Source: Candidatus Woesearchaeota archaeon (lineage in GTDB: Archaea > Nanobdellota > Nanobdellia > SCGC-AAA011-G17 > JACPIM01). From it: DNA of 64,000 bases. Positions within the stretch are counted from its first letter, which is position 1. Each line of letters opens with the position of its first letter. Shown here in pieces: positions 1 through 64,000 of the stretch. The stretch is from positions 17,198 to 81,197 of the forward strand of contig JACPIM010000002.1 in assembly GCA_016188045.1 (NCBI GenBank), read 5' to 3'. The notes beneath the pieces are model-generated. The model saw only the letters and a list, made by a program, of their open reading frames with translations. It searched no databases and had not been told where the DNA came from. The translations under genes were made by a program, and so were the position numbers.

Positions 1-206
1 ATTACCTCATCAAACAACCCAATTTCACCAACCATAACATTTTTGTTGCTCGCAATATTTACTACAGCTATGGCTTCTTTGCTACTATAAGAAATCCTTA
101 TTCTGTCCAACGCACTTAATCCACCGCTTTTAGCATCATTACTATTTATAACTACAATTAATGGACCACCACTAGAAAGACCAAGATTTTTTACTTTAAG
201 CCTCAT
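1..206 (-). CDS. AMP phosphorylase (thymidine phosphorylase family), N-terminal fragment running off the window edge
   Basis: Minus-strand translation from ATG at 206-204 gives MRLKVKNLGLSSGGPLIVVINSNDAKSGGLSALDRIRISYSSKEAIAVVNIASNKNVMVGEIGLFDEV. The pattern (VINxxDAK ... GEIGLxxEV) matches the N-terminal domain of archaeal AMP phosphorylases. The R15P isomerase and form III RuBisCO in the same window fit this call. Confidence 0.5.
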   Translation of the reverse strand, partial: MRLKVKNLGLSSGGPLIVVINSNDAKSGGLSALDRIRISYSSKEAIAVVNIASNKNVMVGEIGLFDEV

Positions 207-1215
207 ATTCTTCACTTGTGTATATATCAAAAAATACAGTTAGTATAGATAAGATTAACGGACCAATAAATATACCCATAAGTCCAAATACCTTTAATCC
301 ACCAAAAACTCCTATCAAAGCCAAAGCAGGATGTATTTTTGCTTTACTACCTATTAATTTTGGCCTGATTATATTATCTATTGTGCTAACAATTAAAAGC
401 CCGTAAAAAAGCAACCCCAAACCATTAGTTATATCACCAGAGGCAATTTTAATCAATGAAATTGGGAACCAAATAAAAGCCGCTCCTACTAAAGGTATCA
501 TAGACAAAATTATCATCGCAAAACCCCATAAAAAAGGAGAGTCTACTTTGAATATTAGTAATCCAATAGTGCCTATAATCCCCTGTATTATTCCAGTCAA
601 AACCACCCCATATAAGGTAGCATAAATACTATCTTTAAATTTCTTAGCGATGTCTTCTTTATACCTCCTTTTTAAAGGCAAGGCTTCTTTTATGGCATTA
701 GTTAGTTTTTCTCCGTCAACTAAGAAATAAAACATTAAGAAAAATATGATAAATAAAGAAAGTAATTTGTTTGGTATGTCAATTATAAAGTCATGTGCTC
801 CTTGAATAAGAACAACAGAGATCTTATTCAAACCGTCTTTGATGAAAGAACTAACATCTAGATTATTGCCGAAATAAGAATTTATGTAATCTAATCTTAA
901 TCCTTCAAAATTTATATCCCTTACATTGTAAAAAAAGTTTGTAGTCTCATTCAGTAAGCTTGTTCCAAAAAAGACAAAAGGCAACAGCATTAATAATATA
1001 ACAATCAAAGAAGTAATCAAAGAACCAAGAATACGATTTTTCAAATATTTTAATATAAATTTATAAACAGGATAAACTACGAAAGATAAAACAGCAGCAC
1101 CGATAATAGAATCAAAAAAAGGCCAAATCAAGATAATCGCCGCAATTATAATTAATATGAAGCTACCAACAAAGAAATAATTCGAATGTTTTTTTAAATC
1201 CAAACCATCTTCCAT
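196..1215 (-). CDS. AI-2E family transporter (PerM/UPF0118-like polytopic membrane protein)
   Basis: 339 aa with 7-8 predicted TM helices. The N-terminal hydrophobic core and C-terminal GxxxG-rich helices are typical of the AI-2E/PerM family. Confidence 0.55.
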   Translation of the reverse strand: MEDGLDLKKHSNYFFVGSFILIIIAAIILIWPFFDSIIGAAVLSFVVYPVYKFILKYLKNRILGSLITSLIVILLMLLPFVFFGTSLLNETTNFFYNVRDINFEGLRLDYINSYFGNNLDVSSFIKDGLNKISVVLIQGAHDFIIDIPNKLLSLFIIFFLMFYFLVDGEKLTNAIKEALPLKRRYKEDIAKKFKDSIYATLYGVVLTGIIQGIIGTIGLLIFKVDSPFLWGFAMIILSMIPLVGAAFIWFPISLIKIASGDITNGLGLLFYGLLIVSTIDNIIRPKLIGSKAKIHPALALIGVFGGLKVFGLMGIFIGPLILSILTVFFDIYTSEEYEA

Positions 1216-1323
1216 ATATCAAAATATTTGTTTTTTTATTTATATTTGTTTCTATGCGTATTTTTGTGTATTTGTGATAATATTAAGCAAAACTTTAAAA
1301 GTATAAATACTATTCAATAACAA

Positions 1324-1650
1324 ATGGATAAGATTATACTTGGATTAACAGAGCAAGTTAAAATAAACGGAATACCAGTTAAAGCTAAAATAGATACAGG
1401 AGCAGATAGAAATTCTATTTGTAAATCTCTAATAAAAGAATTAAATCTGAAACCAACAGGAAAAAAAATAAGAGTAAAATCATCACATGGTATGACCTTA
1501 AGAGAAATTTATAGTGCAGAACTAGAAATAAAAGGCAAAAAAATGATTACTGATTTTAATGTTATTGATAGAAATAATCTAAGTTATTCTGTTTTAATAG
1601 GTAATAATACACTAAAACGCCATAATTTTTTAGTTGATCCAAAAAAATGA
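1324..1650 (+). CDS. retropepsin-like aspartic protease (RimK-associated zinc-protease/ATP-dependent protease family)
   Basis: 108 aa with a KIDTGADRNS motif (the D-T/S-G-A aspartyl protease signature). Its stop overlaps the start of the RimK ATP-grasp gene, matching the known Zn_protease-RimK gene pairing. Confidence 0.6.
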   Translation: MDKIILGLTEQVKINGIPVKAKIDTGADRNSICKSLIKELNLKPTGKKIRVKSSHGMTLREIYSAELEIKGKKMITDFNVIDRNNLSYSVLIGNNTLKRHNFLVDPKK

Positions 1651-2741
1651 AATTTGCTTTAATAAGTTTGGGTGGTAAAAGTAGTCTAAGAGTAGTTGAA
1701 GAAGCAAAAAATTTTTTTGAAGTAGCAGATCACTTGGATTTAAGCGAGATAGAAGTGCGAGCAGATTCAAAAGAATCAAAAGTTATATATAAAGACAAAC
1801 CAATAGGTCCCTATGATTGTATCTATGTTAGGGGTTCTTTTAGATATGCTTTATTACAGCAATCAATAACGCGGGCGTTGCATAACGAGGTTTATATGCC
1901 CCTAAAACCAAATTCATTTACCTTAGGCCATAATAAATTTTTAACCTTATTAGAGTTGCAAAAAAATAAAGTCCCACTACCAACAACATATTTTGTAAAC
2001 AATGTTAACACCGCTAAAAAAATTCTAGAAAAGGTTAATTTTCCAATAATCATGAAAATACCTTCAGGTACACAAGGCAAGGGAGTCATGTTCGCAGATT
2101 CAATGGGTTCTGCAAGATCAATGTTAGATGCTTTGGATGTATTTAACCAACCATATATAATACAAGAATTTATTGACACGGATTCCACAGATATTAGGGC
2201 CATTGTTTTAGGAAAAAAAGTTGTAGCCTCTATGAAAAGAAAGGGAACTAGGGGAGAACTAAGAGCTAACATACATGCTGGCGGAGAAGGAATGAACTTT
2301 GAATTAGGCTACGATATAGAACAGACCGCAATAAAAGCAGCAGAAGCAGTCGGAGCAGAGATAGCAGGAGTAGATATATTAGAGTATGGCAATAAACCAC
2401 TAGTTATAGAAGTAAATCTCTCTCCAGCACTAGAAGGTGGAATAAGTAAAGCTACTAAAAAAAATGTAGCTTATGAAACTGCAAAATTTCTTTTTGAAAA
2501 GACAAAAGAATTCAAAGAAAAAAACAGCAAAAGTCACGCAGAAAGCTTGTTAAGAGAGATTGGATCAACTAATTCAGATAAAAAAGAGTTTCTTACTAAT
2601 CTCAATATAAAAGCGGGCATAATCAAATTGCCAGATATTATAACAGAGATAAGCAAATTACACCCAGATGATGAGGTTTTAATAGAATCAAAAGAAGGAG
2701 AAATAAAAATAAAAAAACAGGAAATTAAAAAAAGCGATTAG
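1647..2741 (+). CDS. RimK-family ATP-grasp ligase (alpha-L-glutamate/LysX-like ligase) with a C-terminal extension
   Basis: ATP-grasp motifs are present (IMKIPSGTQGKGV, IIQEFID, RAIVLG, GVDILEYGNKPLVIEVNLSP). It is translationally coupled to the upstream aspartic protease. Confidence 0.75.
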   Translation: MKFALISLGGKSSLRVVEEAKNFFEVADHLDLSEIEVRADSKESKVIYKDKPIGPYDCIYVRGSFRYALLQQSITRALHNEVYMPLKPNSFTLGHNKFLTLLELQKNKVPLPTTYFVNNVNTAKKILEKVNFPIIMKIPSGTQGKGVMFADSMGSARSMLDALDVFNQPYIIQEFIDTDSTDIRAIVLGKKVVASMKRKGTRGELRANIHAGGEGMNFELGYDIEQTAIKAAEAVGAEIAGVDILEYGNKPLVIEVNLSPALEGGISKATKKNVAYETAKFLFEKTKEFKEKNSKSHAESLLREIGSTNSDKKEFLTNLNIKAGIIKLPDIITEISKLHPDDEVLIESKEGEIKIKKQEIKKSD

Positions 2742-3208
2742 CGATGTAAATCATAAGTTACTTTATCTTTGTTTATAATAGTAAAATATGCCCTCACTTC
2801 TTGTCCAGTTCCAACATCAAAGCCGCTTATATAATATCGCCCACTTTGTATATTTTTGTCTTTTATAATATCAGCTGGTATCTTAAGATAAGGTGTTCCT
2901 TTTTGCGCGTAGCATCTTTTTTGATCGCAGACTTTAAGTCTAACACTATTAACTCGCCCACCTAATTCCCGGTATACCTCTAAATACATTGGAGTAGTAG
3001 GTTTTATAGCAGAATTAGCAATACCCTTACTACCAGGCATTACTGTAACTTTTATTGTACCACCTTCGGTTACACTGTTTTTATCTAAAATAATCTGTGT
3101 TTTAGTATCTGATACCGCACCACCAGTAATACCTTCTCCTAAATTAAAACTAATTAAACTAATAATTAATATTAGAACAGCAAGTAATATCACCTTTTTT
3201 TCATTCAT
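2738..3208 (-). CDS. small membrane-anchored secreted protein, paralog 1 of a tandem family
   Basis: 156 aa. N-terminal basic segment then a hydrophobic helix (MNEKKVILLAVLILIISLISF), a VTVMPGSKG motif and a conserved Cys pair (VCDQKRCY). It shares architecture with the four genes downstream. Confidence 0.5.
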   Translation of the reverse strand: MNEKKVILLAVLILIISLISFNLGEGITGGAVSDTKTQIILDKNSVTEGGTIKVTVMPGSKGIANSAIKPTTPMYLEVYRELGGRVNSVRLKVCDQKRCYAQKGTPYLKIPADIIKDKNIQSGRYYISGFDVGTGQEVRAYFTIINKDKVTYDLHR

Positions 3209-3603
3209 TCACTATCACCTCTCTTTATTGTAAAATCTTCCATTATAAAACCTTTTCGGTTATAGTCATATACCTTAACGTGATAAACTCCCGGTTTCCA
3301 GTTATTTGGTACCCAGTAACTTATAGTGGTTTCTTCAGAGCATTTGTAATCCCCATCGCAAAGTTCAATTGAAGCCTTTCTCAAATCATCTTCCGCGTTA
3401 TAAAAATTAAGATTATTATTTACCCCACCTAAACCAGGATAGACCATTATTAAAATCATACTCCCAGACTTTACAACTTTAGGGCTTATTCTCATCCCAG
3501 AAAACTCTTTTACACTAAGGCCGGTTATGTCTAAGTTAAAAGAAAAAATAGCTATAAGTATTAGGATTATAGCTCCCAATATTATCTTTGACTCTCTTTC
3601 CAT
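3205..3603 (-). CDS. small membrane-anchored secreted protein, paralog 2
   Basis: 132 aa. N-terminal signal-anchor, an IMVYPGLGG motif and a Cys pair (LCDGDYKC). Overlaps its neighbour by 4 nt. Confidence 0.5.
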   Translation of the reverse strand: MERESKIILGAIILILIAIFSFNLDITGLSVKEFSGMRISPKVVKSGSMILIMVYPGLGGVNNNLNFYNAEDDLRKASIELCDGDYKCSEETTISYWVPNNWKPGVYHVKVYDYNRKGFIMEDFTIKRGDSE

Positions 3604-3623
3604 TTATCAAATAAAATAAAAAA

Positions 3624-4058
3624 TTAACCAACATGATTTATGGTAAATATGTTGGAATCAACTTTAAAATTATATGATGGGTTTGACCTTTCTACTCTTA
3701 TAATGTAATCACCAGATTGGACCCTAGCTGGGATCAAAAACTGTTTACTAACTACCCCGTTACATATGCTCTGAGTACCGCATAATGTATCAGAAATACT
3801 TACTCTCTCCTTTAATCCGCTATTAACAGAAAATAGTTCCAATTGGCTATCAACACCAACAGATCCAGTATCAACAGTTACAGTAACGAATTTTGCACTT
3901 TCATCTCCGCTAAAAGTAACTATCGAAGGAGAAACAACAACACTAACATCACTACCATCACCAACAACCCTACCGCTTATTTTATTGAAATTAAAAGCAA
4001 CCAAAGCCAATAAAATTATTAATACTGCAACCAAAAGCGTCTTATTATTCTGCTCCAT
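3624..4058 (-). CDS. small membrane-anchored secreted protein, paralog 3
   Basis: 144 aa. N-terminal signal-anchor and a Cys pair (LCGTQSIC). Beta-rich Ig-like composition. Confidence 0.45.
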   Translation of the reverse strand: MEQNNKTLLVAVLIILLALVAFNFNKISGRVVGDGSDVSVVVSPSIVTFSGDESAKFVTVTVDTGSVGVDSQLELFSVNSGLKERVSISDTLCGTQSICNGVVSKQFLIPARVQSGDYIIRVERSNPSYNFKVDSNIFTINHVG

Positions 4059-4072
4059 ATAATTAACCTCCC

Positions 4073-4528
4073 TTAAATTATATTAAAATTTGCTGTAGCA
4101 TAAACCTTCTGTCTTGTACCACCTAAAGATCTCTCTTCCACATTTTCTTCAACCTTTACTGTATAGGTTGCATCAGAAGGCCAAGTATCATCATTAGTCC
4201 CTACCAAATATTTAACCGTTGATGTGCCATAACAAACTGAAGTTTTTGTAGCTTCCTCTGTACATACTTTTTTATTAGTGCCCTGTATTCTTACGCCATT
4301 TCTCTCTATCGACATCCACTCATTTTTCACACCACCTGGTCCAGGATAAACAGTTACTTCTATAATGCCGTTCCTGTTTACAGGATTAGGCTCAATATCA
4401 ATTACAGTTCCACCGTCTTTTACCTGATATCCAGATAAAGTAGAATTGGTAAAATTACTAGCGATCATAGCCACCAATAATATTCCGACAGCAACAAATA
4501 TGGTTTTTCTTTCATTCATTTTTATCAC
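4073..4528 (-). CDS. small membrane-anchored secreted protein, paralog 4
   Basis: 151 aa. Signal-anchor, a VTVYPGPGG motif and a Cys pair (VCTEEATKTSVCYG). Confidence 0.5.
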   Translation of the reverse strand: MIKMNERKTIFVAVGILLVAMIASNFTNSTLSGYQVKDGGTVIDIEPNPVNRNGIIEVTVYPGPGGVKNEWMSIERNGVRIQGTNKKVCTEEATKTSVCYGTSTVKYLVGTNDDTWPSDATYTVKVEENVEERSLGGTRQKVYATANFNII

Positions 4529-4953
4529 CTTATCCTAAAAGGAGCTTCAATCGTAAAGTCTCCTGTGCATACATCTTTTAATTTAATAACATAATCTTGA
4601 TTACTTTCCCAAACATCACTTTGAGAATATGTTTGTATTTTAGAACTGCCGCTTTTGCATTTATACTCGCCACCACAGATATTCCTCATAGTTACACTTA
4701 TTTTTGAATCAACTGCTTTGCCATTTCTATCCAAGTTTCTTTTGTAAACTCTGGCCTCTTCATAAAAACCTTTACCGCTACCAACATTTACTGTAACCGA
4801 ATCACCAAGGTTTATCTCATTAGGAATAGCAGTAGCAATACTTTCTTTGCAATTAACAATATTACCTGTTAAATTTAGAAAACTAGAGGACAACATTGCA
4901 ACTCCAAGAACTAGAACAGCACTTAATAATATCTTATTCTCTTGTTGCATCAA
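4525..4953 (-). CDS. small membrane-anchored secreted protein, paralog 5
   Basis: 142 aa. Signal-anchor, a VTVNVGSGKG motif and a Cys pair (ICGGEYKC). Overlaps its neighbour by 4 nt. Confidence 0.5.
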   Translation of the reverse strand: MMQQENKILLSAVLVLGVAMLSSSFLNLTGNIVNCKESIATAIPNEINLGDSVTVNVGSGKGFYEEARVYKRNLDRNGKAVDSKISVTMRNICGGEYKCKSGSSKIQTYSQSDVWESNQDYVIKLKDVCTGDFTIEAPFRIR

Positions 4954-5005
4954 TACACCTCCTTTGAATATAAAAGTTATAGTTTCGTTATTTAAAAAAC
5001 TTTCG

Positions 5006-5200
5006 TTAACTTCCGATTAATCTTGAGGGTATATTTAACGCATCAATCTCATATAATGTGAAACCAATTATTAGCAATAGGACAAACAACAGGATAATTA
5101 AGGCAGTAAGTAAATTATTTGTTTTTTGTTGCAACACCTGACTGTAACTAACCTCATATCTCTTTACTTTTCCCTTCTCATCCTTAAGTTCATATTCCAT
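5006..5200 (-). CDS. hypothetical small single-pass membrane protein
   Basis: 64 aa with one strong TM helix. No recognisable domain. Confidence 0.3.
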   Translation of the reverse strand: MEYELKDEKGKVKRYEVSYSQVLQQKTNNLLTALIILLFVLLLIIGFTLYEIDALNIPSRLIGS

Positions 5201-5282
5201 AGTTACTACTTTAAAATGCTTAATATTTATAAAGATATTGATAAAACAAAATATATTTTACGTCAACGCTTTTTTATTTTTA

Positions 5283-5312
5283 TGGTCTTAGCACTTTCTT
5301 AAAGTGCTAATT
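5283..5312. repeat. palindromic motif copy A (ttttatggtcttagcactttcttaaagtgctaat) with a perfect 10-bp stem
   Basis: ttagcacttt / aaagtgctaa is a perfect inverted repeat with a 3-nt loop, immediately 3' of the GT2 gene 5312..6250. A near-identical copy occurs at 42259-42290. Confidence 0.5.
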
Positions 5313-6250
5313 TAAAACAATATTTCCTTAATATTCAAGGTATCTTCTTCATAAGTCTTAAAATAAACTCTAGTTAATATTTCACTAATAAAACCAAACA
5401 TTATTGATAAACTTCCAGTAATAATTAATAAAACAACCAATATCAGTAAAGGACCAACTGTAAATACATTAAGTATAATCGCTTTCATAATCTGCTCTAT
5501 TAAAATAAATAATGCCAAAAAATATTGTATAAATCCTAGACCACCAAAAAAATGCAATGGCCTTGTTGAATAACTTGACCAAAATTTTATGTATAATAAA
5601 TCTAAAAATCCTTTAAATAATCTCAAGCTACCATATTTGGTTTTTCCTAAAATTCTTTTTCTATGATTAACTTTAACTTCTCCAATTTTAAATCCCTTTA
5701 ATAGCAAAATAGTCGTGATATATCTATGCATTTCTCCAAACAAGTCCAAATTTTTTACAACTTCTCTTCTATAAGCTTTCAAAGAACAACCGGCATCATG
5801 TATTTTTTCCTTAACTAAGACTCTTCTAATGAAATTTGCGATTTTTGAATAAACTCTTTTACTAAATTTATCTTTCCTATTCCATCTCCACCCAGAAATT
5901 GCATCATATCCTTTCTTCAATTCATTTAATAATAAAGGTATATCTTTAGGATCATTTTGTAAATCTCCGTCCATGGTTATTGCTATCTTACCACTAAAAT
6001 ACTTAAAACCAGCCCTCCAAGCAGCAGTTTGCCCTAAATTTCTGCTAAATTTTATTACTTTAATTCTTTTATCTTCTTCATGCAATTTTTTTAATATGTT
6101 AAAAGTATTATCTTTACTGCCATCATCAACAAATATAATCTCAAAAGAATTTGTTATTTTTTCTAAAATATTCTTTAACTCCCTATATAAAAGCAATATA
6201 TTCTCCTGTTCATTATACACCGAGACTATAATAGACAAGTCAATTTCCAT
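5312..6250 (-). CDS. GT2 glycosyltransferase, dolichol-phosphate mannose/glucose synthase-like (GtrB/DPM1-like) with C-terminal TM helices
   Basis: IVSVYNEQENI, FVDDGSKDNT and TMDGDLQNDP motifs of GT-A family 2 Dol-P-hexose synthases, plus 2 C-terminal TM helices. Confidence 0.8.
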   Translation of the reverse strand: MEIDLSIIVSVYNEQENILLLYRELKNILEKITNSFEIIFVDDGSKDNTFNILKKLHEEDKRIKVIKFSRNLGQTAAWRAGFKYFSGKIAITMDGDLQNDPKDIPLLLNELKKGYDAISGWRWNRKDKFSKRVYSKIANFIRRVLVKEKIHDAGCSLKAYRREVVKNLDLFGEMHRYITTILLLKGFKIGEVKVNHRKRILGKTKYGSLRLFKGFLDLLYIKFWSSYSTRPLHFFGGLGFIQYFLALFILIEQIMKAIILNVFTVGPLLILVVLLIITGSLSIMFGFISEILTRVYFKTYEEDTLNIKEILF

Positions 6251-8170
6251 TTAAATCAACCTATCCAAGTTTAGCTTTGCTTTATTAATATTTTCATTCT
6301 CAATGAATATTCTATACCATAGCTCAAAATTAAGTATATTCCACATCTGTCTGGCGTAATACAGCTTAGATTTATCCCTAACTTTCAACATCTTTTTAAA
6401 ATATTCTTTTTTAGCTAACTTTTTCCTCACTAAAATAGAATTATCTAAAACCCGATTAGTTAGTTCTTTCAAATCTTTGTTTATCCATTCATCTATAGGA
6501 ACAAAGAATCTTTCTTTTTTAGCACTATAAATCTGCTTAGGTAGTTTATCTTTCATAGTTCTTCTTAACAAATATTTATCTTTTAATCCATTTAATTTTA
6601 AATTGCTCTTAACTTTGGACATTAATTCTACAATTCTATGATCCAAAAAAGGAACCCTTGCTTCAATAGCATGTGCCATAGTCATTTTGTCAACTTTCAT
6701 CAACAAATTATCGCATAAAGAAGCGTTTATCTCACAATCCAAGTTTTTATTCAGTAAACTATTCTTTTTACTAAAATAAAAGTTAAAGTCATTTACTAGG
6801 TCATTATAATACTTACTTAACTTTTCATCTCCAAATTCTTCTAGATCCTTCTTATCAAATACTGTTATTAAGCTCAAATAAGTCAAAGTTTCATTATTCA
6901 AATTTTCCAAGAATACTTTAAATCTCTCAATGCCCTTTTCACCTAAACTCTCGCTATATCTGAAGAGTTTATTTAATAACTGTTTCGGCAGATTATTAAC
7001 TAGATTAGGAACATTTTTTCTTAGTGGCAAAGGAATTATTTTTCCGTATTTCCCCAATTTCATTATTTTATATTGCTCATATCCACCAAAAACTTCATCG
7101 GCTCCCTCCCCTACTAAACAAACAGTTGCTTTTTTCTTTGTTTTTTCAGATAAAACATAAGTTGGAATGGCTGCGGGATCTGCCAAAGGCTCGTCAAAAT
7201 GCCAAATTATTTTAGGCAATAATTCTATTGAGTTTGGTTCAATAATAATTTCATTATGATCGGTATTAAAATAATCAGAAACCAATCTCGCATTTTCTAA
7301 ATCTCTCTCTTTACCAAAACCAACGGAAAAAGTCTTTATAGATTCGTTTTTTAATTTGCTGGCAACTTGGACAATAGTACTGGAATCTATTCCGCCAGAT
7401 AAAAACACACCAATAGGAACATCACTTGTTAACTCGCCCCTAACACCATCAGTTAATAGATTATATAGTTCTTTGCTTAATTTATTTAAATTGCCATTTT
7501 CTTCACTAAAATTAATTTCCCAATATTTATTGATTTCAATTTTTTTACTTTCATATTTTATATAACATCCAGGCTGAAGTTTATTTATATTTTTAATAAT
7601 AGTTCTAGGTCCAGGTATAAATCTTAAAGATAAATAATAACTTAGAGATTGTAAATTAATTTCTTTTTTTATTTCTTCATTTAGTAATAAAGATTTAATT
7701 TCAGAAGCAAAAAACAAAATTCCCTCTTCAAAATAATAATATAATGGTTTAATCCCTAGCCTATCTCTAACAATTAATCCTTTTTTGTTTTTAATGTCCC
7801 ATATACAGAAAGAAAACATCCCAATTAATTTGTTTAAAAACTTTTCACCATGCTCTTCATATAAATGAACCAAAACTTCCGAGTCTGAATTTGAGTAAAA
7901 TTTATGTCCTGCTTTTTCTAATTCTCCTCTTAATTCAATATAATTATATATTTCTCCATTACAAATAACTAAAATAGTTCCATCTTCATTAAATAAAGGT
8001 TGTTTTCCCTTCTTGCTTAGATCAATAATACTTAATCTTCTATGTCCAATACTAACATTTTTATCAATAAAGTAATCATAATCATCAGGTCCCCTATGAG
8101 AAAGTATACTAGTCATTTTTCTAATCAATTCTTTATCTTCTTTTCCTAATATTCCAGTAATTCCGCACAA
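6251..8170 (-). CDS. asnB: asparagine synthetase (glutamine-hydrolysing)
   Basis: N-terminal MCGITG class II amidotransferase Cys2 and an SGGIDSS PP-loop. 639 aa. Start abuts the stop of the upstream GT2. Confidence 0.85.
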   Translation of the reverse strand: MCGITGILGKEDKELIRKMTSILSHRGPDDYDYFIDKNVSIGHRRLSIIDLSKKGKQPLFNEDGTILVICNGEIYNYIELRGELEKAGHKFYSNSDSEVLVHLYEEHGEKFLNKLIGMFSFCIWDIKNKKGLIVRDRLGIKPLYYYFEEGILFFASEIKSLLLNEEIKKEINLQSLSYYLSLRFIPGPRTIIKNINKLQPGCYIKYESKKIEINKYWEINFSEENGNLNKLSKELYNLLTDGVRGELTSDVPIGVFLSGGIDSSTIVQVASKLKNESIKTFSVGFGKERDLENARLVSDYFNTDHNEIIIEPNSIELLPKIIWHFDEPLADPAAIPTYVLSEKTKKKATVCLVGEGADEVFGGYEQYKIMKLGKYGKIIPLPLRKNVPNLVNNLPKQLLNKLFRYSESLGEKGIERFKVFLENLNNETLTYLSLITVFDKKDLEEFGDEKLSKYYNDLVNDFNFYFSKKNSLLNKNLDCEINASLCDNLLMKVDKMTMAHAIEARVPFLDHRIVELMSKVKSNLKLNGLKDKYLLRRTMKDKLPKQIYSAKKERFFVPIDEWINKDLKELTNRVLDNSILVRKKLAKKEYFKKMLKVRDKSKLYYARQMWNILNFELWYRIFIENENINKAKLNLDRLI

Positions 8171-8182
8171 AGTTTAAACCCC

Positions 8183-8923
8183 CTATACTTTCTGTGCTAT
8201 AATAACCGTTTCAACACCAAAAGGATACTTAATGAATTTCATTAATATAATCTCTAGCTTAGCAATTAGTAAAAAAAAGCTATTTAAAAATTTAGGTCCA
8301 GTTCCAATTGAAACTTTCTTACTTTCTTTATAGGTCAGTCTCTGATAATATGTGAAAAAAATATCTGGTAAGAACGCAAAAAAATTGCAGTAATTTTCAT
8401 ATATTATTTTTAAACTGTTTTTTTCTAAAAGTTTCTTAATTAAATTTTTAGTATATCTTCTTTTATGATGTGAACTATAATCAATATCACCCCATAAAAA
8501 ACCAAACACCGGAACAACAATGAATAAGTATCCATTTTTATCCAATAAACCAAATAGATTTCTAACAGCGTTATCGTCATTTTCAGTATGTTCTAATATA
8601 TCAGAAGCCAAAATAAAATCAAATTTTCCTCTAGGCAAAGTTTCTTTTTTCTCAATATCTGCCTTATAGCATTCAATGCCCTTTTCTTTGCAGATCTTCA
8701 CGGCTTCTTCCATGAAATCAATCCCAACCACTTTATTTTTCTCACTTAATTCTTTTAATAAAAATGAATTCTGTCCAACATTGCAGCCAACATCTAATGG
8801 ATTTTCAAATCCAATTTTCAGTCTTTTAATCAATTTTTTAATTAAAATCATTCTAGAAACATTATACCAATTATATGAACTCCTTTCATTTAATAGTTTA
8901 TAATTATCTATATCCATAGCCAC
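8183..8923 (-). CDS. class I SAM-dependent methyltransferase
   Basis: Motif I LDVGCNVGQN and post-I/II FILASDILEHT. Confidence 0.7.
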   Translation of the reverse strand: MAMDIDNYKLLNERSSYNWYNVSRMILIKKLIKRLKIGFENPLDVGCNVGQNSFLLKELSEKNKVVGIDFMEEAVKICKEKGIECYKADIEKKETLPRGKFDFILASDILEHTENDDNAVRNLFGLLDKNGYLFIVVPVFGFLWGDIDYSSHHKRRYTKNLIKKLLEKNSLKIIYENYCNFFAFLPDIFFTYYQRLTYKESKKVSIGTGPKFLNSFFLLIAKLEIILMKFIKYPFGVETVIIAQKV

Positions 8924-8987
8924 TTATTTACCTTAAAAAACCTTTTAAACCTTCTTAAACAGTATTTTACTCATTTTCACTAATAAA

Positions 8988-10361
8988 ATGAAAAACAAAG
9001 ATATAATTCTGATTATTACTGGATTTTCCTTAGTTATTATAATATTAAATTTATTAATAAAAAACGTGCTTTACACAGACGTAGGAGACTATTTGGCTGT
9101 GGCAAAATACTTCTCAAATAATATAGTTTCTAGGATAAGAAGCACACATTCATGGGTATATGGTTTATTTTTATCTCAATTTTTAAAAATTTGGTCTTCT
9201 GTTTTTTTAGTTAAACTAGTAAACAGTTCTTTCTTAGTTTTTACTGCAGTATTATTATATAATCTTACGAAAGATAAAAAAGTGCTATTTTTGTGGATAT
9301 TATCCCCAGTAGTCTGGTATATGACACCACAAATAAGCCCAATCTTGCCTTCTGCTTTCTTATTATTGCTTTCTTACAAATTCATTAAAGAATATGAATC
9401 AAAAGAAAAATTAAAATACTTAATTTACTCAGCCTTGCCATTAGGCTTATCTTCTATATTATGGGACTCAATGATTCCAATTTCAATTTTCTTTATCTTG
9501 GTTTTTTTCTTTAACAGAAGATTAAAAGAAATCTTGTTTTTTGGTGTTTTTTATTTCATTGCCTTTTCAATAAGATTCATCCTAGACTATTATCTATTTA
9601 GTTATCCATTTTTTTCTTTATTTAGGTTCTTCGGAGGTTCTTTATTAGTTTATTTAAGACAAGGAAATTATACCCACATTTCAAATCCAGTTTTAAATTA
9701 TATATTATACTTAGTAATAATCTCACCATTTTTATTTAAAATTTACAAATTAAATTTTAAAGAATATAAAAAAGAATTAATTTTCTTGTTATTAACAGTT
9801 TTAATGTTCATCTCATCAAGCAATCAACTAAGGTATTTTCTGATTTTAGCACCAATTTCAATTTTATTAATTTCAAAAGTAATGACAAAAAAAGAATTAG
9901 TTCTAAATTCAATACTCTCGGTTTTATTAATACTGTTCCTACTTTATCCAAGTTTTGTAGATAACTCAGAAAAATTAATTCAGGAAGATTTAAATCAGAT
10001 TGCAAAAGATTTTCCGAATGAAGTTTTTTTTGCAGGCAATGAACAAGAAGGTGACGCTTACCTAGTCTACTCTTTAGTCTATTGGGGAAAAGAAATAAAA
10101 GAAATAATTAGCTGGCAAGACTTGCAACTGGTATTAAGTAATAAAACTAACTTCCAGCAATATAGGTATGAGAGTAAGGCTAAAGTGGGCGAAACAAGAA
10201 ATGTATGGCTCGAATTTGGTGTCTCTAGGGCAGATAATAGGACTTATGAATATGTTGATTATTTAATATCATCTAAAAAAGAAACCTCATTAAAAAATTT
10301 TAAGCTTGTTAAATCATATAAAACTTTAAATGTTTTTAAAAAGGATACTACTAAGAAATAG
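8988..10361 (+). CDS. polytopic membrane protein, possible GT-C-type glycosyltransferase
   Basis: 457 aa with about 10 TM helices followed by a soluble C-terminal domain. Sits in the glycosylation context. No diagnostic motif was recognised. Confidence 0.4.
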   Translation: MKNKDIILIITGFSLVIIILNLLIKNVLYTDVGDYLAVAKYFSNNIVSRIRSTHSWVYGLFLSQFLKIWSSVFLVKLVNSSFLVFTAVLLYNLTKDKKVLFLWILSPVVWYMTPQISPILPSAFLLLLSYKFIKEYESKEKLKYLIYSALPLGLSSILWDSMIPISIFFILVFFFNRRLKEILFFGVFYFIAFSIRFILDYYLFSYPFFSLFRFFGGSLLVYLRQGNYTHISNPVLNYILYLVIISPFLFKIYKLNFKEYKKELIFLLLTVLMFISSSNQLRYFLILAPISILLISKVMTKKELVLNSILSVLLILFLLYPSFVDNSEKLIQEDLNQIAKDFPNEVFFAGNEQEGDAYLVYSLVYWGKEIKEIISWQDLQLVLSNKTNFQQYRYESKAKVGETRNVWLEFGVSRADNRTYEYVDYLISSKKETSLKNFKLVKSYKTLNVFKKDTTKK

Positions 10362-10404
10362 TAAGGTTTATAAATAAAGTAAAACAAGAAAAAGACGATA
10401 AAAA

Positions 10405-10701
10405 ATGAATAGAACTAATTATATTGGTAATCTTGTTAGTAAGGTAGCATTAGGGGCTACATTATTATTTAGTGCGCCAAATGTTGGTGCTAATGGGGGC
10501 ATTGCTTTAGATCAAGGATCATCGACTATTAGTAGGGAAGAAATTTATTCCAAATTGCATGGTATAGAAAATAGACTACAAAGAATAGAAGAACAACAAA
10601 ATAGCATTGAAAATAGGCTTACTGGCCAAAGTATTAGTATCGGACTTGCATTTTCTGCTATTGGGTATTTGATCTTTAGATCATTTAAAAAAACTAAATA
10701 G
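10405..10701 (+). CDS. small secreted coiled-coil protein with C-terminal membrane anchor
   Basis: 98 aa with an N-terminal signal-like hydrophobic stretch, a heptad-like segment (LQRIEEQQNSIENRL) and a C-terminal TM plus KKTK. Confidence 0.35.
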   Translation: MNRTNYIGNLVSKVALGATLLFSAPNVGANGGIALDQGSSTISREEIYSKLHGIENRLQRIEEQQNSIENRLTGQSISIGLAFSAIGYLIFRSFKKTK

Positions 10702-11989
10702 GTTTTTCAAAACCCCACTTATCTAAAGCTCTTCTTAATTCTTTATGTGTTTTAGCATATTTATCTAAACTTATCCCTTGTTTATATGCTTCAATTGATT
10801 GAATAACCGCTCTAGCTCCAGCTTCAATTCCATCAGGATGACCTTGCGTTCCTCCTCCAACTTGTAGTACAATATCCGTAGTACCATATATATCAAAAAC
10901 CAAAGGCAAAATTCCAGGATGCAGTCCGCCAGAGGAAACAGACAAAACCGGCTTAATTCTTCCCCATTTTTGCCTTAATCTTAAATTTTCAATTTCATTA
11001 ACTTCATTTTTCATCAACATTTCCTTCATAGCAATAATCTCTTTTTCATTTCCTTCTAATTTTCCAATAACCGTTCCTGTATGTATTTGATCTACTCCAA
11101 TTAACCTTAATAGTTTAGATAAAAATAGCATACTCATCCCATGTTTTGGATTTTTTGTAAACATGGCCTGCATTGCCCGGTGTCCATGAATAGCCATTTT
11201 ATAATCATGAGCAAGCTCACAAGCAGTTCCGACAGCAGTAAAACCAGAAACAACAACATCCAACATGAAATACTTAAAATCATGATTATGAATTATCTTT
11301 ATCCTTCTCTCAAGTTCTTTTAAGTTTGGAGAAGTTACATTAATAAAAGCATCTTTCACATTACCAGTTTCTTTTTCAGCTTTATCTCTAAACTTTGAAA
11401 GAAGTTTAACTCTCTCTTCAAATCTATTAAATTTTTGATTTGTTAAATTCTCATCATCTTTAACACAGTCTATCCCGCCTTTCCAAACGGCATAAGCTAC
11501 TTTTTCTGCATGTTCTCTAGCAGTATATCCTAGTTTTGGTTTAGGAACAACAGAAGTAATGGGTCCATTTTTTCTTTTGAATATTTTTTTAATAGCCTCT
11601 CTTCCATAAACAGCACCTTTAAAATATTTAATATAATCTAAAGGCAATTCAGCATCTACTAATCTTAAATTCTTAACAGCTTTCATCCCAAAAATATTTC
11701 CACCAATTCCCGACATTAATCCAGGAACAGATCCATCTTCAACTATGATCCTAGGATAAGCAACTTTCACATATTCTTTATCACAATTAAAAGCATAAGC
11801 CTTCACTTTATTTAACAACTTAGGTTTTTGTTTTAGTGTAGTCCATGTTCCAGAAGAACTTTCAGATGCAACCCTTGCAATTGCTTCTTTCATAGAAATT
11901 CCTTTAGCAGGTTCAACTCTAAACAAACAAACTATATCATTTTTCTTAGGTTTATATTTAAAGTTAACAAAATCAAGATATTGGCTCAT
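10694..11989 (-). CDS. rbcL: ribulose-1,5-bisphosphate carboxylase/oxygenase, form III large subunit
   Basis: Near-collinear match to archaeal form III RbcL: GTWTT, GNIFGMK, VPKPKLGY, GGIDCVKDDENLT (carbamylated Lys), AIHGHRAM, SSGGLHPG, VGGGTQGHPDG. Confidence 0.93.
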   Translation of the reverse strand: MSQYLDFVNFKYKPKKNDIVCLFRVEPAKGISMKEAIARVASESSSGTWTTLKQKPKLLNKVKAYAFNCDKEYVKVAYPRIIVEDGSVPGLMSGIGGNIFGMKAVKNLRLVDAELPLDYIKYFKGAVYGREAIKKIFKRKNGPITSVVPKPKLGYTAREHAEKVAYAVWKGGIDCVKDDENLTNQKFNRFEERVKLLSKFRDKAEKETGNVKDAFINVTSPNLKELERRIKIIHNHDFKYFMLDVVVSGFTAVGTACELAHDYKMAIHGHRAMQAMFTKNPKHGMSMLFLSKLLRLIGVDQIHTGTVIGKLEGNEKEIIAMKEMLMKNEVNEIENLRLRQKWGRIKPVLSVSSGGLHPGILPLVFDIYGTTDIVLQVGGGTQGHPDGIEAGARAVIQSIEAYKQGISLDKYAKTHKELRRALDKWGFEKPI

Positions 11990-12733
11990 TTAATCCCCTT
12001 TAAAAAATATTTTTTTAAAAAAGTTGATTATTCTTCTCATAAAAGACTCTCGCTCTTTTAAAAAATTATCAACATCTTTTTCAATACCAGTTTTATTATC
12101 AACTTTGTTATTATTTTCATTTACTTTATCAACAGTAACATTAGAAACACATCCGTCTATTTTAGTATTAAAACAATCAAAATTTTTACACTCATCTTTA
12201 GTGCATTCATTTCCATCATCACAATCTTCATTTTTCTCACAAATCTTTCCACCAATATGTTTGCATTCTTTTGGAGATCCTGTACAAATATCTACTGTAC
12301 TAGAATCATTATCACTACATTCAATATCACTATTACATTTATTAATTGGTTTTTCTCTGCATCTATTATCATTGCATTCTAATCCGTTTTTACAACCGCA
12401 ATCATTGCAACAATTATCAGATGTTTCAGTTTCATCACAATTCCCATCCCCACAACTGTAAAGTGATTCAGCACTTATATCGGCTTGACTAAGAACATCA
12501 GAAAAAAATATTTCTCCAACAGTAATCTTAATGCCGTTTATATTCTTAGTCTCTTTTTCTTTTATAATACCAGAAACATCATCAACACTAACTACTACAG
12601 AATCTTCAGATACTCCTTTAAGTGTTATTTTTTTCCCACTAACTTCAATAGTGCTTCCTTTTTCTAACTGATCCGCTAAGGTAACATTAACTAAAATCAT
12701 CAATGCAAAAAGCAAGATTACTAATTTTTTCAT
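11990..12733 (-). CDS. secreted cysteine-rich protein (Asp/Asn/Cys-rich repeats), unknown function
   Basis: A cleavable-looking signal peptide (MKKLVILLFALMILVNVTLA), then a ~110-aa segment with about 24 Cys in D/N-rich repeats (CGDGNCDE, CNDNRC, CDDGNECTKDEC). Its ATG overlaps the stop of the HAD gene and its stop abuts the rbcL start. Confidence 0.5.
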   Translation of the reverse strand: MKKLVILLFALMILVNVTLADQLEKGSTIEVSGKKITLKGVSEDSVVVSVDDVSGIIKEKETKNINGIKITVGEIFFSDVLSQADISAESLYSCGDGNCDETETSDNCCNDCGCKNGLECNDNRCREKPINKCNSDIECSDNDSSTVDICTGSPKECKHIGGKICEKNEDCDDGNECTKDECKNFDCFNTKIDGCVSNVTVDKVNENNNKVDNKTGIEKDVDNFLKERESFMRRIINFFKKIFFKGD

Positions 12734-13365
12734 AATATTCTCTTTAATTCATTTAAATTTTTAACAATATAATCAGGTTTATATCTTTTTAATTCTTTTT
12801 CTTTGTAATATCCCGTAGTCACAGCTATTATCTTTACTTTTGCTTTTTTTCCTGCCGTAATATCATAAATAGAGTCGCCAACAACAAAATCAGGTTTTTT
12901 CTTAAAAAACTTCCCAACTTTCAAGATTTCATCAGGATAAGGCTTGGATCTTTTAACATCATTGTTCCCAATTAATAAATCAAAATATCTCTTACTAATG
13001 CCCGCTCCATTTAAAAGAACATATATATTGTTTCTGGAACAGTTAGAAGTAATAGCAATCTTATACTTTTTTTTCTTTAAATATTTTAAAATCTCTAAAG
13101 AAGATTTAAGTTTTTTAGCATATTTAAAATAACCGCCAGCCAAATATCTATCATGTAATTTTTTTATTTCATCTTTAACTTTTTTGCTTGATTTGGGAGC
13201 TAATAGTTTAATAAGTTCCTCTTTTGGTCTACCCAATTTACCGAACATATATTTTTCAGTTTTACTTTCTAACCCAAAAGAGTTTAATGCTCTGTTATAT
13301 GCTTTAGTATGTGCTTTTACAGAATCAACTAAAGTATTATCAAGATCAAAACAAACTATTTTCAT
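12730..13365 (-). CDS. HAD-superfamily hydrolase subfamily IA (phosphoglycolate-phosphatase-like)
   Basis: Motif I FDLDNTLVDS (DxDxT), motif II ITSN and motif IV VGDSIYDITAG. Translationally coupled between the R15P isomerase and the Cys-rich protein / rbcL. Confidence 0.7.
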   Translation of the reverse strand: MKIVCFDLDNTLVDSVKAHTKAYNRALNSFGLESKTEKYMFGKLGRPKEELIKLLAPKSSKKVKDEIKKLHDRYLAGGYFKYAKKLKSSLEILKYLKKKKYKIAITSNCSRNNIYVLLNGAGISKRYFDLLIGNNDVKRSKPYPDEILKVGKFFKKKPDFVVGDSIYDITAGKKAKVKIIAVTTGYYKEKELKRYKPDYIVKNLNELKRIL

Positions 13366-14201
13366 TTATATTCCTCTTTCGCTTTATTCATTAATTGTTT
13401 TGGAGTTAAAATCCCTAATTCAGTAATAATTGCTTTTACATGTTTCGGTTCAATAATATCAAATGCTAGATTCCTAACTTTTATTTTTTTAGGTATTTTT
13501 TCCCAAATTTCCTTTAAGTCTCTTTCTTCAATTTTTAATTTTTTAGGACTATATTTCCAGCTATTGCCTAGAATATAGACCGGAATTTTATTATCATAAG
13601 CAATCTCGGCAAACATGCTGCTCCCAACTTTATTTACAATTCCAGTAATCTTCCATTTGTTATTGGTTATTATTGCATCCATTCCAAGAAAAACACAATC
13701 TGATTTCTTGATAAAAGATTTAGCCGCAGAATCAACAAACGTAGTAACTTTTATTCCCGCTCTTGAAAGTTCTTCAGCAGTCTTTCTTCCTTGATATCTT
13801 GGCCTGGTTTCACTAACAAAAACCTCAAATTTTTTACTATGGTTTTTAGCATATTTCAAAGTATCCACCACAGTAGAAGAATGACAATGAGTAAAAACTT
13901 TTTTTCCAACTTTTTTATGTGCTAGTTTTATTATTTTTTTCTTGCTTTCTTTAATGTAATCTAAAGTTTTTTTAATCCCATTTTTCTCAGCAAATTTTAT
14001 TGCGTTATACAGCATCGGTTCTGTTGGTCTTAAGTTTAATAATTCTTTAACAGAAATATCTTTTAAAGAAAGAGCTTTAACACCATAAATAGCGATGCTT
14101 TCCGCTCCTTGTATTTCTAAACTTTTTATTTTTCTATAAACCTCTTTTGCTCCCATGTGATTTACTAAGTTTTCATCTTTATATAAATCTTTTTTATTCA
14201 A
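13362..14201 (-). CDS. ribose-1,5-bisphosphate isomerase (eIF-2B alpha/beta/delta-like, e2b2 family)
   Basis: Strong collinear similarity to archaeal R15P isomerase: THCHSS, VSETRPRYQGRKTAEEL, FVDSAA, AFDIIEPKHVKAIITELG. Sits in an operon with rbcL. Confidence 0.82.
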   Translation of the reverse strand: MNKKDLYKDENLVNHMGAKEVYRKIKSLEIQGAESIAIYGVKALSLKDISVKELLNLRPTEPMLYNAIKFAEKNGIKKTLDYIKESKKKIIKLAHKKVGKKVFTHCHSSTVVDTLKYAKNHSKKFEVFVSETRPRYQGRKTAEELSRAGIKVTTFVDSAAKSFIKKSDCVFLGMDAIITNNKWKITGIVNKVGSSMFAEIAYDNKIPVYILGNSWKYSPKKLKIEERDLKEIWEKIPKKIKVRNLAFDIIEPKHVKAIITELGILTPKQLMNKAKEEYK

Positions 14202-14275
14202 ATTAAGGAAGTGATAGGAACCTTAGGTTCTTATCAACGAAAACTATATAAACAAAAATATAATTAAATTAATTA

Positions 14276-15157
14276 ATGGTCTTAGAATCTTTATTGGGCC
14301 CAAAAAGAGCTGAGAGAAATCCAACAAGTCTTTTTTTGTTAGGTGTATTATATGCCTCAATAGCTTTATTTTTAGGATTATGGATTTTTAAAAATCAGGC
14401 AAGCCTAGTTTTAGTTTTCTTAACTGTTATGGCTGCAATTCCTTTGGTGTTTAGAACGAATATATTAGAAGAAAAAAGAGCAATGTATCTTAAAGGAGAA
14501 ATAAAACTATTAAGAGCACATTCAAGAGCATTACTTGCTTTTATTTTTTTATTCTTCGGATTTGTGATAGCGTTTTCAGCTTGGTATTTATTATTACCTG
14601 AACATCTGGTTCAATCAACATTTAATTCTCAGATAGAAACAATAAGAAGCATTAATGGAAATTTATTCGGAGCACCCATAGTAGCAAATTCTGCAATAGA
14701 CACAAATTTTGCGCAAAGCGGAGTTTTCCTGCAGATTTTTTCAAATAACATTAAAGTTCTGCTTTTTTGCATTTTTTTCTCATTCTTCTACGGAGCAGGC
14801 GCAATTTTTATTTTAACTTGGAATGCTTCTGTTATAGGGACTGCAATAGGCAATTACATTAGAACAAATCTTGCAACGATAGCAGTTGAAAGCGGATTTT
14901 CAAAAATAGGCAGTTATCTAAGCATTTATTCTTTAGGTCTATTTAGGTATGCAATTCATGGTATTCCAGAAATCTTAGCTTATTTCACAGCAGGCCTAGC
15001 TGGAGGAATAATTTCAGTCGCAATAATAAAGCATGATTTAGATTCAAAATACTTTAGAAAAATAATGCTTGATTCTTTGGACTTAATAATACTAGCGGTA
15101 CTTCTATTGTTTGCAGCAGCTTTATTAGAGGTATATATAACTCCTTTAATTTTCTAA
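14276..15157 (+). CDS. integral membrane protein (possibly SpoIIM/DUF95-like)
   Basis: 293 aa with about 6 TM helices. Family assignment is tentative. Confidence 0.4.
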   Translation: MVLESLLGPKRAERNPTSLFLLGVLYASIALFLGLWIFKNQASLVLVFLTVMAAIPLVFRTNILEEKRAMYLKGEIKLLRAHSRALLAFIFLFFGFVIAFSAWYLLLPEHLVQSTFNSQIETIRSINGNLFGAPIVANSAIDTNFAQSGVFLQIFSNNIKVLLFCIFFSFFYGAGAIFILTWNASVIGTAIGNYIRTNLATIAVESGFSKIGSYLSIYSLGLFRYAIHGIPEILAYFTAGLAGGIISVAIIKHDLDSKYFRKIMLDSLDLIILAVLLLFAAALLEVYITPLIF

Positions 15158-15191
15158 AAATTTATAAACCTGGCAATTTCAAAATTTACCA

Positions 15192-16196
15192 ATGGTATTC
15201 GCGTTTAAATTGCTGTATTTAAGTCCAATTATAAGTTTTATAGTTACTTTAATAGCCACACCAATATTAATAAGATATCTAAACAGAATAGGGCTTCAAG
15301 TAAAAGACCAAAATAAGGAGAATAAACCACTAGTCCCAATTTCTGGCGGATTAGCAGTTATATCTGGAATACTCGTAGGTTTAATGTTTTACATCTTTGT
15401 TTTAACTTTTGTTTATAATGATAAAACCCAATTTGGATTGATATTTGCATCTTTAACAACGATTTTACTAATAACTTTCATAGGTTTTATGGACGATTTA
15501 ATAATAAATAAAACAAAAGATTCTTCAGTAGGATTAAAACAATGGCAAAAACCATTCTTAACTATAATCGCGGCAGTTCCATTAGTAGTAATTAATGCCG
15601 GAGTATCAAAAATGGCAGTTCCATTTTTCGGGGTCATAGATTTTGGTCTATTATATCCATTACTATTGATTCCAATTGGCGTTGTTGGTGCTTCAAATAT
15701 GGTGAATTTACTAGCAGGAATTAACGGATTAGAAACAGGCATGGGCCTGGTTTATTTCTCAATGCTGGGGGTTTATTCTTACTATCATATAAGATTTGAA
15801 GCCGCGGCCATATCAATAATACTTGTTGGCGCATTAATTGCCTTCTATTATTTTAATAAATTTCCGGCAAAGATACTGCCGGGAGATTCATTAACATATC
15901 TTTTAGGAGCGGCTATTGCGGTAGTAGCAATAATAGGCAACATAGAAAGAGCAGCACTGATAGTATCTATTCCCTTTATATTCGAATTTTTGCTTAAAGC
16001 AAGAAGTAAATTCAAGGCACAAAGTTATGGCACTTACATTAACGGAAAAATACAGTCACTATATCCAAATAAGATTTATTCACTAATACATTTAATGACC
16101 ATAAAGCCAAAATTTACAGAAAAACAAATTACTTATGTCTTTATCATAATCATGCTAATAATTTCAAGTTTGATCTGGTTGATTCAAAATGTTTAA
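15192..16196 (+). CDS. UDP-GlcNAc:dolichyl-phosphate GlcNAc-1-phosphate transferase (AglH/Alg7/WecA-MraY superfamily)
   Basis: FIGFMDDLII (D-D-x-x-D) and NMVNLLAGINGLETG (the eukaryote/archaeal GPT version of NxxNxxDGxDGL), with about 10 TM helices. Confidence 0.85.
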   Translation: MVFAFKLLYLSPIISFIVTLIATPILIRYLNRIGLQVKDQNKENKPLVPISGGLAVISGILVGLMFYIFVLTFVYNDKTQFGLIFASLTTILLITFIGFMDDLIINKTKDSSVGLKQWQKPFLTIIAAVPLVVINAGVSKMAVPFFGVIDFGLLYPLLLIPIGVVGASNMVNLLAGINGLETGMGLVYFSMLGVYSYYHIRFEAAAISIILVGALIAFYYFNKFPAKILPGDSLTYLLGAAIAVVAIIGNIERAALIVSIPFIFEFLLKARSKFKAQSYGTYINGKIQSLYPNKIYSLIHLMTIKPKFTEKQITYVFIIIMLIISSLIWLIQNV

Positions 16197-17463
16197 AGAA
16201 TTTTTTAGTAGAAGGGATAGTTTAATTAGAGATAATTTCATACTAGTAACCGCGTCTATGTTTGGGAATGTAGCCGCTTTTTTGTTTCACGTTTTCATGG
16301 TCAGATTTCTAGGTTCAGTAGACTACGGAATACTCGGTGTTCTTTTATCTATAATCTACCTAATTAGCGTTCCGCTTTTAGTTATCCAAACAGTAATAGC
16401 AAAATTTATTTCTCAATATAAAGCAAAAGGAGAGCATAATAAGATTAATCTTCTATTAAGAAAGAGTTCATTTAAATTCGTAAAATATAGTGCAATCTTT
16501 CTCGCAATAAACATTTTATTAATTCCCGCTCTATCAAAATTTCTTCATATTCCAAAATTAAATTTCCTTGTCCTTTCACCAATAATATTTTTAGCAACAC
16601 TTATTCCAATAGGCAGAGGAGCATTACAAGGATTACAAGAATTCAAAGTATTAGGCTATAATGTAATTACAGAAGCATTCTTAAAACTAATTTTTGGAGT
16701 TTTACTAGTTGTTTTAGGCTTGGCAGTCAATGGAGCAATATTGGCAATAATTTTATCTTTTATATTTCCATTAATCTTGTTACATCATAAATTAAAAAAA
16801 TATCTAGAAACTAAAGAAAACACAAGCCTAAATATTAAAGAGATATACGCTGACTCATATGCAATCTTGCTTACATTAATAACATTAACCTTATTTTATA
16901 CAATTGACTTATTCTTAGTCAAACATTATTTTTCAGGTACAGAAGCCGGATTATATGCTACTGCCTCATTATTGGGTAAAATAATTTACTTCGCTTCTTT
17001 AGCCATAGTATTAGTAATGTTTCCAAAAACAACAGAACTTTTTACAGTAAACAAACCAAGTTCAACGATACTTATCAAGTCGTTAATTTTCATAATATTA
17101 ATAGCAATACCGGTTTTATTGGTTTATTTTTTACTGCCAGAATATGCCATTTTAATCTTAGGAGGAAAAGAATATTTGCCAATCTCTAATCTTTTGGGTT
17201 TTTTTGGTTTAGCAATGACTTTTTTCACTATATCTTACACTTTGGCCTTCTATAATCTGTCGATAAACAAAACTTCATTTATTTATGGTTTGGCTATATT
17301 AAATATAGTTGAAACTATTGCTATCTATTTGTTCCATTCTACTATAAAAGAAGTAGTAATCATTTTAAATATAATCACCTTAGTTTCTCTGTTATATCTG
17401 GGGGGGTATACTATAAAAAACATAAATGGTAAAGCTATCAATAATAATACCCGCACACAATGA
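16189..17463 (+). CDS. oligosaccharide/polysaccharide flippase (Wzx-like, MOP superfamily)
   Basis: 424 aa with 12-14 TM helices. The N-terminal region is typical of polysaccharide biosynthesis protein family members. Overlaps the AglH-like gene by 8 nt. Confidence 0.7.
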   Translation: MFKEFFSRRDSLIRDNFILVTASMFGNVAAFLFHVFMVRFLGSVDYGILGVLLSIIYLISVPLLVIQTVIAKFISQYKAKGEHNKINLLLRKSSFKFVKYSAIFLAINILLIPALSKFLHIPKLNFLVLSPIIFLATLIPIGRGALQGLQEFKVLGYNVITEAFLKLIFGVLLVVLGLAVNGAILAIILSFIFPLILLHHKLKKYLETKENTSLNIKEIYADSYAILLTLITLTLFYTIDLFLVKHYFSGTEAGLYATASLLGKIIYFASLAIVLVMFPKTTELFTVNKPSSTILIKSLIFIILIAIPVLLVYFLLPEYAILILGGKEYLPISNLLGFFGLAMTFFTISYTLAFYNLSINKTSFIYGLAILNIVETIAIYLFHSTIKEVVIILNIITLVSLLYLGGYTIKNINGKAINNNTRTQ

Positions 17464-18196
17464 AGAAAAAAGAATTAAAGAAACATTAATATCTTATACC
17501 AAATTTTTTAATTTAAAACTTAAGAACGATTATGAACTAATTGTTATTCCAAATGCATGTAAAGATAAAACTGTAGAACTCGTTAAAGAATTTTCAAAAA
17601 AACACAGCACACTAAAATACAAAGAATTAATCCCGGGAGGAAAGGGCCTGGCTTTAGTTGAAGGGTTTAAAATAGCTAAGGGCAATTTTATTGGTTTTAT
17701 TGATGCAGACAATAGCACAAGCTCAGATGAATTTCATAAACTAATGCAAATAATAAATGGTTATGACGGAGCAATAGCCTCAAGATGGATGAAAGAATCT
17801 ATCGTTGATGTAAAACAACCCGTTCTTAGATTGATTGCGGGAAGAGTATTTAACTTTATAGTTAGATTTTTATTAGGCATGAGATTCCAGGATACACAAT
17901 GTGGCGCGAAATTATTCAAAAATGAGGCAATTAAAAACATATACCCTAAATTAGGTATAACAAAATGGGCCTTTGATATTGATCTTATTTATTTAATGAA
18001 GCGCAATAACTATAAAATTAAAGAAATCCCAATTAGGTGGCGCGACACAATAGGTTCTCAATTAAACATACCAAGGGCTTCTTTTGAAATGTTCCTGGCT
18101 TTAATAAGGTTAAGATTAATATACTCACCATTTAGTTTTATAGTAAAAGCCTATGATCTATTGCCAGAATTTATAAAGATTCACCACAAACTATGA
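17426..18196 (+). CDS. GT2 glycosyltransferase (Dol-P-glucose/mannose transferase-like)
   Basis: LSIIIPAHNEEKRI, IDADNSTS (DxD) and QCGAKLF motifs. Confidence 0.8.
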   Translation: MVKLSIIIPAHNEEKRIKETLISYTKFFNLKLKNDYELIVIPNACKDKTVELVKEFSKKHSTLKYKELIPGGKGLALVEGFKIAKGNFIGFIDADNSTSSDEFHKLMQIINGYDGAIASRWMKESIVDVKQPVLRLIAGRVFNFIVRFLLGMRFQDTQCGAKLFKNEAIKNIYPKLGITKWAFDIDLIYLMKRNNYKIKEIPIRWRDTIGSQLNIPRASFEMFLALIRLRLIYSPFSFIVKAYDLLPEFIKIHHKL

Positions 18197-19998
18197 AAAA
18201 GTCAATACTAGATAGGATTTTGGATTTATTGTTTGATAAAGATAAGACTAAAATTTTACTCATATTGGCTTTAATTTTGGCTTTTTTATTAAGACTATGG
18301 GCTGCAGCAACAACACAACCATTTGCAGATGACTTAGTCTATGGCACTCATGCAATCAACTGGCTATCATCTGGTGCTACTAGCAACCAAAATCAAAGTC
18401 CGTTGTGGTTTGCATTAGCAGATATATTCTATAGAATATTCGGAGTTTCATTAATTTCCGGCAGGCTAACTTCAATAATCTTCGGTTCTTTAACAGTACT
18501 AATCACATTCCTAATAGCCAACTTAATTTTTAATAAAAAAGTAGCAATAATATCATCATTCTTGTTAGCAATATCATCATTCCACATAAAACACCAAGTT
18601 ATGGAAATGGATATGACTTTTGCTTTTTTTACATTATTTGCGGCATATCTATTTTTAGAGAAACTAAAAAATGAAAATAAGATCTCACTTCTTGCTTTTC
18701 TATTTCTAGGATTAGCAATATTATCAAAATCAATACCAATAACTACCATACCGGGTTTTATTTTGGCCTTCGTGCTGTATTATTTGTATAAAAAAGAAGA
18801 TAGAAAACAATTATTAAATAATCAAAACAAGAAGAACATTTTGTTAGGCTTAATAATATTATTTGTATTACTGCTTCCTTTAATTAGTTATAATTATTTA
18901 TTGTATAAAGAAAAAGGTTTGATAGATGTAATGTTCGCAAGATTTTTTGATGTTGGTATGGAAAACTTTGCTTCAATACAGGAAACTTTGCCGTCTTTTT
19001 CATTTGAAAGATTTTTTGAAGGATTAAAAACTACCATCTTTTATTTCTTTATAAAATTTGATTCAATAATATTTTTATTAGGGATAATAGGTTTTTTTAT
19101 TTCCTTTAGAAAAAAATATCCTTTTAATGTAATGTTTGTTTCAATATTCATCTTCACTTACATTTTTTTAACAGGTACTTCAGTTCTTTCAAATCATTAT
19201 GTATTCATGCCGCCAGTTTATGCCATCTTTGCTGCAATTCCTCTCTCATGGCTAACAAAAAAGATAAAATTAAAATATTTTTTGTCAATTATGGTATTGC
19301 TTATACTATTAATAAACCTCTACACAATTTCAGATTCAATTTTTAGCAAATCTCCAACAGGGCAATTAAGAAAATTTGCAAATTCCGAGATAGATGGTAA
19401 TTCTCTAGCAATAATGGATTCTAGAATATATATTGGATTAACTTCTTGGACTATGAATGACAAACATTACATAGATGCATCCTTATTGCCAACAATAATT
19501 GAAGAAACCAAGAAGTTAAACACAAAAGAAGAGCAAATAAACATCTTTTTTATTGAATGCGCGCCAGATAATTGCGGCGGTGTCAATGTAAATAAAAATT
19601 TAAATGAATCTATGGAGAATTTAATTTCGCAGTTTGGTAATCCGCTTAAGGTAATCTATGGTGGCGGAGGAGATGGAGATTCTGCAATACCTTATTTTAA
19701 GATTTATCAGGCAACCTTATCACAAAAACCCCAAATATTGAACTTTGTAGACCAAACACATATGTTTTTTTTCTATCCAGTAAGATGGGCTTTAAAAGAT
19801 CAGATCTATGATAGTTATACTCCTAAAGGCGTAATAGATAATTCAATAGACTTAACAGCACATTTAATACTATATTTGACTATTATGCTCTCCTTATTCT
19901 CGCCTATGTTTTTAACATATAAGGTATACGAAACATTTAAAAAATCCAATCAAAGTGAAAGCACTAATGAAGACAACAGTAATAATTCCGGTTTTTAA
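18193..19998 (+). CDS. GT-C membrane glycosyltransferase (ArnT/PMT, GT39/GT83-like)
   Basis: 601 aa with about 11 N-terminal TM helices, an acidic FADDLVYG motif in the first loop and a C-terminal soluble domain. No WWDYG motif, so it is not called AglB. Confidence 0.6.
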   Translation: MKKSILDRILDLLFDKDKTKILLILALILAFLLRLWAAATTQPFADDLVYGTHAINWLSSGATSNQNQSPLWFALADIFYRIFGVSLISGRLTSIIFGSLTVLITFLIANLIFNKKVAIISSFLLAISSFHIKHQVMEMDMTFAFFTLFAAYLFLEKLKNENKISLLAFLFLGLAILSKSIPITTIPGFILAFVLYYLYKKEDRKQLLNNQNKKNILLGLIILFVLLLPLISYNYLLYKEKGLIDVMFARFFDVGMENFASIQETLPSFSFERFFEGLKTTIFYFFIKFDSIIFLLGIIGFFISFRKKYPFNVMFVSIFIFTYIFLTGTSVLSNHYVFMPPVYAIFAAIPLSWLTKKIKLKYFLSIMVLLILLINLYTISDSIFSKSPTGQLRKFANSEIDGNSLAIMDSRIYIGLTSWTMNDKHYIDASLLPTIIEETKKLNTKEEQINIFFIECAPDNCGGVNVNKNLNESMENLISQFGNPLKVIYGGGGDGDSAIPYFKIYQATLSQKPQILNFVDQTHMFFFYPVRWALKDQIYDSYTPKGVIDNSIDLTAHLILYLTIMLSLFSPMFLTYKVYETFKKSNQSESTNEDNSNNSGF

Positions 19999-20650
19999 TG
20001 AAGAGAAAACAATTAAACAAATTTTAACTAAGGTTTTGGCTTCAAAAATAGAAAAAGACATAATTGTGGTCGATGATTGTTCAACAGATAGGTCTAGAAA
20101 GATTCTTAAGAAATATGCAGATGAGAATATCATAACTTTATTATTGCACGATAAAAATCAAGGAAAAGGAGCGGCAATTAGAACAGGTTTAAAGGGAGCA
20201 GATAGCGACATAATCCTAATACAGGATGCTGATTTGGAATATGATCCAGAAGATTATCCAAAACTTATAAAACCAATTTTAGAAGAAAAAACACATGTAG
20301 TTTATGGAACAAGAATGCATTCTCTATCAAATAGAGATATGCATACTTTGCACTTTTTTGGAAATAAGCTGCTAACTTTCACTACCAATTTGTTGTTTGG
20401 TTCTAAAATATCAGATATGGAAACCTGTTATAAGGTGTTTAGGTCAGACGTAATCAAAGATATGAAACTAAGGGCAAGAAGATTTGATTTTGAGCCAGAA
20501 ATAACAGCAAAAATATTAAAAAAAGGGTATAATATACATGAGATTCCAATAAAATTTACACCCAGATCATTTAAAGAAGGAAAAAAAATAACTTGGAGAG
20601 ATGGCGTAAAAGCAACTTATTATCTTTTCAAATATAGGTTTGTAAATTAA
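19955..20650 (+). CDS. GT2 glycosyltransferase (dolichol-phosphate mannosyltransferase-like, soluble)
   Basis: VIIPVFNEEKTI, VDDCSTDRS and IQDADLEYDPED motifs. Confidence 0.8.
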   Translation: MKALMKTTVIIPVFNEEKTIKQILTKVLASKIEKDIIVVDDCSTDRSRKILKKYADENIITLLLHDKNQGKGAAIRTGLKGADSDIILIQDADLEYDPEDYPKLIKPILEEKTHVVYGTRMHSLSNRDMHTLHFFGNKLLTFTTNLLFGSKISDMETCYKVFRSDVIKDMKLRARRFDFEPEITAKILKKGYNIHEIPIKFTPRSFKEGKKITWRDGVKATYYLFKYRFVN

Positions 20651-21322
20651 ATGGATAAATGGACAGGATTAAGCAGAACAGCAGAAAGCATAAGAAATCC
20701 AAAAATAACTAGCAATATCTATCTTCATTTTTCTACTCTATCAGAAGATATTAAGAAGTATTCTCATCTGGCATCAGGAATTTTATTGGATATTGGCTCT
20801 GGTACCTCACCATATAAGCCTTTTTTTCACCATGTAAAAAAATATATCACTTTGGATTTTTTTTATAATAAGCAAAAACCAGATATAATCGCAGATGCTT
20901 TAAAATTGCCGATTAAAAGTGATTCAATAAGTACAGTTTTATGTACTCAAGTACTAGAACATATACCTTATCCGCAGATATTAGTTGATGAAATATATAG
21001 AATTCTAAAAAAAGACGGTATTTGTATATTAACAACACATATGGCAACTCCTTTGCACGGCCTGCCTCATGATTACTTCAGATTTACAAATATGGGCTTA
21101 AAAAATGTGATATTTAAAAATTTTAGAGAGGCATTTATTAAAGAAAACGGCGGTTCTTTGTTGGCAATATTTCAATATATAAACTGGTCCGTAAGTTCAA
21201 GATTACCAAGATTTTTATCTTTGCCATTAATAATTTTAATTAACTTAATGATAAAACCACTAGATAAATTATTCCACGATACCAATCTTACAATAAATTA
21301 TATAGTTGTAGCAAAAAAATAA
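20651..21322 (+). CDS. class I SAM-dependent methyltransferase
   Basis: LLDIGSGTSPY (motif I) and LCTQVLEHIPYP. Confidence 0.7.
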   Translation: MDKWTGLSRTAESIRNPKITSNIYLHFSTLSEDIKKYSHLASGILLDIGSGTSPYKPFFHHVKKYITLDFFYNKQKPDIIADALKLPIKSDSISTVLCTQVLEHIPYPQILVDEIYRILKKDGICILTTHMATPLHGLPHDYFRFTNMGLKNVIFKNFREAFIKENGGSLLAIFQYINWSVSSRLPRFLSLPLIILINLMIKPLDKLFHDTNLTINYIVVAKK

Positions 21323-21355
21323 TATTATCTATTTTAAAGTAGTAACAAAATAGAA

Positions 21356-21370
21356 ATATTTATAAATAAG
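21356..21370 (+). promoter_or_regulatory. archaeal TATA-box-like element (atatttataaataag) about 27 nt upstream of the ATG, implying a leaderless transcript
   Basis: AT-rich TATA-like octamer centred about 26-27 nt before ATG 21389. A similar arrangement (aactatataaacaaa) lies ahead of ATG 14276. Confidence 0.35.
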
Positions 21371-21388
21371 CTAACTATACGAAAATTC

Positions 21389-22129
21389 ATGGAAACTCAG
21401 ACTAAAAAATATGAACCAAGAATCATTAGGGGAAGAATAGAATTATGGGTTCCCCATCAATATGGAGAAATAGCCTTTGCTCCATTAACAAATCTGGGTG
21501 ATTATCAACAGATCAGAACAGAAATTCTTGGTGATAGTGAAAGAGAAACTAACCAAAGGCTTCCAACAGGAGACGAAACTGCCTCTCAAATTCATGTTGC
21601 TTACTGTACTCCAAAGCCAGAAATTAAAAATGCGCAGGAATATAAAACAATTAGAGATATAATTAGAACAAATCGGATTCATGTTTTTAACAGAATTGGC
21701 TGGACTTTTGCAGGAAAGTATGTTCTACAAGATACAACAGCAAACGCCACAAGTGAACGATTAGATATAGATATGCTTAATGAAATGCTTAAAAACGGAA
21801 CAGAAATTAATGGTGTTAAATTCAGCACAGATGGAAGAGTTAGATTTGCTCCAAGAGAAACTTATAAATTAGGCAAACATACGCCAGAGTCATTATCATT
21901 AGACGGAGGTGTTATTGCTGAATATGGTATAGACGGTGCGAGAAAGCTTGCAGAAGTTTCTAAAAATTTTAGATATAATACAGTTACTTATGGAATTGAA
22001 GTTAAAAAAAGAAAGGATTTAGAGCAAAGAGTGTCCGCGTTTATTGGCGACGTCGGCAACTGGCTTTTTCTTAACGGCGGCTACCATGGTGACAGCGTGG
22101 GCGGTTGTGCTTCCGGGGTATGGAAGTAG
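21389..22129 (+). CDS. hypothetical protein, candidate DGR variable (target) protein with the VR at its extreme C-terminus
   Basis: 246 aa with no recognised domain and visibly GC-richer than its neighbours. The last 29 codons (..VSAFIGDVGNWLFLNGGYHGDSVGGCASGVWK*) are the variable copy of a repeat whose template copy lies 330 nt downstream. Confidence 0.5.
   Translation: METQTKKYEPRIIRGRIELWVPHQYGEIAFAPLTNLGDYQQIRTEILGDSERETNQRLPTGDETASQIHVAYCTPKPEIKNAQEYKTIRDIIRTNRIHVFNRIGWTFAGKYVLQDTTANATSERLDIDMLNEMLKNGTEINGVKFSTDGRVRFAPRETYKLGKHTPESLSLDGGVIAEYGIDGARKLAEVSKNFRYNTVTYGIEVKKRKDLEQRVSAFIGDVGNWLFLNGGYHGDSVGGCASGVWK
22032..22117 (+). repeat. DGR-like variable repeat (VR), in-frame at the 3' end of CDS 21389..22129
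   Basis: An 86-nt copy of 22359..22444 with 20 mismatches, 16 of them at positions that are adenine in the downstream copy. The 3' 14 nt (ggttgtgcttccgg) are identical in both copies. Confidence 0.6.
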
Positions 22130-22358
22130 TGGCGAAGCCACCGAAAATTTTTTAGTAAATTTTATTAACAAGTAGTCTTATTATTTTTTCTGTCTTAGTG
22201 AAGCATAAATCTTATAATTCCAATTTGGAAAGGTTTTTGTTTTACTAGGGCTGCATGTCAATTTACTAGTGCATGGACGATTGAGTCTAAATGCCATGAA
22301 ATTCAGAAATTCCTTACGAGGGATTTTGGTGATTAATCGGTAAATTGGCTACACAATT

Positions 22359-22444
22359 GGTCCGCGCTTAATGACGACAACGGCAACAGGCTTAACCTTA
22401 ACGGCAACTACCATGATAACAACAGGAACGGTTGTGCTTCCGGA
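22359..22444 (+). repeat. DGR-like template repeat (TR), AAC-codon rich, non-coding
   Basis: In the VR reading frame it reads ..DDNGNRLNLNGNYHDNNRNGCASG, with 7 AAC codons in 19. Every AAC except two is replaced in the VR by G/T changes at the A positions. No ORF of the VR frame continues through it. Confidence 0.55.
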
Positions 22445-22515
22445 ATAGCTCTATTCACTAAGACATTATATTTAATATGGAAGCTAATAAATTTTATTCT
22501 TGTTGGTTTCTATTT

Positions 22516-23115
22516 TTATCTAATTTTTAATAAAGCAATATTCCAAACACCAGAAGGTTTAAATTTGATAATCTTTCCATATTTCACACATAAATCCATA
22601 AATTCTTTTTTTGTCCAGTTATTAACATGTCCTGGAGTATTTCCAAATTTTTTCAAGTATTTTAATCTTAAAACATTGGCTATTCTAAACCAGGGTTCAT
22701 TAGGTACAGATAATAACAAATATTTTTTACTTAACTTGCTCATAATCTCAATTGCTTTTTCATAATTCTCTAAATGTTCTAATACTTCTAGGCTCATCAC
22801 CAAATCAAAACTTTTATCTTTAAAATAATCTAATTTGAATATATCCCTAGTACCATACTCTATATTTTCCAGTTTATTATTAGAGATAGCATATTTAATT
22901 GCGTCCTTTTCTTTATCGATCCCAACTATTTTGGCCTTTATTTTTTTAGCTACTTCTATCGTAACAAATCCCTCACCGCACCCAATATCAAGTACGGATT
23001 TAGGATTAACAAGCGAAATACTTTCTATGATATCATTGTTAAACTTCTTAAGTATTAATTTCATTAAAGGATTCTTATTAATATGCTTTTTCTGCACTTG
23101 CCAGGTTTGTTCCAT
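22516..23115 (-). CDS. class I SAM-dependent methyltransferase
   Basis: VLDIGCGEGFV (motif I) and LVMSLEVLEHL. Confidence 0.7.
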   Translation of the reverse strand: MEQTWQVQKKHINKNPLMKLILKKFNNDIIESISLVNPKSVLDIGCGEGFVTIEVAKKIKAKIVGIDKEKDAIKYAISNNKLENIEYGTRDIFKLDYFKDKSFDLVMSLEVLEHLENYEKAIEIMSKLSKKYLLLSVPNEPWFRIANVLRLKYLKKFGNTPGHVNNWTKKEFMDLCVKYGKIIKFKPSGVWNIALLKIR

Positions 23116-23170
23116 TCAAAATAGCCCAGGTAGAAAAGATTTAAAAGATTAACTGTTATTCTAAGCAAAA

Positions 23171-24118
23171 ATGAAGCTTTCCTTTTTAATACCAGCCCAC
23201 AATGAAGAAAAAATAATAGCCAAGACCCTGTCTAGTCTGATAAACTTGCCTTATGATAATTATGAAGTATTGATTGGGTTGGATGGTTGTACTGATAACA
23301 CCTTAAATATCGTGAAAGAATTTCAAAAAAAATCAAAAAAAATCAAATATTTTGAATTAAAATCTAGAAACGGCAAACCAGAAGTAATAGATACAATTGT
23401 TAAAAAAGCCACGGGAGATATACTAATCATAAACGATGCAGATTGGAAATTTAAAGTTAACAAAAGTGAAGATCTGAAAAAAATGATTTTATTGTTTAAT
23501 GATCCAAAACTGGGCGGCATTTCTGAGTCTTTTCCTATAGAATTTGATCAAGAGTTATTATCATCAAGCAACTCACTTGCTTTTAAAAGTGCAGCCTTTG
23601 CCAATTCATTTTGGTTTGATTACCAGAGGGAAAAATTCACAAAAGAAAAAAATAATTTGCTTTATATTGATAAAGAAAAAATGATGTTTCCTTTTTTGAT
23701 TAATATATTCAGAAAAGAATTATATAAAAAAAATATCACGCTAGGAGATGATTTCGAAAGAACATTAGACATTTTAAATAATGATTATGAGATTATGGTT
23801 CCTAAAGATATTAATATGCCAAGAATGGTTGCTTTATTTGATAAAACCACCTTTAAGGATATTTATAAACAAAAAGTTAGAACTTCTTTAGCCAGAGAGC
23901 AATTACACTCTAAATACAAGCTAAAAGCAAACTTATTCAACTTCTATTTACCTCTGCTGTTTTATACAATTAGAAGTATAAAAAAAACAAAGAGCCTAAA
24001 AATTACTTTTGGTGTTTTTATATGGCTTTTTATCGTTTTTTTATCATCTATTCATAATAAGTTTTTTAAAAGAAAGAAAGATACAAAATCTGGTTGGCTA
24101 ATGAGGGCAAATAGATAA
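23171..24118 (+). CDS. GT2 glycosyltransferase with C-terminal TM helix
   Basis: LSFLIPAHNEEKII, GLDGCTDNT and IINDADW motifs, plus a C-terminal hydrophobic helix. Confidence 0.7.
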   Translation: MKLSFLIPAHNEEKIIAKTLSSLINLPYDNYEVLIGLDGCTDNTLNIVKEFQKKSKKIKYFELKSRNGKPEVIDTIVKKATGDILIINDADWKFKVNKSEDLKKMILLFNDPKLGGISESFPIEFDQELLSSSNSLAFKSAAFANSFWFDYQREKFTKEKNNLLYIDKEKMMFPFLINIFRKELYKKNITLGDDFERTLDILNNDYEIMVPKDINMPRMVALFDKTTFKDIYKQKVRTSLAREQLHSKYKLKANLFNFYLPLLFYTIRSIKKTKSLKITFGVFIWLFIVFLSSIHNKFFKRKKDTKSGWLMRANR

Positions 24119-24121
24119 GGG

Positions 24122-24373
24122 TCATTTATCAATTTCTCTCAAAAAAGCAAGTAAGCATTTTTCAGAACAAAAAGCCCTGTTGATCTTGTCAGTATAATAT
24201 GTAATCTTGTTTTTCCTTTTTATTTTATTACCACAAATATAGCAAAAATCTAATAAATCTCTAGTCAAACATTCATTATTGCAATATGATCTAGTCTCCC
24301 TAAGCCTCCAAATTTTAATCCTATTTTTAGGATATTTTCCGCATACCTTGCAAAATTCTTGTTTTGGAATCAT
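24122..24373 (-). CDS. small zinc-ribbon protein (two C-x2-C ... C-x3-C units)
   Basis: 83 aa with CKVCG..CNNEC and CYICG..CSEKC. Stop overlaps the start of the HprK-like gene by 4 nt. Confidence 0.4.
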   Translation of the reverse strand: MIPKQEFCKVCGKYPKNRIKIWRLRETRSYCNNECLTRDLLDFCYICGNKIKRKNKITYYTDKINRAFCSEKCLLAFLREIDK

Positions 24374-25407
24374 TGTAATAACCCCCGTATCTTTTCATAA
24401 ACCTTTTCAGGATTTATATGCCTTGGTATATAAAGTTTATAGGTTTCGGCTTCTGAAAAGCAGTCTAGCATAATTTTACCATCTTTTTCCACTCTCTTTT
24501 CTATTTTATCAACTATACCGTTATCATAAGCATATTCAAAATAATTTCTGTAAAAATGATTTGCTTCATTTAACCAAATGTATTTCATTTTGGTTACAAT
24601 TTCACTAGCCTTTATCTTTTCTAAGAATATTTCACCATTTTTATTATTATTTTCTAATAAAAAAACCCGATTTATCTTGCTTATTTTTCCTAATCTTCCA
24701 GGAAACATATCCTCAACGTCAACAGAAAAAACAGGCTTAAATCTCTCAACAGCAATTTTAACAAATCTGTGTCTTAGAATAAAAGCCAAAATATCCATAA
24801 GTCTTATTAAGTTTCTGTAATAAAACCTTTTAAAACCTAGGGCCTTTTTTGCAAGCTTCTTATCTTTTAGATTATAGTCATAAATATGAAAAGTCTTAAA
24901 AAAAGGATAAGCTTTTTTATTGCCTACGATCAACCAGTCATCTGCTAGGTAGTTATAACCTCTGCTTATTAAATGCGTGGCTAAAGAAGTTTTTCCAACT
25001 CCTGATTTGGCAGGAAATAAATAGGCATTTCCATCTTTTTCTACAGCACCACAATGCAAAAAACATTTATCCTCCCATTCTATCAATGGTTCTATAGTAT
25101 ACAACAACCAGTCACCCCAAACACCATTTTCAAAATAAACAGTATTGCCATTAAAAGGAATTGATATGCCCTTATTATCCTTTGGCAGAGTAATCGGCAA
25201 TTTTTTATTTGATTTTTTTATATAAAGATCAATTTTGCCAGGTTTCTCTTTTTTTAAAAACCGGTTATATTCCCTAAAAAAAGCACTATTAACTTCATTA
25301 TCTACGGCAATCACAAAACCATGTATATCATAATACGAATATGCTCTATTTCTATCTATGTCGCTAGAAATTTCATCCAAATTATCATAATATTTCATAT
25401 TAATCAC
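24370..25407 (-). CDS. HPr kinase/phosphorylase C-terminal-domain-like P-loop kinase
   Basis: HCGAVEKDGNAYLFPAKSGVGKTSLATHLISRGYNYLADDWLIV aligns with the HprK kinase core (H..G.G.L.G.SG.GKSE.A..L..RGH.L.ADD). 345 aa with a long N-terminal extension. Confidence 0.6.
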   Translation of the reverse strand: MINMKYYDNLDEISSDIDRNRAYSYYDIHGFVIAVDNEVNSAFFREYNRFLKKEKPGKIDLYIKKSNKKLPITLPKDNKGISIPFNGNTVYFENGVWGDWLLYTIEPLIEWEDKCFLHCGAVEKDGNAYLFPAKSGVGKTSLATHLISRGYNYLADDWLIVGNKKAYPFFKTFHIYDYNLKDKKLAKKALGFKRFYYRNLIRLMDILAFILRHRFVKIAVERFKPVFSVDVEDMFPGRLGKISKINRVFLLENNNKNGEIFLEKIKASEIVTKMKYIWLNEANHFYRNYFEYAYDNGIVDKIEKRVEKDGKIMLDCFSEAETYKLYIPRHINPEKVYEKIRGLLQ

Positions 25408-26519
25408 TTTTTAAAATTATCATAAATCTCAATAAATTTTTCAGTCAAATTCTCCCAATCATAATTTTCCTTTATAGTTTTAATACAATTATTTGAAATT
25501 AGATCTAAATCCTCTTTTTCAGCTATTCTTAACGTATTTATAATATCTTCTGGCTTGTTATTTTCCATCAAAAAACCAGTTACTCCCTGTTTTATAACAC
25601 TGCCTGACTCTCCAACATCGGTTGTTATAGGTATGCACCCGCAAGCCATAGATTCCAGTAATGATATTGGTAACCCTTCAAATTCTGAAGGCATAACATG
25701 AAATCTCACTTTGTTAAACAAGACCGCTATCTCTTCTTGATTTTTAATCCCCAGATATTCTATATTTTTTTTATTCTTTATTATTTCTAATATCTTTTCT
25801 TTTAAATCGCCATCACCAACTAATATTAATTTTTTATCTCCTAAATGCTCCATTGCATTAACTAAATTTAGAATTCCTTTCTGCTCTGTAAATCTTCCAA
25901 CAAAAATTAAATCTTCAGATCTTTTTAGTTTTTTATCATGAAACATATTAGTATTTATCCCATTTGGAATAATAAAGCAGTTTTTATTATAATTTTTATA
26001 ATAATCAAAAGCATTTTTACCTAAACATATTACCGCTCTGCACTTTTTTACATTATATTTTTCTATAAATTCATATAAGAATGAAAATCTGCTTATAGTT
26101 TTTTTATTTTTTAATTCCCATATTTTTCTAAAACCTTGTTTAAAGATACCATGAACTGTTGCAACAAAAGGAATATTAAATAAAGAACATGGTAGTGATG
26201 TGGTAATCAAGCTTTGTGTATTCACTATATCCGGTTTTATTTTTTTTAACTTTATTCCAGCACCAGTAACAAAAAATATTTCAAAAATTATTCTGTATAA
26301 ATAAGATAATAAACTTCCTTTAAATTTTCTATGGCTTAATCCAACATTTACCACATCAATACCACCAGGATAATCTAACATCTTTTCTTTGCTTTTAGAG
26401 GATATAACATATACTTGATATCCTTTTTTAATCAAGTGACTAGCTAAATTGTCAATATGTGTTTTTCCGCCACCTATAAAATAAGGATACGGCATTATTT
26501 CCAAAAAAACGATTTTCAT
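25404..26519 (-). CDS. GT4 glycosyltransferase (GT-B fold)
   Basis: C-terminal EGLPISLLESMACGCIPI (E-x7-E) motif with GT-B architecture. Confidence 0.8.
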   Translation of the reverse strand: MKIVFLEIMPYPYFIGGGKTHIDNLASHLIKKGYQVYVISSKSKEKMLDYPGGIDVVNVGLSHRKFKGSLLSYLYRIIFEIFFVTGAGIKLKKIKPDIVNTQSLITTSLPCSLFNIPFVATVHGIFKQGFRKIWELKNKKTISRFSFLYEFIEKYNVKKCRAVICLGKNAFDYYKNYNKNCFIIPNGINTNMFHDKKLKRSEDLIFVGRFTEQKGILNLVNAMEHLGDKKLILVGDGDLKEKILEIIKNKKNIEYLGIKNQEEIAVLFNKVRFHVMPSEFEGLPISLLESMACGCIPITTDVGESGSVIKQGVTGFLMENNKPEDIINTLRIAEKEDLDLISNNCIKTIKENYDWENLTEKFIEIYDNFKK

Positions 26520-26575
26520 ACCTAAAAAGCACTAGAAAAAGCCTTTTAAACCTTTTCTCATAGCATTTTCTTTTG

Positions 26576-28099
26576 CTAAGGTTTCTTTTCTAAAGAAAAG
26601 TTATTATAATTAACTTCATAAATTATCAATAATGGTTTGTTATCTTGTGTAAAATAACCTTGTACTGGCTTAAACATATTTTTATGCTCATCTATGTAAG
26701 GCACAATCCATGGCGGTAAATACTCAAAAATAGATACGGTCAAATATCTTGGTTTTTCTTCAAATAAAAATTCTTCAAAATGACTAATATTACTGATAAA
26801 ATCGTGTTCTTTATCTTCTGTATAAGACCAAGTTTCTCTTTGAGAATAATAAAAAGTCTGCGGTAATGAAACTGAAAATATCTTATCACCAGGATTAGAA
26901 TTCTCTTTCATCCATAAAGCAGCATCTTTTACTTGTAGATAAGTATCTTTTTTATTCTTAATTATAGAATCAGCTTGTTTTATTTGTTCATAACTTCCAA
27001 TTACTATTAAGATAATAATTATTCCTAGGGCGATGTATTTATTATGTTTTTTTATAAAATCATATATGATAGAAAATCCATTTCCAACAATTAAAAATAA
27101 AGATAAGGCTATTGGTAAAACCCATCTATCTTCTCCTCCTCTCATTATAAATGCAAAATAAAAAGTAAACATAATGATGAATAATAGATTAAAGGAGTCG
27201 CTTTCTAATGTTTTATTTTCTTTTTTAAATAAAAGATCAAAACCTAAAAAAAGTTTTGTCAATAATACAATCAACCCGATTAAAAAAACAATTAAAAAAA
27301 CAAACCCCAAAAAGAAAGGTACATATCCAAAGATTTCTTTAGAAGATTCAACTAGTGATCTACCAACATCACCCCTGCCGCCAGCCTTTAAAAAAGGAAA
27401 AGTAGTATTAAAAGAAAAATAAGCCCACGTAAAATAGGGAATTAAAATAATTAAGAACAGTAAAACAGAAATCCACAAATCTTTATTTTTTAGAAACTTA
27501 AATCTTTCAGTTATCAATAAAAATAAAAATAATACTAATCCAAAAAGGAAAATAGTATATTTAGTTAAAAAAGCAAAAGCTAAAAACACGCCAAATAACC
27601 AAGTGTAACTTCTTTTCTCTTTTTTTATATATCCTTTCCAGAAAAAGAGAAGACTAAGGTACGTAAAGAATAATAAAGGAACCTCAACATGCAATCTTGT
27701 TGTGTTGAATAAGGCTTCCCAAAAAACCGCCATAATAACACTAGCGATTAAACCTATTTTTTTATTATACATCTCTTTTCCGATTAAATAAGTTAATATT
27801 ACAACACCAATGGAAAATAATATCAAAATAAGTTTAATGGTAATTTCACCTAAACCAAATTTAAAAACTAAAAATTCTAAAAAAGGTAATAATGGTGGTC
27901 TTTGTGGGTTTATATAATAGGGGATATTAGAGGCCCAGTGTAAAGCCATACTAATATAGTCACTCTCGTCATACCACAATGGTTGTGTTTTCGTGAGGAA
28001 AAAATAATAAACCCTGATAATAATTGAACCAAGTAAAACTAACAAGAAACTTAGATTATATTTATCTTTTAGCCATTCTCTTGTTTTTTCTTCATTCAT
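26576..28099 (-). CDS. GT-C membrane glycosyltransferase (ArnT/PMT-like)
   Basis: 507 aa with about 11 TM helices, a WYDESDYISMALHW acidic first-loop motif typical of GT-C lipid-linked sugar transferases, and a C-terminal soluble domain. Confidence 0.65.
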   Translation of the reverse strand: MNEEKTREWLKDKYNLSFLLVLLGSIIIRVYYFFLTKTQPLWYDESDYISMALHWASNIPYYINPQRPPLLPFLEFLVFKFGLGEITIKLILILFSIGVVILTYLIGKEMYNKKIGLIASVIMAVFWEALFNTTRLHVEVPLLFFTYLSLLFFWKGYIKKEKRSYTWLFGVFLAFAFLTKYTIFLFGLVLFLFLLITERFKFLKNKDLWISVLLFLIILIPYFTWAYFSFNTTFPFLKAGGRGDVGRSLVESSKEIFGYVPFFLGFVFLIVFLIGLIVLLTKLFLGFDLLFKKENKTLESDSFNLLFIIMFTFYFAFIMRGGEDRWVLPIALSLFLIVGNGFSIIYDFIKKHNKYIALGIIIILIVIGSYEQIKQADSIIKNKKDTYLQVKDAALWMKENSNPGDKIFSVSLPQTFYYSQRETWSYTEDKEHDFISNISHFEEFLFEEKPRYLTVSIFEYLPPWIVPYIDEHKNMFKPVQGYFTQDNKPLLIIYEVNYNNFSLEKKP

Positions 28100-29007
28100 T
28101 TCGTGCTCTCCACCCTAACCCATATCTCTTTCAAATTCTTTCTCTTTAAATTAATATCTCTAAAAATTAAAAACCACAAATACAATCTATAAAAGATTAA
28201 TTCAACTGTCCATATAAACTCTTTTATATTTCTAGGATATCTAAAAATTCTAAACAACCCCTTTGTTTCTTTACCAAAAGACCTCATTCTTTCTTTTTCT
28301 TTTACAAAATATTTCAACTGGTTATACCCGCCAGCGCTTCTTCTTTTCTGTTTTATCCAATCTTTAAAATTATCAGGATACTTTACATAAACCAAAGCAT
28401 TTTCAGCGTAATCTGTTTTATATCCTTTTTCATATATTAAATGCGAAATCAAGGCATCTTCTGACAAAGCATTTTCAGCAATTTTATTAATCAACCCAAT
28501 TCTAAAAGCATACAAATATCCAGAACAAACAATCATTTTTCCTTCTTTTATTCTTTTTAACCTAGTTTCATGAGCTCCAACATCAGTTAATAAATGGCTA
28601 TAATATCCCCATTTATCCTCTCTTAAATTTAAAGAAATCGGTCTTCCGCTTACAACACCAATTTCAGGATCATTAAACTTCTCTAATATGCAGCCTATAG
28701 CATTCTCACCAATATGAACATCACCATCAGTTAAAACAAAAATGTCTCTTTCTTTATTTGATGGGAAATTATTTTTAATCCAATTAAAGACCTTATTCAA
28801 GGCAGCAGGCTTTCCCTTACCTTCATCTTTAACATATCTTACTCTATTATTTTCTTTTTCATAAATTTTAGCAATTTTCCCTGTTTCTTCATCAGGGGCA
28901 GTTATAATTATCCTAAAATCTTTATTATTTGTTTGTTTTAATATAGCTTCAATAGCTTTTCCAATAGTTCTTTCTTCTCTATAAGCCGTTATTATAATGA
29001 AAATCAT
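28096..29007 (-). CDS. GT2 glycosyltransferase
   Basis: FIIITAYREERTI and VLTDGDVHIG (DxD) motifs. 4-nt overlap with the GT-C gene. Confidence 0.7.
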   Translation of the reverse strand: MIFIIITAYREERTIGKAIEAILKQTNNKDFRIIITAPDEETGKIAKIYEKENNRVRYVKDEGKGKPAALNKVFNWIKNNFPSNKERDIFVLTDGDVHIGENAIGCILEKFNDPEIGVVSGRPISLNLREDKWGYYSHLLTDVGAHETRLKRIKEGKMIVCSGYLYAFRIGLINKIAENALSEDALISHLIYEKGYKTDYAENALVYVKYPDNFKDWIKQKRRSAGGYNQLKYFVKEKERMRSFGKETKGLFRIFRYPRNIKEFIWTVELIFYRLYLWFLIFRDINLKRKNLKEIWVRVESTK

Positions 29008-29129
29008 AATTAGAAGTATAAGGTAAAATTTAATAAGCTTTTCAAATTTGATAGCTCGATTAGCTCTGCCGAACTTACATTTTTCAGTAAATATAAGCTT
29101 AAAAACGGCAAATTTTCATTATCGTATAA

Positions 29130-29861
29130 ATGAAAGGAGTTATTTTGGCCGGAGGGACAGGGGCAAGATTATCGCCCTTGACTAATGTAACAAACAAACA
29201 CCTATTGCCCATTTACAACAAACCCATGATTTATTATCCAATAGAAACACTACAATCAATGGGACTAACAGAGGTCATTATTATTTCAGGTAGAGAACAT
29301 TGTGGACATATATTAAGTTTACTTGGTAGTGGAAAGGGGTTTGGTATGAAGTTTGCTTACGAAATACAAGAAGAAGCAGGCGGTATTGCTCAGGCTCTTG
29401 GTTTATCTGAAGATTTTACAGATAAAGATAATATTGCTGTAATACTCGGAGACAACATTTTTGAGAGGCCATTTGATGTTTCTAGCTTCAATCATGGTGC
29501 TAAAATATTCCTCAAAAGGGTTACAGACCCACAAAGATTTGGTGTAGCAGAAATTAAAGGCGATACAGTAATTGGAATAGAGGAAAAACCAGTCGCACCA
29601 AAGACAGATTATGCAGTTACAGGACTATATTTATATGACCAAACGGTTTTTAGTATTATAAAATCACTCAAACCATCTAAAAGAAAGGAACTAGAAATAA
29701 CAGACGTAAACAACGCATATGTTACTAGAGGAGAAATGCAGTTTGATTTCGTAGACGGATACTGGACAGATGCAGGAACATTTGAAAGTTTATTAAGAGC
29801 AAATATGCTGGCGGCAGGACAAACCTTAGAGAAAATCTTAAGGGATTTACAAAGACCCTAA
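29130..29861 (+). CDS. sugar-1-phosphate nucleotidyltransferase (glucose-1-phosphate thymidylyltransferase RmlA-like, short form)
   Basis: MKGVILAGGTGARLSPLTNVTNKHLLPIYNKPMIYYPIE is the canonical G-x-G-T-R-L NTP-transferase N-terminus. 243 aa. Confidence 0.8.
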   Translation: MKGVILAGGTGARLSPLTNVTNKHLLPIYNKPMIYYPIETLQSMGLTEVIIISGREHCGHILSLLGSGKGFGMKFAYEIQEEAGGIAQALGLSEDFTDKDNIAVILGDNIFERPFDVSSFNHGAKIFLKRVTDPQRFGVAEIKGDTVIGIEEKPVAPKTDYAVTGLYLYDQTVFSIIKSLKPSKRKELEITDVNNAYVTRGEMQFDFVDGYWTDAGTFESLLRANMLAAGQTLEKILRDLQRP

Positions 29862-30874
29862 TTTAAAACCCTAACAATTTCTTTCCTGGCAGTAAATAAC
29901 TTTGCAGAGCCAAAATAAAGTTTTCTATATAGCTCAAAATCAGAAACTTTTCTTATTTTTCTAATCTGCGCTCTTTTTTTTAGGATTTTATCTAAATTCT
30001 TAATATTCCATAACCAAGCTTTAATATATGCTAATGAAACCAAAGGTTTTCCTTGTGCTAAAAAGAAAATCATTTCAGCTAAACTAGAACAGAAATAAAA
30101 AGGCAAATTTAACATCAAAGTATAAACTTGAAAATTCTTTAACATGTTATGAAATAAATTTTTTTCCGTCCAGTATCTCTTTCTTATAACATTATAAGTT
30201 AGTTTTTCTTTTTCATTCCCAACTTTAGCTCCGCCTTTATGATAAAAATCCGCATCTTTTACAAGTTTAAATTTATAGCCTGCTATTTGTGCTCTCCAGC
30301 AAAAATCTAAATCTTCAGCGAACATAAAAATATCCCTATCAAATAAACCAATTTCTTCAATTACTTTTCTTCTGATAAATAAAGAAGAGCCAGAAAAATA
30401 AAATATTTTTTCATCTTTTATGTTTTCTGAGTCAATCTTATGGTGCATAGGATAAGGATAGCCTAAAAAATCTATAGACATACCTAAAAGCTGTATTGTT
30501 TTCCTGTCTTCTTTATTATATTCTACAGGGGCAAATATGCTGATTTCTTTATTTTTTTCAGCAGCTTCAACTAATTTTTTAAAACAATCTTTTCCAACTT
30601 CAACATCACTATCGCAGGTAAAAATAAAATCACCTTTACTGTGTTTATAACCAAGATTTATTCCATTACCCCAACCAAGATTAGCACCTGCCTGTACAGT
30701 CTTAACATTTTTAATTTTAGAAATTTCCTCAAAGCTTCCATCTTCAGAATTCATGTCAACAAAAATTACTTCAATATTTTTATAAGAACTATTCAAAAAA
30801 GAAGTTATAGCTCTGATAGTATCTTCTTTTCCATTCCAGTTGTTTATTATTACAGATATTAAAGGATTATTCAT
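29858..30874 (-). CDS. GT2 glycosyltransferase
   Basis: ISVIINNWNGKEDT and FTCDSDVEV motifs. Confidence 0.8.
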   Translation of the reverse strand: MNNPLISVIINNWNGKEDTIRAITSFLNSSYKNIEVIFVDMNSEDGSFEEISKIKNVKTVQAGANLGWGNGINLGYKHSKGDFIFTCDSDVEVGKDCFKKLVEAAEKNKEISIFAPVEYNKEDRKTIQLLGMSIDFLGYPYPMHHKIDSENIKDEKIFYFSGSSLFIRRKVIEEIGLFDRDIFMFAEDLDFCWRAQIAGYKFKLVKDADFYHKGGAKVGNEKEKLTYNVIRKRYWTEKNLFHNMLKNFQVYTLMLNLPFYFCSSLAEMIFFLAQGKPLVSLAYIKAWLWNIKNLDKILKKRAQIRKIRKVSDFELYRKLYFGSAKLFTARKEIVRVLN

Positions 30875-30877
30875 TTA

Positions 30878-31933
30878 CTATAATCTCAATAGTGCGTCCA
30901 TATTGTACAAAAGTTTGGCATTTGGATCCAAATAAGAAACTCTTCTAACAAGACCACTATCTATCACTCTGTTTTTTAAATCCCCCTCCGCAGAGTCCGT
31001 AGATCTAAATCTTGTATAATTTAATACACTACCAATTCCCTCTCCAAACTGTTGATAAGGTTTTCCAATAGTTTCTTTAGGACCAGAAATAAAAAGACCG
31101 TCTTCAAAAGCAATAGGTACAAAAGGATTTAATACCCCGGTATACCTCCCAGATATAAAGTGCTTCCATGGCTCAAATGGAACATAGATTAAATGATCAT
31201 GCTCTATCCTTCTACCATTTCTTTTAAGTTTTCTATTTAATCTCTGAAATGCCCTTTCAACTTCTTCACTAGTGTGATTTAGTTTAACATAAGTTACTAT
31301 AGCTACACTTCTAGTTTCAACACCACCAACAAAACCAAGATATTGTTTTCTTAAGCTGCTCGTGTTGATACCAATTTCCTCTCTAATCTCTTTATCAGTT
31401 GATCTATCAAAAAAATCTTCGCTAACAGGTCCTTTATTAGGATCAGTATCTTTTCTATAATCTGTAAACCCTGCAGGAGGCAAATACATACCGCCAAAGT
31501 CTTCACTACCGCCAGATCTGTAGCCAAAAACTAATTTTCCGTCTGAAGTTTCAACAACAGCTACAACATTTCCAGTTCTAATAAGTCTTGTTCTTAAATC
31601 AGATCCAGTATCTCTTGTAGTTAAAGTTTGTTCTAATGTTTTATGGATGCTATACAAAGTATCTCTCATATACATAACCCTATTTCCATTTCTATCTATT
31701 GTTAAACAATCAAAAAATAAGTTAACACCATCATAATAAACAGGATGTTCTGCAATTTGTTTTCTCCTTTCCAAAAGCCGTTTTCTGTATTCTTCATCAT
31801 TCCATAATCCAAAAGATTGTTCTTCTTCACTTGGGAAAGAGTTGGAATGTATTACTCTAAGATTAACATTTTCTCCTTGACCTACTGAATCAAAAATAAT
31901 CACTTCTTCAATTCTTTGTCTTTGTTCTATCAT
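30878..31933 (-). CDS. hypothetical protein, possibly divergent Nudix-fold (start moved to the internal Met MIEQRQR)
   Basis: GC-richer than its surroundings. KEIREEIGI preceded by GGMYLPPAG resembles a degenerate Nudix box. The table start at 31987 would overlap the DUF218 gene by 53 nt; the Met at 31933 removes that overlap. Confidence 0.4.
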   Translation of the reverse strand: MIEQRQRIEEVIIFDSVGQGENVNLRVIHSNSFPSEEEQSFGLWNDEEYRKRLLERRKQIAEHPVYYDGVNLFFDCLTIDRNGNRVMYMRDTLYSIHKTLEQTLTTRDTGSDLRTRLIRTGNVVAVVETSDGKLVFGYRSGGSEDFGGMYLPPAGFTDYRKDTDPNKGPVSEDFFDRSTDKEIREEIGINTSSLRKQYLGFVGGVETRSVAIVTYVKLNHTSEEVERAFQRLNRKLKRNGRRIEHDHLIYVPFEPWKHFISGRYTGVLNPFVPIAFEDGLFISGPKETIGKPYQQFGEGIGSVLNYTRFRSTDSAEGDLKNRVIDSGLVRRVSYLDPNAKLLYNMDALLRL

Positions 31934-31934
31934 A

Positions 31935-32516
31935 TTAATTACCCACAAATTCTTCTCTTTTTCCAATATACAACGGATGTCTTTCAAATAACCTTTCTTT
32001 TATTGCTTCTAGATTTCCTCTTTCCACTCCTTCAAAAGTTTTTAAAAAAGCACAAAGGCTTTTTTCTTGAGCTGATCTTATTTCAGTATTTTTAATTAAG
32101 TCAGTTGCAACAGAAGCATATAACTTTCTAATTTCATCTCCATAAACAAAATCAAATATAGTGGCAACTCTAGTTAGATGATAGTCAGATGTAACAACGA
32201 TTACCCCCTGAATGCTATTAGGCAGAATAATATCTCTCAGAGTAAATACCGCTTGGCCGACAGTATCAACAGAATTAGGTTCTACAAAAATATGGCCTAT
32301 TGGAACTCCGTTTTTTAAAGCATAATCTCTCATATCTTCTCCTTGACTGGTTTTTAGGTGTTCATCTCCTCTGCCGTGATTTCCACTCATAGTTAAACTT
32401 GAAACCAACCCAGAAAAATATTCATTAATTCCATAATCAAGTCTATCTCTAAACTCTTTTCCCAAAGACCCATCATGTTCCCTATTTCTTGATAATATTA
32501 CTGCTGTATCATACAT
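31935..32516 (-). CDS. DUF218 (YdcF/ElyC/SanA-like) domain protein
   Basis: GVIVVTSDYHLTRV motif of DUF218. Start placed at MYDTAVILSRN; the table ORF extends to 32567. Confidence 0.55.
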   Translation of the reverse strand: MYDTAVILSRNREHDGSLGKEFRDRLDYGINEYFSGLVSSLTMSGNHGRGDEHLKTSQGEDMRDYALKNGVPIGHIFVEPNSVDTVGQAVFTLRDIILPNSIQGVIVVTSDYHLTRVATIFDFVYGDEIRKLYASVATDLIKNTEIRSAQEKSLCAFLKTFEGVERGNLEAIKERLFERHPLYIGKREEFVGN

Positions 32517-32605
32517 ATTATTTCCCCACAAAACCACCCATAAATTCCATTTATAAACCTTTTCCAATAACTTTTTAAATTACCCAATAAAGTTTTTTAA
32601 ACACT

Positions 32606-33352
32606 ATGGGCTTTAAATCATGGTTTTACAACAATTATAAGTATTTGAATTATCCATTATCCTTTTATTTTATATCAAAGAGACTAACAAGACCAATAAA
32701 GGGGTTTATAGAATTATCAAAAATATTCTTGTTTAAATCTAATTTAATGAAATATGATATGAACGAAAGAATAATAGAAAGGCCCTTTGCTATCAATCAT
32801 CTACCAAATGTAAAATCTAGAGTATTAGAAATAGGGTGTGCAGATAGTATTTTACCATTAGAAATGGCTTCTTTAGGTCATTCTGTTACCGGTTTAGACA
32901 TAAAAAAATATCCATTTACTCACCCAAATTTTACTCTCCAAAGAGGGGATATAACAAAAATACCAATTCCAAAAAATTATTATGACGTAGTTACTTGTAT
33001 TTCAACTTTAGAGCACATAGGTTTGGAATATGCCTTGGATGAAAAACCAAAAGAAAAAGACAATAGAAAAGATAAGGAATGTATAAAAATAATCTTTGAT
33101 TGTTTAAAAGATGACGGCAAATTAATATTAACAACACCATTTGGGAAAAGCCAGGTTAAACCAGAAGGACGCGTCTATAGCCAGGAAGACGTAGAAGATT
33201 TATTCAAAAATTTTGTTATAGAAGAACAAAAATATTATGTAAAAGAAGGTAAAAACTGGATTAAAAAAGAAAAACATGAAGTTATTAAAGAAGGAGTAAC
33301 TTTGATAGTTGCAACAAAAAGGCCAAGAATCATAGTGCCTTCCTTAGACTAA
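32606..33352 (+). CDS. class I SAM-dependent methyltransferase
   Basis: VLEIGCADSILPL (motif I) and VVTCISTLEHIG. Confidence 0.7.
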   Translation: MGFKSWFYNNYKYLNYPLSFYFISKRLTRPIKGFIELSKIFLFKSNLMKYDMNERIIERPFAINHLPNVKSRVLEIGCADSILPLEMASLGHSVTGLDIKKYPFTHPNFTLQRGDITKIPIPKNYYDVVTCISTLEHIGLEYALDEKPKEKDNRKDKECIKIIFDCLKDDGKLILTTPFGKSQVKPEGRVYSQEDVEDLFKNFVIEEQKYYVKEGKNWIKKEKHEVIKEGVTLIVATKRPRIIVPSLD

Positions 33353-33405
33353 TTTTTAAGCCTTTCCCAATATCTTTATAAACCTTGAACCTATAGCCCA
33401 AAAGC

Positions 33406-34467
33406 ATGTTCAATAACTCTACAATATTTATAACCGGGGGTACGGGCTCTTGGGGCCAGGAACTAGTTAAACAGCTACTTGAAAAATATAATGCAAAAGA
33501 GATTAGGATTTTTAGTAGAGGAGAAAATAAACAAGTCTTAATGCAAAGACAATACGAAAATAATAAGATCTTAAAATTTATTATAGGAGACGTTAGAGAT
33601 AAATACAGATTAGATCACGCCTTAAAAAATGTTGATTACGTAGTTCATCTTGCAGCTTTAAAACACGTTCCTGTTTGTGAAGATCATCCAATAGAAGCAG
33701 TTCACACAAATGTTCTTGGAACACAAAATCTTATTGAAGCGTGCATAAACAATAATATAAAAAAAGTAATATTGGTCTCGTCAGATAAAGCTTGTGAACC
33801 ATTTAATCTATATGGCATAACAAAGGCCTGTGCAGAAAAATTGATTCTAGCATCGAATAAAGTTAATCACAACACAAGTTTCTCCTGTATACGTGGTGGT
33901 AATGTCATAGGCTCTAGCGAATCAGTCATACCATTATTCAGAAGACAAGTTATTGAAAACAACGAAATTACAATAACAGACACAAGAATGACAAGATTTA
34001 TTTTTACACTATCAGATGCCGTTTCATTAATATTCAAGGCATTTGAAAAATCAAAAGGCGGTGAATTATTCGTAATGAAGATGCCAGGAATGAAATTAAT
34101 GGATTTAGCTCAGGCAATGATAGACGAGCTTGGAAATAAAGATACAAAAACAAAAATAATAGGAATTAGACCAGGTGAAAAAATCCATGAAGTATTATTA
34201 TCAAAACATGAAAAAGATAATATTATAGATGATGAGCACTATTTTATAATTTTGCCAAAAAATAAAAAACCAGAAATTGAGGAGTATTATAAAAATTACA
34301 AAAAAACAAGCTTACCCGATGAATTTAGCTCATTAAACACAAGAATGTTAAACAAAGAAGAAATAAAAATCTTATTAAGAAAAGGAGGATGGTTGGATAA
34401 ACCTTTAGCCAAAGGAGAAGATACAGTTAAACATTTAGGACCGCAAGAATTTAGGGCACCTTTGTAA
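33406..34467 (+). CDS. UDP-N-acetylglucosamine 4,6-dehydratase (PseB/CapD/FlaA1 family extended SDR)
   Basis: IFITGGTGSWGQELVKQLL (the NAD-binding glycine motif: G-G-x-G-S-x-G), YGITKACAEKL (YxxxK) and overall PseB-like length and order. Confidence 0.8.
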   Translation: MFNNSTIFITGGTGSWGQELVKQLLEKYNAKEIRIFSRGENKQVLMQRQYENNKILKFIIGDVRDKYRLDHALKNVDYVVHLAALKHVPVCEDHPIEAVHTNVLGTQNLIEACINNNIKKVILVSSDKACEPFNLYGITKACAEKLILASNKVNHNTSFSCIRGGNVIGSSESVIPLFRRQVIENNEITITDTRMTRFIFTLSDAVSLIFKAFEKSKGGELFVMKMPGMKLMDLAQAMIDELGNKDTKTKIIGIRPGEKIHEVLLSKHEKDNIIDDEHYFIILPKNKKPEIEEYYKNYKKTSLPDEFSSLNTRMLNKEEIKILLRKGGWLDKPLAKGEDTVKHLGPQEFRAPL

Positions 34468-34468
34468 A

Positions 34469-35212
34469 ATGAATGAAAAAATATTGCTTCTGGGTTCAAA
34501 TGGAAGATTAGCCTTTTTTATAAGAAAAATTCACCCCGAAGTTCTGGGATATGATAAAGATAGAGTAGATATTTCTGACAAAGAACAAATCACAAATTTA
34601 ATAGAAAAAGAAAACCCTTTTTTGATAATAAATTGCGCCGCATTAACAGATTTGGAATATTGCGAAGATAATCCGGAAGAATGTTGGAAAGTTAATGCCC
34701 TAGCAGTAAAGTATATTGCTGAAGCAGCCAAAAAAATAAATTCAAAATTAATCCATTTTTCATCAAATGCAGCAACAAATCCAGTAAATGAATATGGTAA
34801 AGCTAAATTAGCAAGCGAATCTTTTGTAAAAGAGAAAGGTTTAGTAATTAGAACCGATATATATGATGCAAAGACCTTCATAATAAACAAATTACTATTC
34901 ACAGAAGAAAAGATTAATGCCTATAATGATGTATTTTTTAATCCGATATATATGGGGACAATGGCAGAATTAATCTTCAAATTAAAAGATAAAACCGGAA
35001 TTTTAAATATAGTAACTAAAGAAAAAATAAGTTTTTACGAATTCGCTTTAAAGATTTGTGAAATTTTTGACATTGACCAATCAAGAGTTATTCCTGTAAA
35101 ATATAATGAAAACCAAAAAGTTAAAAGACAAAAAGAGTTATATTTAAAACCAGATATAAACATTTCAATAGATGAAGATTTAAGGAGATTTAAAGATGAT
35201 TTTAAAAGATAA
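34469..35212 (+). CDS. RmlD-like NAD(P)-dependent sugar reductase/epimerase (short SDR)
   Basis: ILLLGSNGRLA glycine motif, YGKAKLASE (YxxxK) and the RmlD substrate-binding region. Confidence 0.5.
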   Translation: MNEKILLLGSNGRLAFFIRKIHPEVLGYDKDRVDISDKEQITNLIEKENPFLIINCAALTDLEYCEDNPEECWKVNALAVKYIAEAAKKINSKLIHFSSNAATNPVNEYGKAKLASESFVKEKGLVIRTDIYDAKTFIINKLLFTEEKINAYNDVFFNPIYMGTMAELIFKLKDKTGILNIVTKEKISFYEFALKICEIFDIDQSRVIPVKYNENQKVKRQKELYLKPDINISIDEDLRRFKDDFKR

Positions 35213-35882
35213 AAAAATACTGATAATATCACCGCATCCAGATGATGAAATAATTTGTTGTGGTGGTTTAATAGAAAAAGCCAAACGAGAAGGAGCAGAG
35301 GTTTTCGTTTTCTATATTTGTTTTGGCAAATTCAGACAACTAGTTACTGGGAGCACAGATCCGGAAACAAGACTAAAAGAAACAGAACAAGTTGCTCAAG
35401 CAGGAAATTTTAAATATAAAATTTTATTTAAAGGAGATGGAAATGAATGGCTAAGGTTGGATACAATAGCACAAGTAGAGCTAATCAACCCAATAGAGGA
35501 CGTAATAGAGGAGATTAAACCAGATATTGTATGTATTCCTCCAGGCAATAGTTACGACCAAGACCACAGGGCAGTTCATAAAGCCTGTATTACAGCATTA
35601 AGGCCAATACCCCAAAATATAAGGCATTTTGTTCCAATAGTTTTAATGTACGAAGAGCCATATAGTTGGGTAGTTGGTGATTTAGAAAAGAAGAATTTTT
35701 ACGTTGATACCTCAGAATTTGAGGAAAAAAAAGCAGAGCTTATGAAATTACATGCCTCTCAAAACAGAGAAGATCCCTTTCCAAGATCAGGAGAAAATTT
35801 GATTAGACATATGAGGATAAGGGGCCCAGAGATAGGAGTCAGATCTGCCGAAGCTTACACATTATTAAGAGGAGTATTTTAA
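35196..35882 (+). CDS. PIG-L/LmbE family N-acetylglucosaminyl deacetylase
   Basis: ILIISPHPDDEIICCGG, the diagnostic HPDDE motif. Confidence 0.8.
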   Translation: MILKDKKILIISPHPDDEIICCGGLIEKAKREGAEVFVFYICFGKFRQLVTGSTDPETRLKETEQVAQAGNFKYKILFKGDGNEWLRLDTIAQVELINPIEDVIEEIKPDIVCIPPGNSYDQDHRAVHKACITALRPIPQNIRHFVPIVLMYEEPYSWVVGDLEKKNFYVDTSEFEEKKAELMKLHASQNREDPFPRSGENLIRHMRIRGPEIGVRSAEAYTLLRGVF

Positions 35883-37142
35883 TTAAGGTAAAATTTCAAT
35901 TTTCGGTAGTGGCATAATAAATTTACCACCCTTCTCAATAAAATCTTTCTCTTTGCTTAATATTTCGTCTTTGTAAGTATATGCTAGGATCAAGGCACAA
36001 TCTGGATATTTTTCTTTCATCTTATCAGGGTGGAATATCTCAATATGTTTACCAGGTATTACTCTGCCATATCTCTCAGGTGATACATCAACAACATAAT
36101 CTAATATTTCTTTTCCGATATCACAATAGTTTAATAAGATAATGCTACTTCCGGGAGCCCCATATCCAATAATCCTTTTGCCTTGTTTTTTTAAGTTCCT
36201 CAATAAACCAATTAACTCAATTTTATTTTTATTTATCAAATCACCAAAAGTTATATAGCTCTTTTCGTCAAGTATTCCTGTTTTATTTTCTAATTCTAAT
36301 AATTCTTTTACTTTTTTACTTATACTTTCATTTTTTCCTTTATTTCTTACAAATACCCTAATAGACCCAGAATGTATAGGTATCCTATCAACATCAAATA
36401 TTTCAATTCCAAATCGGTTCATTAAATGTGATAAGGCATGTAATGAATAGTAGCATAGATGTTCATGATACATAGTGTCATATTTTGTATTTTCTAAAAG
36501 GTCTATTATATACTGAACTTCAAAAATATAAACGCCATCTTCTTTAAGCAAAATCTTTATCCCATCCATAACTTCATCTAAATTATCTATGTGTGCAAAA
36601 ACATTATTTGCAATAATTAAATCCGCTTTTCCATATTTATTGACAATTTCTTTTGCTACTTTTTTTGTAAAATAATCCATTATTATGTTTAATCCTTTGG
36701 ATCTAGCAATTTTAGAAACATTTTCAGAAGGATCAACACCAATAGCACTAATTCTTAAGTCACTAAGTGGTTTTAATAAAACCCCATCATTAGATCCAAT
36801 TTCAACAACAAAACCATCTTTATTTTTCAAAAATCTCTCTTTATAATAAGTTGCTGCTTTTCTAAAATGTTCAGAAAGAGTTTTAGTCGAAGATGATAAG
36901 TATCTATAATCTTTAAATAACATATCTGGAGGTATGACATCTAAAACCTGAACTAATGAACATTTTTTGCAAAAATAAACATTTAAAGGATATTTTTTTT
37001 CACTAGGAATATCTTCTTTTTTCAAAAATCCTCCTGCTAAGGGCATATTTCCAAGACTGAGAAATTTAACTACAGAATTACTTTTACAAATTCTACAAGT
37101 CTTTATTTTTTTCATAGCCGCAGTATTTTCTAAAATTATCAA
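35883..37142 (-). CDS. NDP-hexose C-methyltransferase (TylC3/NovU-like: zinc-binding N-domain + class I MTase + C-methyltransferase C-domain)
   Basis: N-terminal CRICKS..CKKCSLVQ zinc ribbon, VVEIGSNDG motif I and a C-terminal C-MTase-like domain. The true start is possibly the internal MKKIKTCRIC at about 37115. Confidence 0.65.
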   Translation of the reverse strand: MIILENTAAMKKIKTCRICKSNSVVKFLSLGNMPLAGGFLKKEDIPSEKKYPLNVYFCKKCSLVQVLDVIPPDMLFKDYRYLSSSTKTLSEHFRKAATYYKERFLKNKDGFVVEIGSNDGVLLKPLSDLRISAIGVDPSENVSKIARSKGLNIIMDYFTKKVAKEIVNKYGKADLIIANNVFAHIDNLDEVMDGIKILLKEDGVYIFEVQYIIDLLENTKYDTMYHEHLCYYSLHALSHLMNRFGIEIFDVDRIPIHSGSIRVFVRNKGKNESISKKVKELLELENKTGILDEKSYITFGDLINKNKIELIGLLRNLKKQGKRIIGYGAPGSSIILLNYCDIGKEILDYVVDVSPERYGRVIPGKHIEIFHPDKMKEKYPDCALILAYTYKDEILSKEKDFIEKGGKFIMPLPKIEILP

Positions 37143-37219
37143 TATTAATAAATATTATCAATAATGTTTAATTTTTAAAGAAAAGGTTTATAAATATTAT
37201 GTAGCATAAATCTTCTGTA

Positions 37220-38311
37220 ATGGTAAAGATCTCTGGCTATATTACTAATCTTAATGTTCTAAAAAAAGGGGTAGACTACTTTTTTAAGTTTATGTTCAGC
37301 CCAAATTCAACTATGAAAAGGAAAATCAATCTTCTTTCCGCCTTAATACAATGGAAAGTACTAGAGAGAGATAGATTAACCAGCTATCCCATAAAAGTAA
37401 ACATAGATCCAGGAAACGTATGTAATCTGCATTGTAAGGCCTGCCCGACAGGTATTGGTTTAGAAGGCAGAGCAAAAGGTTTAATGAATTGGAAAACCTA
37501 CAAAAAAATAATAGATGAAATAGGGGATTACTTGTTTGAAGTTGATTTATACAGTTGGGGAGAGCCTTTTTTACATAGGCAGATTTTTGATATGGTGGAC
37601 TATGCTAATCAAAAAAAAATAACTACCATAATCAGCTCTAATTTTATGGTGTTTAATGATGAAATCTGCGAGAAGATAATTAAGTCACAATTAAGTTTAT
37701 TGATAGTTTCCCTGCATGGGGGAAGTCAGGAATCAATAGACTCATATCAAGTAGGTACCGATTTCAATAAAGTAGTAAATAACATGAGAAAAATAGTAGA
37801 AATGAAAAAGAAATTAAATAGCGACAAGCCATTTGTCCAATGGAGAATGGTTGTTACCAAATATAATGAACACGAAATAGAAAAAGTACAGAAAATGGCC
37901 AAGGAACTTGGAGTAAACAGGCTGGAATTGGCCCCATATAGATGTGATATGGCCACTGAGGTTTTGATGAATAATGAAAGACAATTTGAAACTGCCAAAA
38001 CCTTTTTGCCTAAAGACGAAGGTTACTCTATGTATAATTATTCCAATAAGGAAAAGAAAAATATAAAGAATGATGATTGTATCTGGTTGTTTATGCAAGC
38101 AGCAGTAAACTGGAATGGTTCTGTTTCGCCATGTTGTGCCATATGGCATGAAAAATTTGATTTTGGAAATGTGAATGAACTTCCATTTAAAGAAGTATGG
38201 AATAATGAGAAGTATGTGGCAGCAAGAAGACTTAATAAAAAAAATTATAAACCAGACCCAAAACTGGGTTTAGTATGTGCAACTTGTTATAAAAATCAAG
38301 CTCAAATCTAG
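37220..38311 (+). CDS. radical SAM enzyme with C-terminal SPASM/twitch Cys cluster
   Basis: VNIDPGNVCNLHCKACP (C-x3-C-x2-C) and a C-terminal CIWLFMQAAVNWNGSVSPCCAIW...CATC auxiliary cluster. Confidence 0.75.
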   Translation: MVKISGYITNLNVLKKGVDYFFKFMFSPNSTMKRKINLLSALIQWKVLERDRLTSYPIKVNIDPGNVCNLHCKACPTGIGLEGRAKGLMNWKTYKKIIDEIGDYLFEVDLYSWGEPFLHRQIFDMVDYANQKKITTIISSNFMVFNDEICEKIIKSQLSLLIVSLHGGSQESIDSYQVGTDFNKVVNNMRKIVEMKKKLNSDKPFVQWRMVVTKYNEHEIEKVQKMAKELGVNRLELAPYRCDMATEVLMNNERQFETAKTFLPKDEGYSMYNYSNKEKKNIKNDDCIWLFMQAAVNWNGSVSPCCAIWHEKFDFGNVNELPFKEVWNNEKYVAARRLNKKNYKPDPKLGLVCATCYKNQAQI

Positions 38312-39411
38312 ATTCCAGTATACAAGTTTAGAAGTTTTTCTCCAATAACATCTTCTCTAAATTGTTTGGCAAATTCTTGTGCATTTTTTATAACAGAATC
38401 ATTACTTTTATAATTATTTAATAATTTTCTTAATTCATTATGATCATTTATTTCAAACAAATAGCCATTTTCACCATTTTTTATTAATTCTTTTCCACCA
38501 TCAGTTTTAGAACCCATTACAATTAAACCAGCAGCCATAGCCTCAATTAATACCTGTGGCATGGCTTCTCTTAAGCTAGGCAAAACTAAAACATCATGTT
38601 CATTGAATAATTTAATCTTATCTTCCTTTTTAAAAATCGGACCAATAAACCTTATTCTATGGCTAGCACCATAAGACACAATAAGTTTTCTTAATTTATT
38701 GTAATATTCTTCATCATAAGGTCCAACAAGATCTACCTTTATATTTTCAAGTTCACTAACCGCATTAATCAAACAGTCTATATTTTTTATAGGGCTAATC
38801 CTGCCTAAAAATAAAATTCTTGGAACTTCTCTCTGTGACCATTGTCTTTCTATAAACAATTCACCTGGAATGCTATTCGGCATATAAACAATTTTATCCT
38901 TGCTTACTCCAAGATCAAACAAACAAGGTTCTTCCCATTTAGTTATAGTAATTATTTTTTTAAAATTATTTAATTCTTTTTTATATCTTAGATCATATGT
39001 TGCTGCTAAGATACTCAGAATATTGCCTCTAATTTCTCTACTAACAAAGGGGGCATGTGTTGTTAAAAAACAAGGTTTATTTGATTTCTGAGCGTATTTT
39101 AATGCAAAATGCGTACAAGGATGTCTATAAACATGTGCGTGAACTACATCAGGATTTAGTTTAAAAAATTCTTTTTTAAATTTCCAAACTAAAACATTTT
39201 CACTTAACCTAGTAGCATTAAACCTGTGTATCTTAATTCCTTCATATTCCTCATAGTTAGATGATTTCTCATTAGTTCCTTTTATAATGTTGCTAGAAAA
39301 AACACGAACTTCATTTCCCTTGCTAATTAAGTACCTGGCGTCATTATAAACTCTGTTCCAAACGCCACATACACTAGGGTAAGAAAAATCAGTTACTAAA
39401 AGTATTTTCAT
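38308..39411 (-). CDS. GT4 glycosyltransferase (GT-B)
   Basis: MKILLVTDFSYPSVCGVWNRV N-terminus and a LPSLREAMPQVLIEAMAAG E-x7-E motif. Confidence 0.8.
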   Translation of the reverse strand: MKILLVTDFSYPSVCGVWNRVYNDARYLISKGNEVRVFSSNIIKGTNEKSSNYEEYEGIKIHRFNATRLSENVLVWKFKKEFFKLNPDVVHAHVYRHPCTHFALKYAQKSNKPCFLTTHAPFVSREIRGNILSILAATYDLRYKKELNNFKKIITITKWEEPCLFDLGVSKDKIVYMPNSIPGELFIERQWSQREVPRILFLGRISPIKNIDCLINAVSELENIKVDLVGPYDEEYYNKLRKLIVSYGASHRIRFIGPIFKKEDKIKLFNEHDVLVLPSLREAMPQVLIEAMAAGLIVMGSKTDGGKELIKNGENGYLFEINDHNELRKLLNNYKSNDSVIKNAQEFAKQFREDVIGEKLLNLYTGI

Positions 39412-39776
39412 TTTTTAGGTTGTTTAGCTTGATTATCTATTAAATCTCTATATGGCTCGTAATATTTACATTGAAATTTACCATCCCACCATTCTAGCAT
39501 AACAGTATCAGTTATTGATCGGAATAAATGTGGCGTTTCAGGTGGTATAGAAATAAAATCATTTGGACCCTTTCTTATTATAACATCTTTATCATCTTGT
39601 CTTAATGTTATTTCCATTTCCCCACTTAATATCGCATCATATTGAGTATTAGGATGATAATCTCCGCTTCTTAATACACCGGCTTTAGTAACAAGAACAT
39701 TAAATTTTACACCACCAATGTCTAATCTATGTATCTCCCCTCTATGATCCTTATAAACCGGTTCATCTAATCCCAT
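39408..39776 (-). CDS. cupin-fold protein, RmlC/FdtA-like putative NDP-sugar epimerase/isomerase
   Basis: 122 aa with DHRGEIHRL and cupin beta-strand periodicity. 4-nt overlap with the GT4 gene. Confidence 0.45.
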   Translation of the reverse strand: MGLDEPVYKDHRGEIHRLDIGGVKFNVLVTKAGVLRSGDYHPNTQYDAILSGEMEITLRQDDKDVIIRKGPNDFISIPPETPHLFRSITDTVMLEWWDGKFQCKYYEPYRDLIDNQAKQPKK

Positions 39777-39788
39777 TATAACCCCCCA

Positions 39789-40559
39789 TCAAATGTTCTC
39801 TAGTTTTACAAACTCACTTCTTTCAGATATGAAGTAGAGTATCTTATCTAACTTATTTAAAAATCTATCTAATTTACATATTTTATAAGTTAAACTATCA
39901 TTAATCTCTATAAAGTCCCATGAATGACAATAAAAAACAATAACTTTTCTTCTTTTCAATAATAAAAATAAAAACTTCATTAAAAACAAAGGCAATATCC
40001 TTAAAGAATATCCAACAAAAGGAATAACTAAAGCAGAAGTTGGAATTTCTAAAACTCCATTTTTTTTATAAGGATTACTTTTAGAAAAAAACTGCCTTAA
40101 AAAACCAAATATGCTTTTATTAGATCCTCTAATCAAATGAACTAGTTGTAAAATATCTTTGGAAGCATTTGATGAATCATACTTAAATCCATTTTCTTTC
40201 AATAATTTAAAAGTATTTTCATCAATACTATGTTGCGGTGCCCTAAAACCATTAACTTTTAATCCATATTTTCTAAAAATTTTTAAACCTTTTTTTATAT
40301 CGTTATTCTTTTCTTCATTATCCATCTTGTCAAATCTTTTATGATCATAAGAATGAAATCCTACTTCCCATCTATTATTTTGTAATCTCTTAAATATCTC
40401 ACCATATTTTTCAATAACCTCTCCGGTAACAAACAAAGTAGGTTTAATTTTGTATTTTTCAACTATTTTCTCAAAAATTTTTAATCCTTCAGTAACACCC
40501 AAATAATCTCCGCTATGTAAATCTCTCTCAACATCAACAGATATATTAACAAAAGTCAT
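39789..40559 (-). CDS. polysaccharide deacetylase (CE4/NodB family)
   Basis: VDVERD (Asp motif) and GFHSYDHKRF (H-S/T-x-x-H) motifs. Confidence 0.55.
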   Translation of the reverse strand: MTFVNISVDVERDLHSGDYLGVTEGLKIFEKIVEKYKIKPTLFVTGEVIEKYGEIFKRLQNNRWEVGFHSYDHKRFDKMDNEEKNNDIKKGLKIFRKYGLKVNGFRAPQHSIDENTFKLLKENGFKYDSSNASKDILQLVHLIRGSNKSIFGFLRQFFSKSNPYKKNGVLEIPTSALVIPFVGYSLRILPLFLMKFLFLLLKRRKVIVFYCHSWDFIEINDSLTYKICKLDRFLNKLDKILYFISERSEFVKLENI

Positions 40560-41251
40560 TTCTCAGCAATAAAATGTAAAAAAAATCCGAAATATTTTCC
40601 TTTAATTTTATTTAATTTATTATCCATATAATTAAAAATATTAGCAACCCTTAAATGTGGCGATATAAAATACTTAGAATTCTTGAATCCAGCCATATGC
40701 AAAAGTTTTCTAAATTCCATTGGAGTAAAAGATTTCTCATACCCAATATCCCATTTTCCAATCAGCATTTTAAATCTTTTAGTTAAATGAAAAAAAGATA
40801 GTTTATTTGGAACTGTTAAATATATCTTACCGTTTTTTTTCAAAACCCTATAAATCTCTCTTAACACTTGTTCAGTTTCAGGAACATGCTCTACTGTGCC
40901 TAAAGAAAATATTTTATCAAAACTTTCATTTTGAAAAGGCATTTTTCTCATGTCTCCCAGCTTTATATCTAGCTCTTTTGACAATTTCTTCTTAATGGCA
41001 GTCTCAGATATTTCAATTCCAGTACATTTTACATCTTTAATTTTTCTTCTAATATCTTCTAAATGCGCTCCAGGGCCAGCACCAATATCCAACACAACAT
41101 CCTCTTTCTTTATATCCAAAATATTCATTATAAAAGAAGCATCGCTAACAGTTTCACCAAAATAATGTGTTTTCCTTTCAGAATAGTATTTTTCCCAAGC
41201 GTTTACCATTTCTCCAAGACCACTGAAACTTTTTTTGCGATAATATCCCAA
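40556..41251 (-). CDS. class I SAM-dependent methyltransferase
   Basis: VLDIGAGPGAH (motif I) and IFSLGTVEHVP. Confidence 0.7.
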   Translation of the reverse strand: MGYYRKKSFSGLGEMVNAWEKYYSERKTHYFGETVSDASFIMNILDIKKEDVVLDIGAGPGAHLEDIRRKIKDVKCTGIEISETAIKKKLSKELDIKLGDMRKMPFQNESFDKIFSLGTVEHVPETEQVLREIYRVLKKNGKIYLTVPNKLSFFHLTKRFKMLIGKWDIGYEKSFTPMEFRKLLHMAGFKNSKYFISPHLRVANIFNYMDNKLNKIKGKYFGFFLHFIAEK

Positions 41252-42243
41252 TCATATTCTTTGGCTTTATTTTTACCGTTCATACCTATAAAATTAGCAA
41301 AATTCTCATCATTAACTAATTTTAATAATTTTTTTCCAAGTTCATTGTAACTTCCAGGTTCAAATAATAAAAGATCTTCTTTATCAGAAAAAATATTCCT
41401 CATCCCATTTAGATTAGAAGAAATAACCGGTCTTCCAGAAGCCAATCCTTCTAACAAAGCCGGCCAAGGCAAGGCCTCCCATAATGAAGGATAAACTAAA
41501 ATATATGAAGACACAAGTTCTTGAAATAATTCTTTTCTATCTAAGATAAATCCCCTCCAAAGAATCTTGCTATCAGAAAACTCATTCATAAGTTCTTTTG
41601 CATAATCATTAATATTCCCGATTATCTCTAGCCTAAAATTAGGAATTTTATCTTTTATTTCATAAAATGCTTTAAGTAAATAGATTATTCCTTTTTGTTC
41701 ATGTATCCTACCAACAAAAGTTATCTTATTACTAACTCTAACTTTTATTTCTTTGTAAATTTTAGTATCAACGCCATTTGGTATGTAAGTCATATTATTA
41801 AACTCCTTTTTCAAAATTTCTCTATCAGCTAAACTGACAACTATAATCTTATCTGAGAATTTTAGAAAATTCTTGAATATAAACCATAAAAACTTATTAT
41901 CATAAAACTTGAATCCTTTAATTCCATGTATAGTTGCAACAGTTTTAAATTTAATTTTAAAAATTGGTAAAAATAAAAACAGGTAATTCTCATGTATATG
42001 CACCACTTTGAATTTAGATAAAAAGATCCTAGGAATTTTTAAAAAAATACTAATAAAAAAAAACAAGCTCTTTAAATAACTAATTTTAGTTTTAATTAAA
42101 TTAATTTCAATCTTATCCTCGCATAAACTCCATCTTTGGGTTAAAACAGTTACATTTTTTAATCTAGAAGAAACCTCAAATATATGCCTTTCACTCCCTC
42201 CTTCTAACGGAGGAGTCAATCCAATCATTAATGTTTTAAGCAT
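41203..42243 (-). CDS. GT4 glycosyltransferase (GT-B)
   Basis: EALPWPALLEGLASGRPVI E-x7-E motif. Start moved to ATG 42243 (MLKTLMIG) because the table start at 42273 is a GTG. Confidence 0.75.
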   Translation of the reverse strand: MLKTLMIGLTPPLEGGSERHIFEVSSRLKNVTVLTQRWSLCEDKIEINLIKTKISYLKSLFFFISIFLKIPRIFLSKFKVVHIHENYLFLFLPIFKIKFKTVATIHGIKGFKFYDNKFLWFIFKNFLKFSDKIIVVSLADREILKKEFNNMTYIPNGVDTKIYKEIKVRVSNKITFVGRIHEQKGIIYLLKAFYEIKDKIPNFRLEIIGNINDYAKELMNEFSDSKILWRGFILDRKELFQELVSSYILVYPSLWEALPWPALLEGLASGRPVISSNLNGMRNIFSDKEDLLLFEPGSYNELGKKLLKLVNDENFANFIGMNGKNKAKEYDWDIIAKKVSVVLEKW

Positions 42244-42258
42244 TTTTCTTTCCTTATT

Positions 42259-42290
42259 TTGGGGTCTTAGCACTTTTTAAAAGGGCTAAT
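42259..42290. repeat. palindromic motif copy B (ttttggggtcttagcactttttaaaagggctaat)
   Basis: About 26/31 identity to copy A, with a 10-bp stem carrying one mismatch. It overlaps the 5' end and start region of the GT4 gene 41203..42243. Confidence 0.5.
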
Positions 42291-42415
42291 AAAGAAACCT
42301 ATAAAAAACTACCGTTAATAAGGATTTACTACCGCAGCGAACACCATTTAAAGATAAAGTTTATTAATATTAAAATCAAAATCATTAAAAACAGGAGTTT
42401 TGTTAAAATTTTAAA

Positions 42416-43849
42416 ATGAGATTTAAAAGAGTTATGTTTGTAATACCTGCACAACAATTTTACTATCCAGACTTCCCGCAAGCAGGAATCGGCTACTTGT
42501 CAGAACTTCTATTAAAACACAGTATAGATAATTCTGTTATTGATATGCGTCTAGGCTACACCATAGAACAAGCACTAGAAAAAATAAAGAAATTTAATCC
42601 AGACTTGGTTTGCGTATCTTTAACAACGTATAACAGAGATATTGGATATGAAGTAGTTAATAAATTAAAGGAAAATAATTACGTTGTGTTTGCCGGTGGT
42701 CCTCATGTTTCAACTTTAAAAACAGCAGTTCTAAAAGAATGTAAGGCAAATTTTGCAGTAAAGTTAGAAGGAGAATATCCATTGTTAGAATTATGCCAGG
42801 GTAAAGAGCTAAGCGAAATAAAAAACCTAATTTTCAGAAACGGCAATGAAATAATTGAAAATGAAAACAGGCCGTTTATTTATAATTTGGATGAACTCCC
42901 CTTCCCCAAATATGAGAAATTTGAGTTTGATAAATATAAAAACTCAAGTATTTCTTTAGTAACATCTCGTGGTTGCCCATATCAATGCACCTTTTGTTCA
43001 GTAAGATTTGCATCAGGCATGCCTTTCAGGGCGAGATCACCAGAACATGTCTTAGAAGAAATAAAGTATTGGCACGATAAAGGTTTCAAATATTTCCACA
43101 TAATAGATGATAATTTCACTTTGCATAAAAGCAGAGTTAAAGCGATTTCAGATAAAATAATAGAATCAGGATTAAAAATTACTATTGCCTGTGATGGTGT
43201 TAGAGCAGATATGGTAGATAGGGAAGTATTAACTTCAATGAAGCAGGCAGGATTCAAATATGTTTCATTTGGAGTTGAAGGTGGAAATAATAAAATTATG
43301 AAAGCAATTAAAAAGGGAGAAACAATAGAACAAATTGAAGAAGCGATTAAACTTTCAACAGAACTTGGCTTTGATGTGTTCTTATTTTTCCAAGTGGGTT
43401 CTCAATCAGAAACTTTGGAGGATGTAAAGGATTCAATAAACTTAGCATTAAAATATCCAATAGTTGGAGCAAACTTTTATAACGTTGTTCCTTACCCAGG
43501 AACAGAACTGTTTGATTATGTAAAGAAAAATAATTTATTCATAATACAACCAGAAGAGTATATTAAAGAAATTCCTTATTTTGGAGATGATCCTGTTTTT
43601 GAAACTCCAGAATTTCCAGTAGAGGAAAGAAGACAAGCCTTGAAAATGGCTAGAGCAGCAGCAACAAAAATAAAAAGAAAGGCATTAAAAAGAAGACTTC
43701 AAAAATTAGGAACTTTTGGAAACTTTGCTTATCTATTTTTAAGATACGAATTTGTAAAAGAAAAAGTTGTAAATCAAACTTTGATGAAATCTGGTTTTTT
43801 AAGAAAAATAATCTCACCCCAAATATCAAAAATGTTTATAGAGAACTAA
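42416..43849 (+). CDS. B12-binding-domain radical SAM protein (class B radical SAM methyltransferase-like)
   Basis: N-terminal B12-binding-like domain (VMFVIPAQQ..., VCVSLTTYN) and SRGCPYQCTFCS (C-x3-C-x2-C). Confidence 0.8.
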   Translation: MRFKRVMFVIPAQQFYYPDFPQAGIGYLSELLLKHSIDNSVIDMRLGYTIEQALEKIKKFNPDLVCVSLTTYNRDIGYEVVNKLKENNYVVFAGGPHVSTLKTAVLKECKANFAVKLEGEYPLLELCQGKELSEIKNLIFRNGNEIIENENRPFIYNLDELPFPKYEKFEFDKYKNSSISLVTSRGCPYQCTFCSVRFASGMPFRARSPEHVLEEIKYWHDKGFKYFHIIDDNFTLHKSRVKAISDKIIESGLKITIACDGVRADMVDREVLTSMKQAGFKYVSFGVEGGNNKIMKAIKKGETIEQIEEAIKLSTELGFDVFLFFQVGSQSETLEDVKDSINLALKYPIVGANFYNVVPYPGTELFDYVKKNNLFIIQPEEYIKEIPYFGDDPVFETPEFPVEERRQALKMARAAATKIKRKALKRRLQKLGTFGNFAYLFLRYEFVKEKVVNQTLMKSGFLRKIISPQISKMFIEN

Positions 43850-43994
43850 TCCTTAAAACAAATTTTATCTAAACAATAGTTTTATAAAGTATATTTTATA
43901 ATGGTATTGTCTTAATTTAGGGTGATGAATTTACTGTCTTATTTGGGTGATTTAGTCCTCAAATTCCTTATCTTCTTCTCCGTTAGACAAGGCT

Positions 43995-44045
43995 TTGTGT
44001 ATTAAGTAGCTCTTGTGTATAAAGTCTAATTTTTGTGTAAAAAGT
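43995..44045. promoter_or_regulatory. three ~13-nt direct repeats TTGTGTAttAAGT / TTGTGTAtaAAGT / TTGTGTAaaAAGT upstream of the RM gene
   Basis: The units sit at a regular spacing of about 16 nt in the divergent intergenic region. They overlap a possible 54-aa minus-strand membrane ORF (44026..44190). Confidence 0.3.
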
Positions 44046-44240
44046 CCCTGAATAGTAAAATGATGTTTCCAACAATAAAAACACCAGCTAAGATAAGCCA
44101 GGTAAGATTATCTGTGACCACAGTTATAAACATAAACAAGATTGCTAAAATACTAAGTCCTGTTTTTATAATATCATTAGCTATTGTCATTTTTTAATCA
44201 CCATATAACTTTAAATATTAAAGATTTGCCTTATTTAAAG

Positions 44241-46955
44241 ATGATGGGGACAACATCTAAGGAAAAGGCTAAAGAAGAACTTAAAAAACTTATTGAAGAC
44301 TTTAAGATTAATTATCAAGACTACAAGAAGTTAGCAGAAGCAGATATAGAAACAAAGCTAGTTGAAGAATTATTTATTAAAGTATTAGGGTGGACTAAAA
44401 ATGACTTTTTTAAACAAACAAAGACAAGAAGAGAAAGTAAAGGTGGAAGAGCTGATTACGAGTTTAGAATTAATGATAGAATAGTCTTTTTTTTAGAAGT
44501 TAAAAAAGTAGATGTTAATTTAGATAAAGAGGCTAATAAACAAGTAATATCTTATGCTCTTTCAAGAAGAATCCCTTTTGCGATTTCTACCAATTTTAGA
44601 CAATTAAATATTTTCTGTGTTGAACAAGAAAACGCAGTTAATAATGTATTTAGAACTTTTAAAAGTCCAGATGATTACCTCAACAGTTTTGAGGATTTGA
44701 TGTTTCTATCTAAAAAATATTTTGAAAATGGTTTAACCCTAAAAAAAGCAGAAGATGAAAGAAGATTAAAAAAGAGGATAACTATTGACAAAACCTTACT
44801 GAATGATTTTATGCATATAAGAAGCTTGATAGCTAATGATATAGAAAAAAATTATTATGGAACATATGGTATTAATGATAAAGACGAGATAGTACAAAGA
44901 ATTTTAGATAGATTAATTTTTATTAGAAAATGTGAAGATACGGGGATTAATCCAGAAAATATCGTCTTAAGAGAAGTACAATCATTACCACATAACAAAG
45001 CATATCCCAAATTAAAGGAAATTTTTAAGAAATATAATGATATTTACAATAGTGGGCTTTTCGCTATTACGAGAGATAATGATTGTGATACTATAGACGT
45101 TAATGGATTAATAATAAAAGAATTAATTGATTATTTATACGAATCCAAAGATAAACAATATGTCTATAATTTTGATTGGATTGATGCCGATATTTTAGGA
45201 CAAGTTTATGAGCAGTATTTAGGAAAGATATTGGCTCAAACAAAATCAGGTAAGGCTAAACTTAAGGATGGACAATATCATAGAAAAGAACAAGGAATAT
45301 ATTATACTCCAACTTATGTGGTAGATTATATTGTTAAGAGTACGTTAGGGGAATTATTAAAGGATAAAAAAATTGAAGTTAAGAAGTTAAAAATATTAGA
45401 CCCCGCCTCTGGTTCTGGGAGTTTCTTGATTAAAGCATTTGATTACCTAAATGAAGATATATCCAAAACAGATGAATCTAAACAAAGAAAATTCGATAGT
45501 CAGGGGCTTTATTCTATTAAAACAGAAATTTTAAAGAATAACTTATATGGTGTAGATTTGGATAACAAAGCTGTGGAAATAACTAAATTAAACTTACTCC
45601 TTAAGGCTTCTGAAAAGGATAGAAAATTACCTGAAGAACTTGATAGACATATAAAACATGGAAACAGTCTAGTTGATGATGAAAATATTGATAAAAATGC
45701 ATTTAATTGGGAGGATGATTTTAAAGAAGGTAGTTTTGATGTAGTTATAGGTAATCCGCCTTATGTTTTTACAAGAGATGTTGAATTTCAGGATTTATTC
45801 AAAAATTATGTAGCAAAACATTACTTAAATGCTTCAGAATCAATTTCAAAAAGCCATGCGAGACAATCAGGGAAAGTTAATCTATATGCTTTATTTTTAA
45901 TTAAAGGAATTAGGTTGCTTAAAAATCACGGCTTATTTGGATTTATTATACCAAATAATATCTTGAGAACTACTACTTATGACATAATAAGAAAATTTAT
46001 CTTAGATAATTGTAAAATTCTAAAAATCGTTGATTTGGGAGTGGGTGTTTTTGAAGGCGTTACTGCTTCAACTATAATCTTAATCCTAGAAAAAGAGAAT
46101 GAAAAAACAAAAAGGGACAAAAATAAAGCTAGTATTTATTCAGATGTTAACAATTCATCAGATAAAAAGGAAGTTGAACAAAAAGAATTTTTAGGTAATA
46201 CTAGCTATGCCTTTAATATAACTTTGGGAAAAGAAGATAGAACCCTTTTTGATAAAATAGAAAAAAACACGATTCCTTTAGGTGGAATAACCACTATCCA
46301 TGCAGGAGGGATAGCGACAGGAAAAAATAAAAAAGAGATGATAGAAAACTATCCTAAAAATTCTAAATATAAAAAGATGTTAGAAGGCAAAGACATAAAC
46401 CCCTACTATCCTCAATTCTCAAATAGGTATATTTTATATGAAAAGAAACTGTTGTATAGGGCAAGAGAAGAATCTATATTCCTAAACCCAGAGAAATTGG
46501 TTACGCAAAGAATAGGCGGGGGGAATAAGGTTTTGGTTGTAAGCTATGATAACCAACAATTCTATACTTTCAATTCTACAAACACCATTCTTCCTAAGGA
46601 CAAAAATTATCCTTTGAAATATCTTGTTGCAGTATTAAACTCAAAGTTAATAAATTGGTATTATGTAAATAAATTTACTAATAAATCTGAATTAACAGTT
46701 AATATATCAAAAACATTCTTAGAACAACTTCCCATAAAAGATACTTCTGAATCCCGAAAACGAGTAATTATAGAAATGGTAGATAAAATTATAAGTTATA
46801 ACAAAGACTTGGCAAGATTGGGTGATAAAACTACATCTGAAACTAAAGAACTGAATGATAAGATAGAAAAGTTAGATAAAGAAATTAATAAAACTGTTTA
46901 TGATTTATATGGGATTACTGAAAAAGAAAAGGAAATAATTGAAAAACTGGAATAG
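44241..46955 (+). CDS. Type IIG/IIL restriction-modification enzyme (MmeI-like: N-terminal endonuclease + N6-adenine methyltransferase + TRD in one chain)
   Basis: About 905 aa. LDPASGSGSFLI (motif I), VVIGNPPYVFTRD (NPPY motif IV, N6-A MTase) and an N-terminal PD-(D/E)xK-like ADYEF..FLEVKK. Size and order match MmeI. Start taken at ATG 44241 rather than the table TTG at 44184. Confidence 0.75.
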   Translation: MMGTTSKEKAKEELKKLIEDFKINYQDYKKLAEADIETKLVEELFIKVLGWTKNDFFKQTKTRRESKGGRADYEFRINDRIVFFLEVKKVDVNLDKEANKQVISYALSRRIPFAISTNFRQLNIFCVEQENAVNNVFRTFKSPDDYLNSFEDLMFLSKKYFENGLTLKKAEDERRLKKRITIDKTLLNDFMHIRSLIANDIEKNYYGTYGINDKDEIVQRILDRLIFIRKCEDTGINPENIVLREVQSLPHNKAYPKLKEIFKKYNDIYNSGLFAITRDNDCDTIDVNGLIIKELIDYLYESKDKQYVYNFDWIDADILGQVYEQYLGKILAQTKSGKAKLKDGQYHRKEQGIYYTPTYVVDYIVKSTLGELLKDKKIEVKKLKILDPASGSGSFLIKAFDYLNEDISKTDESKQRKFDSQGLYSIKTEILKNNLYGVDLDNKAVEITKLNLLLKASEKDRKLPEELDRHIKHGNSLVDDENIDKNAFNWEDDFKEGSFDVVIGNPPYVFTRDVEFQDLFKNYVAKHYLNASESISKSHARQSGKVNLYALFLIKGIRLLKNHGLFGFIIPNNILRTTTYDIIRKFILDNCKILKIVDLGVGVFEGVTASTIILILEKENEKTKRDKNKASIYSDVNNSSDKKEVEQKEFLGNTSYAFNITLGKEDRTLFDKIEKNTIPLGGITTIHAGGIATGKNKKEMIENYPKNSKYKKMLEGKDINPYYPQFSNRYILYEKKLLYRAREESIFLNPEKLVTQRIGGGNKVLVVSYDNQQFYTFNSTNTILPKDKNYPLKYLVAVLNSKLINWYYVNKFTNKSELTVNISKTFLEQLPIKDTSESRKRVIIEMVDKIISYNKDLARLGDKTTSETKELNDKIEKLDKEINKTVYDLYGITEKEKEIIEKLE

Positions 46956-47072
46956 GGTAAAATAATATCACTTTTAAAGAATAATAAAAATTTATAAAGT
47001 TCCAAAATTATATAATTTTACTATGGAGTGTTGGAAGTGGTGAACCCAACATATGAAATGATAAAAGATAGG

Positions 47073-47194
47073 AGGGGCGATTTCTAAACTTGCCGTTTAA
47101 GGAAATCCCCTTCTTTATCACCATTTTTAAGTGTAAAATTAACTTTTTATAGTTCTTAGTTGTTGTATTATTAACCTTAGACGGCAATTTAAGG
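47073..47194. other. structured GC-richer spacer: extended hairpin (47073-47112) plus a 13-nt inverted repeat (ttgccgtttaagg at 47090 / ccttagacggcaa at 47175)
   Basis: ggggcgatttc..gaaatcccc stem enclosing a taaac/gttta inner stem. A second arm, ccttagacggcaa, is the reverse complement (12/13) of ttgccgtttaagg 85 nt away. Confidence 0.35.
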
Positions 47195-47283
47195 TAATGT
47201 ATTAATGCTGAAGAATTAACTGCTATTGATTACATAAATATATTCATAGTATGCCTAATTCTGAAGTATTAGCATAGCTATTA

Positions 47284-48354
47284 ATGGAGGATTTAATTAA
47301 AATGGATAGACAAATAAAAGTTGAAATAAAATCAAAAGATGGATTGAGGTATGGGGATTTAGAATATGAAGATTGTATTGAAAAATTCCCAAAACAAATA
47401 ATCACTTCTACAAATGAAGGGCATATAAGGAATTTTGATGAAGACATAGATTTAGATACGAAAGCTTTTCAAGTTTTTCTTAATTTATCCTTAGAAGAGT
47501 TAAATGATAATTTTAATTCCAAATCTAAATTGAATAAGATAAGGATAGCCAAGAATTTCATTAATATACCAAAACGCATAAATTGGATTTTGACTAAAAG
47601 TTTTTTCAATACCCCCAGAGTAAGTATAAAAGATTTGGAAAATTCCTTAAAGTTACAAGAACAGATTGGTTGTAAATTAAAGGCTTTGTATATCCCAAAA
47701 AATATTAAACCTAAATTAGCTATTCCAATCCTAAATGAAAATATAGACTCAGTAATTTATTTAGATATGAATGATTTGCCTACTGAATTTAAAGAATTAT
47801 ATTTACACTATTTGAAAATCGGAATTAAAATTATTTGTTTTATTATTAGACAACCTTCTGAAAAGAATGTTGAAAATTATAATTTTATTGCTGGTAGACC
47901 AGAAGATAATATCTTAAGATTGGCTACTCAGTTAACTAAACGAAGTATTATTGCTCAAGATAAAGCCCTGTCTATCTTTTACTATATATTAGGCTTTGAT
48001 GGTTTTGCTTTTAGGGGTGGTCAAAGACCATCTTATAACACAGCAGTTGAAAATCTGGCGATTTATAGAAGAGGAGCATATAAATTTGAAAGTATAGAGT
48101 CTTTTGATAGTTGTTCCTGTAAATCTCATAAAGGCAGTATCCCTTATGACAAGGCTATCGAATATCACGAACAAAAGAAATCTTCAATACCTTCTTCTTT
48201 ACATGACCATATAGAATTAAATGAAGATTTTGCTGAGATAAGAAGAAAAATTATTGAAGGTGAGATTAAAATAGAGGGATTAAAAGAAAAAATAGATTTT
48301 GATTCAACAATGAAGTTGCTTCTTGAGAGAAAGAGAACGAAGAAAAAGAATTGA
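47284..48354 (+). CDS. hypothetical protein downstream of the RM enzyme
   Basis: 356 aa, charged, no recognisable motifs. Separated from the RM gene by a 328-nt structured GC-richer spacer. Confidence 0.4.
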   Translation: MEDLIKMDRQIKVEIKSKDGLRYGDLEYEDCIEKFPKQIITSTNEGHIRNFDEDIDLDTKAFQVFLNLSLEELNDNFNSKSKLNKIRIAKNFINIPKRINWILTKSFFNTPRVSIKDLENSLKLQEQIGCKLKALYIPKNIKPKLAIPILNENIDSVIYLDMNDLPTEFKELYLHYLKIGIKIICFIIRQPSEKNVENYNFIAGRPEDNILRLATQLTKRSIIAQDKALSIFYYILGFDGFAFRGGQRPSYNTAVENLAIYRRGAYKFESIESFDSCSCKSHKGSIPYDKAIEYHEQKKSSIPSSLHDHIELNEDFAEIRRKIIEGEIKIEGLKEKIDFDSTMKLLLERKRTKKKN

Positions 48355-48564
48355 TTTGAACTGTTGGATATTCCTCTCTCCAAATTTTTTTATTTTTTTC
48401 TGTTCTATGTGGTTACATTCTAAAGGTTTATCTCCTATTTTCCAATTTTTACAACAAGAACACATATGGTTACTATTCCATTCTAAAATGAAATCTAAAA
48501 TTTCCCTTTCTAATTGGTCTTGTTTAAATCTCCATACTGCCTCTAAGTGAATAAAAGAAGTCAT
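48304..48564 (-). CDS. questionable small Cys/His-rich ORF (HNH-like C-x2-C ... C-x-H spacing)
   Basis: 86 aa with HMCSCCKNWKIGDKPLECNH. It overlaps the 3' end of 47284..48354 convergently by 51 nt, so it may be shorter or spurious. Confidence 0.2.
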   Translation of the reverse strand: MTSFIHLEAVWRFKQDQLEREILDFILEWNSNHMCSCCKNWKIGDKPLECNHIEQKKIKKFGERNIQQFKSILFLRSLSLKKQLHC

Positions 48565-48824
48565 CTACGTTTCACCTCTATCTTAACTAATACAAGACTT
48601 CCTTTTTTAATCCCTAAAACTTCACATTCTGGCTTTGGAATATTTATACTAAGACTACTCCCATTATTAGAAATATACTGACTGAAACACCTCTCTTTTT
48701 CTTTCATCTGATTTAATCTGATTTAATCAGATATATAAACATACCGATTCCACTACCGAAACCTTTATATATAAGTTATACTATCTATATTATATAGATA
48801 ATATGAATAAGTGAGGTAATAAAC

Positions 48825-48947
48825 ATGGGAAAATTCATAATAGATTTACCAGAAGAGCTACACGATAAACTACGACATAGAAGCATAGACGAAAAAAAAG
48901 ATATTCAGCAACTCATATTAGAAGCCTTAAAGAAAAATATTAAATAA
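48825..48947 (+). CDS. ribbon-helix-helix (CopG/Arc-like) DNA-binding protein, 40 aa, absent from the supplied ORF table
   Basis: MGKFIIDLPEELHDKLRHRSIDEKKDIQQLILEALKKNIK shows a beta-strand (KFIIDLP) followed by a two-helix pattern typical of RHH antitoxin/repressor proteins. It lies immediately upstream of the transposase. Confidence 0.45.
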   Translation: MGKFIIDLPEELHDKLRHRSIDEKKDIQQLILEALKKNIK

Positions 48948-48954
48948 AAATTAA

Positions 48955-48971
48955 GCGGGGACAAGCCCCGC
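48955..48971 (+). other. GC hairpin gcggggacaagccccgc between the RHH gene and the transposase start
   Basis: Perfect 6-bp GC stem with a 5-nt loop in an otherwise AT-rich region, 12 nt before the AGGAG-ATG of the transposase. Confidence 0.4.
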
Positions 48972-48982
48972 AGGAGTCCAAA

Positions 48983-50185
48983 ATGTCGCAAAACAAAATG
49001 AACAACCTAGAAAATAACAAGGTCTTAAACCTTAAAAAACTATCGCAGGATAGAACAGAAAGGGCTTATGCTATTCTAAGAAATGGCAACCCAGAAATAG
49101 TAAATGAACAGGAATTTTTAGTTCCAGCTTCTAATCCAAAATATAAATATAAAGTTACTCATGTAGATAGCTGGACTTGTGAATGCCCAGATTTTCAAGA
49201 AAGATGTAAAAATAATGGAATGTATTGTAAACATATTAAAGCAATACAGTTTTTCTTAAAACTACAGAATAAAGTAGAAGTTGATGAATTAAATTTTAAC
49301 ATTGAAGAAAGACAAAGTAGAAAGTGTCCTAATTGTAAAAGCAGTAAAATAGTAAGAAATGCCAAAAGAAAAACCAAATCTGGAATTAAACAAAGATATT
49401 TATGCAAAAATTGTAAGAAAAGATTTGTTTTAGAGCCAATTAGATATATTCAAGTTAATGCTAAAATATTATGCTTGATTATGAATGAGTATTTTAAAGG
49501 ACATTCTTTAAGGGATATACAAGACACTTTAGACCAATTCTTTCAAGTTAAATTATCGCCCGAAACTGTTAGAAGGTATATCAGTAAGTTTACTAAGCTA
49601 ATGGATAGCTATGTAAAAACAAAGGCTAATCCTGAAACTTTGAAATTAGGCGGAACTTGGCAATGTGATGAGCAGACAATTAAAGTAGGAAAAGAACTAT
49701 TATGGGATTGGAATGCGATTGATACTGAAACTAAGTATCTTTTAGCTAACAATATAACTAAGTCAAGGTATTATGAAGATATGGTTAAGATAGCAAGTAA
49801 ATCCAAAGAAGAAGGCGGTAGACCTGATGAATTTAGAACTGATGGATTACAAGGCTATAATAATGCAGTAAAAGAAGCTTTTGAATTAGATAAATTACAA
49901 TTTCCCTATACTGTCCATATTAAATCTAAAGGCTTTAGGAATGAAATTAATACTAATTTAATTGAGAGATACCACTCTGAATTTAGGGAGTTTGATAAAA
50001 TAAGAAGAGGGTTTGGTAATATGGATACAGCACAAGGTTGGAATGATGGCTATAGATTATTTCATAATGTAATTAGAAAGAATATGGCTTTGAATGGCTT
50101 AACTCCTCTAGAGATGGCTAAGGTTGATTTAGAACTCGGTAGGAATAGATGGTATGGGCTATTATTGAAAAGTTTAAATTGCTAA
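48983..50185 (+). mobile_element. IS6-family DDE transposase with N-terminal SWIM-type zinc finger and zinc ribbon (IS boundaries not resolved)
   Basis: The catalytic core aligns with IS26-type Tnp: WQCDEQTIKV (D), WNAIDTETK (D), FRTDGLQGYNNA, NLIERYHSEFRE (E). N-terminal CECPDF..CKHIKA and CPNCKS..CKNCKK zinc fingers occur in archaeal IS6 members. Confidence 0.8.
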
Positions 50186-50193
50186 AAATTTTT

Positions 50194-50475
50194 TTATTCT
50201 TTTAGTTTGTTAAGTTTTATTTCTAATTCTTTAAATTTGGAATCAAAAACTAATTTCATTATAAACACTAAAATTATGAATACCATTACTGCTTCAAATT
50301 TTATAAGCAATACTAAGTCTGCATCTATGGTATTAGATAAATCTGTGAATAGAAATGTAATTATGATAGTGGCTAAAATTATATGCAGGATATTTGAGGA
50401 GTTTATTAATTTTTGATGCTGTAAGTCATATATATTTTTTTCTAGTGTTTTTAATTCCATTTTATGAGTATACAT
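50194..50475 (-). CDS. hypothetical membrane protein
   Basis: 93 aa with 2 TM helices and a C-terminal coiled-coil-like tail. Confidence 0.3.
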   Translation of the reverse strand: MYTHKMELKTLEKNIYDLQHQKLINSSNILHIILATIIITFLFTDLSNTIDADLVLLIKFEAVMVFIILVFIMKLVFDSKFKELEIKLNKLKE

Positions 50476-50656
50476 CTATAAAATAAATTAGGGCGATAAT
50501 AAAAAATACCCCCCCGAGAATAGTGCTACCTATAGTGTAACCACCGAATTTTACAGAAAAGGGTGCTGATACCATAACTATTAATAGACTTATAATTATA
50601 GTGAATATAGAGAATGTTCTTTGATTATCCCTTCTACTAAATGGACTCAAAACCAT
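50462..50656 (-). CDS. hypothetical small membrane protein
   Basis: 64 aa with 2 TM helices. Overlaps the downstream gene by 14 nt. Confidence 0.3.
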   Translation of the reverse strand: MVLSPFSRRDNQRTFSIFTIIISLLIVMVSAPFSVKFGGYTIGSTILGGVFFIIALIYFIDVYS

Positions 50657-50797
50657 ATATAAGACTAGATTTATCTTATTTAAATAATTGATGTTTTACT
50701 AGTGGTAGTAAATAAATCACCCGAATTGGACAGAAAGGGGAAATAATAAAAAATGACCCGACTTTGAGACAATACCTTTATAATATATATTTTTAAA

Positions 50798-51526
50798 ATG
50801 ACATATTTAGAAGAGCAAGTAAGAGAAGCCCTTGCTTGCAAAATAGCTAATGAGTTATTTGCATATATAATTGGAGATAAAGAATGTCAAGCCAAGATAA
50901 CTCAAGCTATTAGACAAGCCACAGATTACGTTACTGAAACATATCTAAGTAGGGTCGAGAAAAAGATTAAGCCAATTAAAAAGTTTTTATTTCTATCAGA
51001 ATATGAAAATGAACTCAAACAAGGATTTTATAGGGAATTAATTCAAAGAGCATTATTACAATCAATGAATCTACTAATTTCATCTGAGGAGTTATCTGCC
51101 AGGTTAAACCGCTTTAAAAGAGACGAACCGATCCCAATTGGAGGTGGGGAATATATTCCACATGATAAACATGAAGTTAAAACAAAAAAAGAACTAATAA
51201 GGATATGCGAAGAGTTAAGTGAAGTAGGAAAAACAAATGATGAGATAATAAGAAGATTAGTAGACAGGACAAAAGTAGTAGGACTAGAAAGAGCCCTCCA
51301 AGAAGAAAAAGCCGCTATAAGAGAGATATTCCCCATATCAGACCAATATAAGGCATTTGTAACAGCACTGTGGAAAACCATACCAAATATAGGAAAAATT
51401 CCAACAGGCAAAAAACCCATGGGAAAAATGTTGGATCAATTAATGATTAAATTATTTGATGAGAGTAAAGACGGTTTCTTAGATCAAAGAGTTAAGCAAA
51501 TTTACAGAGACTACAACAAAAGATAA
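50798..51526 (+). CDS. hypothetical protein
   Basis: 242 aa, charged and helical. No recognisable motif. Confidence 0.4.
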   Translation: MTYLEEQVREALACKIANELFAYIIGDKECQAKITQAIRQATDYVTETYLSRVEKKIKPIKKFLFLSEYENELKQGFYRELIQRALLQSMNLLISSEELSARLNRFKRDEPIPIGGGEYIPHDKHEVKTKKELIRICEELSEVGKTNDEIIRRLVDRTKVVGLERALQEEKAAIREIFPISDQYKAFVTALWKTIPNIGKIPTGKKPMGKMLDQLMIKLFDESKDGFLDQRVKQIYRDYNKR

Positions 51527-51533
51527 AATAAAA

Positions 51534-51851
51534 TTAAGCCCCCTCTTGAATATATTTTTTTCCAGTTTCTAAACAGTTCTTAGCATTAGCTAATTCTCTT
51601 CCTAAATATGCAGAATGATCCAATCTGGTAATCCATTTATCTTCTATTATTCTTTTGGCTAGAGCAACAGAATCTTTGCTTCTATATGCTTTAATCAGTT
51701 CATATTTATAATTGCAAATACCAACTTCAATTTTTTTGTTTCTTAGTCTAATCAAAAGAAAACACTTTTTATCAATAACTACATGTTTTTTAAATTCTCT
51801 AACTTCTACAAATTTCAATTTTTTTGGTTTTTTTATTGGGTGCAATTTCAT
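51534..51851 (-). CDS. hypothetical protein
   Basis: 105 aa, basic. No recognisable motif. Confidence 0.3.
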   Translation of the reverse strand: MKLHPIKKPKKLKFVEVREFKKHVVIDKKCFLLIRLRNKKIEVGICNYKYELIKAYRSKDSVALAKRIIEDKWITRLDHSAYLGRELANAKNCLETGKKYIQEGA

Positions 51852-51905
51852 AAATCATAAACTCATGCGTTAAACTTATAAACTTTATCATTAAATGATT
51901 TCGCA

Positions 51906-52892
51906 ATGGAAAAAGACCCAAGAGTAACAATAGTTATTCCAGTATATAATGAAGAAGAATTAGTTTCCAATGCAATTCAATCTTTATTAAATCAAACTTA
52001 CAAAGATATAGAAATTATAATAATAGATGACGGTTCAACAGACAAAACAGTAGAAAAAGTAAAACAATTCCCTTCTGTAAGACTAATACAAAAAGAACAC
52101 GGTGGCACCGGAAAAGCATGGAATATGGGTGCTGAATTAGCAACAGGCAAAATAATGGTTTTATTTGCAGGAGACATGCAAGCCCCTAAAGACTATATTG
52201 AAAAGTTAGTAAGGCCAATTATAAAAGGAGAAGCAAAAGGCACATTGCACGATATGGAATATATATTAAATGCAGATAATATATGGGCAAGATGCTGGGC
52301 TGCTCGTTGGGGTAAACGTGATGGCAAATATGTTTCATTTATTTCTGGCACCCCATCAGGTTGGACTCCTAATTTTGAAGCGATTTTAATTGATGAATAC
52401 CTAAAACGTGGCGGCATGGATCCAAAAAGAGGATATGCTGACGACCAGTCAATAGGAGAAAGAAATTTTGTAAAATTTAAAATAGTCTATGATTGTTTCT
52501 TGCACCATAATTATCCATCTTCTTTAAAAGAAACTTTTTTTCAAGCAAGATGGATTGGTAGCTCAATGAAATTAAAAAACATGTGGAAAAAATTAGTTTT
52601 AGGTTTAGCTGGCACATTCTTATATTTTACATTAACCATTAATCCATTTCTACAAGTTACAGGCAGTGTAATAGGCCCTACAGCAAAGATAAGTTCTATA
52701 TCTTTCACAAATTCCATTTTAATATTATTAGGAATAGTAATCTTAGCAATTTTACTTAATTCATTAAGAGTAGCAATCAAAGTTAAAGATCAAAAATTGT
52801 TCTTGCCTTATAATTTATTTTTCATTACAAAAATTACCGGTAATATAATAGGTTATTTTAGAAAATTAATATTTAAAAAATATGCAAGATAG
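51906..52892 (+). CDS. GT2 glycosyltransferase with C-terminal TM helices
   Basis: VTIVIPVYNEEELV and IIDDGSTDKT motifs. C-terminal 3 TM helices. Confidence 0.8.
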   Translation: MEKDPRVTIVIPVYNEEELVSNAIQSLLNQTYKDIEIIIIDDGSTDKTVEKVKQFPSVRLIQKEHGGTGKAWNMGAELATGKIMVLFAGDMQAPKDYIEKLVRPIIKGEAKGTLHDMEYILNADNIWARCWAARWGKRDGKYVSFISGTPSGWTPNFEAILIDEYLKRGGMDPKRGYADDQSIGERNFVKFKIVYDCFLHHNYPSSLKETFFQARWIGSSMKLKNMWKKLVLGLAGTFLYFTLTINPFLQVTGSVIGPTAKISSISFTNSILILLGIVILAILLNSLRVAIKVKDQKLFLPYNLFFITKITGNIIGYFRKLIFKKYAR

Positions 52893-53415
52893 AGAGAAAA
52901 TAGTTAATACAGAAACTAAAAAAGGAAGATTGCATAGATGGTTAACTAAAACACCGGGCCAAAGAAAAATAAAAAGTTGGTTAGTAGATAGTGTAGCTAT
53001 AAATCTTTTTTACACACCAACATTAGCATTTAATGAGTTAGTTATTGCTGGAATGGGTTCTTATGAAACCTTAAAAGCAAGATCAATTAGTATCCCATTA
53101 GGATTTTTATTAGGGAGACCATTTGGAAGATTTAGAGAATTTTATGCAAAGCACATATTTAAAGCAGATGAAAACAGCAGCAAAACAAGAAAATTTTTAG
53201 TAGATACAACCGCTAGTCTGGTTTTTAATGCTCCAGTCTACGCTTCTATACTAACTGTCTCTGGTGCCTCATTAAGAGAGATTGCAATCGGGCTTCCTTC
53301 TTATGCCATCCTTAATACCGTCTTAGCAAGGCCTTATGGTTGGTTCTTAGACCAGTTTAGAAAGCCATTCGGAATAAAACCAACACTAGATAAAATCTAC
53401 CATCACAACAAATAG
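52882..53415 (+). CDS. AlaE-like (DUF1144) putative small-molecule exporter
   Basis: VDTTASLVFNAPVYASILTVSGASL...ARPYGWFLDQFRKPFG aligns with the E. coli L-alanine exporter AlaE pattern F.sPVY.aIL.V.GA ... YG.FLD..R..F. Confidence 0.5.
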   Translation: MQDREKIVNTETKKGRLHRWLTKTPGQRKIKSWLVDSVAINLFYTPTLAFNELVIAGMGSYETLKARSISIPLGFLLGRPFGRFREFYAKHIFKADENSSKTRKFLVDTTASLVFNAPVYASILTVSGASLREIAIGLPSYAILNTVLARPYGWFLDQFRKPFGIKPTLDKIYHHNK

Positions 53416-53459
53416 AAATCTTTATTAATATTATATTTACCAAACTTCTGGGGTATGGT

Positions 53460-54479
53460 ATGAAATTTGCAGTTATAGGTTGCGGAAGCTGGGGAAGAAA
53501 TTATGTTCGAGTTTTAAATGAATTAGAAAATTCTAATCTGCTTTATGTTTGTGATAAAGATGAGTCAAAACTAAAAGAGGTTTCAAGGGTTTTTAAAGTT
53601 AGGACTACAACAAAACTTAATGAGGTTTTAGAAGATAATGAAGTCCAGGCAGTTATAATAGCAACAGACGTAAAAAGTCATTTCCCAATTGCAAAAGAAT
53701 GCTTGGCTCACGATAAGCATGTTTTAATGGAAAAACCACTAACAGACTCTGTAAAAACTTCAGAAGAATTAGTTAAACTAGCAAAAGAAAAAGATAAAAT
53801 ATTGATGGTTGGGCATACTTTTATTTATAATCATGCAATCAGAAAATTAAAAGAATACATTAACAATAAAGATATAGGAGAATTGCTTTATTTAACAGCA
53901 AAAAGAAATAATCTAGGCCCGATTAGGACCGATGTAAACGCATTATATGATCTAGCAACACACGATATTTCTATATTTCTTTATTTAGTAGGTTCCTTGC
54001 CAAAATACCTGATTGCAAATGGTGGTTCATTTTTGCAAAAAGAAAAAGACATAGAAGATTTTGTTAATTTATTTTTAGAATTTGAAAATGGAATTAAAGC
54101 AACAATAGAAGCTTCCTGGCTAAGTCCAAAAAAAGTTCGTGAATTAACTTTGGTTGGAAGCAAAAAAATGGTTGTATTTGATGACATAGCTCCAGATAAA
54201 ATAACAATTTTCTCAAAAGGAGCAGAAGCCGCCAAAACAGTGGATTATTCTAATTTAGAATTAAAAGATTACCATATAACCTTGATGGACGGAGATATAT
54301 TGTTGCCAAAAATTAAAATTCCAGAGCCATTAAAAGAGCAGGTAATGCATTTTATTGAAAGTGTAAAATCAAATAAAGAGCCAATAACTAATGGTGAAAA
54401 GGCTATAGATGTTTTAAAAGTTTTGGAAGCAGCTCAAAAATCATTAAAAAATAATGGAGAAAAAGTAGAAATTACTTGA
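53460..54479 (+). CDS. Gfo/Idh/MocA family NAD(P)-dependent oxidoreductase
   Basis: MKFAVIGCGSWGRNY Rossmann N-terminus and an EKPL motif (MEKPLTDS). Confidence 0.8.
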   Translation: MKFAVIGCGSWGRNYVRVLNELENSNLLYVCDKDESKLKEVSRVFKVRTTTKLNEVLEDNEVQAVIIATDVKSHFPIAKECLAHDKHVLMEKPLTDSVKTSEELVKLAKEKDKILMVGHTFIYNHAIRKLKEYINNKDIGELLYLTAKRNNLGPIRTDVNALYDLATHDISIFLYLVGSLPKYLIANGGSFLQKEKDIEDFVNLFLEFENGIKATIEASWLSPKKVRELTLVGSKKMVVFDDIAPDKITIFSKGAEAAKTVDYSNLELKDYHITLMDGDILLPKIKIPEPLKEQVMHFIESVKSNKEPITNGEKAIDVLKVLEAAQKSLKNNGEKVEIT

Positions 54480-54529
54480 GTCCAAAAGAGTAGAAAAGTT
54501 TATATAGTATAATTATACTGTTTATACAT

Positions 54530-54754
54530 ATGATAGAAATAAAATCTAAACTAAGAAGATGGGGTAATTCATTTGGTATAGTAGTACCACAAAGCGCTTT
54601 AAAAGAAGATACCAGAATACGAGAAAATGAAGAAGTAGTTGTTATGATAATTAAAAACAAACCAAATCTAAGGAAATTTTTTGGTGCTCATAAATTTAAA
54701 AAGCCAGTAGAGCAAATGATGAGAGAGATTGATAAGGAATTATATAATGAATGA
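54530..54754 (+). CDS. AbrB/MazE-family (SpoVT-AbrB fold) antitoxin, VapB-like
   Basis: KLRRWGNSFGIVVPQS is the swapped-hairpin motif of AbrB/MazE antitoxins. 74 aa, upstream of and overlapping the PIN gene. Confidence 0.65.
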   Translation: MIEIKSKLRRWGNSFGIVVPQSALKEDTRIRENEEVVVMIIKNKPNLRKFFGAHKFKKPVEQMMREIDKELYNE

Positions 54755-55115
54755 AGATACTTTCCTTTATGATACTTATGCCCTAATAGAGATTTTAAAT
54801 AAGAATATAAACTATGAAAAATTTACAGAAACAGGTTTAGTTATTAATGATTTTATCTTCGCCGAACTTTGTTTTAAATTGTTTCGAGAAGGAGTTAATG
54901 TAAATGAATATATTGCAGAAGTTTCACCAGCAATTATCCATGCCACTCCTAAAATTATTATAAGAGCAATGTTATTTATAATAGATAATAAAGACAAAAA
55001 TCTATCTATGACAGATTGTATTTCTTATATCCAATCAAAAGAACTAGGAATCAAATTTCTAACAGGGGATAAACAATTTGAAAATTTAGAAAACGTTGAG
55101 TTTGTAAAAAAATAG
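54747..55115 (+). CDS. PIN-domain ribonuclease toxin, VapC-like
   Basis: N-terminal FLYDTYALIEIL (first catalytic Asp) and C-terminal FLTGDKQF. Start taken at MNEDTF rather than the table start at 54729. Confidence 0.6.
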   Translation: MNEDTFLYDTYALIEILNKNINYEKFTETGLVINDFIFAELCFKLFREGVNVNEYIAEVSPAIIHATPKIIIRAMLFIIDNKDKNLSMTDCISYIQSKELGIKFLTGDKQFENLENVEFVKK

Positions 55116-55143
55116 AAATAAAATAAAAAAAGAAATTAGTCGG

Positions 55144-55773
55144 CTATTTAGTTGCCTTTGGTTTTGGATAACCAGCATATACAAACTCATCCAATAATGC
55201 GAGCTTGTCTGATGGTACCATTACTAAAGAATTGCCGCTGTCTGCAGGAAGCCATATAGGGCTTCTTGAACCCTCTTCAAATCTAATTTTTTTTGAGACA
55301 TCTGAGCTAATATCGGCCACCCAGAGATGATACTCATCCTCACCACTTAACCAATCCTTATATGTAAGTTTTTTACCTCTCCACTTACCTGCTGCTTCTT
55401 CTGGAATTAATTCATCCAACTTAAAACCCAAAAACGCAGGCAGATTTCCGTGATAAGCTTCATTTATTCTTCCAAAAACATCATCAAGCTGTTTACTGAA
55501 ATCATAAAGTCTATAGTCTAGTCTGCTAGGTAAGGTAAATCTATCCAACTTTTCACTACCCTCTCTTTCAAGTCCTAACTCTTCCTCAACTTCTCTTTCA
55601 AGTCCTTCCACAGGCGTTTTATCGGTTTCTTCAATTCCACCACCCACTAAAGAACAAGCACCAGGAAATAAAAAAGGATACTTTCCAGGCTCAAATTTCG
55701 GTACAAAAACATCCCTTCTTTGTACTAAATATAATCCATCTTCATTTCTTATAATGAGGTTAACAGTTCTCAT
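55144..55773 (-). CDS. Nudix hydrolase
   Basis: GGGIEETDKTPVEGLEREVEEELGL matches the Nudix box G-x5-E-x7-REUxEExGU. Confidence 0.7.
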   Translation of the reverse strand: MRTVNLIIRNEDGLYLVQRRDVFVPKFEPGKYPFLFPGACSLVGGGIEETDKTPVEGLEREVEEELGLEREGSEKLDRFTLPSRLDYRLYDFSKQLDDVFGRINEAYHGNLPAFLGFKLDELIPEEAAGKWRGKKLTYKDWLSGEDEYHLWVADISSDVSKKIRFEEGSRSPIWLPADSGNSLVMVPSDKLALLDEFVYAGYPKPKATK

Positions 55774-55774
55774 T

Positions 55775-56428
55775 TTAACATCTAACTCCCAGACTCATTA
55801 AGTCTTGTTTTAATTTATTAGCATCTAAATCATTTTTAGTATCATACACAATACCATGCATTCCTAATTCATTTGCAACAGCAGCATATTTTGCCTTATC
55901 ATCAATATACGCACAATTCCCAGCTTTAGAACCAGATCTCCGCAAAGCTTCTCTGTAGATCAAATGGTTTGGTTTCATTACACCGACCCCATAGGAAGTA
56001 ACAATTCCACCTTGTTCAAATTTACTTAATGTTTTTGGCATTAATCTCCATGCTTGTTGCATGTTTAAGGGATCTGTATTCGATACTGCCAGCAATTTAT
56101 ACCTACCATATAAACTATTAATTAAATCACAAACTGGTTTATTTGGTCCTAATATTAAACTATTCCATAAATTTGCAAATTCAAAAAAAGACAAGGCATT
56201 TTGACTTATGCCTAAAGCTTCACAACTTCTTTCATAATACCCCAAAGAACTTATCTTACCAGTATTATGTAATCTGTCTGGTCCAAGACTTTCTGGTGTG
56301 TCATCAAAAATTTTTGCTACTCCTTCTTTACTTCTCGAACTTAACTTAGCAAACCATTCATAAACAGGATCCATACTAAAAAAATAACAAACATCTCCAA
56401 GATCAAACATAATTGTTTCTATTGCCAT
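55775..56428 (-). CDS. HAD-superfamily phosphatase, YihX-like (subfamily IA variant)
   Basis: N-terminal IMFDLGDVCYFF (compare E. coli YihX IFDLGNVIVDID) and a C-terminal YIDDK motif. Paralog of 57446..58120; both end ..LGVRC. Confidence 0.6.
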   Translation of the reverse strand: MAIETIMFDLGDVCYFFSMDPVYEWFAKLSSRSKEGVAKIFDDTPESLGPDRLHNTGKISSLGYYERSCEALGISQNALSFFEFANLWNSLILGPNKPVCDLINSLYGRYKLLAVSNTDPLNMQQAWRLMPKTLSKFEQGGIVTSYGVGVMKPNHLIYREALRRSGSKAGNCAYIDDKAKYAAVANELGMHGIVYDTKNDLDANKLKQDLMSLGVRC

Positions 56429-56484
56429 TATATTTAACTCTAACTTTGATATCTTTGCGGCATAGTTTCTTTAATAACTTCTAT

Positions 56485-57444
56485 TTATTCTACTAATTCT
56501 GGATGCCTTATAGCATAAGACCACAACAAGTGTCTTGAGATTGGCATTAAATTGTTTCCTTGCACTTCAACAAAACCTGCTAAATCTTCTAATCTAACAG
56601 TGCTTGAACCTGTGTATTTGCTACCCTTATGGAACTGTCCAAAATCTTCCACTTTACATGGCAACTTAATGTGTATAGTATGGCCAACACCGGCACCAAA
56701 ATGAGGTGCTGATATAAAGAACGCCCCAAGTGATTCTAGTTTTGCACTTTCTATTATATCATCAGGCAAATTTGATTGTTCTGCGAGTTGTTTTTTGATT
56801 AAGGTTTCTAAAGGTGATCTATTTGCCATATCATCACCAGATAGTTCACTTAAACCTTCTGTATAAAAATATCCTTTAGGATAGAATTCTCTTTCAATCT
56901 CTTGGTCTGTATGCTGAATACCCTTGCTTCTGTCTCCCAATAAAACATACCTTTTTGATTCATCATCAGTCAATATTACAAAAGAAGAGGGTCCAAAAGA
57001 CCAAACAACAGTTACCGGATTAATTTTGTGTACTGTAGTCTGCTCTACAAAATTTGTTTGTCCCAAATATATTATGGCTTGGTATTTTCTAGAATCCATG
57101 AAACTAACACTATGGCTTTCGTACTTCATCATAGGTCTGCTGAATCTTACCGGTTTGCTAGTCTCTACATTGTACAATGCAAGAGATGGGCTACTTCCAT
57201 CATGAGGTCTAATTTCTGTTTTAATACCTTTTTCTGCAAGTTCTGCTTTTGCTTTTTCCAAATCAAGATTCCATTGAGCTTCAACTTTTTTAGAAATTTC
57301 TTCATTTATTCTGGATTTGGGATCATACCTGAGGCTTATTGATCCTGTGAACACAGGAGGCACCATGGTATGAACTAAATAAGGCTCATCTGCCATCTGC
57401 ATACTACAAAGAGCCACTAACTTATCATAATCTGCCTTTCTCAT
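56485..57444 (-). CDS. hypothetical protein (GC-richer block)
   Basis: 319 aa with no recognisable motif. Its start abuts the stop of the upstream HAD paralog by 1 nt. Confidence 0.4.
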   Translation of the reverse strand: MRKADYDKLVALCSMQMADEPYLVHTMVPPVFTGSISLRYDPKSRINEEISKKVEAQWNLDLEKAKAELAEKGIKTEIRPHDGSSPSLALYNVETSKPVRFSRPMMKYESHSVSFMDSRKYQAIIYLGQTNFVEQTTVHKINPVTVVWSFGPSSFVILTDDESKRYVLLGDRSKGIQHTDQEIEREFYPKGYFYTEGLSELSGDDMANRSPLETLIKKQLAEQSNLPDDIIESAKLESLGAFFISAPHFGAGVGHTIHIKLPCKVEDFGQFHKGSKYTGSSTVRLEDLAGFVEVQGNNLMPISRHLLWSYAIRHPELVE

Positions 57445-57445
57445 T

Positions 57446-58120
57446 TTAACATCTAACTCCCAATTTTCTTAAATCATTTATCAATAATTCATCTCTTTTA
57501 TCTTCATTATCCCAATCATAATGTACACCACGCATTCCTAATATTATGGCTGGTTTAACATACTTTAGTCTATCATCTACATAAACACATTCATCAGATT
57601 GAGCATTTGCAACTGCTATTGCTTCCAAATAATTTTTTTCATTTGGTTTCATACTGCCAACTTTATATGATGTAACAATTCTACCTTTAAATAATCTCAT
57701 AGTAGCAGGAATAATATTCATAATCTGCTTCATTTGTATTGGGTTAGTATCACTTAATGAAACCAACTGATAACCCCTGCTATCTAATCGTTGTGCTAAA
57801 CCACATACCGGTTTATTTTCAGTAAAAATATCACCCCAAGCCCTAGCAAATTCATCAAAACTCATATTTTTTAATTTTAATCTTTCACACATCCACTTAT
57901 AAAATTCTTCATCACTAATAACATTAGTATTATACCTAGCTAATGTATCCGTTTTTTTAGAAGTACCGTATTTTAACACTTCTTTATCAGAAGTTTCATA
58001 AACAATTCCTTCCATTTGAGAAGCAGGAACATCAGTAAACCTAGCAAATCCATTCCAAGCCCTATTAAGGTCAAAATCAACCAAGACTTTGCCTAAATCA
58101 AAAATAACTGTTTTTATCAT
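57446..58120 (-). CDS. HAD-superfamily phosphatase, YihX-like (paralog 2)
   Basis: MIKTVIFDLGKVLVDFD and YVDDR motifs. The C-terminal LRKLGVRC tail is shared with 55775..56428. Confidence 0.6.
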   Translation of the reverse strand: MIKTVIFDLGKVLVDFDLNRAWNGFARFTDVPASQMEGIVYETSDKEVLKYGTSKKTDTLARYNTNVISDEEFYKWMCERLKLKNMSFDEFARAWGDIFTENKPVCGLAQRLDSRGYQLVSLSDTNPIQMKQIMNIIPATMRLFKGRIVTSYKVGSMKPNEKNYLEAIAVANAQSDECVYVDDRLKYVKPAIILGMRGVHYDWDNEDKRDELLINDLRKLGVRC

Positions 58121-58155
58121 GACAAAACCAATAAGAAAGCCATTTTTAAATGTTT

Positions 58156-59232
58156 CTACTGTCTAAAAGTAAATTTTTCACTACCTTCAGTAATATCAAC
58201 CATTTCAACAACTAAACCTCTTTTTTCTAAAGCAGTTTTAGCTTCTTCAAAAATACCGTGATTATTATTTCTCAAGTAGGAAAGTATACCCCCAATAGTG
58301 TCATCAACAAGACCAGTTTTACTGTAATCATCTTCACTTATCAGAGGAGCAAACTTAACTCCTCTTTTATCCACAAGTGGTTTTCCATCAAATAACAAAT
58401 GGATTCTATCTAAAGGTAAGAAGAAAACAGAATCGTGCTCTAAGTGAACACGATCATATTTTTTAGCTCTTTTCATAGTTGCTAATAATTCATCTCGCGT
58501 TAAATCACCAAACCTATATACCCAAGTTAAACTAGGCAGATAAGAATTATATAAACCTCTAACTAATCCAGTAAGTTGCAATCTTTTAACATCAATCTCA
58601 GAAGGGTTTAATCCGCTTTCTTCACTTAATTCAGCAATTGCTTGTTTAGTAAAATCAGTAATCTCAACTTTTCTTCCATCAATCTCATTAACACTAGAAA
58701 TAAAACCAGAAAAAACATTATATCTTCCAGGACCCTCACTTAATTGCCTGGATCTTCTCAATAAAACAATTTCATCATCTTTAGTTACTCCTAAAATATT
58801 CTGTGTTAGCCCAAAATAAAAATTAGCCAAATATAATGTTCTATTTTGTTCTATCACCTTTCTAAGGCCAGTAAATTTACCATCATTTAAAATCTTTAAT
58901 GAGTTAGCTCTATTTCTAACTAGAGATAAAAAAGCCAGTGCCTCTATTGAATTACTATCCCCAACTTCATAAACTACTTTTCCATCAACTATATTAAGGG
59001 AATGCAAAGTTGGTATGCTAGAACTATACCAATGAAAATTTAATTCATTATTTCTCTTTGCAAATTCTCTAAATTCTTCAGCTAATTTTTTATCATCAAA
59101 TATTCTTGTTTCTACTTTTCTAACAGAAATATCATCTTTTCCTTTGATACCATGACTTAAAATCTGAATTTTTCTTTCCATATTATGTGTAAATTCATTA
59201 ACCAATAACATAATAAGCGCTTTGTTTTCCAT
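58156..59232 (-). CDS. hypothetical protein, possibly degenerate Nudix-fold
   Basis: 358 aa. GFISSVNE...QAIAELSEESGL resembles a Nudix box with altered spacing and R-to-A substitution. Confidence 0.4.
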   Translation of the reverse strand: MENKALIMLLVNEFTHNMERKIQILSHGIKGKDDISVRKVETRIFDDKKLAEEFREFAKRNNELNFHWYSSSIPTLHSLNIVDGKVVYEVGDSNSIEALAFLSLVRNRANSLKILNDGKFTGLRKVIEQNRTLYLANFYFGLTQNILGVTKDDEIVLLRRSRQLSEGPGRYNVFSGFISSVNEIDGRKVEITDFTKQAIAELSEESGLNPSEIDVKRLQLTGLVRGLYNSYLPSLTWVYRFGDLTRDELLATMKRAKKYDRVHLEHDSVFFLPLDRIHLLFDGKPLVDKRGVKFAPLISEDDYSKTGLVDDTIGGILSYLRNNNHGIFEEAKTALEKRGLVVEMVDITEGSEKFTFRQ

Positions 59233-59309
59233 TCAAAATATTAATACTATCTCTTGGTGGTAAAAATAGTAAACTTTATAAACCATTTTTAAACATATTT
59301 CCCTATAAA

Positions 59310-60887
59310 ATGGCAAATAACAGAACAATAAGAGAAGAAACCTTAGTAAATTGGCAATCTATTTTTAATGGCGATTATTCACAAGTATTAAGGGGAAGAA
59401 TAGAAGAAACTGGTTCAGCCAGACAAGAAACTAATGATAAAGAAGATTTCGATGACGATCTGGACTTGGCCATAGTTTCAACTAGACAAAAAACAAGAGA
59501 TAATGGCTACGACTTAAAAAAAGAACAAGAAGGTAGGAAAAGCGATCTTAATCTTTCTGATATAACTTGGGAATTGCAAAAAGCATCAAGAGAACTAAAA
59601 GGCATTCATGAATATTTCAGTGGTGTTTTTGCCAGAGACATATTTATGTTTCCATTTGTAGATTTAAAATGGATAGCTCAGATGCATGATTCAGTAGAAG
59701 AGTTAAAAATCAGACCACAATTAGTGCATAAGATAGATAGTGGACTTAATGGTCTATCAGATAGACTTAATTATTTAAAAGAATTGTATCATCAACACGA
59801 AATAGATTTTTTAGAGTTTGAAAGAGAAGGCTTAGAGGCTTTTTCAATTTTAGGTAAGCCATTAGATAGAGCAAGAACTAGGTTGCTAAGAGATTTAGGA
59901 GACATTTTACAATCTCAACATTGGCCAGAATCCCCAATAGGAGATTATCTAAAAATAGTCACATCTAAATCTGCGAAAGTAAGGGCAAATAGCCGAGGAT
60001 TTGAATTGTTTTCAGAGAATGATGAAATAAAACCAGAAATAGCAAATAGTAGATTTTTTACCCCAACAACAGCACTAGTTCAAAACTGTATGGAACAAAG
60101 TTCTCAAAGAGGAAGGGCATATTTATTGTTGAATACAGCACTTAATCTTGTAACGTATTTATCCTCATTGGCTTTATGGGCCAGAGAACGCGGGTTTACA
60201 AGACCCCAATTTAATGATAATGATTCGGTAGATATAAAAAATGGTTATCATCCACTATTAAAATCAGAAGACAGAAAGGTTAAAAGAGAACCAGTAACAC
60301 ACGATACTCGTTTAAACAGCGGAAATAACTTGCTAATTGTAACAGGACCAAATGCAGCAGGCAAAACAACATATTTAAAAGAATTAGCTCTAATTTCAAT
60401 TTTAGCTCAAGCAGGCGGTTTTGTTCCAGCAGATTATGCAAACTTACCTATATATAGAAGATTTTTAACTCACTTTTCTGCAAGCGAGGATTTAATGTCT
60501 GATCTATCATTATTCCAAGCAGAAATTACTCAATTAAATGGTAGATTGAACAGATTAGAAGAAAGAACCTTGTTTATTTGTGATGAGTTATTTAGAGGAA
60601 CAGAATCTGGTGAAAATGGCGGCGCAAAGCTACATTCAGCCCTAGTAGAGGCTTTATCTTATGATTTCCCAGGACGAACACTATTGTCTACACATTATCA
60701 TGAAGCCCTAGCAAAACAGAGAAATTTACGAAATGCAGTATTTGTTAAAGTTAATACTGATAAAGCAGGAACGCCATCATATACCATTAGTAGGGGAATA
60801 GACAGTGGTGGCTATGCAGTTCAAGCAGCAATAAGAATGGGCTTATCGGATAAAATTTCAAAAAGATTAACAAATGGTGGAGAATAA
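59310..60887 (+). CDS. MutS-family ATPase lacking the mismatch-binding domain (MutS core + domain V only)
   Basis: LIVTGPNAAGKTTYLKELALISILAQAGGFVPA (Walker A of MutS domain V), LFICDELFRGTES (Walker B/DE), TLLSTHYHEAL (ST-H motif), preceded by SLALWARERGFTRPQF...GYHPLL (MutS lever/clamp junction). No N-terminal mismatch-recognition domain and no Smr domain. Confidence 0.7.
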   Translation: MANNRTIREETLVNWQSIFNGDYSQVLRGRIEETGSARQETNDKEDFDDDLDLAIVSTRQKTRDNGYDLKKEQEGRKSDLNLSDITWELQKASRELKGIHEYFSGVFARDIFMFPFVDLKWIAQMHDSVEELKIRPQLVHKIDSGLNGLSDRLNYLKELYHQHEIDFLEFEREGLEAFSILGKPLDRARTRLLRDLGDILQSQHWPESPIGDYLKIVTSKSAKVRANSRGFELFSENDEIKPEIANSRFFTPTTALVQNCMEQSSQRGRAYLLLNTALNLVTYLSSLALWARERGFTRPQFNDNDSVDIKNGYHPLLKSEDRKVKREPVTHDTRLNSGNNLLIVTGPNAAGKTTYLKELALISILAQAGGFVPADYANLPIYRRFLTHFSASEDLMSDLSLFQAEITQLNGRLNRLEERTLFICDELFRGTESGENGGAKLHSALVEALSYDFPGRTLLSTHYHEALAKQRNLRNAVFVKVNTDKAGTPSYTISRGIDSGGYAVQAAIRMGLSDKISKRLTNGGE

Positions 60888-60889
60888 AA

Positions 60890-61423
60890 ATGGAAAAACC
60901 GCATGATTGTGAAATGTGTCAAGGAGATGGTTACTTTGATGATTTTCAAGCTGGTTTGTATCCCATGCCTTGTCCAAATTGCGCCGGAATAGGCATTAGT
61001 GGGGCAGTTTCAGAAGATGTAAAATTAAAAATAGCGCAATTAAAAGAAAAAGCTTACAACAACATATCTGCTCAAACACAAAGATTAGAAATTGCTGGAC
61101 AACTTCTAAGGGCGGGCGTCCTATCTGGTATATATCTCTTAGAAGGCAATGCCTCTAAAGCAAGAGATAGTAAAAAATTAGCAGATAACTTAGTAAAAAG
61201 ATTGCAATCATTTCCACAGGACTATATATCGGTGGAATCTGAAGTTATAAAAGAAACATGGGAGCAAGTTGTTGATTTAGTTGATGATAAATATAAATCA
61301 AGAGCAGAACAAAACAAAAAAAGGATAGTTGATAAAACATTAAGAGAAATTGTAGCAATAGAATTACAAAGTAAAAAAGCCAGAAGTATGGGCTTTGGAT
61401 ATCCCGCATTTAAAATAAATTAA
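60890..61423 (+). CDS. DnaJ-type (CR) zinc-finger protein
   Basis: CEMCQGDGY and CPNCAGIGI are two C-x2-C-x-G-x-G units, followed by a helical charged domain. Starts 3 nt after the MutS-like stop. Confidence 0.5.
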   Translation: MEKPHDCEMCQGDGYFDDFQAGLYPMPCPNCAGIGISGAVSEDVKLKIAQLKEKAYNNISAQTQRLEIAGQLLRAGVLSGIYLLEGNASKARDSKKLADNLVKRLQSFPQDYISVESEVIKETWEQVVDLVDDKYKSRAEQNKKRIVDKTLREIVAIELQSKKARSMGFGYPAFKIN

Positions 61424-61445
61424 AATATTCTTTTTAAAATAAAAA

Positions 61446-62339
61446 ATGGCTCTATTTTATCAAGGACCAAAAACATTAGAAAGACCGATTATAGCAGTTT
61501 ATGAGGTCTCTAGCAAACACCTCTCAAGAGATACAGATTTAGAAGTGATAGTTGGAGAAATTGAAAAAATTGAAATCATCCAAGGAAAACTAAGTATTAA
61601 AGGAGACCAAGAAGCAAATTCTTTAATAGATAAGGCCCATAGAAAAGCAATTCAACCAAACGGGGTAATCTCTAGTTTAGAAGATTTTAAGGAATTACAA
61701 AGAATTTGTCAAGAACTAACCTTACAAGCATTTAATAGAACGGGAGCAGGAGGCGGGCATAATCCACCAATGGATTTTGTATACATACCACCAAGTGAAG
61801 CTTTAAATTGTGAAGTTTTCTTTCCAATGAACACTCAAAACCTTATAGCGCGCGCTAATCCACACTTACTTGAAAACCATTATAAAGCATTAAAATTTCC
61901 ATTTATCTTTGCACATGAATTAGTTCACTGGGATCTAGCAGGAACAAGATTTTATGCTGCTGCAAGAAAAGCTTTCTTGGAATTAGAACCAGTTTACGAT
62001 AAAAAAGTACACGGAAAATATCCAGCACCAACCGAAGATGCCTCTCATTTGTTTAAAAGACCAGGATCAGAAAGTATTGGAAGATTGCAAATACAAGAAT
62101 TACAATTAGGACTTAGGGAATTTGGAGAAGCAATAGCGGATTTAATCTCAAAAAAAGTATTTCCCCCGTCACCATTTGTAGAATTAATAGACTCTCAATT
62201 ATCAACAAGACCTAAAAGAATCGAAGAAATACAAAAAAGATTAAATTCATTTCAAAGTCCTAAAGAACTTTTAGTATATGCAAAACAGAAAATTGATGAA
62301 TCATATGATAGAAATAAACCAATCACAGAATTAATTTAA
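61446..62339 (+). CDS. putative HExxH zinc-metallopeptidase-like protein
   Basis: FIFAHELVHWDLAG contains HExxH. 297 aa with no other recognisable motif. Confidence 0.4.
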   Translation: MALFYQGPKTLERPIIAVYEVSSKHLSRDTDLEVIVGEIEKIEIIQGKLSIKGDQEANSLIDKAHRKAIQPNGVISSLEDFKELQRICQELTLQAFNRTGAGGGHNPPMDFVYIPPSEALNCEVFFPMNTQNLIARANPHLLENHYKALKFPFIFAHELVHWDLAGTRFYAAARKAFLELEPVYDKKVHGKYPAPTEDASHLFKRPGSESIGRLQIQELQLGLREFGEAIADLISKKVFPPSPFVELIDSQLSTRPKRIEEIQKRLNSFQSPKELLVYAKQKIDESYDRNKPITELI

Positions 62340-63196
62340 TTCTTCTTATAAATCTCTAACCACTTACCAGAATTATCTTTAGGCCCCCACATATGAACTT
62401 TCTCAACTACTTGAAATCCTCTATTTTTAACAACATCTTCAAATATTTCCTCATATTTCTCATTTTTTTTCAAAGCTAGAGAATAATTTCCTATAAATCT
62501 TCTAGTAATCAACAATAAACCATTTTTATTTAAGCTTTCATGGAAATGCTCCAAAGTTTTTTCAATATCAGGAACATGCTGTAAAACTTCAAAACAAGTT
62601 ATAGCATCATATTTGTCTTTTAAGGGAGTTTCATTTTTTATTTCAATAGTTTTAACATTTAAACCATATTTCTTAAATTTCCATTTAGTGAACTCAAACG
62701 TTTTCCCTTCTATATCGACAGCAGTCATATTTAATCCATTCAAAGCACCAACAATACTAACTGGTCCCACACCGCAACCATAATCAACAACAGTTTTAAC
62801 ATTATTCTTCAAGCAATATCCAATAACAAATCTGCTTAACCACTGTTTATCTTCACTAGATGCAACTATTGTTAATTCAGGCATGTAATTCTCAGTTTGA
62901 GCATAAAATCCCATAACTTCATTAATATCCTCTTGATCAATTTTCATGCAATTCCATTCATCTTCTGTTACTTTAACATATTTTCCAAAGCCGCCAAATT
63001 TACTAGAAACTTTTTCTAAATATTCTTTAAATTCATTATAGGGTTTTCCTAGATATTCAGCTAATTCTTTTAAGCTACCATCTAAATCTAATTTAGGTGC
63101 TTTTACATTAATCTCTTTACCACTTATATTAACCTTAAAATCAGTGACCATACCCATACCAAAAGTCCAATAAGTTATATTTATAAAGGTTTTCAA
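62336..63196 (-). CDS. class I SAM-dependent methyltransferase
   Basis: VVDYGCGVGPVSI (motif I) and AITCFEVLQHVPD. Confidence 0.7.
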   Translation of the reverse strand: MKTFINITYWTFGMGMVTDFKVNISGKEINVKAPKLDLDGSLKELAEYLGKPYNEFKEYLEKVSSKFGGFGKYVKVTEDEWNCMKIDQEDINEVMGFYAQTENYMPELTIVASSEDKQWLSRFVIGYCLKNNVKTVVDYGCGVGPVSIVGALNGLNMTAVDIEGKTFEFTKWKFKKYGLNVKTIEIKNETPLKDKYDAITCFEVLQHVPDIEKTLEHFHESLNKNGLLLITRRFIGNYSLALKKNEKYEEIFEDVVKNRGFQVVEKVHMWGPKDNSGKWLEIYKKN

Positions 63197-63244
63197 ATAA
63201 ATCTAGATATATTTGTTAAGAAATTAAAAAGTTAGGAGTTGTCT

Positions 63245-64000
63245 ATGGAAGAAAAAAAACCCAAATTAATAACTTCCGTAAGTAACGAGCAAAGGAAAAT
63301 ACCACCAAAAGAAAATTTTAGTAGTAAAGCACATATTAAAAGTGAAGAAGAATACAATAAGATTTATCAAGAATCAATAAAAACTCCTGAAAAATTCTGG
63401 GCTGAAAAAGCAAAACAACTTCACTGGTTTAAAAAATGGGACACAATTTTTACATGGGATCCTAAAAATATAAAGGCAACTTGGTTTAAAGGCGGTAAAA
63501 TAAATGTTTCTTACAATTGTCTTGATGCAAATTTAAAAAAAATAGGAAATAAAATAGCATTGATATGGCAAGGCGAGCCAGAAAACGATGTCATAAAAAT
63601 TACTTACAAAGAATTATATAATGAAGTTTGCAAATTCTCAAATGTTCTCAAGAAAAAAGGAATAAAAAAAGGAGATAGGGTTTGTATCTATATGCCAATG
63701 ATACCAGAGCTAGCAATAGCTATGTTAGCATGTACAAGAATAGGAGCAATCCATAATATTGTTTTTGGTGGTTTTAGTGCTACTTCTCTTAAAGACAGAA
63801 TTTTAGACTCACAATGTAAATTATTGATTACAGCAGATGGTGGTTTTAGAAATGGAAAAATAATTCCTTTAAAATCAATAGCAGACGAAGCAATTAGTCA
63901 ATGTGATTGTATAGAATCAGTTATCGTTGCAAAAAGAACAAAACAAGAAATTAAAATGGAAAAAGGAAGAGATACATATTGGGATGAAGAAATGAACTTA
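63245..64000 (+). CDS. acs: acetyl-CoA synthetase (AMP-forming), N-terminal 252 codons, truncated by the window end
   Basis: FWAEKAKQLHWFKKW, WFKGGKINVSYNCLD and ITYKELYNEVCKF...RVCIYMPMIPELAIAMLACTRIGAIHNIVFGGFS are collinear with Acs N-terminal regions. No stop within the window, so it is absent from the ORF table. Confidence 0.88.
   Translation, partial: MEEKKPKLITSVSNEQRKIPPKENFSSKAHIKSEEEYNKIYQESIKTPEKFWAEKAKQLHWFKKWDTIFTWDPKNIKATWFKGGKINVSYNCLDANLKKIGNKIALIWQGEPENDVIKITYKELYNEVCKFSNVLKKKGIKKGDRVCIYMPMIPELAIAMLACTRIGAIHNIVFGGFSATSLKDRILDSQCKLLITADGGFRNGKIIPLKSIADEAISQCDCIESVIVAKRTKQEIKMEKGRDTYWDEEMNL

Follow-up and report, generated by a model that had tools for sequence, protein, structure and literature searches.

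We analyzed a stretch of 64,000 nucleotides from a Candidatus Woesearchaeota genome (JACPIM010000002.1:17198-81197 from GCA_016188045.1), which we will call the window. Positions 2738-4953 hold five consecutive minus-strand genes, exactly where a preliminary description, made from the sequence alone, had placed them. These are p1 (2738..3208; 156 amino acids), p2 (3205..3603; 132 amino acids), p3 (3624..4058; 144 amino acids), p4 (4073..4519; 148 amino acids), and p5 (4525..4950; 141 amino acids). The unit does not begin with p5: a sixth co-oriented gene, p6 (5006..5200, minus strand), which the preliminary description had missed, comes first, and p1 comes last. p6 encodes a 64-amino-acid bitopic membrane protein. 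Together, p6-p5-p4-p3-p2-p1 (2738..5200, minus strand) are a six-gene operon that is conserved in Woesearchaeota/"Nanoarchaeota" (DPANN archaea).

The reading of these genes as an operon is supported by their Shine-Dalgarno sites, on a stop codon that lies within the next gene's site, and on a 4-nt overlap. p5 is preceded by GGAGGTG (4956..4962, minus strand), which is 5 nt (TATTG) upstream of its ATG at 4950. The open reading frame of p5 also opens at a TTG at 4953 (142 amino acids), but p5 is 141 amino acids long in NCBI and in other gene calls. The site for p4 is AGGTGA (4525..4530, minus strand), which contains the stop codon (TGA) of p5, and this points to translational coupling. The longest open reading frame for p4 (4073..4528; 151 amino acids) begins with a GTG at 4528 that lies within this Shine-Dalgarno sequence. 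The ATG at 4519 is the better start: from there p4 begins with MNERK, as in independent gene calls and in all of the orthologs. Two 4-nt overlaps between genes had been reported. The one between the start of p1 and the stop of p2 is real, while the one between p4 and p5 hinges on the spurious GTG start and disappears with it. Similar Shine-Dalgarno sites precede p3 (GGGAGGT) and p1 (GAGGTGA), and there is none ahead of the start of p2. At the other end of the operon, the 3' end of p1 overlaps the 3' end of a convergent RimK gene by 4 nt.

Upstream of the ATG of p6, by 24-33 nt, is a TATA-box-like element, TTTATAAATA (5224..5233, minus strand). Because this spacing fits known archaeal promoters, the element is likely to be the promoter of the operon, whose mRNA would then be leaderless or have a very short leader. 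Farther upstream, an inverted repeat (AGCACTTT-AAG-AAAGTGCT; 5290..5308, minus strand) lies just past the stop codon of the upstream GT2 gene and is followed by A/T-rich sequence. Judging from the sequence, the upstream transcription unit probably ends here.

The p6 protein has an invariant N-terminal motif (G10, K13, Y15, E16, S18, S20, Q21, L23, and Q24), one transmembrane helix, and then a short conserved C-terminal tail (IDxLNIPxRLI). AlphaFold2 predicts a helix from residue 19 to 63, with pLDDT above 90 in the transmembrane part. p6 is the most conserved gene of the neighbourhood: it is 94% identical to its ortholog at locus L001, despite saturated synonymous sites, and 61-95% identical to those in all of the other arrays. 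The p6 family comprises 91 clusters, all of 60-84 amino acids.

As the preliminary description proposed, p1-p5 are paralogs with a single architecture. Their pairwise identities are 22-35%, with BLASTP E-values down to 7.6e-14, and all five match the family HMM with E-values of 1e-29 to 1e-46. The common plan is a short N-terminus, one conserved hydrophobic helix that ends with FNF..[IL][TS]G, and a beta-rich domain with an invariant pair of cysteines, which are separated by 4, 5, 5, 9, and 5 residues in p1-p5, respectively. The 9-residue cysteine loop of p4 is the longest of the five, and p4 also has an insertion ahead of the last strand. p5 has a second conserved cysteine pair (C34 and C129) beyond the family pair, and p1 has a C-terminal extension. 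The archetypal domain type is that of p2 (VYPGxGG ... C-x5-C ... WxPGxY). The motif that was first proposed for all five proteins, taken here as V-T-V-x-P-G-x-G-G, is found in full only in p2 and p4; p1 has part of it, and the versions in p3 and p5 are degenerate. The only residue of the motif that is invariant among the five is the G of the "PG" position; in an alignment of 32 family members, the V, this G, and the second G are each conserved in at least 90% of the sequences.

The beta-domain family as a whole includes 423 representatives after clustering at 50% identity, and neither this family nor the p6 family has a model in Pfam or NCBIfam. p6 directly precedes 3-5 members of the beta-domain family at every locus with enough downstream sequence. 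Some other members are solitary or paired without p6, so not every member depends on it.

The low identity among the paralogs had been read as rapid divergence under diversifying selection. Instead, the paralogs are ancient, and each has its own group of orthologs in the same gene order. At least six assemblies share the order p5-p4-p3-p2-p1. Other lineages retain p6 followed by p5-type, p3-type, and p2-type genes. The paralog next to p6 is invariably of the p5 type, every array has 1-3 genes of the p3 type, and the p4 type is found mainly in the clade of the window. At the level of whole genes, the array is under purifying selection (dN/dS of 0.10-0.40 between orthologs), and its divergence is like that of housekeeping neighbors: p2-p5 are 69-79% identical to their counterparts at L001, as compared to 74-83% for RimK, GT2, AsnB, and other neighbors. 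Also, the operon is located in a conserved neighborhood of core genes and not in a variable island; its neighbors are genes for RimK, an aspartyl protease, an AI-2E transporter, GT2, AsnB, a methyltransferase, RuBisCO, and HAD. These observations bear on the proposal that p1-p5 are a rapidly diversifying array of surface adhesins, with which, for example, a DPANN symbiont might recognize its host. The proposal would explain why the paralogs are just 22-35% identical, why the ectodomains evolve faster than the N-terminal helices (see below), and why the copy number varies from 3 to 5 across lineages. It would also suit p1, which is the fastest-evolving paralog and is clearly faster than its neighbors (48% identity to L001; dN/dS of 0.40). 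But one-to-one orthologs in a fixed order, with gene-wide constraint and neighbor-like divergence, largely refute it at the whole-gene level, and we consider it very unlikely. The operon probably builds a cell-surface complex rather than a fast-evolving set of adhesins.

The beta-rich domain is confidently predicted to be a seven-strand Ig/macroglobulin-like beta-sandwich with a Cys-x4-9-Cys loop. In the AlphaFold2 model of p2 (pLDDT of 88.4), a helix at residues 2-26 is followed by a low-confidence linker (27-31) and by the seven strands, which agrees with the preliminary description of a single helix and a beta-rich domain. The best Foldseek match for p2 is to the macroglobulin (MG) domains of human alpha-2-macroglobulin (E = 1.1e-5, target-normalised TM of 0.72), and MG domains of C3, C4, and C5 are also returned. 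Although MG domains and GEVED- or PPC-type modules are the best structural matches to the ectodomain, their sequences are only 12-17% identical to it, and they are beads in large proteins, whereas p1-p5 are single domains on their own membrane helices. None of p1-p5 reaches the Pfam gathering score for PF01835, PF07703, PF20009, or PF04151, or any other Pfam threshold.

Tandem-repeat relatives of the domain are found in secreted multi-domain proteins, which have weak matches to GEVED, MG2, A2M_BRD, and PPC. (GEVED reaches its cut-off in P0032 only by summing the repeats, at 39.7 bits, and no single stretch passes; PPC has weak matches in 5 of 106 family members.) All of the repeats are most similar to the p2 type. 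They lie in surface proteins that also carry subtilase, dockerin, C25 peptidase, or S-layer domains, behind ordinary Sec signal peptides whose AxA sites are 6-9 residues ahead of the equivalent of the first strand. Because the repeats follow classic signal peptides, and because the cysteine pair is invariant, the domain of p1-p5 is extracellular, as was first supposed.

Several Ig-like paralogs in one operon are reminiscent of the fibers that assemble by donor-strand exchange, such as archaeal "threads" and bundling pili or bacterial chaperone-usher pili. The stretch that separates the N-terminal helix from the first strand, about 10 residues just after the [TS]G motif, could be the donor strand. 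However, AlphaFold2 confidently predicts a sandwich that has its full seven strands and no apparent open groove, and usher, chaperone, and cap-like genes are absent from the surroundings of the array. Assembly of this kind would also require that the N-terminal helix be cleaved off, and the conservation of the helix argues otherwise. We think that donor-strand exchange is highly improbable.

We will refer to the N-terminus and the hydrophobic helix together as the leader. The N-terminus was described as basic, but it is not net basic: it follows the pattern M-[EQN]-x-x-x-K, with about as many acidic as basic residues, and one nearly invariant K or R adjoins the helix. The geometry is uniform, with a 6-residue n-region, an uncharged run of 16 residues, and the glycine of [ST]G at position 28-30. 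Residue identity is conserved at nearly all positions of the helix, those at K+5, K+12, and K+15 being small residues, and the acidic residues of the n-region are conserved as well. The motif [ILFVM][TS]G is present in all 68 of the family members that were compared and in 1 of 46 other open reading frames, which makes the leader specific to this family.

Overall, the leader is more conserved than the ectodomain (amino-acid identity of 0.79 vs. 0.65; dN/dS of 0.14 vs. 0.28). The difference is strongest in p3, whose leader (MEQNNKTLLVAVLIILLALVAFNFNKISGR) is almost invariant across orthologs (identity of 0.95 vs. 0.66 for the ectodomain; leader dN/dS of 0.02), and in p5 (87% vs. 65% identity). 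The leaders of p2 and p4 are no more conserved than their own ectodomains. Given the stronger constraint, the residue-by-residue conservation, and the uniform geometry, the leader does not seem to be disposable. It also does not look like an ordinary signal peptide, as the true secreted proteins of the same genomes have VxA sites, shorter h-regions, and no [TS]G motif. In these respects the leaders resemble signal-anchors more than they resemble the true signal peptides, which fits the preliminary view.

Nevertheless, the leader might be a specialised Sec signal peptide that signal peptidase I removes by cleaving behind [IL]-[TS]-G. The products would then be soluble beta-sandwich proteins of about 100 residues in the pseudoperiplasm, the S-layer, or the medium, and p6 would be a dedicated targeting or assembly factor, or would be unrelated. 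The layout is compatible with cleavage: it is tripartite, with n = 6, h = 16, and c = 6-7 (about 29 residues in all), and position -3 is aliphatic ([ILFVM]) while position -1 is G. Polar N residues ahead of these positions could break the helix, the low-confidence break in the AlphaFold2 model falls exactly at T27-V31, and the multi-repeat homologs are clearly secreted via cleaved signal peptides. Two of these properties also count directly against retention of the helix: the uncharged run of 16 residues (18 with FNF) is short for an anchor, and the conserved [IL]-[TS]-G meets the -3/-1 rule of signal peptidase I. On the other hand, signal peptides normally evolve faster than the mature domains, and here the leader is the more constrained part, with p3 and p5 as the extreme cases; true signal peptides from these genomes look different; and an ordinary signal peptide has no need for conserved acidic residues in its n-region. 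We therefore regard cleavage as unlikely, though well short of implausible.

Export sequences with unusually conserved sequence and geometry have a precedent in Gram-positive bacteria, where YSIRK-type and KxYKxGKxW-type signal peptides have conserved, family-specific motifs, are cleaved, and mark a class of surface proteins. The leaders of p1-p5 differ from these in that the conservation spans the whole helix, in that they are archaeal rather than bacterial, and in that their cleavage is only putative.

It was also suggested that p1-p5 could be pilin-like or adhesin subunits. We consider this less likely than the model that we favor below. If they were non-canonical type IV pilin-like subunits, one major and several minor, with unusual or no N-terminal processing, then type IV machinery encoded elsewhere would build them into a filament or pseudopilus. 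Like archaeal type IV pilins (PF07790; PDB 8fk7, 8gi2, and 9myg), they combine an N-terminal helix, which is the most conserved part, with an Ig-like beta-sandwich, and five small paralogs with a fixed order and translational coupling are like sets of minor pilins. There is also weak profile similarity, from the helix through the first strand. Pilin_N (PF07790) is the most frequent weak Pfam match in the family (12 of 106 members; best E = 0.005), and the non-significant sequence matches in PDB are headed by archaeal pilins and one archaellin. A Pyrobaculum pilin ranks seventh among the Foldseek matches of p2, but with an rmsd of 12 Å, and the prediction shows a flexible linker ahead of the domain rather than the packed arrangement of pilins. 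All of the Pilin_N scores are below the gathering threshold of 25.2 bits (they are about 14 bits in three members that were scanned individually), the alignments span profile positions 10-59/77 and leave out positions 1-9, and p1-p5 themselves have no match to Pilin_N at E ≤ 10.

None of the five genes encodes a class III (prepilin) site, as had been noticed from the sequence, and a FlaFind-like pattern is present in just 3 of 157 family members. K or R precedes the helix in 128 of 156 members. The position that follows, where prepilin processing requires G, A, or S, is I, V, or T in 135 of 156. Since the Pilin_N matches cover only positions 10-77 and the FlaFind-like pattern is so rare, we describe the helix as pilin-like but without the site.

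A genomic link to type IV filaments is limited to one distant member of the family, P0110, which ends an operon that includes a T2SSE ATPase, two T2SSF platform genes, and two canonical pilin-like genes. Even so, the canonical pilins of L038 carry KRG and KKA sites, and the adjoining family member does not. Using the ATPase and platform proteins of L038 as queries for tblastn, we found no homologs of T2SSE or T2SSF in the 64-kb window or at the other loci, and the other five types of genomic context for the family contain no genes for type IV filament machinery. Unlike in type IV pilin operons, no machinery genes adjoin the arrays. We judge it quite unlikely that p1-p5 are pilin subunits.

A close parallel is with ArlF and ArlG (also known as FlaF and FlaG). 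These are small monotopic proteins with a pilin- or archaellin-like N-terminal helix that lacks a class III site (they are FlaFind-negative), and they have an Ig-like beta-sandwich in the pseudoperiplasm. They are paralogous partners with adjacent genes, and they function as oligomers (PMC4425475). S-layer binding and oligomerization of the soluble domains are also taken as characteristic of the pair. p1-p5 share the N-terminal transmembrane helix without a class III site and the Ig-like beta-sandwich, and they too are paralogs with neighboring genes. There are also differences. ArlF and ArlG are encoded in the archaellum (arl/fla) operon, along with ArlB and ArlH/I/J, while the operon in the window is not, and the window contains no ArlH/I/J-type genes. 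The predicted fold of p1-p5 has seven strands and the invariant Cys-x4-9-Cys loop, instead of eight strands, and the set is five paralogs with p6 rather than a pair. Neither FlaF nor FlaG structures are among the top 50 Foldseek matches of p2, and there are no archaellin-type matches in Pfam or NCBIfam for p1-p5 or among the 25 most common weak matches of 106 family members.

We tentatively favor a model in which the retained N-terminal anchors and p6 form a heteromeric envelope complex, with a logic like that of ArlF and ArlG, although the chance that it is correct is perhaps slightly below even. In this model, p1-p5 would be inserted by the Sec pathway and the helix would be kept as an anchor, with the N-terminus inside and the C-terminus outside. 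Each protein would then present one small disulfide-stapled Ig/macroglobulin-like beta-sandwich near the membrane's outer face. The anchors of all five would pack with one another and with the single helix of p6 to give a membrane complex of fixed composition. (The helix of p6 has weak similarity to the family leader, but this is perhaps compositional.) We propose p6 as the partner because it heads every array and is the most conserved gene locally. As in ArlF and ArlG, pilin-like helices without a prepilin cleavage site would stay in the membrane. We infer that the ectodomains form a scaffold in the pseudoperiplasm or on the cell surface, with a role that might include anchoring or adhesion.

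More speculatively, p6 and the 3-5 paralogs might be a new envelope apparatus of Woesearchaeota that needs no type IV filament ATPase. In the membrane, helices that derive from pilins but are no longer processable would bundle around the p6 helix, and the invariant motif of p6, which would be cytoplasmic, would couple the bundle to a conserved cytoplasmic partner. An ordered ring or stack of Ig-like ectodomains would serve as a surface scaffold, for instance to hold the S-layer or to contact host cells. We consider this idea to be rather doubtful. If it is true, archaea would have a surface complex of a new kind, free-standing and evolutionarily parallel to ArlF and ArlG.

Woesearchaeota and other DPANN archaea have not been cultivated, their genomes are very small, and they presumably rely on other cells. 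To our knowledge, almost nothing is known about their envelopes and contact structures. An operon that is conserved across the lineage, is under purifying selection, and encodes only envelope proteins is a good candidate for a core surface structure, and it should not be taken as an example of diversifying selection. The analysis also defines two families without models in the standard collections, and the fixed-geometry leader could act as a search key for related proteins. The operon would add a second, independent case, after ArlF and ArlG, of pilin-like helices that stay in the membrane without prepilin processing.

The six genes in this part of the window form a real, conserved, and lineage-restricted operon, which encodes two protein families without an existing model. 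The five paralogs (p1 to p5) correspond to HYV88_00135-00155 on a 233.5-kb contig of a Candidatus Woesearchaeota MAG. As proposed in the preliminary description, they are five consecutive minus-strand genes in the ORF listing: p5 (4525..4953 as an ORF, or 4525..4950 for its 141-aa form), p4 (4073..4528 for the longest ORF), p3 (3624..4058), p2 (3205..3603), and p1 (2738..3208). Directly upstream, on the same strand, lies p6 (5006..5200), an ORF of 64 amino acids. Read from the sequence, a TATA-like element (TTTATAAATA, minus strand, 5224-5233) sits 24-33 nt before the p6 ATG, and a hairpin follows the stop codon of the GT2 gene. Shine-Dalgarno sites precede p5, p4, p3, and p1. Two overlaps of 4 nt had been proposed. 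That between p2 and p1 holds, but that between p4 and p5 rests on a GTG inside the Shine-Dalgarno sequence of p4 (AGGTGA), which also contains the stop codon of p5. A better start for p4 is the ATG at 4519, which gives a protein of 148 amino acids beginning with MNERK, in agreement with independent gene calls and with all of the orthologs.

The common architecture is clear: p1 to p5 can be aligned from end to end, with 22-35% identity (pairwise BLASTP E-values down to 7.6e-14). The invariant positions are K5, A10, G29 (of the TG motif), V32, V56, and G59, along with two Cys, one Tyr, and the F and I of the last strand. The two Cys are 4, 5, 5, 9, and 5 residues apart in the five proteins, within the range of 4-9 described before. 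The VTVxPGxGG motif that had been ascribed to all five is complete in only two of them, and the N-termini, which had been called basic, are roughly neutral with one conserved K/R. None of the five matches a Pfam or NCBIfam model. In the AlphaFold2 model of p2 (from a 32-sequence family alignment; pLDDT 88.4), a helix (2-26) and a low-confidence stretch (27-31) are followed by seven strands at pLDDT above 90. The best fold matches of this ectodomain are macroglobulin MG domains (Foldseek E-value 1e-5, target-normalised TM 0.72). Also, p5 and all p5-type orthologs have a second conserved Cys pair (NC at 34 and VCT at 129 in the 141-aa form), which could form an extra disulfide between the linker and the last strand.

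The 31 relatives from a word-indexed search are all unnamed and all come from Woesearchaeota or "Nanoarchaeota." Scanning genome contigs with the family profile returned 5 loci, and an exhaustive profile search brought the family to 423 representatives (clustering at 50% identity), of which 195 have E ≤ 1e-10. Most representatives have 120-170 amino acids and a very uniform leader, or N-terminal segment with the hydrophobic helix (consensus MEKNNKILLLAVLIILVALVSFNFNGITGKAV). In about twenty relatives, an ordinary AxA signal peptide is instead followed by 2-7 beta-domains in tandem, and their partners in these proteins are subtilase, C25 peptidase, dockerin, PEGA, discoidin, or S-layer domains. 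These signal peptides and partner domains show that the beta-domain is extracellular. The multi-repeat relatives might have given Rosetta-stone support for a complex of p1 to p5. However, their repeats arose by internal duplication (25-97% identity between repeats of one protein) and all match the p2 type best, so they are not fusion evidence for such a complex.

The paralogs are old and are not rapidly diverging. The family matches sort into ortholog groups, one for each paralog of the window, and the order p5-p4-p3-p2-p1 is identical in six assemblies. Between the window and three orthologous arrays, Nei-Gojobori dN/dS is 0.10-0.40. Thus the suggestion of rapid divergence under diversifying selection is unsupported at the gene level. 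Identity to the related locus L001 is 69-79% for p2 to p5 and 74-83% for their neighbors (RimK, aspartyl protease, AI-2E, GT2, AsnB, and methyltransferase); p1 alone is clearly faster, at 48%. More distant lineages have three or four genes, in the order p5-type, p3-type (1-3 copies), and p2-type. Judging by these comparisons, p4 and p1 seem to have been added in the window's clade.

Among the loci compared, the only constant association is between p6 and the array. p6 is 94% identical to its ortholog in L001 despite saturated synonymous sites (pS 0.75), 82% identical in L005, and 61-63% identical in L012 and L013, whose paralogs are far more diverged. Seeding a metagenome scan with p6 gave 24 loci, and wherever there was downstream sequence, 1-5 family genes followed directly after p6, up to the end of the contig. 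The same arrangement is present in L042. The p6 family comprises 91 clusters, all of 60-84 amino acids and all unnamed. p6 might have been a known small subunit, but it has no sequence match in Pfam, NCBIfam, or the PDB. Its invariant residues (G10, K13, Y15, E16, S18, S20, Q21, L23, and Q24) are in the N-terminal segment, which is presumably cytoplasmic. AlphaFold2 predicts a single long helix (19-63), confident in the transmembrane part, and a low-confidence N-terminus; the model is compatible with an N-terminal motif that needs a partner in order to fold. In L033-L036, distant p6-like proteins (88-93 amino acids) match only the N-terminal motif and the transmembrane helix (E = 1e-6 to 1e-9), and these short contigs show no family gene behind them. 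In L012, a 222-aa protein (8147..8815) between HAD and p6 is the only non-family ORF found with a family-like motif after its helix (NLTGYTV), and this lineage may have it as an additional, divergent component of the module.

The operon is in a conserved core neighborhood. Outside the window's clade, p6 is preceded by a HAD hydrolase gene and, further upstream, by SecDF and SpoIIM. In the window, a block of GT2, AsnB, methyltransferase, and 457-aa polytopic membrane protein genes (5312..10361) is inserted between the HAD/RuBisCO genes and p6. This block is found in the window's clade only, while other lineages have HAD-p6-array, so we rejected these glycosylation genes as functional partners; the block may be a lineage-specific glycan-modification cassette. 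On the other side, two plus-strand genes that overlap each other by 4 nt (1324..2741) converge on the array; they encode a small, retropepsin-like aspartyl protease and a RimK-type ATP-grasp ligase. RimK and p1 share 4 nt at their 3' ends (2738..2741), which leaves no room for a terminator. The RimK and protease pair is convergent downstream in most lineages, as in the window, L001, L005, L009, L011, L014, and L018; since the pair is on the other strand and is absent from L019 and L042, we view it as synteny only. Genes of archaeal AMP/nucleoside salvage flank the operon: form III RuBisCO (10694..11989), the HAD hydrolase (12730..13365), an IF-2B-family protein that is likely ribose-1,5-bisphosphate isomerase (13362..14201), and, just beyond the window's start (as seen in L007), an AMP/thymidine phosphorylase-type gene. 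Further away, 44184..50185 looks like a mobile or defense patch in an otherwise core region: a 923-aa MmeI-like type IIL restriction-modification enzyme (whose gene call in L008 has N6_Mtase, MmeI_Mtase, Eco57I, and TaqI_C matches) is close to an IS240-family DDE transposase (48983..50185).

What becomes of the leader is central to interpreting the family. Its n-region has 6 residues in 100 of 156 members, its uncharged run is exactly 16 residues in 106 of 156, and the G of its [ST]G motif is at position 28-30 in 118 of 153. The main rival to a retained anchor is a specialised signal peptide that is cleaved: the h-run is short, and [IL]-[TS]-G fits the -3/-1 rule. However, as far as the sequences indicate, the leader is unlike the ordinary signal peptides of these organisms, whose h-regions are shorter and whose sites are of the VxA type. 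The [ILFVM][TS]G motif, present in 68/68 family members, is shared by just 1/46 other ORFs with an N-terminal anchor or export signal, and this ORF adjoins a p6 gene. A leader HMM matched only the five paralogs within the window. A 41-aa leader-only profile, used to look for the leader as a modular sorting signal on other domains, had no match at E ≤ 1 among 5.8 billion sequences, a result that says little either way. The leader is also more conserved than the ectodomain (identity 0.79 versus 0.65; dN/dS 0.14 versus 0.28), above all in p3 (identity 0.95 versus 0.66; leader dN/dS 0.02). Identity is kept at nearly every helix position, with small residues at K+5, K+12, and K+15 (counting from the conserved K/R). 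Almost all positions being conserved, there is no clean 100-degree periodicity that would mark a conserved helix face. An N-glycosylation sequon is not a general reason for the [ST] of the TG motif either, as the required N is present in only 31/153 members.

The next rival is that these proteins are a non-canonical set of pilins. The leader weakly resembles the helices of archaeal pilins. The Pfam family matched most often below threshold is Pilin_N (12/106 members), but the alignments span profile positions 10-77 and not 1-9, where the cleavage site sits. Among the non-significant PDB sequence matches, haloarchaeal pilins and an archaellin come first, and a Pyrobaculum pilin ranks seventh in Foldseek, but with an rmsd of 12 Å. 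As the preliminary description noted, a class III (prepilin) site is lacking: only 3/157 family members, and none of the five, show a FlaFind-like pattern, and the conserved K/R is followed by I, V, or T. An operon that ends with the gene of a distant member, P0110, also encodes an intein-containing T2SSE ATPase, two T2SSF platform proteins, and two pilin-like proteins; the latter carry canonical KRG/KKA class III sites, and P0110 does not. This layout agrees with that of the DPANN "system 1/4A" loci, which also have two platform genes (bioRxiv 10.64898/2026.04.22.720090). Neither the 64-kb window nor any other locus that we examined contains homologs of the T2SSE ATPase or the platform proteins. 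Five other family contexts are without such filament genes: the p6 arrays, a pair with a PEBP-family gene, and three single-member contexts (near AglB/glycosylation genes, near Gat genes, and between TruD and an FtsY-like gene).

Several further observations come from loci outside the window. In L038 (169..4254), the T2SSE ATPase of a DPANN genome is broken by two inteins, one with a LAGLIDADG endonuclease domain. The single member in L043 (9001..10654) is 32 nt upstream of, and co-oriented with, the FtsY-like gene, which belongs to the SRP54 family (SRP receptor). In L003 and L039, from lineages without p6, one p2-type and one p3-type gene follow the PEBP-family gene; nearby membrane-anchored thioredoxin/glutaredoxin/AhpC-type genes may be relevant to forming the extracellular disulfide.

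The most economical reading combines retention of the anchor with a complex that includes p6. The helix would be kept as an N-in/C-out membrane anchor, and the fixed set of ancient paralogs would form, with p6, a heteromeric envelope complex. We infer helix retention, complex formation, and function alike. The closest known logic is that of ArlF/ArlG, which shares the plan of a helix and an Ig-like beta-sandwich; FlaF is monotopic, with an N-terminal helix and an Ig-like beta-sandwich (PMC4425475). We do not claim that the window's family belongs to ArlF/ArlG, as neither its operon context nor its sequence fits. The reading of these proteins as diversifying adhesins is thus corrected to a putative conserved envelope complex with pilin-like but unprocessed anchors. 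The fold is ordinary; the operon is useful for DPANN cell-surface biology.

Follow-up and report, generated by a model that had tools for sequence, protein, structure and literature searches.

The AMP pathway, or NMP shunt, in which AMP phosphorylase, ribose-1,5-bisphosphate (R15P) isomerase and type III RuBisCO act together as in Thermococcus kodakarensis, is also reported for DPANN and CPR lineages (PMC6389311, PMC5113843). Published work already describes clustering of the pathway genes and e2b2-RuBisCO fusions in DPANN and CPR, and a keyword search of two papers on RuBisCO context yielded no mention of a phosphatase lying between the isomerase and the RuBisCO. The haloarchaeal non-carboxylating pentose bisphosphate pathway combines R15P isomerase, a HAD RuBP phosphatase (Halxa_2271/VNG_1202C) and a FucA aldolase (PMC9700705). 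In T. kodakarensis the 2-phosphoglycolate (2-PG) phosphatase TK1734, which resembles plant PGLP, and the RuBP-preferring TK2301, which resembles Ta0175, serve the nucleoside-salvage pathway with type III RuBisCO; neither is reported as being encoded with RuBisCO, and TK1734 adjoins rubrerythrin (PMC11032457). In bacteria, CbbY occurs in cbb operons (PMC10212915).

We analyzed a 64 kb stretch of DNA (the window) from a tiny groundwater archaeon of the Woesearchaeota, in which a minus-strand run of four open reading frames encodes an e2b2-family R15P isomerase (13362-14201), a HAD-IA phosphatase (12730-13365), a signal-peptide-bearing Cys-rich protein (11990-12733) and RuBisCO (rbcL, 10694-11989). 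With somewhat more confidence than doubt, we read this run as a woesearchaeal AMP (NMP-shunt/pentose bisphosphate) RuBisCO cluster, in which the phosphatase would be a genuine accessory and the Cys-rich protein a passenger. The coordinates and junctions given by a first-pass annotation were recovered as described: the first two junctions are 4-nt overlaps, and the rbcL start at 11989 abuts the stop of the Cys-rich gene at 11990, leaving no intergenic space in the cluster. All four genes are under purifying selection as measured by dN/dS. The isomerase gene is indeed present where that annotation had put it, but its start is probably the ATG at 14156 (13362-14156, 264 aa) rather than the TTG at 14201 to which the mechanical reading frame extends. 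The TTG start is doubtful because a conserved TTTATATA box (14180-14187, minus strand) falls within the extension, and the ATG start agrees with the 264-aa proteins of relatives.

The box, situated some 24 nt 5' of the ATG, is a probable promoter for a leaderless or short-leader operon transcript; an identical motif with identical spacing is present in four close relatives (L005, L007, L009, L063). Counted over both strands, the window has just 46 copies of TTTAWATA. A conserved TATA box is found upstream of e2b2 only and at none of the internal cistrons, which in the source genome and its relatives are preceded by Shine-Dalgarno-like motifs: GAGG before the HAD gene and GGGGAT before rbcL, the latter replaced in relatives by GGTGAT or GGAGGTGAT (L007, L075, L076, L022, L143). 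A run of seven T residues directly 3' of the rbcL stop codon (10687-10693, minus strand) resembles an archaeal terminator, although it is weak evidence for one because runs of 6-7 T are also present within the cluster; these, along with internal TTTAAATA sites, count against a single transcript. Taken together, the signals make the previously proposed single transcript likely; it would run from the TATA box upstream of the ATG at 14156 through isomerase, phosphatase, Cys-rich protein and form III RuBisCO. Overlapping or abutting genes make up 21 of 44 same-strand neighbor pairs (48%) in this genome, with an overlap of exactly 4 nt in ten, and overlaps occur even among convergent pairs. Given that 4-nt overlaps are thus the genomic norm, the overlaps argue for co-transcription and not, on their own, for shared function.

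The initial naming of the genes is upheld, for the three enzymes by matches to Pfam, NCBIfam and PDB. The 431-aa RuBisCO is of form III (III-B-like), scoring 530 bits against the type III model TIGR03326 (cut-off 497), with a Pfam RuBisCO match (E 5e-80), PDB matches to 6hun (E 5.9e-131) and 1geh (E 3.5e-122) and the motifs KPKLG, GGxDxVKDDEN, HGHRA, HTGT, GKLEG, SSGGLHPG and GGG; none of the RuBP or carbamate-site motifs is missing. The isomerase matches Pfam IF-2B (E 4.9e-45) and has R15P isomerases as its best PDB matches (5yfj, E 1e-33; 3a11, E 1e-31); its best NCBIfam model, TIGR00511, is hit at 164 bits, below the cut-off of 314. The Cys of its THCHS motif and the Asp of its GxD motif align with the THCHS Cys and with the residue mutated (D to N) in 5yft. 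At the window edge (1-206, minus strand), a 68-codon fragment corresponds to the N-terminus of a 492-aa gene found whole in Logan contig SRR12113424_5679 (L002, 11010-12488), which passes the AMP phosphorylase equivalog TIGR03327 (562 versus 535 bits), bearing out its earlier identification. The 3' end of a gene for an AI-2E family permease (196-1215, minus strand; PF01594, E 3.5e-53) overlaps the start of this gene by 11 nt, and the overlapping pair is kept in L143 and L145. The distance of 12 kb to AMP phosphorylase given in the first-pass annotation is real in the window but lineage-specific: in relatives only about 4 kb separate the gene from rbcL within this conserved neighborhood, and the wider gap is due to extra genes in the source lineage. 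By family membership, AMP phosphorylase would supply ribose-1,5-bisphosphate, the isomerase would convert it to RuBP and RuBisCO would yield two molecules of 3-phosphoglycerate.

In the methionine salvage pathway of Bacillus an e2b2 isomerase, a RuBisCO-like protein (RLP) and a HAD phosphatase also act together, as MtnA, MtnW and MtnX. The same three superfamilies meeting here could by analogy process methylthioribose derivatives, the more so as the Cys/Asp pair of the isomerase cannot separate R15P isomerase from MTR-1-P isomerase and the protein falls below the TIGR00511 cut-off. We consider this reading highly improbable: unlike MtnW, the RuBisCO-fold protein is by model score and motifs a bona fide carboxylase, reaching only 118-155 bits against MtnW/RLP models with cut-offs of 409-514, and AMP phosphorylase belongs to the same neighborhood. 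Moreover, structures of MtnX and enolase-phosphatase are missing from the PDB sequence and fold matches of the HAD protein, and a scan of ORFs of at least 70 aa across the window found no class II aldolase/MtnB, MtnD or MtnK domain.

The phosphatase is a 211-aa HAD-IA protein with a C1 cap (HAD_2, E 8.5e-32; AF2 model pLDDT 97.4), whose DxD (D7, D9), S107-N108, K141 and GD...D (D164, D168) motifs are invariant or nearly so across 104 orthologs. It had been called PGPase-like, a label which reflects only the best-scoring family name: bacterial phosphoglycolate phosphatases are the top-scoring named families but lie below cut-off, the curated models all being missed widely (99.9 versus 225 bits, 82 versus 180 bits), and every named NCBIfam model scored far below its cut-off. 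With CbbY it shares 20% identity (hhalign E 4.8e-15), a superfamily-level match, and a fold superposing at a TM score of 0.81; its Foldseek neighbors are mostly uncharacterized HAD-IA proteins, with CbbY ranking 39th. Sequence and predicted fold place the enzyme in HAD-IA and no finer, CbbY being no closer to it than the rest of that group. The substrates first suggested, 2-PG or a pathway intermediate, still form the right short list: 2-PG from the oxygenase reaction is a tentative candidate, a pentose bisphosphate (RuBP, XuBP or R15P) an equally tentative one, and some other compound is only slightly less likely. Close relatives carrying all four genes originate from oxic groundwater; that of well H51 contains 2.7 mg/L O2 (PMC8672522).

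Across Woesearchaeota, orthologs of this phosphatase occupy the same slot next to a divergent gene for a SpoIIM-like membrane protein (14276-15157, plus strand; PF01944, E 1e-16), a synteny anchor that most related loci keep beside the HAD/e2b2 slot, often with e2b2 upstream of the HAD gene and RuBisCO downstream. Searching within 6 kb of rbcL in the loci of 51 GTDB species with an HMM of the HAD group recovered an ortholog in L012, L013, L022, L060 and L061 (265-290 bits), each time with e2b2, and a weaker convergent match in L046. Starting from HAD orthologs (35-89% identity), we found the HAD gene preceded by e2b2 and followed by rbcL in L063, L075, L076 and L088. Further, e2b2 and HAD are fused in single ORFs of 468-491 aa that keep the THCHS, GAD and DxD motifs and combine PF01008 with PF13419. 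At 90% identity these form at least 24 full-length clusters (P0123-P0144, P0148, P0151 and P0152, minus one listed without contig data), besides two fragments of lesser length (P0145, P0146). The fusion gene and rbcL overlap in L143, and in L144 and L145 rbcL is within about 1.5 kb. Such fusions can arise trivially from neighbors overlapping at ATGA.

The operon had been described as interrupted by the phosphatase gene, a picture that does not hold: no other gene of the locus is as constant as HAD, around which e2b2 and rbcL are present or absent. About half of the HAD-centered loci with adequate flanks have neither e2b2 nor rbcL between otherwise identical flanks, a SpoIIM/HAD/Dph6-like order being seen in L065, L067, L074 and L089; the HADs of unlinked loci share the conserved cap and core residues of the linked ones and intermix with them in the tree, and in L146-L148 e2b2 and rbcL occur with a small membrane ORF between them but no HAD. 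An e2b2-RuBisCO cluster can thus exist without HAD, and HAD without the cluster, so inherited synteny could account for part of the linkage. On this account HAD would be an unrelated housekeeping phosphatase in an old SpoIIM-side slot, where e2b2 and rbcL were inserted or lost, as the genome-wide head-to-tail packing of unrelated genes would permit. We regard this as unlikely, given that the order with HAD flanked by e2b2 and rbcL is kept with RuBisCOs of at least five lineages (mutual identity 33-55%), that of L088 being form II-type (NF010002, 624 versus 489 bits), and that the fusions, which are 43-100% identical to the L066 query, have been maintained in three distinct HAD clades. Non-woesearchaeal archaea (L032-L035, L056, L057) have e2b2, rbcL and AMP phosphorylase together without HAD, and the woesearchaeal order is therefore a specific feature. 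These observations carry the functional tie originally suggested far past what adjacency conveys; since in relatives HAD is often the neighbor or fusion partner of the isomerase, it probably forms a fourth part of the AMP pathway. As a lineage-wide accessory of this module it may serve as a clean-up phosphatase for the isomerase-RuBisCO pair, removing a phosphorylated by-product or surplus intermediate, an activity that would extend to cells without RuBisCO.

The remaining gene encodes a 247-aa protein with an N-terminal beta domain, an 18-Cys module, a variable linker and a C-terminal amphipathic helix, for which the family search returned no match and showed neither a catalytic nor a nucleotide-binding domain. 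That the gene is real follows from its dN/dS (0.14-0.22), close to that of its cluster neighbors (0.07-0.19), and its nine homologs, all from DPANN MAGs or metagenomes, have the 18 Cys invariant. The AF2 model has block-mean pLDDT of 82-91 over residues 21-90, and the best Foldseek match, a weak one, is the S-layer DUF1608 domain (3u2g, E 6.5e-3). The protein is lineage-restricted and probably a surface protein, which would be exported. Retention of the gene in the same translationally coupled slot across lineages with saturated dS, its adjoining HAD in L083, L084 and L091, and the coupling of a permease gene to AMP phosphorylase in the same neighborhood would suit a pathway role, such as a surface receptor or scavenger feeding nucleotides to salvage. 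Such a role is nonetheless quite improbable for a protein with so few homologs, whose gene in L083 and L084 is carried by the other strand, adjoins HAD in either orientation without rbcL, lies on a separate contig in MAG GCA_030691925.1, where HAD abuts rbcL, and is missing from most e2b2-HAD-rbcL clusters (L022, L075, L076, L088, L143). Synteny upholds the four-gene set in close relatives, and e2b2-HAD-rbcL recurs, but the Cys-rich gene does not generally accompany it. Its presence, at first deemed unexpected, is less surprising for a HAD neighbor in a genome that packs unrelated genes head to tail; it looks like a passenger in a compact genome, with no part in the pathway.

The phosphatases encoded by cbbZ (phosphoglycolate phosphatase) and cbbY (xylulose-1,5-bisphosphate phosphatase) in bacteria clear by-products of RuBisCO, and like them the window HAD is a C1-capped HAD-IA enzyme encoded beside RuBisCO. 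Unlike them, it has its link to salvage and not to the Calvin cycle, and in relatives it occurs as a fusion with the isomerase; it also falls below every equivalog cut-off for phosphoglycolate phosphatase, the cbbZ function. TK1734 and TK2301, which we take to be of other HAD subfamilies, likewise handle 2-PG and RuBP in an archaeon with type III RuBisCO salvage, whereas the window HAD carries HAD_2 and not their architectures. The likeness to the haloarchaeal pathway is one of gene position, the HAD gene there immediately following that for R15P isomerase within a single operon (PMC9700705). There it accompanies FucA in species without RuBisCO, whereas the window HAD gene shares its probable operon with rbcL, and class II aldolase was not found in the window or related loci. 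All three enzymes of the AMP pathway are encoded here, rbcL and AMP phosphorylase passing their equivalogs and e2b2 best matching R15P isomerase; the locus differs in its short (264 aa), sub-threshold isomerase and in the HAD-IA phosphatase placed between isomerase and RuBisCO and often fused to the former.

The four minus-strand ORFs between 10694 and 14201 coincide exactly with those of the first-pass annotation, namely an R15P isomerase-like gene (e2b2, 13362-14201), a HAD-IA phosphatase gene (HAD, 12730-13365), a gene for a Cys-rich protein (11990-12733) and a form III RuBisCO gene (rbcL, 10694-11989). The window has a GC content of ~30% and is 93% coding; exact and near-exact copies of the cluster genes occur in MAGs labeled 'Candidatus Woesearchaeota archaeon'. 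Pairwise comparisons across four lineages, with dS near saturation, yielded dN/dS values of 0.07-0.14 for e2b2, 0.09-0.19 for the HAD, 0.14-0.22 for the Cys-rich ORF and 0.11-0.16 for rbcL; all four are real genes under constraint. The TTG at 14201 is an improbable start for e2b2, because the proteins of close relatives (264-266 aa) begin at the equivalent of the ATG at 14156, and because a TTTATATA box, conserved in four related loci (L005, L007, L009 and L063), lies ~24 nt upstream of this ATG, within the putative extension. The layout from the box to this ATG is predicted to be that of a leaderless or short-leader archaeal first cistron. The organism being an archaeon, TATA, Shine-Dalgarno and T-run motifs were read directly from the sequence: Shine-Dalgarno-like motifs precede the internal cistrons (GAGG before HAD and GGGGAT before rbcL of the window; GGTGAT or GGAGGTGAT before rbcL of L007, L075, L076, L022 and L143) and a T7 run lies 3' of the rbcL stop. 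Given the lack of any intergenic space, the single conserved TATA, the internal Shine-Dalgarno motifs and the T7 run, a single transcript across the four genes is most likely. The 4-nt overlaps by themselves would say little about function, since in the window 21 of the 44 same-strand neighbor pairs have overlapping or abutting ends, with an overlap of exactly 4 nt in 10 cases, and overlap is also seen between convergent genes. The divergent intergenic region between e2b2 and a SpoIIM-like gene (14276-15157, plus strand) contains a 10-bp inverted repeat, GATAGGAACC-TTA-GGTTCTTATC (14215-14237); this repeat was dropped as a candidate operator, not being conserved in the close relatives L063, L005, L007 and L009. 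In L005 (6742-6782) and L063 (~6941-6981) a Shine-Dalgarno motif is followed by a mini-ORF of 12-14 codons, whose TGA overlaps the rbcL ATG and which resembles a duplicated rbcL start (ATGAGCC...).

The 431-aa rbcL product is predicted to be a bona fide type III RuBisCO, as had been proposed: it scores 530.1 bits with TIGR03326 (cut-off 497.45), and the RLP, MtnW and OiaX models score far under their cut-offs. Among solved structures, 6hun and T. kodakarensis 1geh match it best; in an alignment to 6hun the KPK, HxHR, HTG, GK, SGG and GGG motifs and the carbamylated Lys in VKDDEN are all present, and we take the roles of these catalytic and RuBP-binding residues from established RuBisCO knowledge. 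The naming of the first gene as R15P isomerase stands in part: it belongs to the IF-2B/e2b2 family and TIGR00511 is its best-scoring model, above the MtnA and aIF-2B models, but the score is 164.1 against a cut-off of 314.1. In the PDB its nearest matches are R15P isomerases, with 5yfj (E 1.1e-33) ahead of the aIF-2B 1vb5 (1e-25) and the MtnA 1t9k (1.7e-15). When aligned, the THCHS and GMD motifs fall on the THCHS Cys and on the Asp that is replaced by Asn in the mutant entry 5yft, presumably the catalytic pair numbered Cys133/Asp202 in the T. kodakarensis R15P isomerase. This pair is common to MtnA, and hence alone does not discriminate an R15P isomerase. A reading of the cluster as a methionine-salvage trio (MtnA/MtnW/MtnX-like) is nevertheless unlikely, in that rbcL is by score and motifs a true carboxylase and an AMP phosphorylase is present; no class II aldolase (Ru1P aldolase or MtnB), MtnD, MtnK or other methionine-salvage gene was found in the whole 64-kb window. 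The identification of the AMP phosphorylase (AMPpase) at the window edge (1-206, minus strand) was upheld: the window has codons 1-68 only, and the full 492-aa gene, scored from an identical public Logan contig (L002), reaches 562.3 bits with TIGR03327 (cut-off 535). A PDB sequence search with the 68-aa fragment gave no match.

The distance between AMPpase and rbcL, remarked on at first pass, applies to the window but not to L143 and L145, two related loci in which RimK-like, Asp-protease, AI-2E permease and AMPpase genes lie ~4 kb from rbcL. The window has the same neighborhood, with the gap widened by ~8 kb of extra genes, namely those for a methyltransferase, an Asn synthase, a GT2 and five small secreted paralogs. 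The latter are five tandem ORFs (2738-4953, minus strand) of 132-156 aa, every one having a hydrophobic segment at the N-terminus and a few Cys; they look like a paralogous family of predicted secreted or surface proteins. The AI-2E permease gene overlaps the start of AMPpase by 11-17 nt in three divergent lineages (window 196-1215 and 1-206, both minus strand; L143 15511-17983; L145 13998-16458), and this pair adjoins a pair encoding a RimK-like ATP-grasp protein and a retropepsin-like protease. The permease could be a candidate transporter coupled to nucleotide salvage.

To place the HAD in context we considered 51 species-level GTDB loci from the rbcL side and metagenomes from the HAD side. 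In the former, the HAD orthogroup is found within 6 kb of rbcL in L012, L013, L022, L060 and L061, always with e2b2 also present. A pacearchaeote locus (L046) has the HAD in convergent orientation to rbcL, and Nitrososphaera and Micrarchaeaceae loci have e2b2-rbcL-AMPpase without the HAD orthogroup. In the latter, HAD orthologs of 35-89% identity adjoin the divergent SpoIIM-like gene, with variable extras: e2b2 upstream, the Cys-rich gene and/or rbcL downstream, and a two-TM ORF between e2b2 and HAD. The operon had been described as interrupted by the HAD; these loci invert that description, the HAD being the constant of the locus and e2b2, the Cys-rich gene and rbcL varying around a HAD-SpoIIM slot. 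The four-gene synteny is found only in part: e2b2, HAD and rbcL occur together in relatives, but a Cys-rich gene placed between the other two is confined to the clade of the window, where it separates HAD from rbcL. At least five groups of RuBisCO, sharing only 33-55% identity with one another, occur in the HAD slot, and the enzyme of L088 is of form II type. In L063 rbcL has been swapped in place, because its e2b2, HAD, Cys-rich protein and SpoIIM are 83-97% identical to those of the window, yet its rbcL is of another type. L063 and L009 share the SpoIIM-e2b2-HAD-CysRich context of the window at 64-97% amino acid identity; beyond about residue 45 their RbcLs (L063 6952-7372, L009 6749-7738, compared with window 10694-11989) are ~48-53% identical to that of the window and 64-94% identical to the type III group of L144 and L145. 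A mosaic origin of these two rbcL genes, with a window-like N-terminus, was rejected as unproven, since L144 and L145 encode the same N-terminal sequence ahead of their called starts. Many relatives have, between e2b2 and HAD (or rbcL), an ORF for a two-TM protein of 95-141 aa with a conserved HE[FL]YHxxxH motif (L022 4949-5350; L061 4248-4673; L146 8786-9127). It is absent from the window, matched no Pfam family, and constitutes a second non-metabolic membrane protein recurring inside the cluster.

The isomerase and the phosphatase are also joined in single polypeptides. In L066, L069 and L071 e2b2 and HAD form one ORF of ~470 aa that keeps the THCHS/GAD and DxD motifs, and a database search recovered 24 full-length fusion clusters (each at 90% identity) of 468-491 aa with the PF01008 + PF13419 domain pair, 43-100% identical to the query, along with two shorter fragments bearing the same pair. 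The fusions fall in three separate clades of a neighbor-joining tree of HAD domains; in L143 the fusion overlaps rbcL, and in L144 and L145 rbcL lies within ~1.5 kb of it. The HAD would nonetheless be an accessory rather than an obligate partner, because about half of the adequately flanked HAD loci have neither e2b2 nor rbcL at the locus, their flanks being unchanged, because linked and unlinked HADs are intermixed in the tree and conserve the same residues of core and cap (H19 and H71 among them), and because L146-L148 have e2b2, the small two-TM ORF and rbcL without a HAD. Judged by absence at the locus, the HAD probably has work in cells without RuBisCO, which weighs somewhat against a strict role on RuBP or XuBP and somewhat for 2-phosphoglycolate (2-PG) or a broader specificity.

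The Cys-rich ORF encodes a 247-aa protein for which no family match was found. After a signal-peptide-like N-terminal segment (MKKLVILLFALMILVNVTLA), residues 21-90 form a beta domain that is modeled with confidence; a module in which 18 Cys are invariant, a variable linker and a conserved amphipathic C-terminal helix complete the protein (mean pLDDT of the model 68.6). The sole suggestive fold match, a weak hint, is to the archaeal S-layer DUF1608 domain (E 6.5e-3, TM 0.24). Its nine homologs all come from DPANN MAGs or metagenomes; in L083, L084 and L091 the gene adjoins HAD, on either strand, without rbcL, and in a MAG whose HAD abuts rbcL it is on another contig. Relatives have a different small membrane protein within the same cluster. 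On account of this distribution we read the protein as a probable surface-protein passenger in a compact genome. Its placement among metabolic genes might alternatively reflect a real functional tie to the pathway, which the same scatter of positions and strands makes highly improbable.

The HAD itself (211 aa) matches HAD_2 (E 8.5e-32), and D7, D9, K141, G163, D164 and D168 of motifs I-IV are invariant in 104 orthologs, with S107 and N108 conserved in at least 90% of them. In an AF2 model (pLDDT 97.4) helices 16-82 form a C1 cap and the fold resembles HAD-IA structures with TM 0.82-0.89; the protein is a member of HAD subfamily IA. Its earlier description as PGPase-like was not borne out by the family models: the cut-offs of the Gph/CbbZ models (TIGR01449, PRK13222) are missed, with 99.9 against 225, 82.3 against 180 and 80.4 against 327 bits, and the HAD domains of the L066 and L143 fusions are also under the phosphoglycolate phosphatase (PGP) cut-offs. 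Among named families the protein comes closest to bacterial phosphoglycolate phosphatase and PpaX, in every case far under the cut-off, and the top PDB sequence match is the Aquifex 'PGPase' 2yy6 (E 7.6e-17). For CbbY we used the 4UAR sequence (230/230 residues identical) as reference: hhalign gave a probability of 98.4% at 20% identity, a superfamily-level similarity only, and CbbY is missing from the PDB sequence matches at E < 1e-5 and ranks 39th by fold. The model superposes equally well on many uncharacterized HAD-IA proteins, AlnB, the BT2127 pyrophosphatase and CbbY; Foldseek neighbors were mostly uncharacterized structural-genomics HADs, from which no substrate could be inferred. Pfam recovers HAD_2, Hydrolase and Hydrolase_like only, with no Hydrolase_6 or Hydrolase_3 architecture, which we take to typify respectively the TK1734-type (HAD-IIA) and Ta0175-type (HAD-IIB) archaeal PGPs. 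The orthogroup is small (30 representatives at E < 1e-30, one of them a fusion), and an exhaustive representative search added no functional names. A plasmid tblastn search with e2b2 for a haloarchaeal e2b2-HAD operon gave, as its only haloarchaeal hits, Salinigranum and Halarchaeum genes that are annotated as eIF-2B and aIF-2B-like, with no HAD or FucA neighbor. Homology, to judge from these comparisons, does not decide the substrate.

Elsewhere in the window, ~30 kb (14276-44000) encode mostly glycosyltransferases, PMT/STT3-like enzymes, a flippase, sugar-nucleotide enzymes, radical SAM/SPASM proteins and methyltransferases, a predicted large cell-envelope glycosylation island. A match to the Rfam RT-16 RNA (22193-22357, plus strand; 54.1 bits against a gathering score of 50, E 1.7e-5) is flanked by an unknown 246-aa ORF and a methyltransferase gene, with no adjacent reverse transcriptase gene. 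A type IIG restriction-modification gene (44184-46955) and then an IS240-type transposase gene (48983-50185) are found 3' of the island. A minus-strand run (55144-58120) combines a NUDIX hydrolase, two unknown ORFs and a second HAD hydrolase gene (57446-58120) that has PF00702 only and looks unrelated to the HAD of the cluster; the NUDIX and second HAD hydrolases are candidates for additional enzymes of nucleotide or sugar-phosphate metabolism.

The role generally assigned to RuBisCO in DPANN archaea and CPR bacteria is the salvage of ribose from nucleotides, by a pathway usually drawn with three enzymes. HAD phosphatases encoded next to RuBisCO or R15P isomerase are familiar from bacteria and haloarchaea. 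The salvage role of DPANN RuBisCO, the clustering of the genes and e2b2-RuBisCO fusions are already on record (PMC6389311). In a limited set of RuBisCO context literature and keyword searches we found no description of a HAD-IA phosphatase that accompanies the R15P isomerase upstream of RuBisCO in Woesearchaeota as a conserved and frequently fused partner. A fourth protein beside or fused to the isomerase points to one of two problems for minimal cells: disposal of 2-PG, as several hosts live in oxic water, or control of RuBP or inhibitory pentose bisphosphates without any RuBisCO activase. The e2b2::HAD fusion offers biochemists a ready-made construct to test, and annotators a marker separating this module from the eIF-2B paralogs of translation. 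As the Cys-rich gene exemplifies, tight gene overlap in such compact genomes is an unreliable guide to shared function.

Precedents for such a phosphatase come from several systems. In T. kodakarensis, whose salvage pathway is the same, TK1734 clears 2-PG under micro-oxic conditions and TK2301 has a preference for RuBP, and a PGP is present in all aerobic archaea that bear RuBisCO (PMC11032457). The CbbY of cbb operons disposes of XuBP (PMC10212915). In haloarchaea, the HAD encoded immediately downstream of the R15P isomerase acts strictly on RuBP, and it takes the place of RuBisCO instead of accompanying it (PMC9700705). The same four-gene cluster is present on contigs from Hainich well H51, an oxic well with 2.7 mg/L O2. 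On the strength of these precedents and this oxic origin, we commit to the prediction that the HAD acts as a clean-up phosphatase of the isomerase-RuBisCO pair. As to its substrate, 2-PG is a tentative candidate and a pentose bisphosphate an equally tentative one, and something else is only slightly less likely than either. A bolder and doubtful version of the clean-up role would have a RuBP/XuBP-specific phosphatase, recruited independently of CbbY and the haloarchaeal enzyme and repeatedly fused to the isomerase, serve as a relief valve or proof-reader that lets a slow, activase-less form III RuBisCO run in oxic cold groundwater. If true, RuBisCO-substrate hygiene would have been invented independently for a third time, and the archaeal AMP pathway would gain a fourth dedicated enzyme.

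Follow-up and report, generated by a model that had tools for sequence, protein, structure and literature searches.

The locus described here is probably the main surface-glycan assembly site of a Woesearchaeota (DPANN) archaeon, split by housekeeping and mobile DNA. The window, which is the whole 64,000-nucleotide stretch analysed, lies on a 233.5-kb contig of a metagenome-assembled genome, and a large glycan-biosynthesis island is present in it: when all window ORFs of at least 100 aa were scanned against Pfam and key ORFs against NCBIfam, 26 of the 31 genes in 14276-43849 fell into glycan-building or sugar-tailoring families. The initial annotation had described a contiguous island ending at 43849; the island is real, but it is interrupted by a DGR cassette at 21323-22515 and preceded by an AMP-salvage block (10694-14201) that sets off an upstream part, and its supposed right limit is only where a 7.7-kb mobile insertion begins, after which it resumes to about 54.5 kb. 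The island thus spans about 37 kb as three pieces (5312-10361, 14276-43849 and 51534-54479), which would be a large share of a tiny genome. Its gene content supports a lipid-linked deoxy/amino-sugar glycan as the predicted product, which would be methylated, C-methylated and radical-SAM-modified, and two uncharacterised radical-SAM families found here also occur in other uncultivated microbes, again within gene clusters for sugar chains.

The upstream part and the conserved core contain the following features (profile scan unless stated otherwise):

5312-6250, minus strand: GT2 with C-terminal TM helices (Pfam, NCBIfam, TM prediction)
6251-8170, minus: AsnB-type glutamine amidotransferase (Pfam, NCBIfam)
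8183-8923, minus: class I methyltransferase (Pfam, NCBIfam)
8988-10361, plus: third GT-C glycosyltransferase (hhalign, AF2 model, Foldseek)
10694-14201: AMP-salvage block (form III RuBisCO, HAD, e2b2), separating the upstream part from the core
14276-15157, plus: SpoIIM-family polytopic membrane protein, first gene of the conserved core (PF01944, 61.7 bits)
15192-16196, plus: initiating polyprenyl-phosphate HexNAc-1-P transferase (GPT), Alg7/AglH/WecA type (PF00953, 120 bits)
16189-17463, plus: MOP/Wzx-like flippase
17426, plus: GT2
18193, plus: GT-C, PMT_2 type
19955, plus: ArnC/DPMS-like GT2 (profile scan and PDB relatives)
20651 (block ends 21322), plus: class I methyltransferase
21389-22443, plus: inserted non-glycan DGR cassette (target ORF 21389-22129; VR 22033-22116; RT-16 RNA 22193-22357; TR 22360-22443)
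22516-23115, minus: class I methyltransferase
23171-24118, plus: GT2 with C-terminal TM helix, end of the conserved core

As had been proposed, the pathway would open with an Alg7/AglH-like GPT, whose nearest solved relative is human DPAGT1 (9e-15), before MraY (2e-12), and the predicted Wzx flippase follows it directly. In the entire window there is a single initiating phosphotransferase and a single flippase. The core (14276-24118) shares 74-96% identity with another Woesearchaeota species (L002), where the flanking e2b2, HAD and RuBisCO genes are lower, at 76-88%; the GPT and flippase (15192-17463) are 79-93% identical in L002 and in a second relative, L003, and the pair at 22516-24118 is 88-93% identical in L002. 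The SpoIIM-family gene adjoins e2b2 in L002-L007 and the GPT in L002, L003, L006 and L007, while the upstream tailoring block (5312-8923) is collinear in L003 at 75-83% identity. The DGR cassette is missing from L002, contains no reverse transcriptase, and has a target ORF with a GC content of 0.375. Profile scans of the window detected no STT3/AglB oligosaccharyltransferase and no Wzy polymerase, so the acceptor could be a protein, a lipid or a polymer. Lipid scavenging is attributed to DPANN archaea, which makes the carrier lipid uncertain as well.

Three GT-C transferases had been suggested, with 8988 as a possible third. Genes 18193 and 26576 are of the PMT_2 type, and 8988, for which neither Pfam nor NCBIfam gave a match, is a GT-C on the basis of profile comparison and predicted fold: hhalign against PMT_2 proteins returned a probability of 95.9% (E 6e-9), and the best 26 PDB matches of its AF2 model (pLDDT 85.9) in Foldseek are all GT-C enzymes, with ArnT first (TMq 0.62). 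Among 5.8 billion proteins this family finds just 16 relatives, from Woesearchaeota where the source is named. An acidic D-x-x-D/E-Y first loop (TDVGDY in 8988) is common to all three GT-C enzymes, and the oligosaccharyltransferase WWDxG motif is absent from all three. Each has a GT2 nearby, with 18193 abutting 19955, 26576 abutting 28096, and 8988 two genes from 5312. The best PDB relatives of GT2 19955 are ArnC (5e-17) and Pyrococcus DPMS (5e-15), then GtrB, and the run 17426-21322 (GT2, GT-C, GT2, methyltransferase) can be read as a putative polyprenyl-P-sugar synthase plus GT-C module.

Downstream of the core, the island continues as follows (again by profile scan unless stated):

24122, minus: small FCS-type zinc-finger protein
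24370, minus: HprK-like P-loop protein
25404, minus: GT4
26576, minus: GT-C, PMT_2 type
28096 (block ends 29007), minus: GT2
29130-29861, plus: short RmlA-like sugar-1-phosphate nucleotidyltransferase, cassette gene (Pfam, 181 bits)
29858, minus: GT2
30878, minus: NUDT22-like two-domain NUDIX-fold protein, cassette gene (AF2 model, NUDIX-box invariants)
31935 (block ends 32567), minus: DUF218
32606, plus: class I methyltransferase (Pfam/NCBIfam)
33406, plus: PseB/FnlA/CapE-type UDP-GlcNAc 4,6-dehydratase (Pfam/NCBIfam, PDB)
34469, plus: short RmlD-like 4-reductase (Pfam/NCBIfam)
35196 (run ends 35882), plus: PIG-L de-N-acetylase (Pfam/NCBIfam)
35883-37142, minus: NDP-hexose 3-C-methyltransferase, TylC3/TcaB9/KijD1/MtmC family (Pfam Methyltransf_13, Methyltransf_23, Methyltransf_14)
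37220-38311, plus: radical SAM enzyme with a one-cluster Twitch/BtrN-like C-terminal domain (Pfam SPASM model)
38308, minus: GT4
39408, minus: cupin, cassette gene (Pfam)
39789, minus: CE4 deacetylase
40556, minus: class I methyltransferase
41203 (module ends 42273), minus: GT4
42416-43849, plus: class B (B12-binding domain) radical SAM enzyme (profile scan; CPYQCTFC motif)
43850-51533, plus: mobile insertion splitting the island (type IIG restriction-modification, 44184; ORF, 47284; IS240-type DDE transposase, 48983; ORF, 50798)
51534: pterin-binding DUF4346
51906: GT2
52882: AlaE-family membrane protein
53460 (block ends 54479): GFO/IDH/MocA oxidoreductase, probably a nucleotide-sugar dehydrogenase

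The minus-strand run 24122-29007 has 4-nt gene overlaps. The glycosyltransferase count of about ten GT2/GT4 enzymes is reached only across all three pieces (eight in 14276-43849, nine with 5312, ten with 51906), and in place of six class I methyltransferases there are four stand-alone genes in this range, or five with 8183, in addition to the C-methyltransferase. The mobile insertion is recognised by comparison with a related locus, L015, in which the stop codon of the B12 radical-SAM gene directly abuts the pterin-binding gene with zero spacer and the genes of 51534-54479 are contiguous with it at 70-80% identity. Collinearity with L015 covers the stretch from 28096 to 43849 and also 51534-55115, at 62-91% identity (62-80% before the insertion), with one PIG-L at only 33%. 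On variability between strains, which the initial annotation had proposed to check, a scaffold is shared with related species at 62-96% identity and carries swapped cassettes; the island is not strain-variable wholesale. The C-methyltransferase, RmlA-like, NUDT22-like and cupin genes found here are exchanged for a DegT aminotransferase in L015, and the highest-GC genes of the island are those that differ between relatives.

With its division into about 11 strand blocks, the island may serve several glycans. A distinct alternative, to which we assign somewhat less than an even chance, is that at least two independent glycan pathways share a 'cell-surface' neighbourhood, namely an N-glycosylation-like core (14276-24118) and a tailoring or exopolysaccharide locus with an evolution of its own (24122-43849 plus 51534-54479). 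The roughly 11 strand switches and the three separate GT-C plus GT2 pairs are in keeping with such a division, as is the conservation of the first part at 74-96% in L002 while the second stands at 62-80% in L015 and swaps cassettes; the relatives' assemblies also break between the parts, with L003 starting at the homologue of 19955 and L015 ending at that of 28096, and the DGR cassette and the restriction-modification/transposase block are inserted between modules. However, the window as a whole offers one initiating phosphotransferase and one flippase, the second part has neither an initiating enzyme nor an exporter of its own, and no assembly of this population separates the parts. Two pathways would, moreover, be functionally compatible with a main surface-glycan assembly site.

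Within that site, the sugar-tailoring genes that had been named (4,6-dehydratase, RmlD-like reductase, PIG-L, CE4 and RmlA-like) were all recovered by profile scans, and the gene order of the run 32606-35882 is kept in L015 and L023. The dehydratase at 33406 has FlaA1/PseB (1.7e-83), an FnlA-like enzyme and CapE as its nearest solved relatives. Also borne out is the TylC3-like C-methyltransferase, which aligns over its full length (about 400 residues) with MtmC, KijD1 and TcaB9 at 1e-83 to 1e-89 and conserves their zinc CxxC...CxxC motif, AHI histidine and YxEH. TcaB9-type enzymes normally act on dTDP-sugars, whereas the sole dehydratase present looks UDP-GlcNAc-specific and no RmlB was found in the window, and this counts against the favoured interpretation. 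Among the other cassette genes, the RmlA-like gene (GC 0.367) scores 239 against a cutoff of 361 for TIGR01207 and is missing from L015, and the cupin passes the Pfam cutoff barely (27.8 vs 27.2 bits), so that its assignment is marginal. Gene 30878, from a rare family (13 representatives in 1.84 billion proteins), keeps the NUDIX-box invariants, has an AF2 model (pLDDT 86.5) that matches NUDT22 (E 4e-13), and is a candidate UDP-sugar hydrolase.

Of the two radical-SAM genes, 37220 had been called a SPASM enzyme, and it does match the Pfam SPASM model; its cysteine pattern, however, is that of a one-cluster BtrN-like Twitch protein, since the alignment conserves C68/C72/C75 and only C287, C305, C306, C353 and C356, which fit a CxxxCxxC core and a single auxiliary-cluster pattern, C-x12-G-x4-C ... 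CxxC. Its best solved match is the auxiliary domain of BtrN (3e-10), with BlsE also among the nearest. Gene 42416, a B12-binding radical SAM as claimed, is transcribed divergently from a GT4-MT-CE4-GT4 module that is retained next to it in L015 (65-79% identity) and L020 (42-59%); its best NCBIfam match is HpnJ (177 bits), its best structural match MgmA (9CCB), and AprD4 is among its nearest solved relatives. Its family numbers more than 2000 proteins, about 475-495 aa long, and is represented in the glycan clusters of DPANN, Patescibacteria, Omnitrophica, Nitrospiraceae and others. The initial annotation had allowed that profile searches might move the radical-SAM and methyltransferase genes to unrelated pathways; these searches did not reassign them to RNA-modification or cofactor families, and no NCBIfam equivalog cutoff was reached.

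That the radical-SAM genes are bystanders, serving RNA or cofactor modification or, with the HprK-like and AsnB-like proteins, ribosomal-peptide maturation, is very unlikely. Most SPASM/Twitch enzymes mature peptides or cofactors, and such families supply the top NCBIfam matches, but every one of these falls far below its cutoff (e.g. 126 vs 380; 177 vs 578). The HprK-like protein is similar to HprK-related kinase A and ScmC, which belong to peptide-modification cassettes, and AsnB has a sub-threshold match to a lasso-peptide cyclase; against this, no precursor-peptide or PqqD-like gene was seen, and AsnB is recognised by the generic asparagine-synthase model and is encoded at least 16 kb away from both radical-SAM genes and the HprK-like gene. 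Glycan linkage is not universal in the wider SPASM-type family: its immediate neighbours span 69 Pfam families, CoA-transferases included, and for part of the family they are non-glycan genes. The 78 immediate neighbours of SPASM-family genes at 47 metagenome loci nevertheless include nine radical SAM genes, seven GT4, seven methyltransferases, three GT9, three carbamoyltransferases and two GT2, and 9 of 55 loci have a B12 homologue within 5 kb of a SPASM-family gene. Six contexts of homologues of one or the other radical-SAM gene were inspected in detail, from Woesearchaeota, Patescibacteria, Nitrospiraceae and further bacteria, and in every one the homologue sits inside a glycosyltransferase-rich cluster; gene order with glycan enzymes persists across domains of life as identity falls from 80% to about 45%, which argues against a bystander role. 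So does L015, where methyltransferase, 4,6-dehydratase, RmlD-like reductase, PIG-L and DegT genes are closely packed on one strand and the Twitch-type gene comes last in the run.

The same enzymes could instead suggest a soluble glycosylated small molecule, for instance an antibiotic of the aminoglycoside-like or nucleoside-sugar type, as the product of the second half (about 29-44 kb), a reading that we regard as most improbable. The toolkit could be taken to mirror aminoglycoside tailoring (BtrN-like and GenK-like radical SAM, PIG-L, GT4, DegT in relatives, GFO/MocA), the nearest solved relatives include BtrN and BlsE for 37220 and AprD4 for 42416, and PIG-L, DegT and GFO/MocA genes occur here or in L015 and L021, where a GFO/MocA and DegT pair adjoins a B12 homologue. 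C-methylation of aminoglycoside sugars by B12 radical SAM enzymes is, in addition, established chemistry (PMC9204698). The likeness to antibiotic enzymes is nonetheless superfamily-level only, far under equivalog cutoffs, and the region has none of the cyclitol synthases, carrier proteins, resistance genes or exporters that characterise such clusters. Its genes are intermixed with those for membrane-anchored GT2, GT-C, a Wzx flippase and a polyprenyl-phosphate transferase, and Wzx, Wzm/Wzt, GT9, capsule-synthesis and NeuB genes occur in the homologous contexts.

On the surface-glycan reading, the gene families suggest the following order of steps. On the cytoplasmic side, the Alg7/AglH-like enzyme (15192) would transfer HexNAc-1-P to polyprenyl or dolichyl phosphate, and soluble or peripheral GT2 and GT4 enzymes would lengthen the chain using nucleotide sugars. 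One such sugar may come from the run 32606-35882, where the PseB/FnlA-type dehydratase would convert UDP-GlcNAc to a 4-keto-6-deoxy-HexNAc that, in this species, the TcaB9-type enzyme would methylate at C-3 before RmlD-like reduction; a relative with DegT in that slot would make a 4-amino sugar. The C-methyltransferase may travel with the RmlA-like transferase, the NUDT22-like hydrolase and the cupin as one species-specific cassette. PIG-L and CE4 would take off N-acetyl groups, while methyl groups would be added by four or five class I methyltransferases. By analogy with BtrN and DesII, the Twitch-type enzyme may take hydrogen from a sugar carbon, leading to dehydrogenation, deamination or epimerisation, and the B12 enzyme, working with the GT4-MT-CE4-GT4 module, could methylate an unactivated sugar carbon (like GenK) or rearrange a de-acetylated amino sugar (like HpnJ). 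The Wzx-like flippase would then export the lipid-linked glycan, to which the three ArnT/PMT-like GT-C enzymes, each a few genes from an ArnC/DPMS-like GT2, would add sugars from polyprenyl-P-sugars outside the membrane; final transfer to protein would require an AglB encoded elsewhere.

Among described systems, the island resembles the archaeal agl clusters (aglB-linked in Haloferax volcanii, agl in Methanococcus, and AglH/Alg7 initiation in Sulfolobus and methanogens), with which it shares a DPAGT1/Alg7-type GPT, a Wzx/AglR-like flippase, clustered GT2/GT4 enzymes, methyltransferases, nucleotide-sugar enzymes and an amidotransferase. It differs from them in having no AglB/STT3 in the window and no WWDxG in its GT-C enzymes, and in carrying two radical-SAM genes and a sugar C-methyltransferase; the word 'radical' is absent from a 2024 review of archaeal N-glycosylation, and no described glycan pathway for DPANN was found in the literature searched. 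The ArnC/ArnT, DPMS/PMT and GtrB/GtrC modules show the same GT2 plus GT-C pairing, acidic first-loop motif and ArnT-like fold, but GT2 19955 is predicted to be without the TM helices of ArnC and GtrB, and the 8988 family is invisible to Pfam and NCBIfam. Similarly, 35883 has the three-domain architecture of TcaB9, TylC3, KijD1 and MtmC from actinomycete antibiotic pathways, yet is found in an archaeal surface-glycan island beside a UDP-GlcNAc-type dehydratase rather than RmlB, and is replaced by DegT in a sister species. BtrN, the Twitch radical SAM dehydrogenase of butirosin, resembles 37220 in its single auxiliary cluster and carbohydrate-tailoring neighbours, whereas 37220 is about 100 residues longer, is detectably alike in the auxiliary domain only, and is an orthologue of no curated NCBIfam family. 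DesII follows DesI in pathway logic, much as the L015 homologue of 37220 stands directly after a DegT aminotransferase. Gene 42416 shares an N-terminal B12-binding domain and radical SAM core with HpnJ and with GenK/GenD1, which are C-methylation enzymes, but scores far under their equivalog cutoffs and forms a separate family. In the HpnI-HpnK-HpnJ triad, HpnI and HpnK are the glycosyltransferase and deacetylase counterparts. HpnJ itself carries out the ring contraction of de-acetylated glucosamine (PMC9204698), and the glycosyltransferase, deacetylase and B12 radical SAM genes found together here parallel this triad.

The glycan island at 14276-43849 comprises 31 genes by Pfam and NCBIfam scans, the former run on all ORFs of the window with 100 aa or more and the latter on key ORFs, and further glycan genes lie upstream (5312-10361) and downstream (51534-54479). 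The initial annotation, which had proposed a methylated, radical-SAM-rich glycan island, listed these genes essentially correctly. The window has a base composition of about 30% G+C and holds no tRNA genes. Genes are named here by the start position of their ORF.

Gene content of the island (14276-43849, with the upstream genes last)
15192, Alg7/AglH-type polyprenyl-phosphate HexNAc-1-P transferase (PF00953, 120 bits)
SpoIIM-family membrane protein (Pfam)
Wzx-like (MOP) flippase (Pfam)
glycosyltransferases: five GT2, three GT4 and two PMT_2-type GT-C
class I methyltransferases: four
RmlA-like nucleotidyltransferase, short RmlD-like reductase and PseB/FnlA/CapE-type 4,6-dehydratase, one each
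PIG-L deacetylase, CE4 deacetylase, marginal cupin and DUF218, one each
TcaB9/TylC3-type sugar C-methyltransferase, full length
37220, radical SAM protein with a SPASM-domain match, and 42416, B12-binding radical SAM protein
upstream of 14276: GT2, AsnB-type amidotransferase, methyltransferase and ORF 8988

Several methyltransferases are thus present as annotated, but the original count of six was one too high. The phosphotransferase 15192 has human DPAGT1 as its closest solved structure (9e-15), which leads MraY (2e-12). The 4,6-dehydratase 33406 (PF02719, 337 bits) stays below the equivalog cutoffs of both PseB (370, cutoff 408) and FnlA (282, cutoff 730), and its PDB matches rank FlaA1/PseB ahead of an FnlA-like enzyme and then CapE; its sequence clearly points to the PseB/FnlA/CapE-type UDP-GlcNAc 4,6-dehydratases, a subfamily within which the scores do not settle the exact product. 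In the C-methyltransferase, the Zn-ribbon N-domain, class I SAM and Methyltransf_14 models are all above the Pfam cutoff, and full-length alignments show that it keeps CxxC...CxxC, AHI and Y-x-E-H, whose conserved Tyr, Glu and His residues we take to have the catalytic roles described for TcaB9. No Wzy or Wzz family was matched in the window scan, although a Wzx-like MOP protein is present, and STT3/AglB had no Pfam match among all window ORFs of at least 100 aa; an AglB gene may sit elsewhere on the 233-kb contig. The minus-strand GT4/GT-C/GT2 run has at its downstream (3') end a pair of genes (24122-25407, minus strand) in which an 83-aa FCS-type zinc-finger protein overlaps the beginning of 24370, a P-loop protein of HPr-kinase-like type with the motif PAKSGVGKTS...LADDW. 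PDB sequence searches with 24370, ORF 39408 and ORF 21389 gave no significant match.

The GT-C enzymes 18193 and 26576 score 63-65 bits against PMT_2, and a possible third GT-C had been suspected at 8988, a suspicion borne out by hhalign, AF2 and Foldseek. ORF 8988 has at least seven predicted TM helices and only 16 relatives among 5.8 billion proteins. When it was aligned with PMT_2 proteins by hhalign (95.9% probability), its TDVGDY motif paired with the ADDLVY loop. The first extracytoplasmic loops of the three proteins (ADDLVY, YDESDY and TDVGDY) are all acidic. The AF2 model of 8988 (pLDDT 85.9) finds GT-C proteins in all of its best 26 PDB matches by Foldseek, with ArnT at the top. As one distant homologue carries PF14897 (EpsG), 8988 was considered as a Wzy/EpsG-type polymerase, for which it is the only candidate in the window; this assignment was rejected, since profile comparison and predicted fold both lead to GT-C, and 8988 is on these two grounds a third GT-C. 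The oligosaccharyltransferase WWDxG motif is absent from all three proteins. The nearest relatives of the GT2 enzyme 19955 are ArnC, the Pyrococcus Dol-P-Man synthase and GtrB, a likeness that fits a module made up of a polyprenyl-P-sugar synthase and a GT-C enzyme.

The initial annotation had suggested comparing strains for variability of the island, and it has been found that small cassettes differ between relatives but that the scaffold is conserved, so that the island is not wholesale variable. In the Woesearchaeota relative L002, the core (14276-24118) is collinear at 74-96% identity, which is higher than that of the neighbouring housekeeping genes (76-88%), in a comparison that covers the 10-kb flank. 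The second half (28096-43849) is collinear at 62-80% identity in another Woesearchaeota relative, L015, and short Logan contigs from several SRR121134xx runs, all belonging to one project, carry proteins identical to those of the window. In GC content, the exchanged genes rank highest within the island. The C-methyltransferase, the cupin and a NUDT22-like gene are shared by the window and a 91% relative, L023, and all three are missing from L015, where the C-methyltransferase slot is occupied by a DegT aminotransferase. The PIG-L proteins of the window and L023 have merely 33% identity to that of L015. The RmlA-like gene is likewise present in the window and missing from L015, its position being beyond the reach of the L023 contig. 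The NUDT22-like ORF (30878-31987, minus strand) comes from a family so rare that 1.84 billion proteins include 13 representatives; the residues invariant in the family look like a NUDIX box, and the model of the ORF (pLDDT 86.5) matches human NUDT22 with an E value of 4e-13. NUDT22 is a UDP-glucose/galactose hydrolase.

In L015, the stop codon of the B12 radical SAM gene leads directly into homologues of 51534-55115, and therefore the 7.7 kb at 43850-51533 are an insertion and the island extends to the GFO/MocA gene that ends at 54479.

Genes of the insertion (43850-51533)
44184-46955, type IIG restriction-modification enzyme
47284, unknown ORF
48983-50185, IS240-type DDE transposase
50798, unknown ORF

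A search of 43.7-51.7 kb for transposon ends yielded a single inverted pair of 59 nt (43868-43926 with 50753-50811), which is imperfect (73% complementary) and at most a tentative sign of such ends. PADLOC, run on the ORFs of unknown function here and in the flanks, recognised nothing except the type IIG enzyme.

A second inserted element, a putative diversity-generating retroelement (DGR) cassette, lies within the core.

Features of the putative DGR cassette (21389-22443)
21389, start of the target ORF
22033-22116, 84-nt variable repeat (VR) at the 3' end of the target ORF
22193-22357, Rfam RT-16 RNA (54.1 bits), between VR and TR
22360-22443, template repeat (TR)

This arrangement is a DGR signature: of the 18 mismatches between VR and TR, 15 coincide with adenines of the TR (P about 4e-6), all of them at codon positions 1-2, and the TR is rich in Asn codons. 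No reverse transcriptase is found in the window, and L002 lacks the cassette. A full DGR with the same order is present in L015 (1-1717), where VR, RT-16 (72.9 bits) and TR, with 14 of 17 mismatches at A, are followed by a reverse transcriptase that is divided between two ORFs and has LGNLTSQFFANVYL and YVDDF in its sequence; this DGR directly adjoins the homologue of the GT2 gene 28096, and the contig end falls in its target gene. The paper that defined the RT motifs linked RT-10 alone to a DGR (PMC5737381), and the cassette in the window links the RT-16 motif to DGRs as well. Breaks in independent assemblies also occur at island features, L001 breaking within the SpoIIM gene, L003 beginning at the 19955 homologue, L013 ending within the DGR VR and L015 within the DGR target gene; these breaks may reflect population heterogeneity at those points.

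The upstream glycan genes are divided from the main run by a minus-strand housekeeping block (10694-14201) of form III RuBisCO, a Cys-rich signal-peptide protein (11990), a HAD hydrolase and an e2b2/IF-2B-family protein, which looks like AMP salvage, although AMP phosphorylase was not seen among the window genes. Two other Woesearchaeota MAGs carry relatives of e2b2 at 80% and 76%, further ones at 46-52% occur in Nanoarchaeota and Woesearchaeota MAGs, and Pacearchaeota have a partial match at 58%; the organism is accordingly placed in DPANN. The e2b2 gene is adjoined by the SpoIIM gene in every DPANN relative compared (L002-L007), distant Nanoarchaeota included, and the SpoIIM gene also adjoins the Alg7-like phosphotransferase in L002, L003, L006 and L007. 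Farther upstream, five tandem paralogous ORFs of 132-156 aa (2738-4953, minus strand), which had no family match, each have an N-terminal hydrophobic helix (about residues 7-25) together with two conserved Cys residues that form a pair, and are kept in L003 beside the GT2/AsnB/methyltransferase block; they may encode secreted or anchored surface proteins. Type IV pilins were considered for these ORFs, a reading that was dropped because no K/R-G/A cleavage motif precedes the helix. At 1324-2741 (plus strand), genes for a RimK-type ATP-grasp ligase and a retropepsin-like aspartyl protease form a pair in a RimB-like arrangement, and a 525-aa MutS domain V-only protein lies farther downstream, at 59310-60887 (plus strand).

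Two radical SAM enzymes set the island apart. The first, 37220, reaches no NCBIfam cutoff and still matches the Pfam SPASM model with 55.8 bits; it had initially been annotated as a SPASM radical SAM protein. The full seven-Cys SPASM motif (CX9-15GX4C ... CX2CX5CX3C ... C) is absent from its family, and the only C-terminal Cys residues conserved across 34 members are C287, C305, C306, C353 and C356, in a pattern (C-x12-G-x4-CC ... CxxC) that is enough for one auxiliary cluster. This predicts a one-cluster Twitch domain like that of BtrN, whose auxiliary domain is the best solved match of 37220, and not a full SPASM domain. The second, 42416, was correctly described as a B12-binding radical SAM protein, with PF02310 at 45 bits, PF04055 at 108 bits and a CPYQCTFC core in which C187, C191 and C194 are invariant in 29 homologues; its domain make-up is that of class B cobalamin-dependent radical SAM enzymes, and cobalamin binding is predicted. 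Among curated families HpnJ gives the top match (177, the cutoff being 578), and among structures the B12 methylase MgmA (9CCB). The related AprD4, which has the same domain layout, is by its NCBIfam name a non-methylating diol dehydratase. Both families are unnamed and large, with more than 500 matches for 37220 and more than 2000 for 42416. Reassignment of these genes to RNA modification, which the initial annotation had named as an outcome that would refute its reading, or to cofactor synthesis was considered and rejected, since NCBIfam gave sub-threshold superfamily matches only.

The placement of both families in glycan clusters has been found to recur, as all six neighbourhoods inspected in detail hold the radical SAM homologues within such clusters.

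Neighbourhoods of radical SAM homologues
L015, Woesearchaeota: tight same-strand run of methyltransferase, dehydratase, RmlD-like, PIG-L, DegT and Twitch radical SAM genes
L017, bacterial cluster: GT9, GT4, MBOAT and Wzm/Wzt genes
L018 and L019, Patescibacteria clusters: Wzx, GT2 and methyltransferase genes plus a B12 radical SAM gene
L020: GT4-methyltransferase-CE4-GT4 opposite the B12 gene as in the window (42-59% identity); a single run also holds a second B12 gene, a dehydratase and a SPASM-type gene
L021 (GCA_012974965.1, JABAOF010011894.1), 1-21434: six B12-radical-SAM-like genes in 21 kb, alternating with GT2, GT4, DegT, GFO/MocA, hexapeptide acetyltransferase and PMT-like genes
L022, Nitrospiraceae NeuB/capsule cluster: two tandem B12 genes

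L021 is an extreme case of a radical-SAM-rich glycan cluster. In a wider sample of the SPASM family (78 immediate neighbours from 47 metagenome loci, classed by Pfam scan), the neighbours included nine radical SAM proteins, seven GT4, seven methyltransferases, three GT9, three carbamoyltransferases and two GT2 in 69 families overall, which is consistent with glycan enrichment and not with exclusivity. Tblastn with window proteins on 55 metagenome loci left half without a match, the search being too insensitive for divergent glycosyltransferases.

As an observation the island is confirmed, and its interpretation, with the corrections described, is supported; the chemistry and every step of the mechanism we infer from gene families. 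The chain would start on polyprenyl phosphate and be extended in the cytoplasm from nucleotide sugars, one of which would be a 6-deoxy-HexNAc that is C-3-methylated here and probably 4-aminated in L015. Tailoring would follow by de-N-acetylation, O- or N-methylation and radical-SAM modification, in which 42416 may carry out GenK-type C-methylation or an HpnJ-type rearrangement. The product would then be exported by the Wzx-type flippase, and outside the membrane the three GT-C enzymes would in turn extend the chain from polyprenyl-P-sugars. More speculatively, the NUDT22-like hydrolase and the RmlA-like transferase, which are co-inherited, could exchange UDP for dTDP to serve the TcaB9-type enzyme. 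It is tempting, although we put the chance at somewhat under even, to see in the Twitch and B12 enzymes two large unnamed glycan-tailoring families that make modifications new to prokaryotic surface glycans, in the envelopes of ultra-small DPANN/CPR organisms and many anaerobic bacteria; such modifications may include methylation of unactivated sugar carbons, ring contraction like that by HpnJ, epimerisation, deamination or NAD-independent oxidation.

For DPANN archaea, which live attached to their hosts, the cell surface is the interface with the host. Our literature search found neither a glycan pathway described for DPANN archaea nor a report that glycan clusters of DPANN, archaea or CPR contain radical SAM enzymes. 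The locus offers a concrete parts list conserved across species together with a visible diversification mechanism, seen as small swaps of tailoring cassettes, with the DGR and the restriction-modification/transposase elements inserted in the same neighbourhood. That two uncharacterised radical SAM families recur in glycan clusters, in DPANN as well as in Patescibacteria and other bacteria, suggests a radical chemistry of carbohydrates yet to be explored, for which the nucleotide-sugar run and the radical SAM genes form a compact target for heterologous reconstitution. Two reactions of B12 radical SAM enzymes serve as precedents: C-methylation of the GenK type, and a rearrangement of the HpnJ type, in which the substrate is an amino sugar that has been de-acetylated (PMC9204698). 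The prokaryotic surface-glycan gene cluster is itself a known kind of system, to which the island adds recurrent radical-SAM content, a Pfam-invisible GT-C family, a NUDT22-like enzyme and a DPANN setting.
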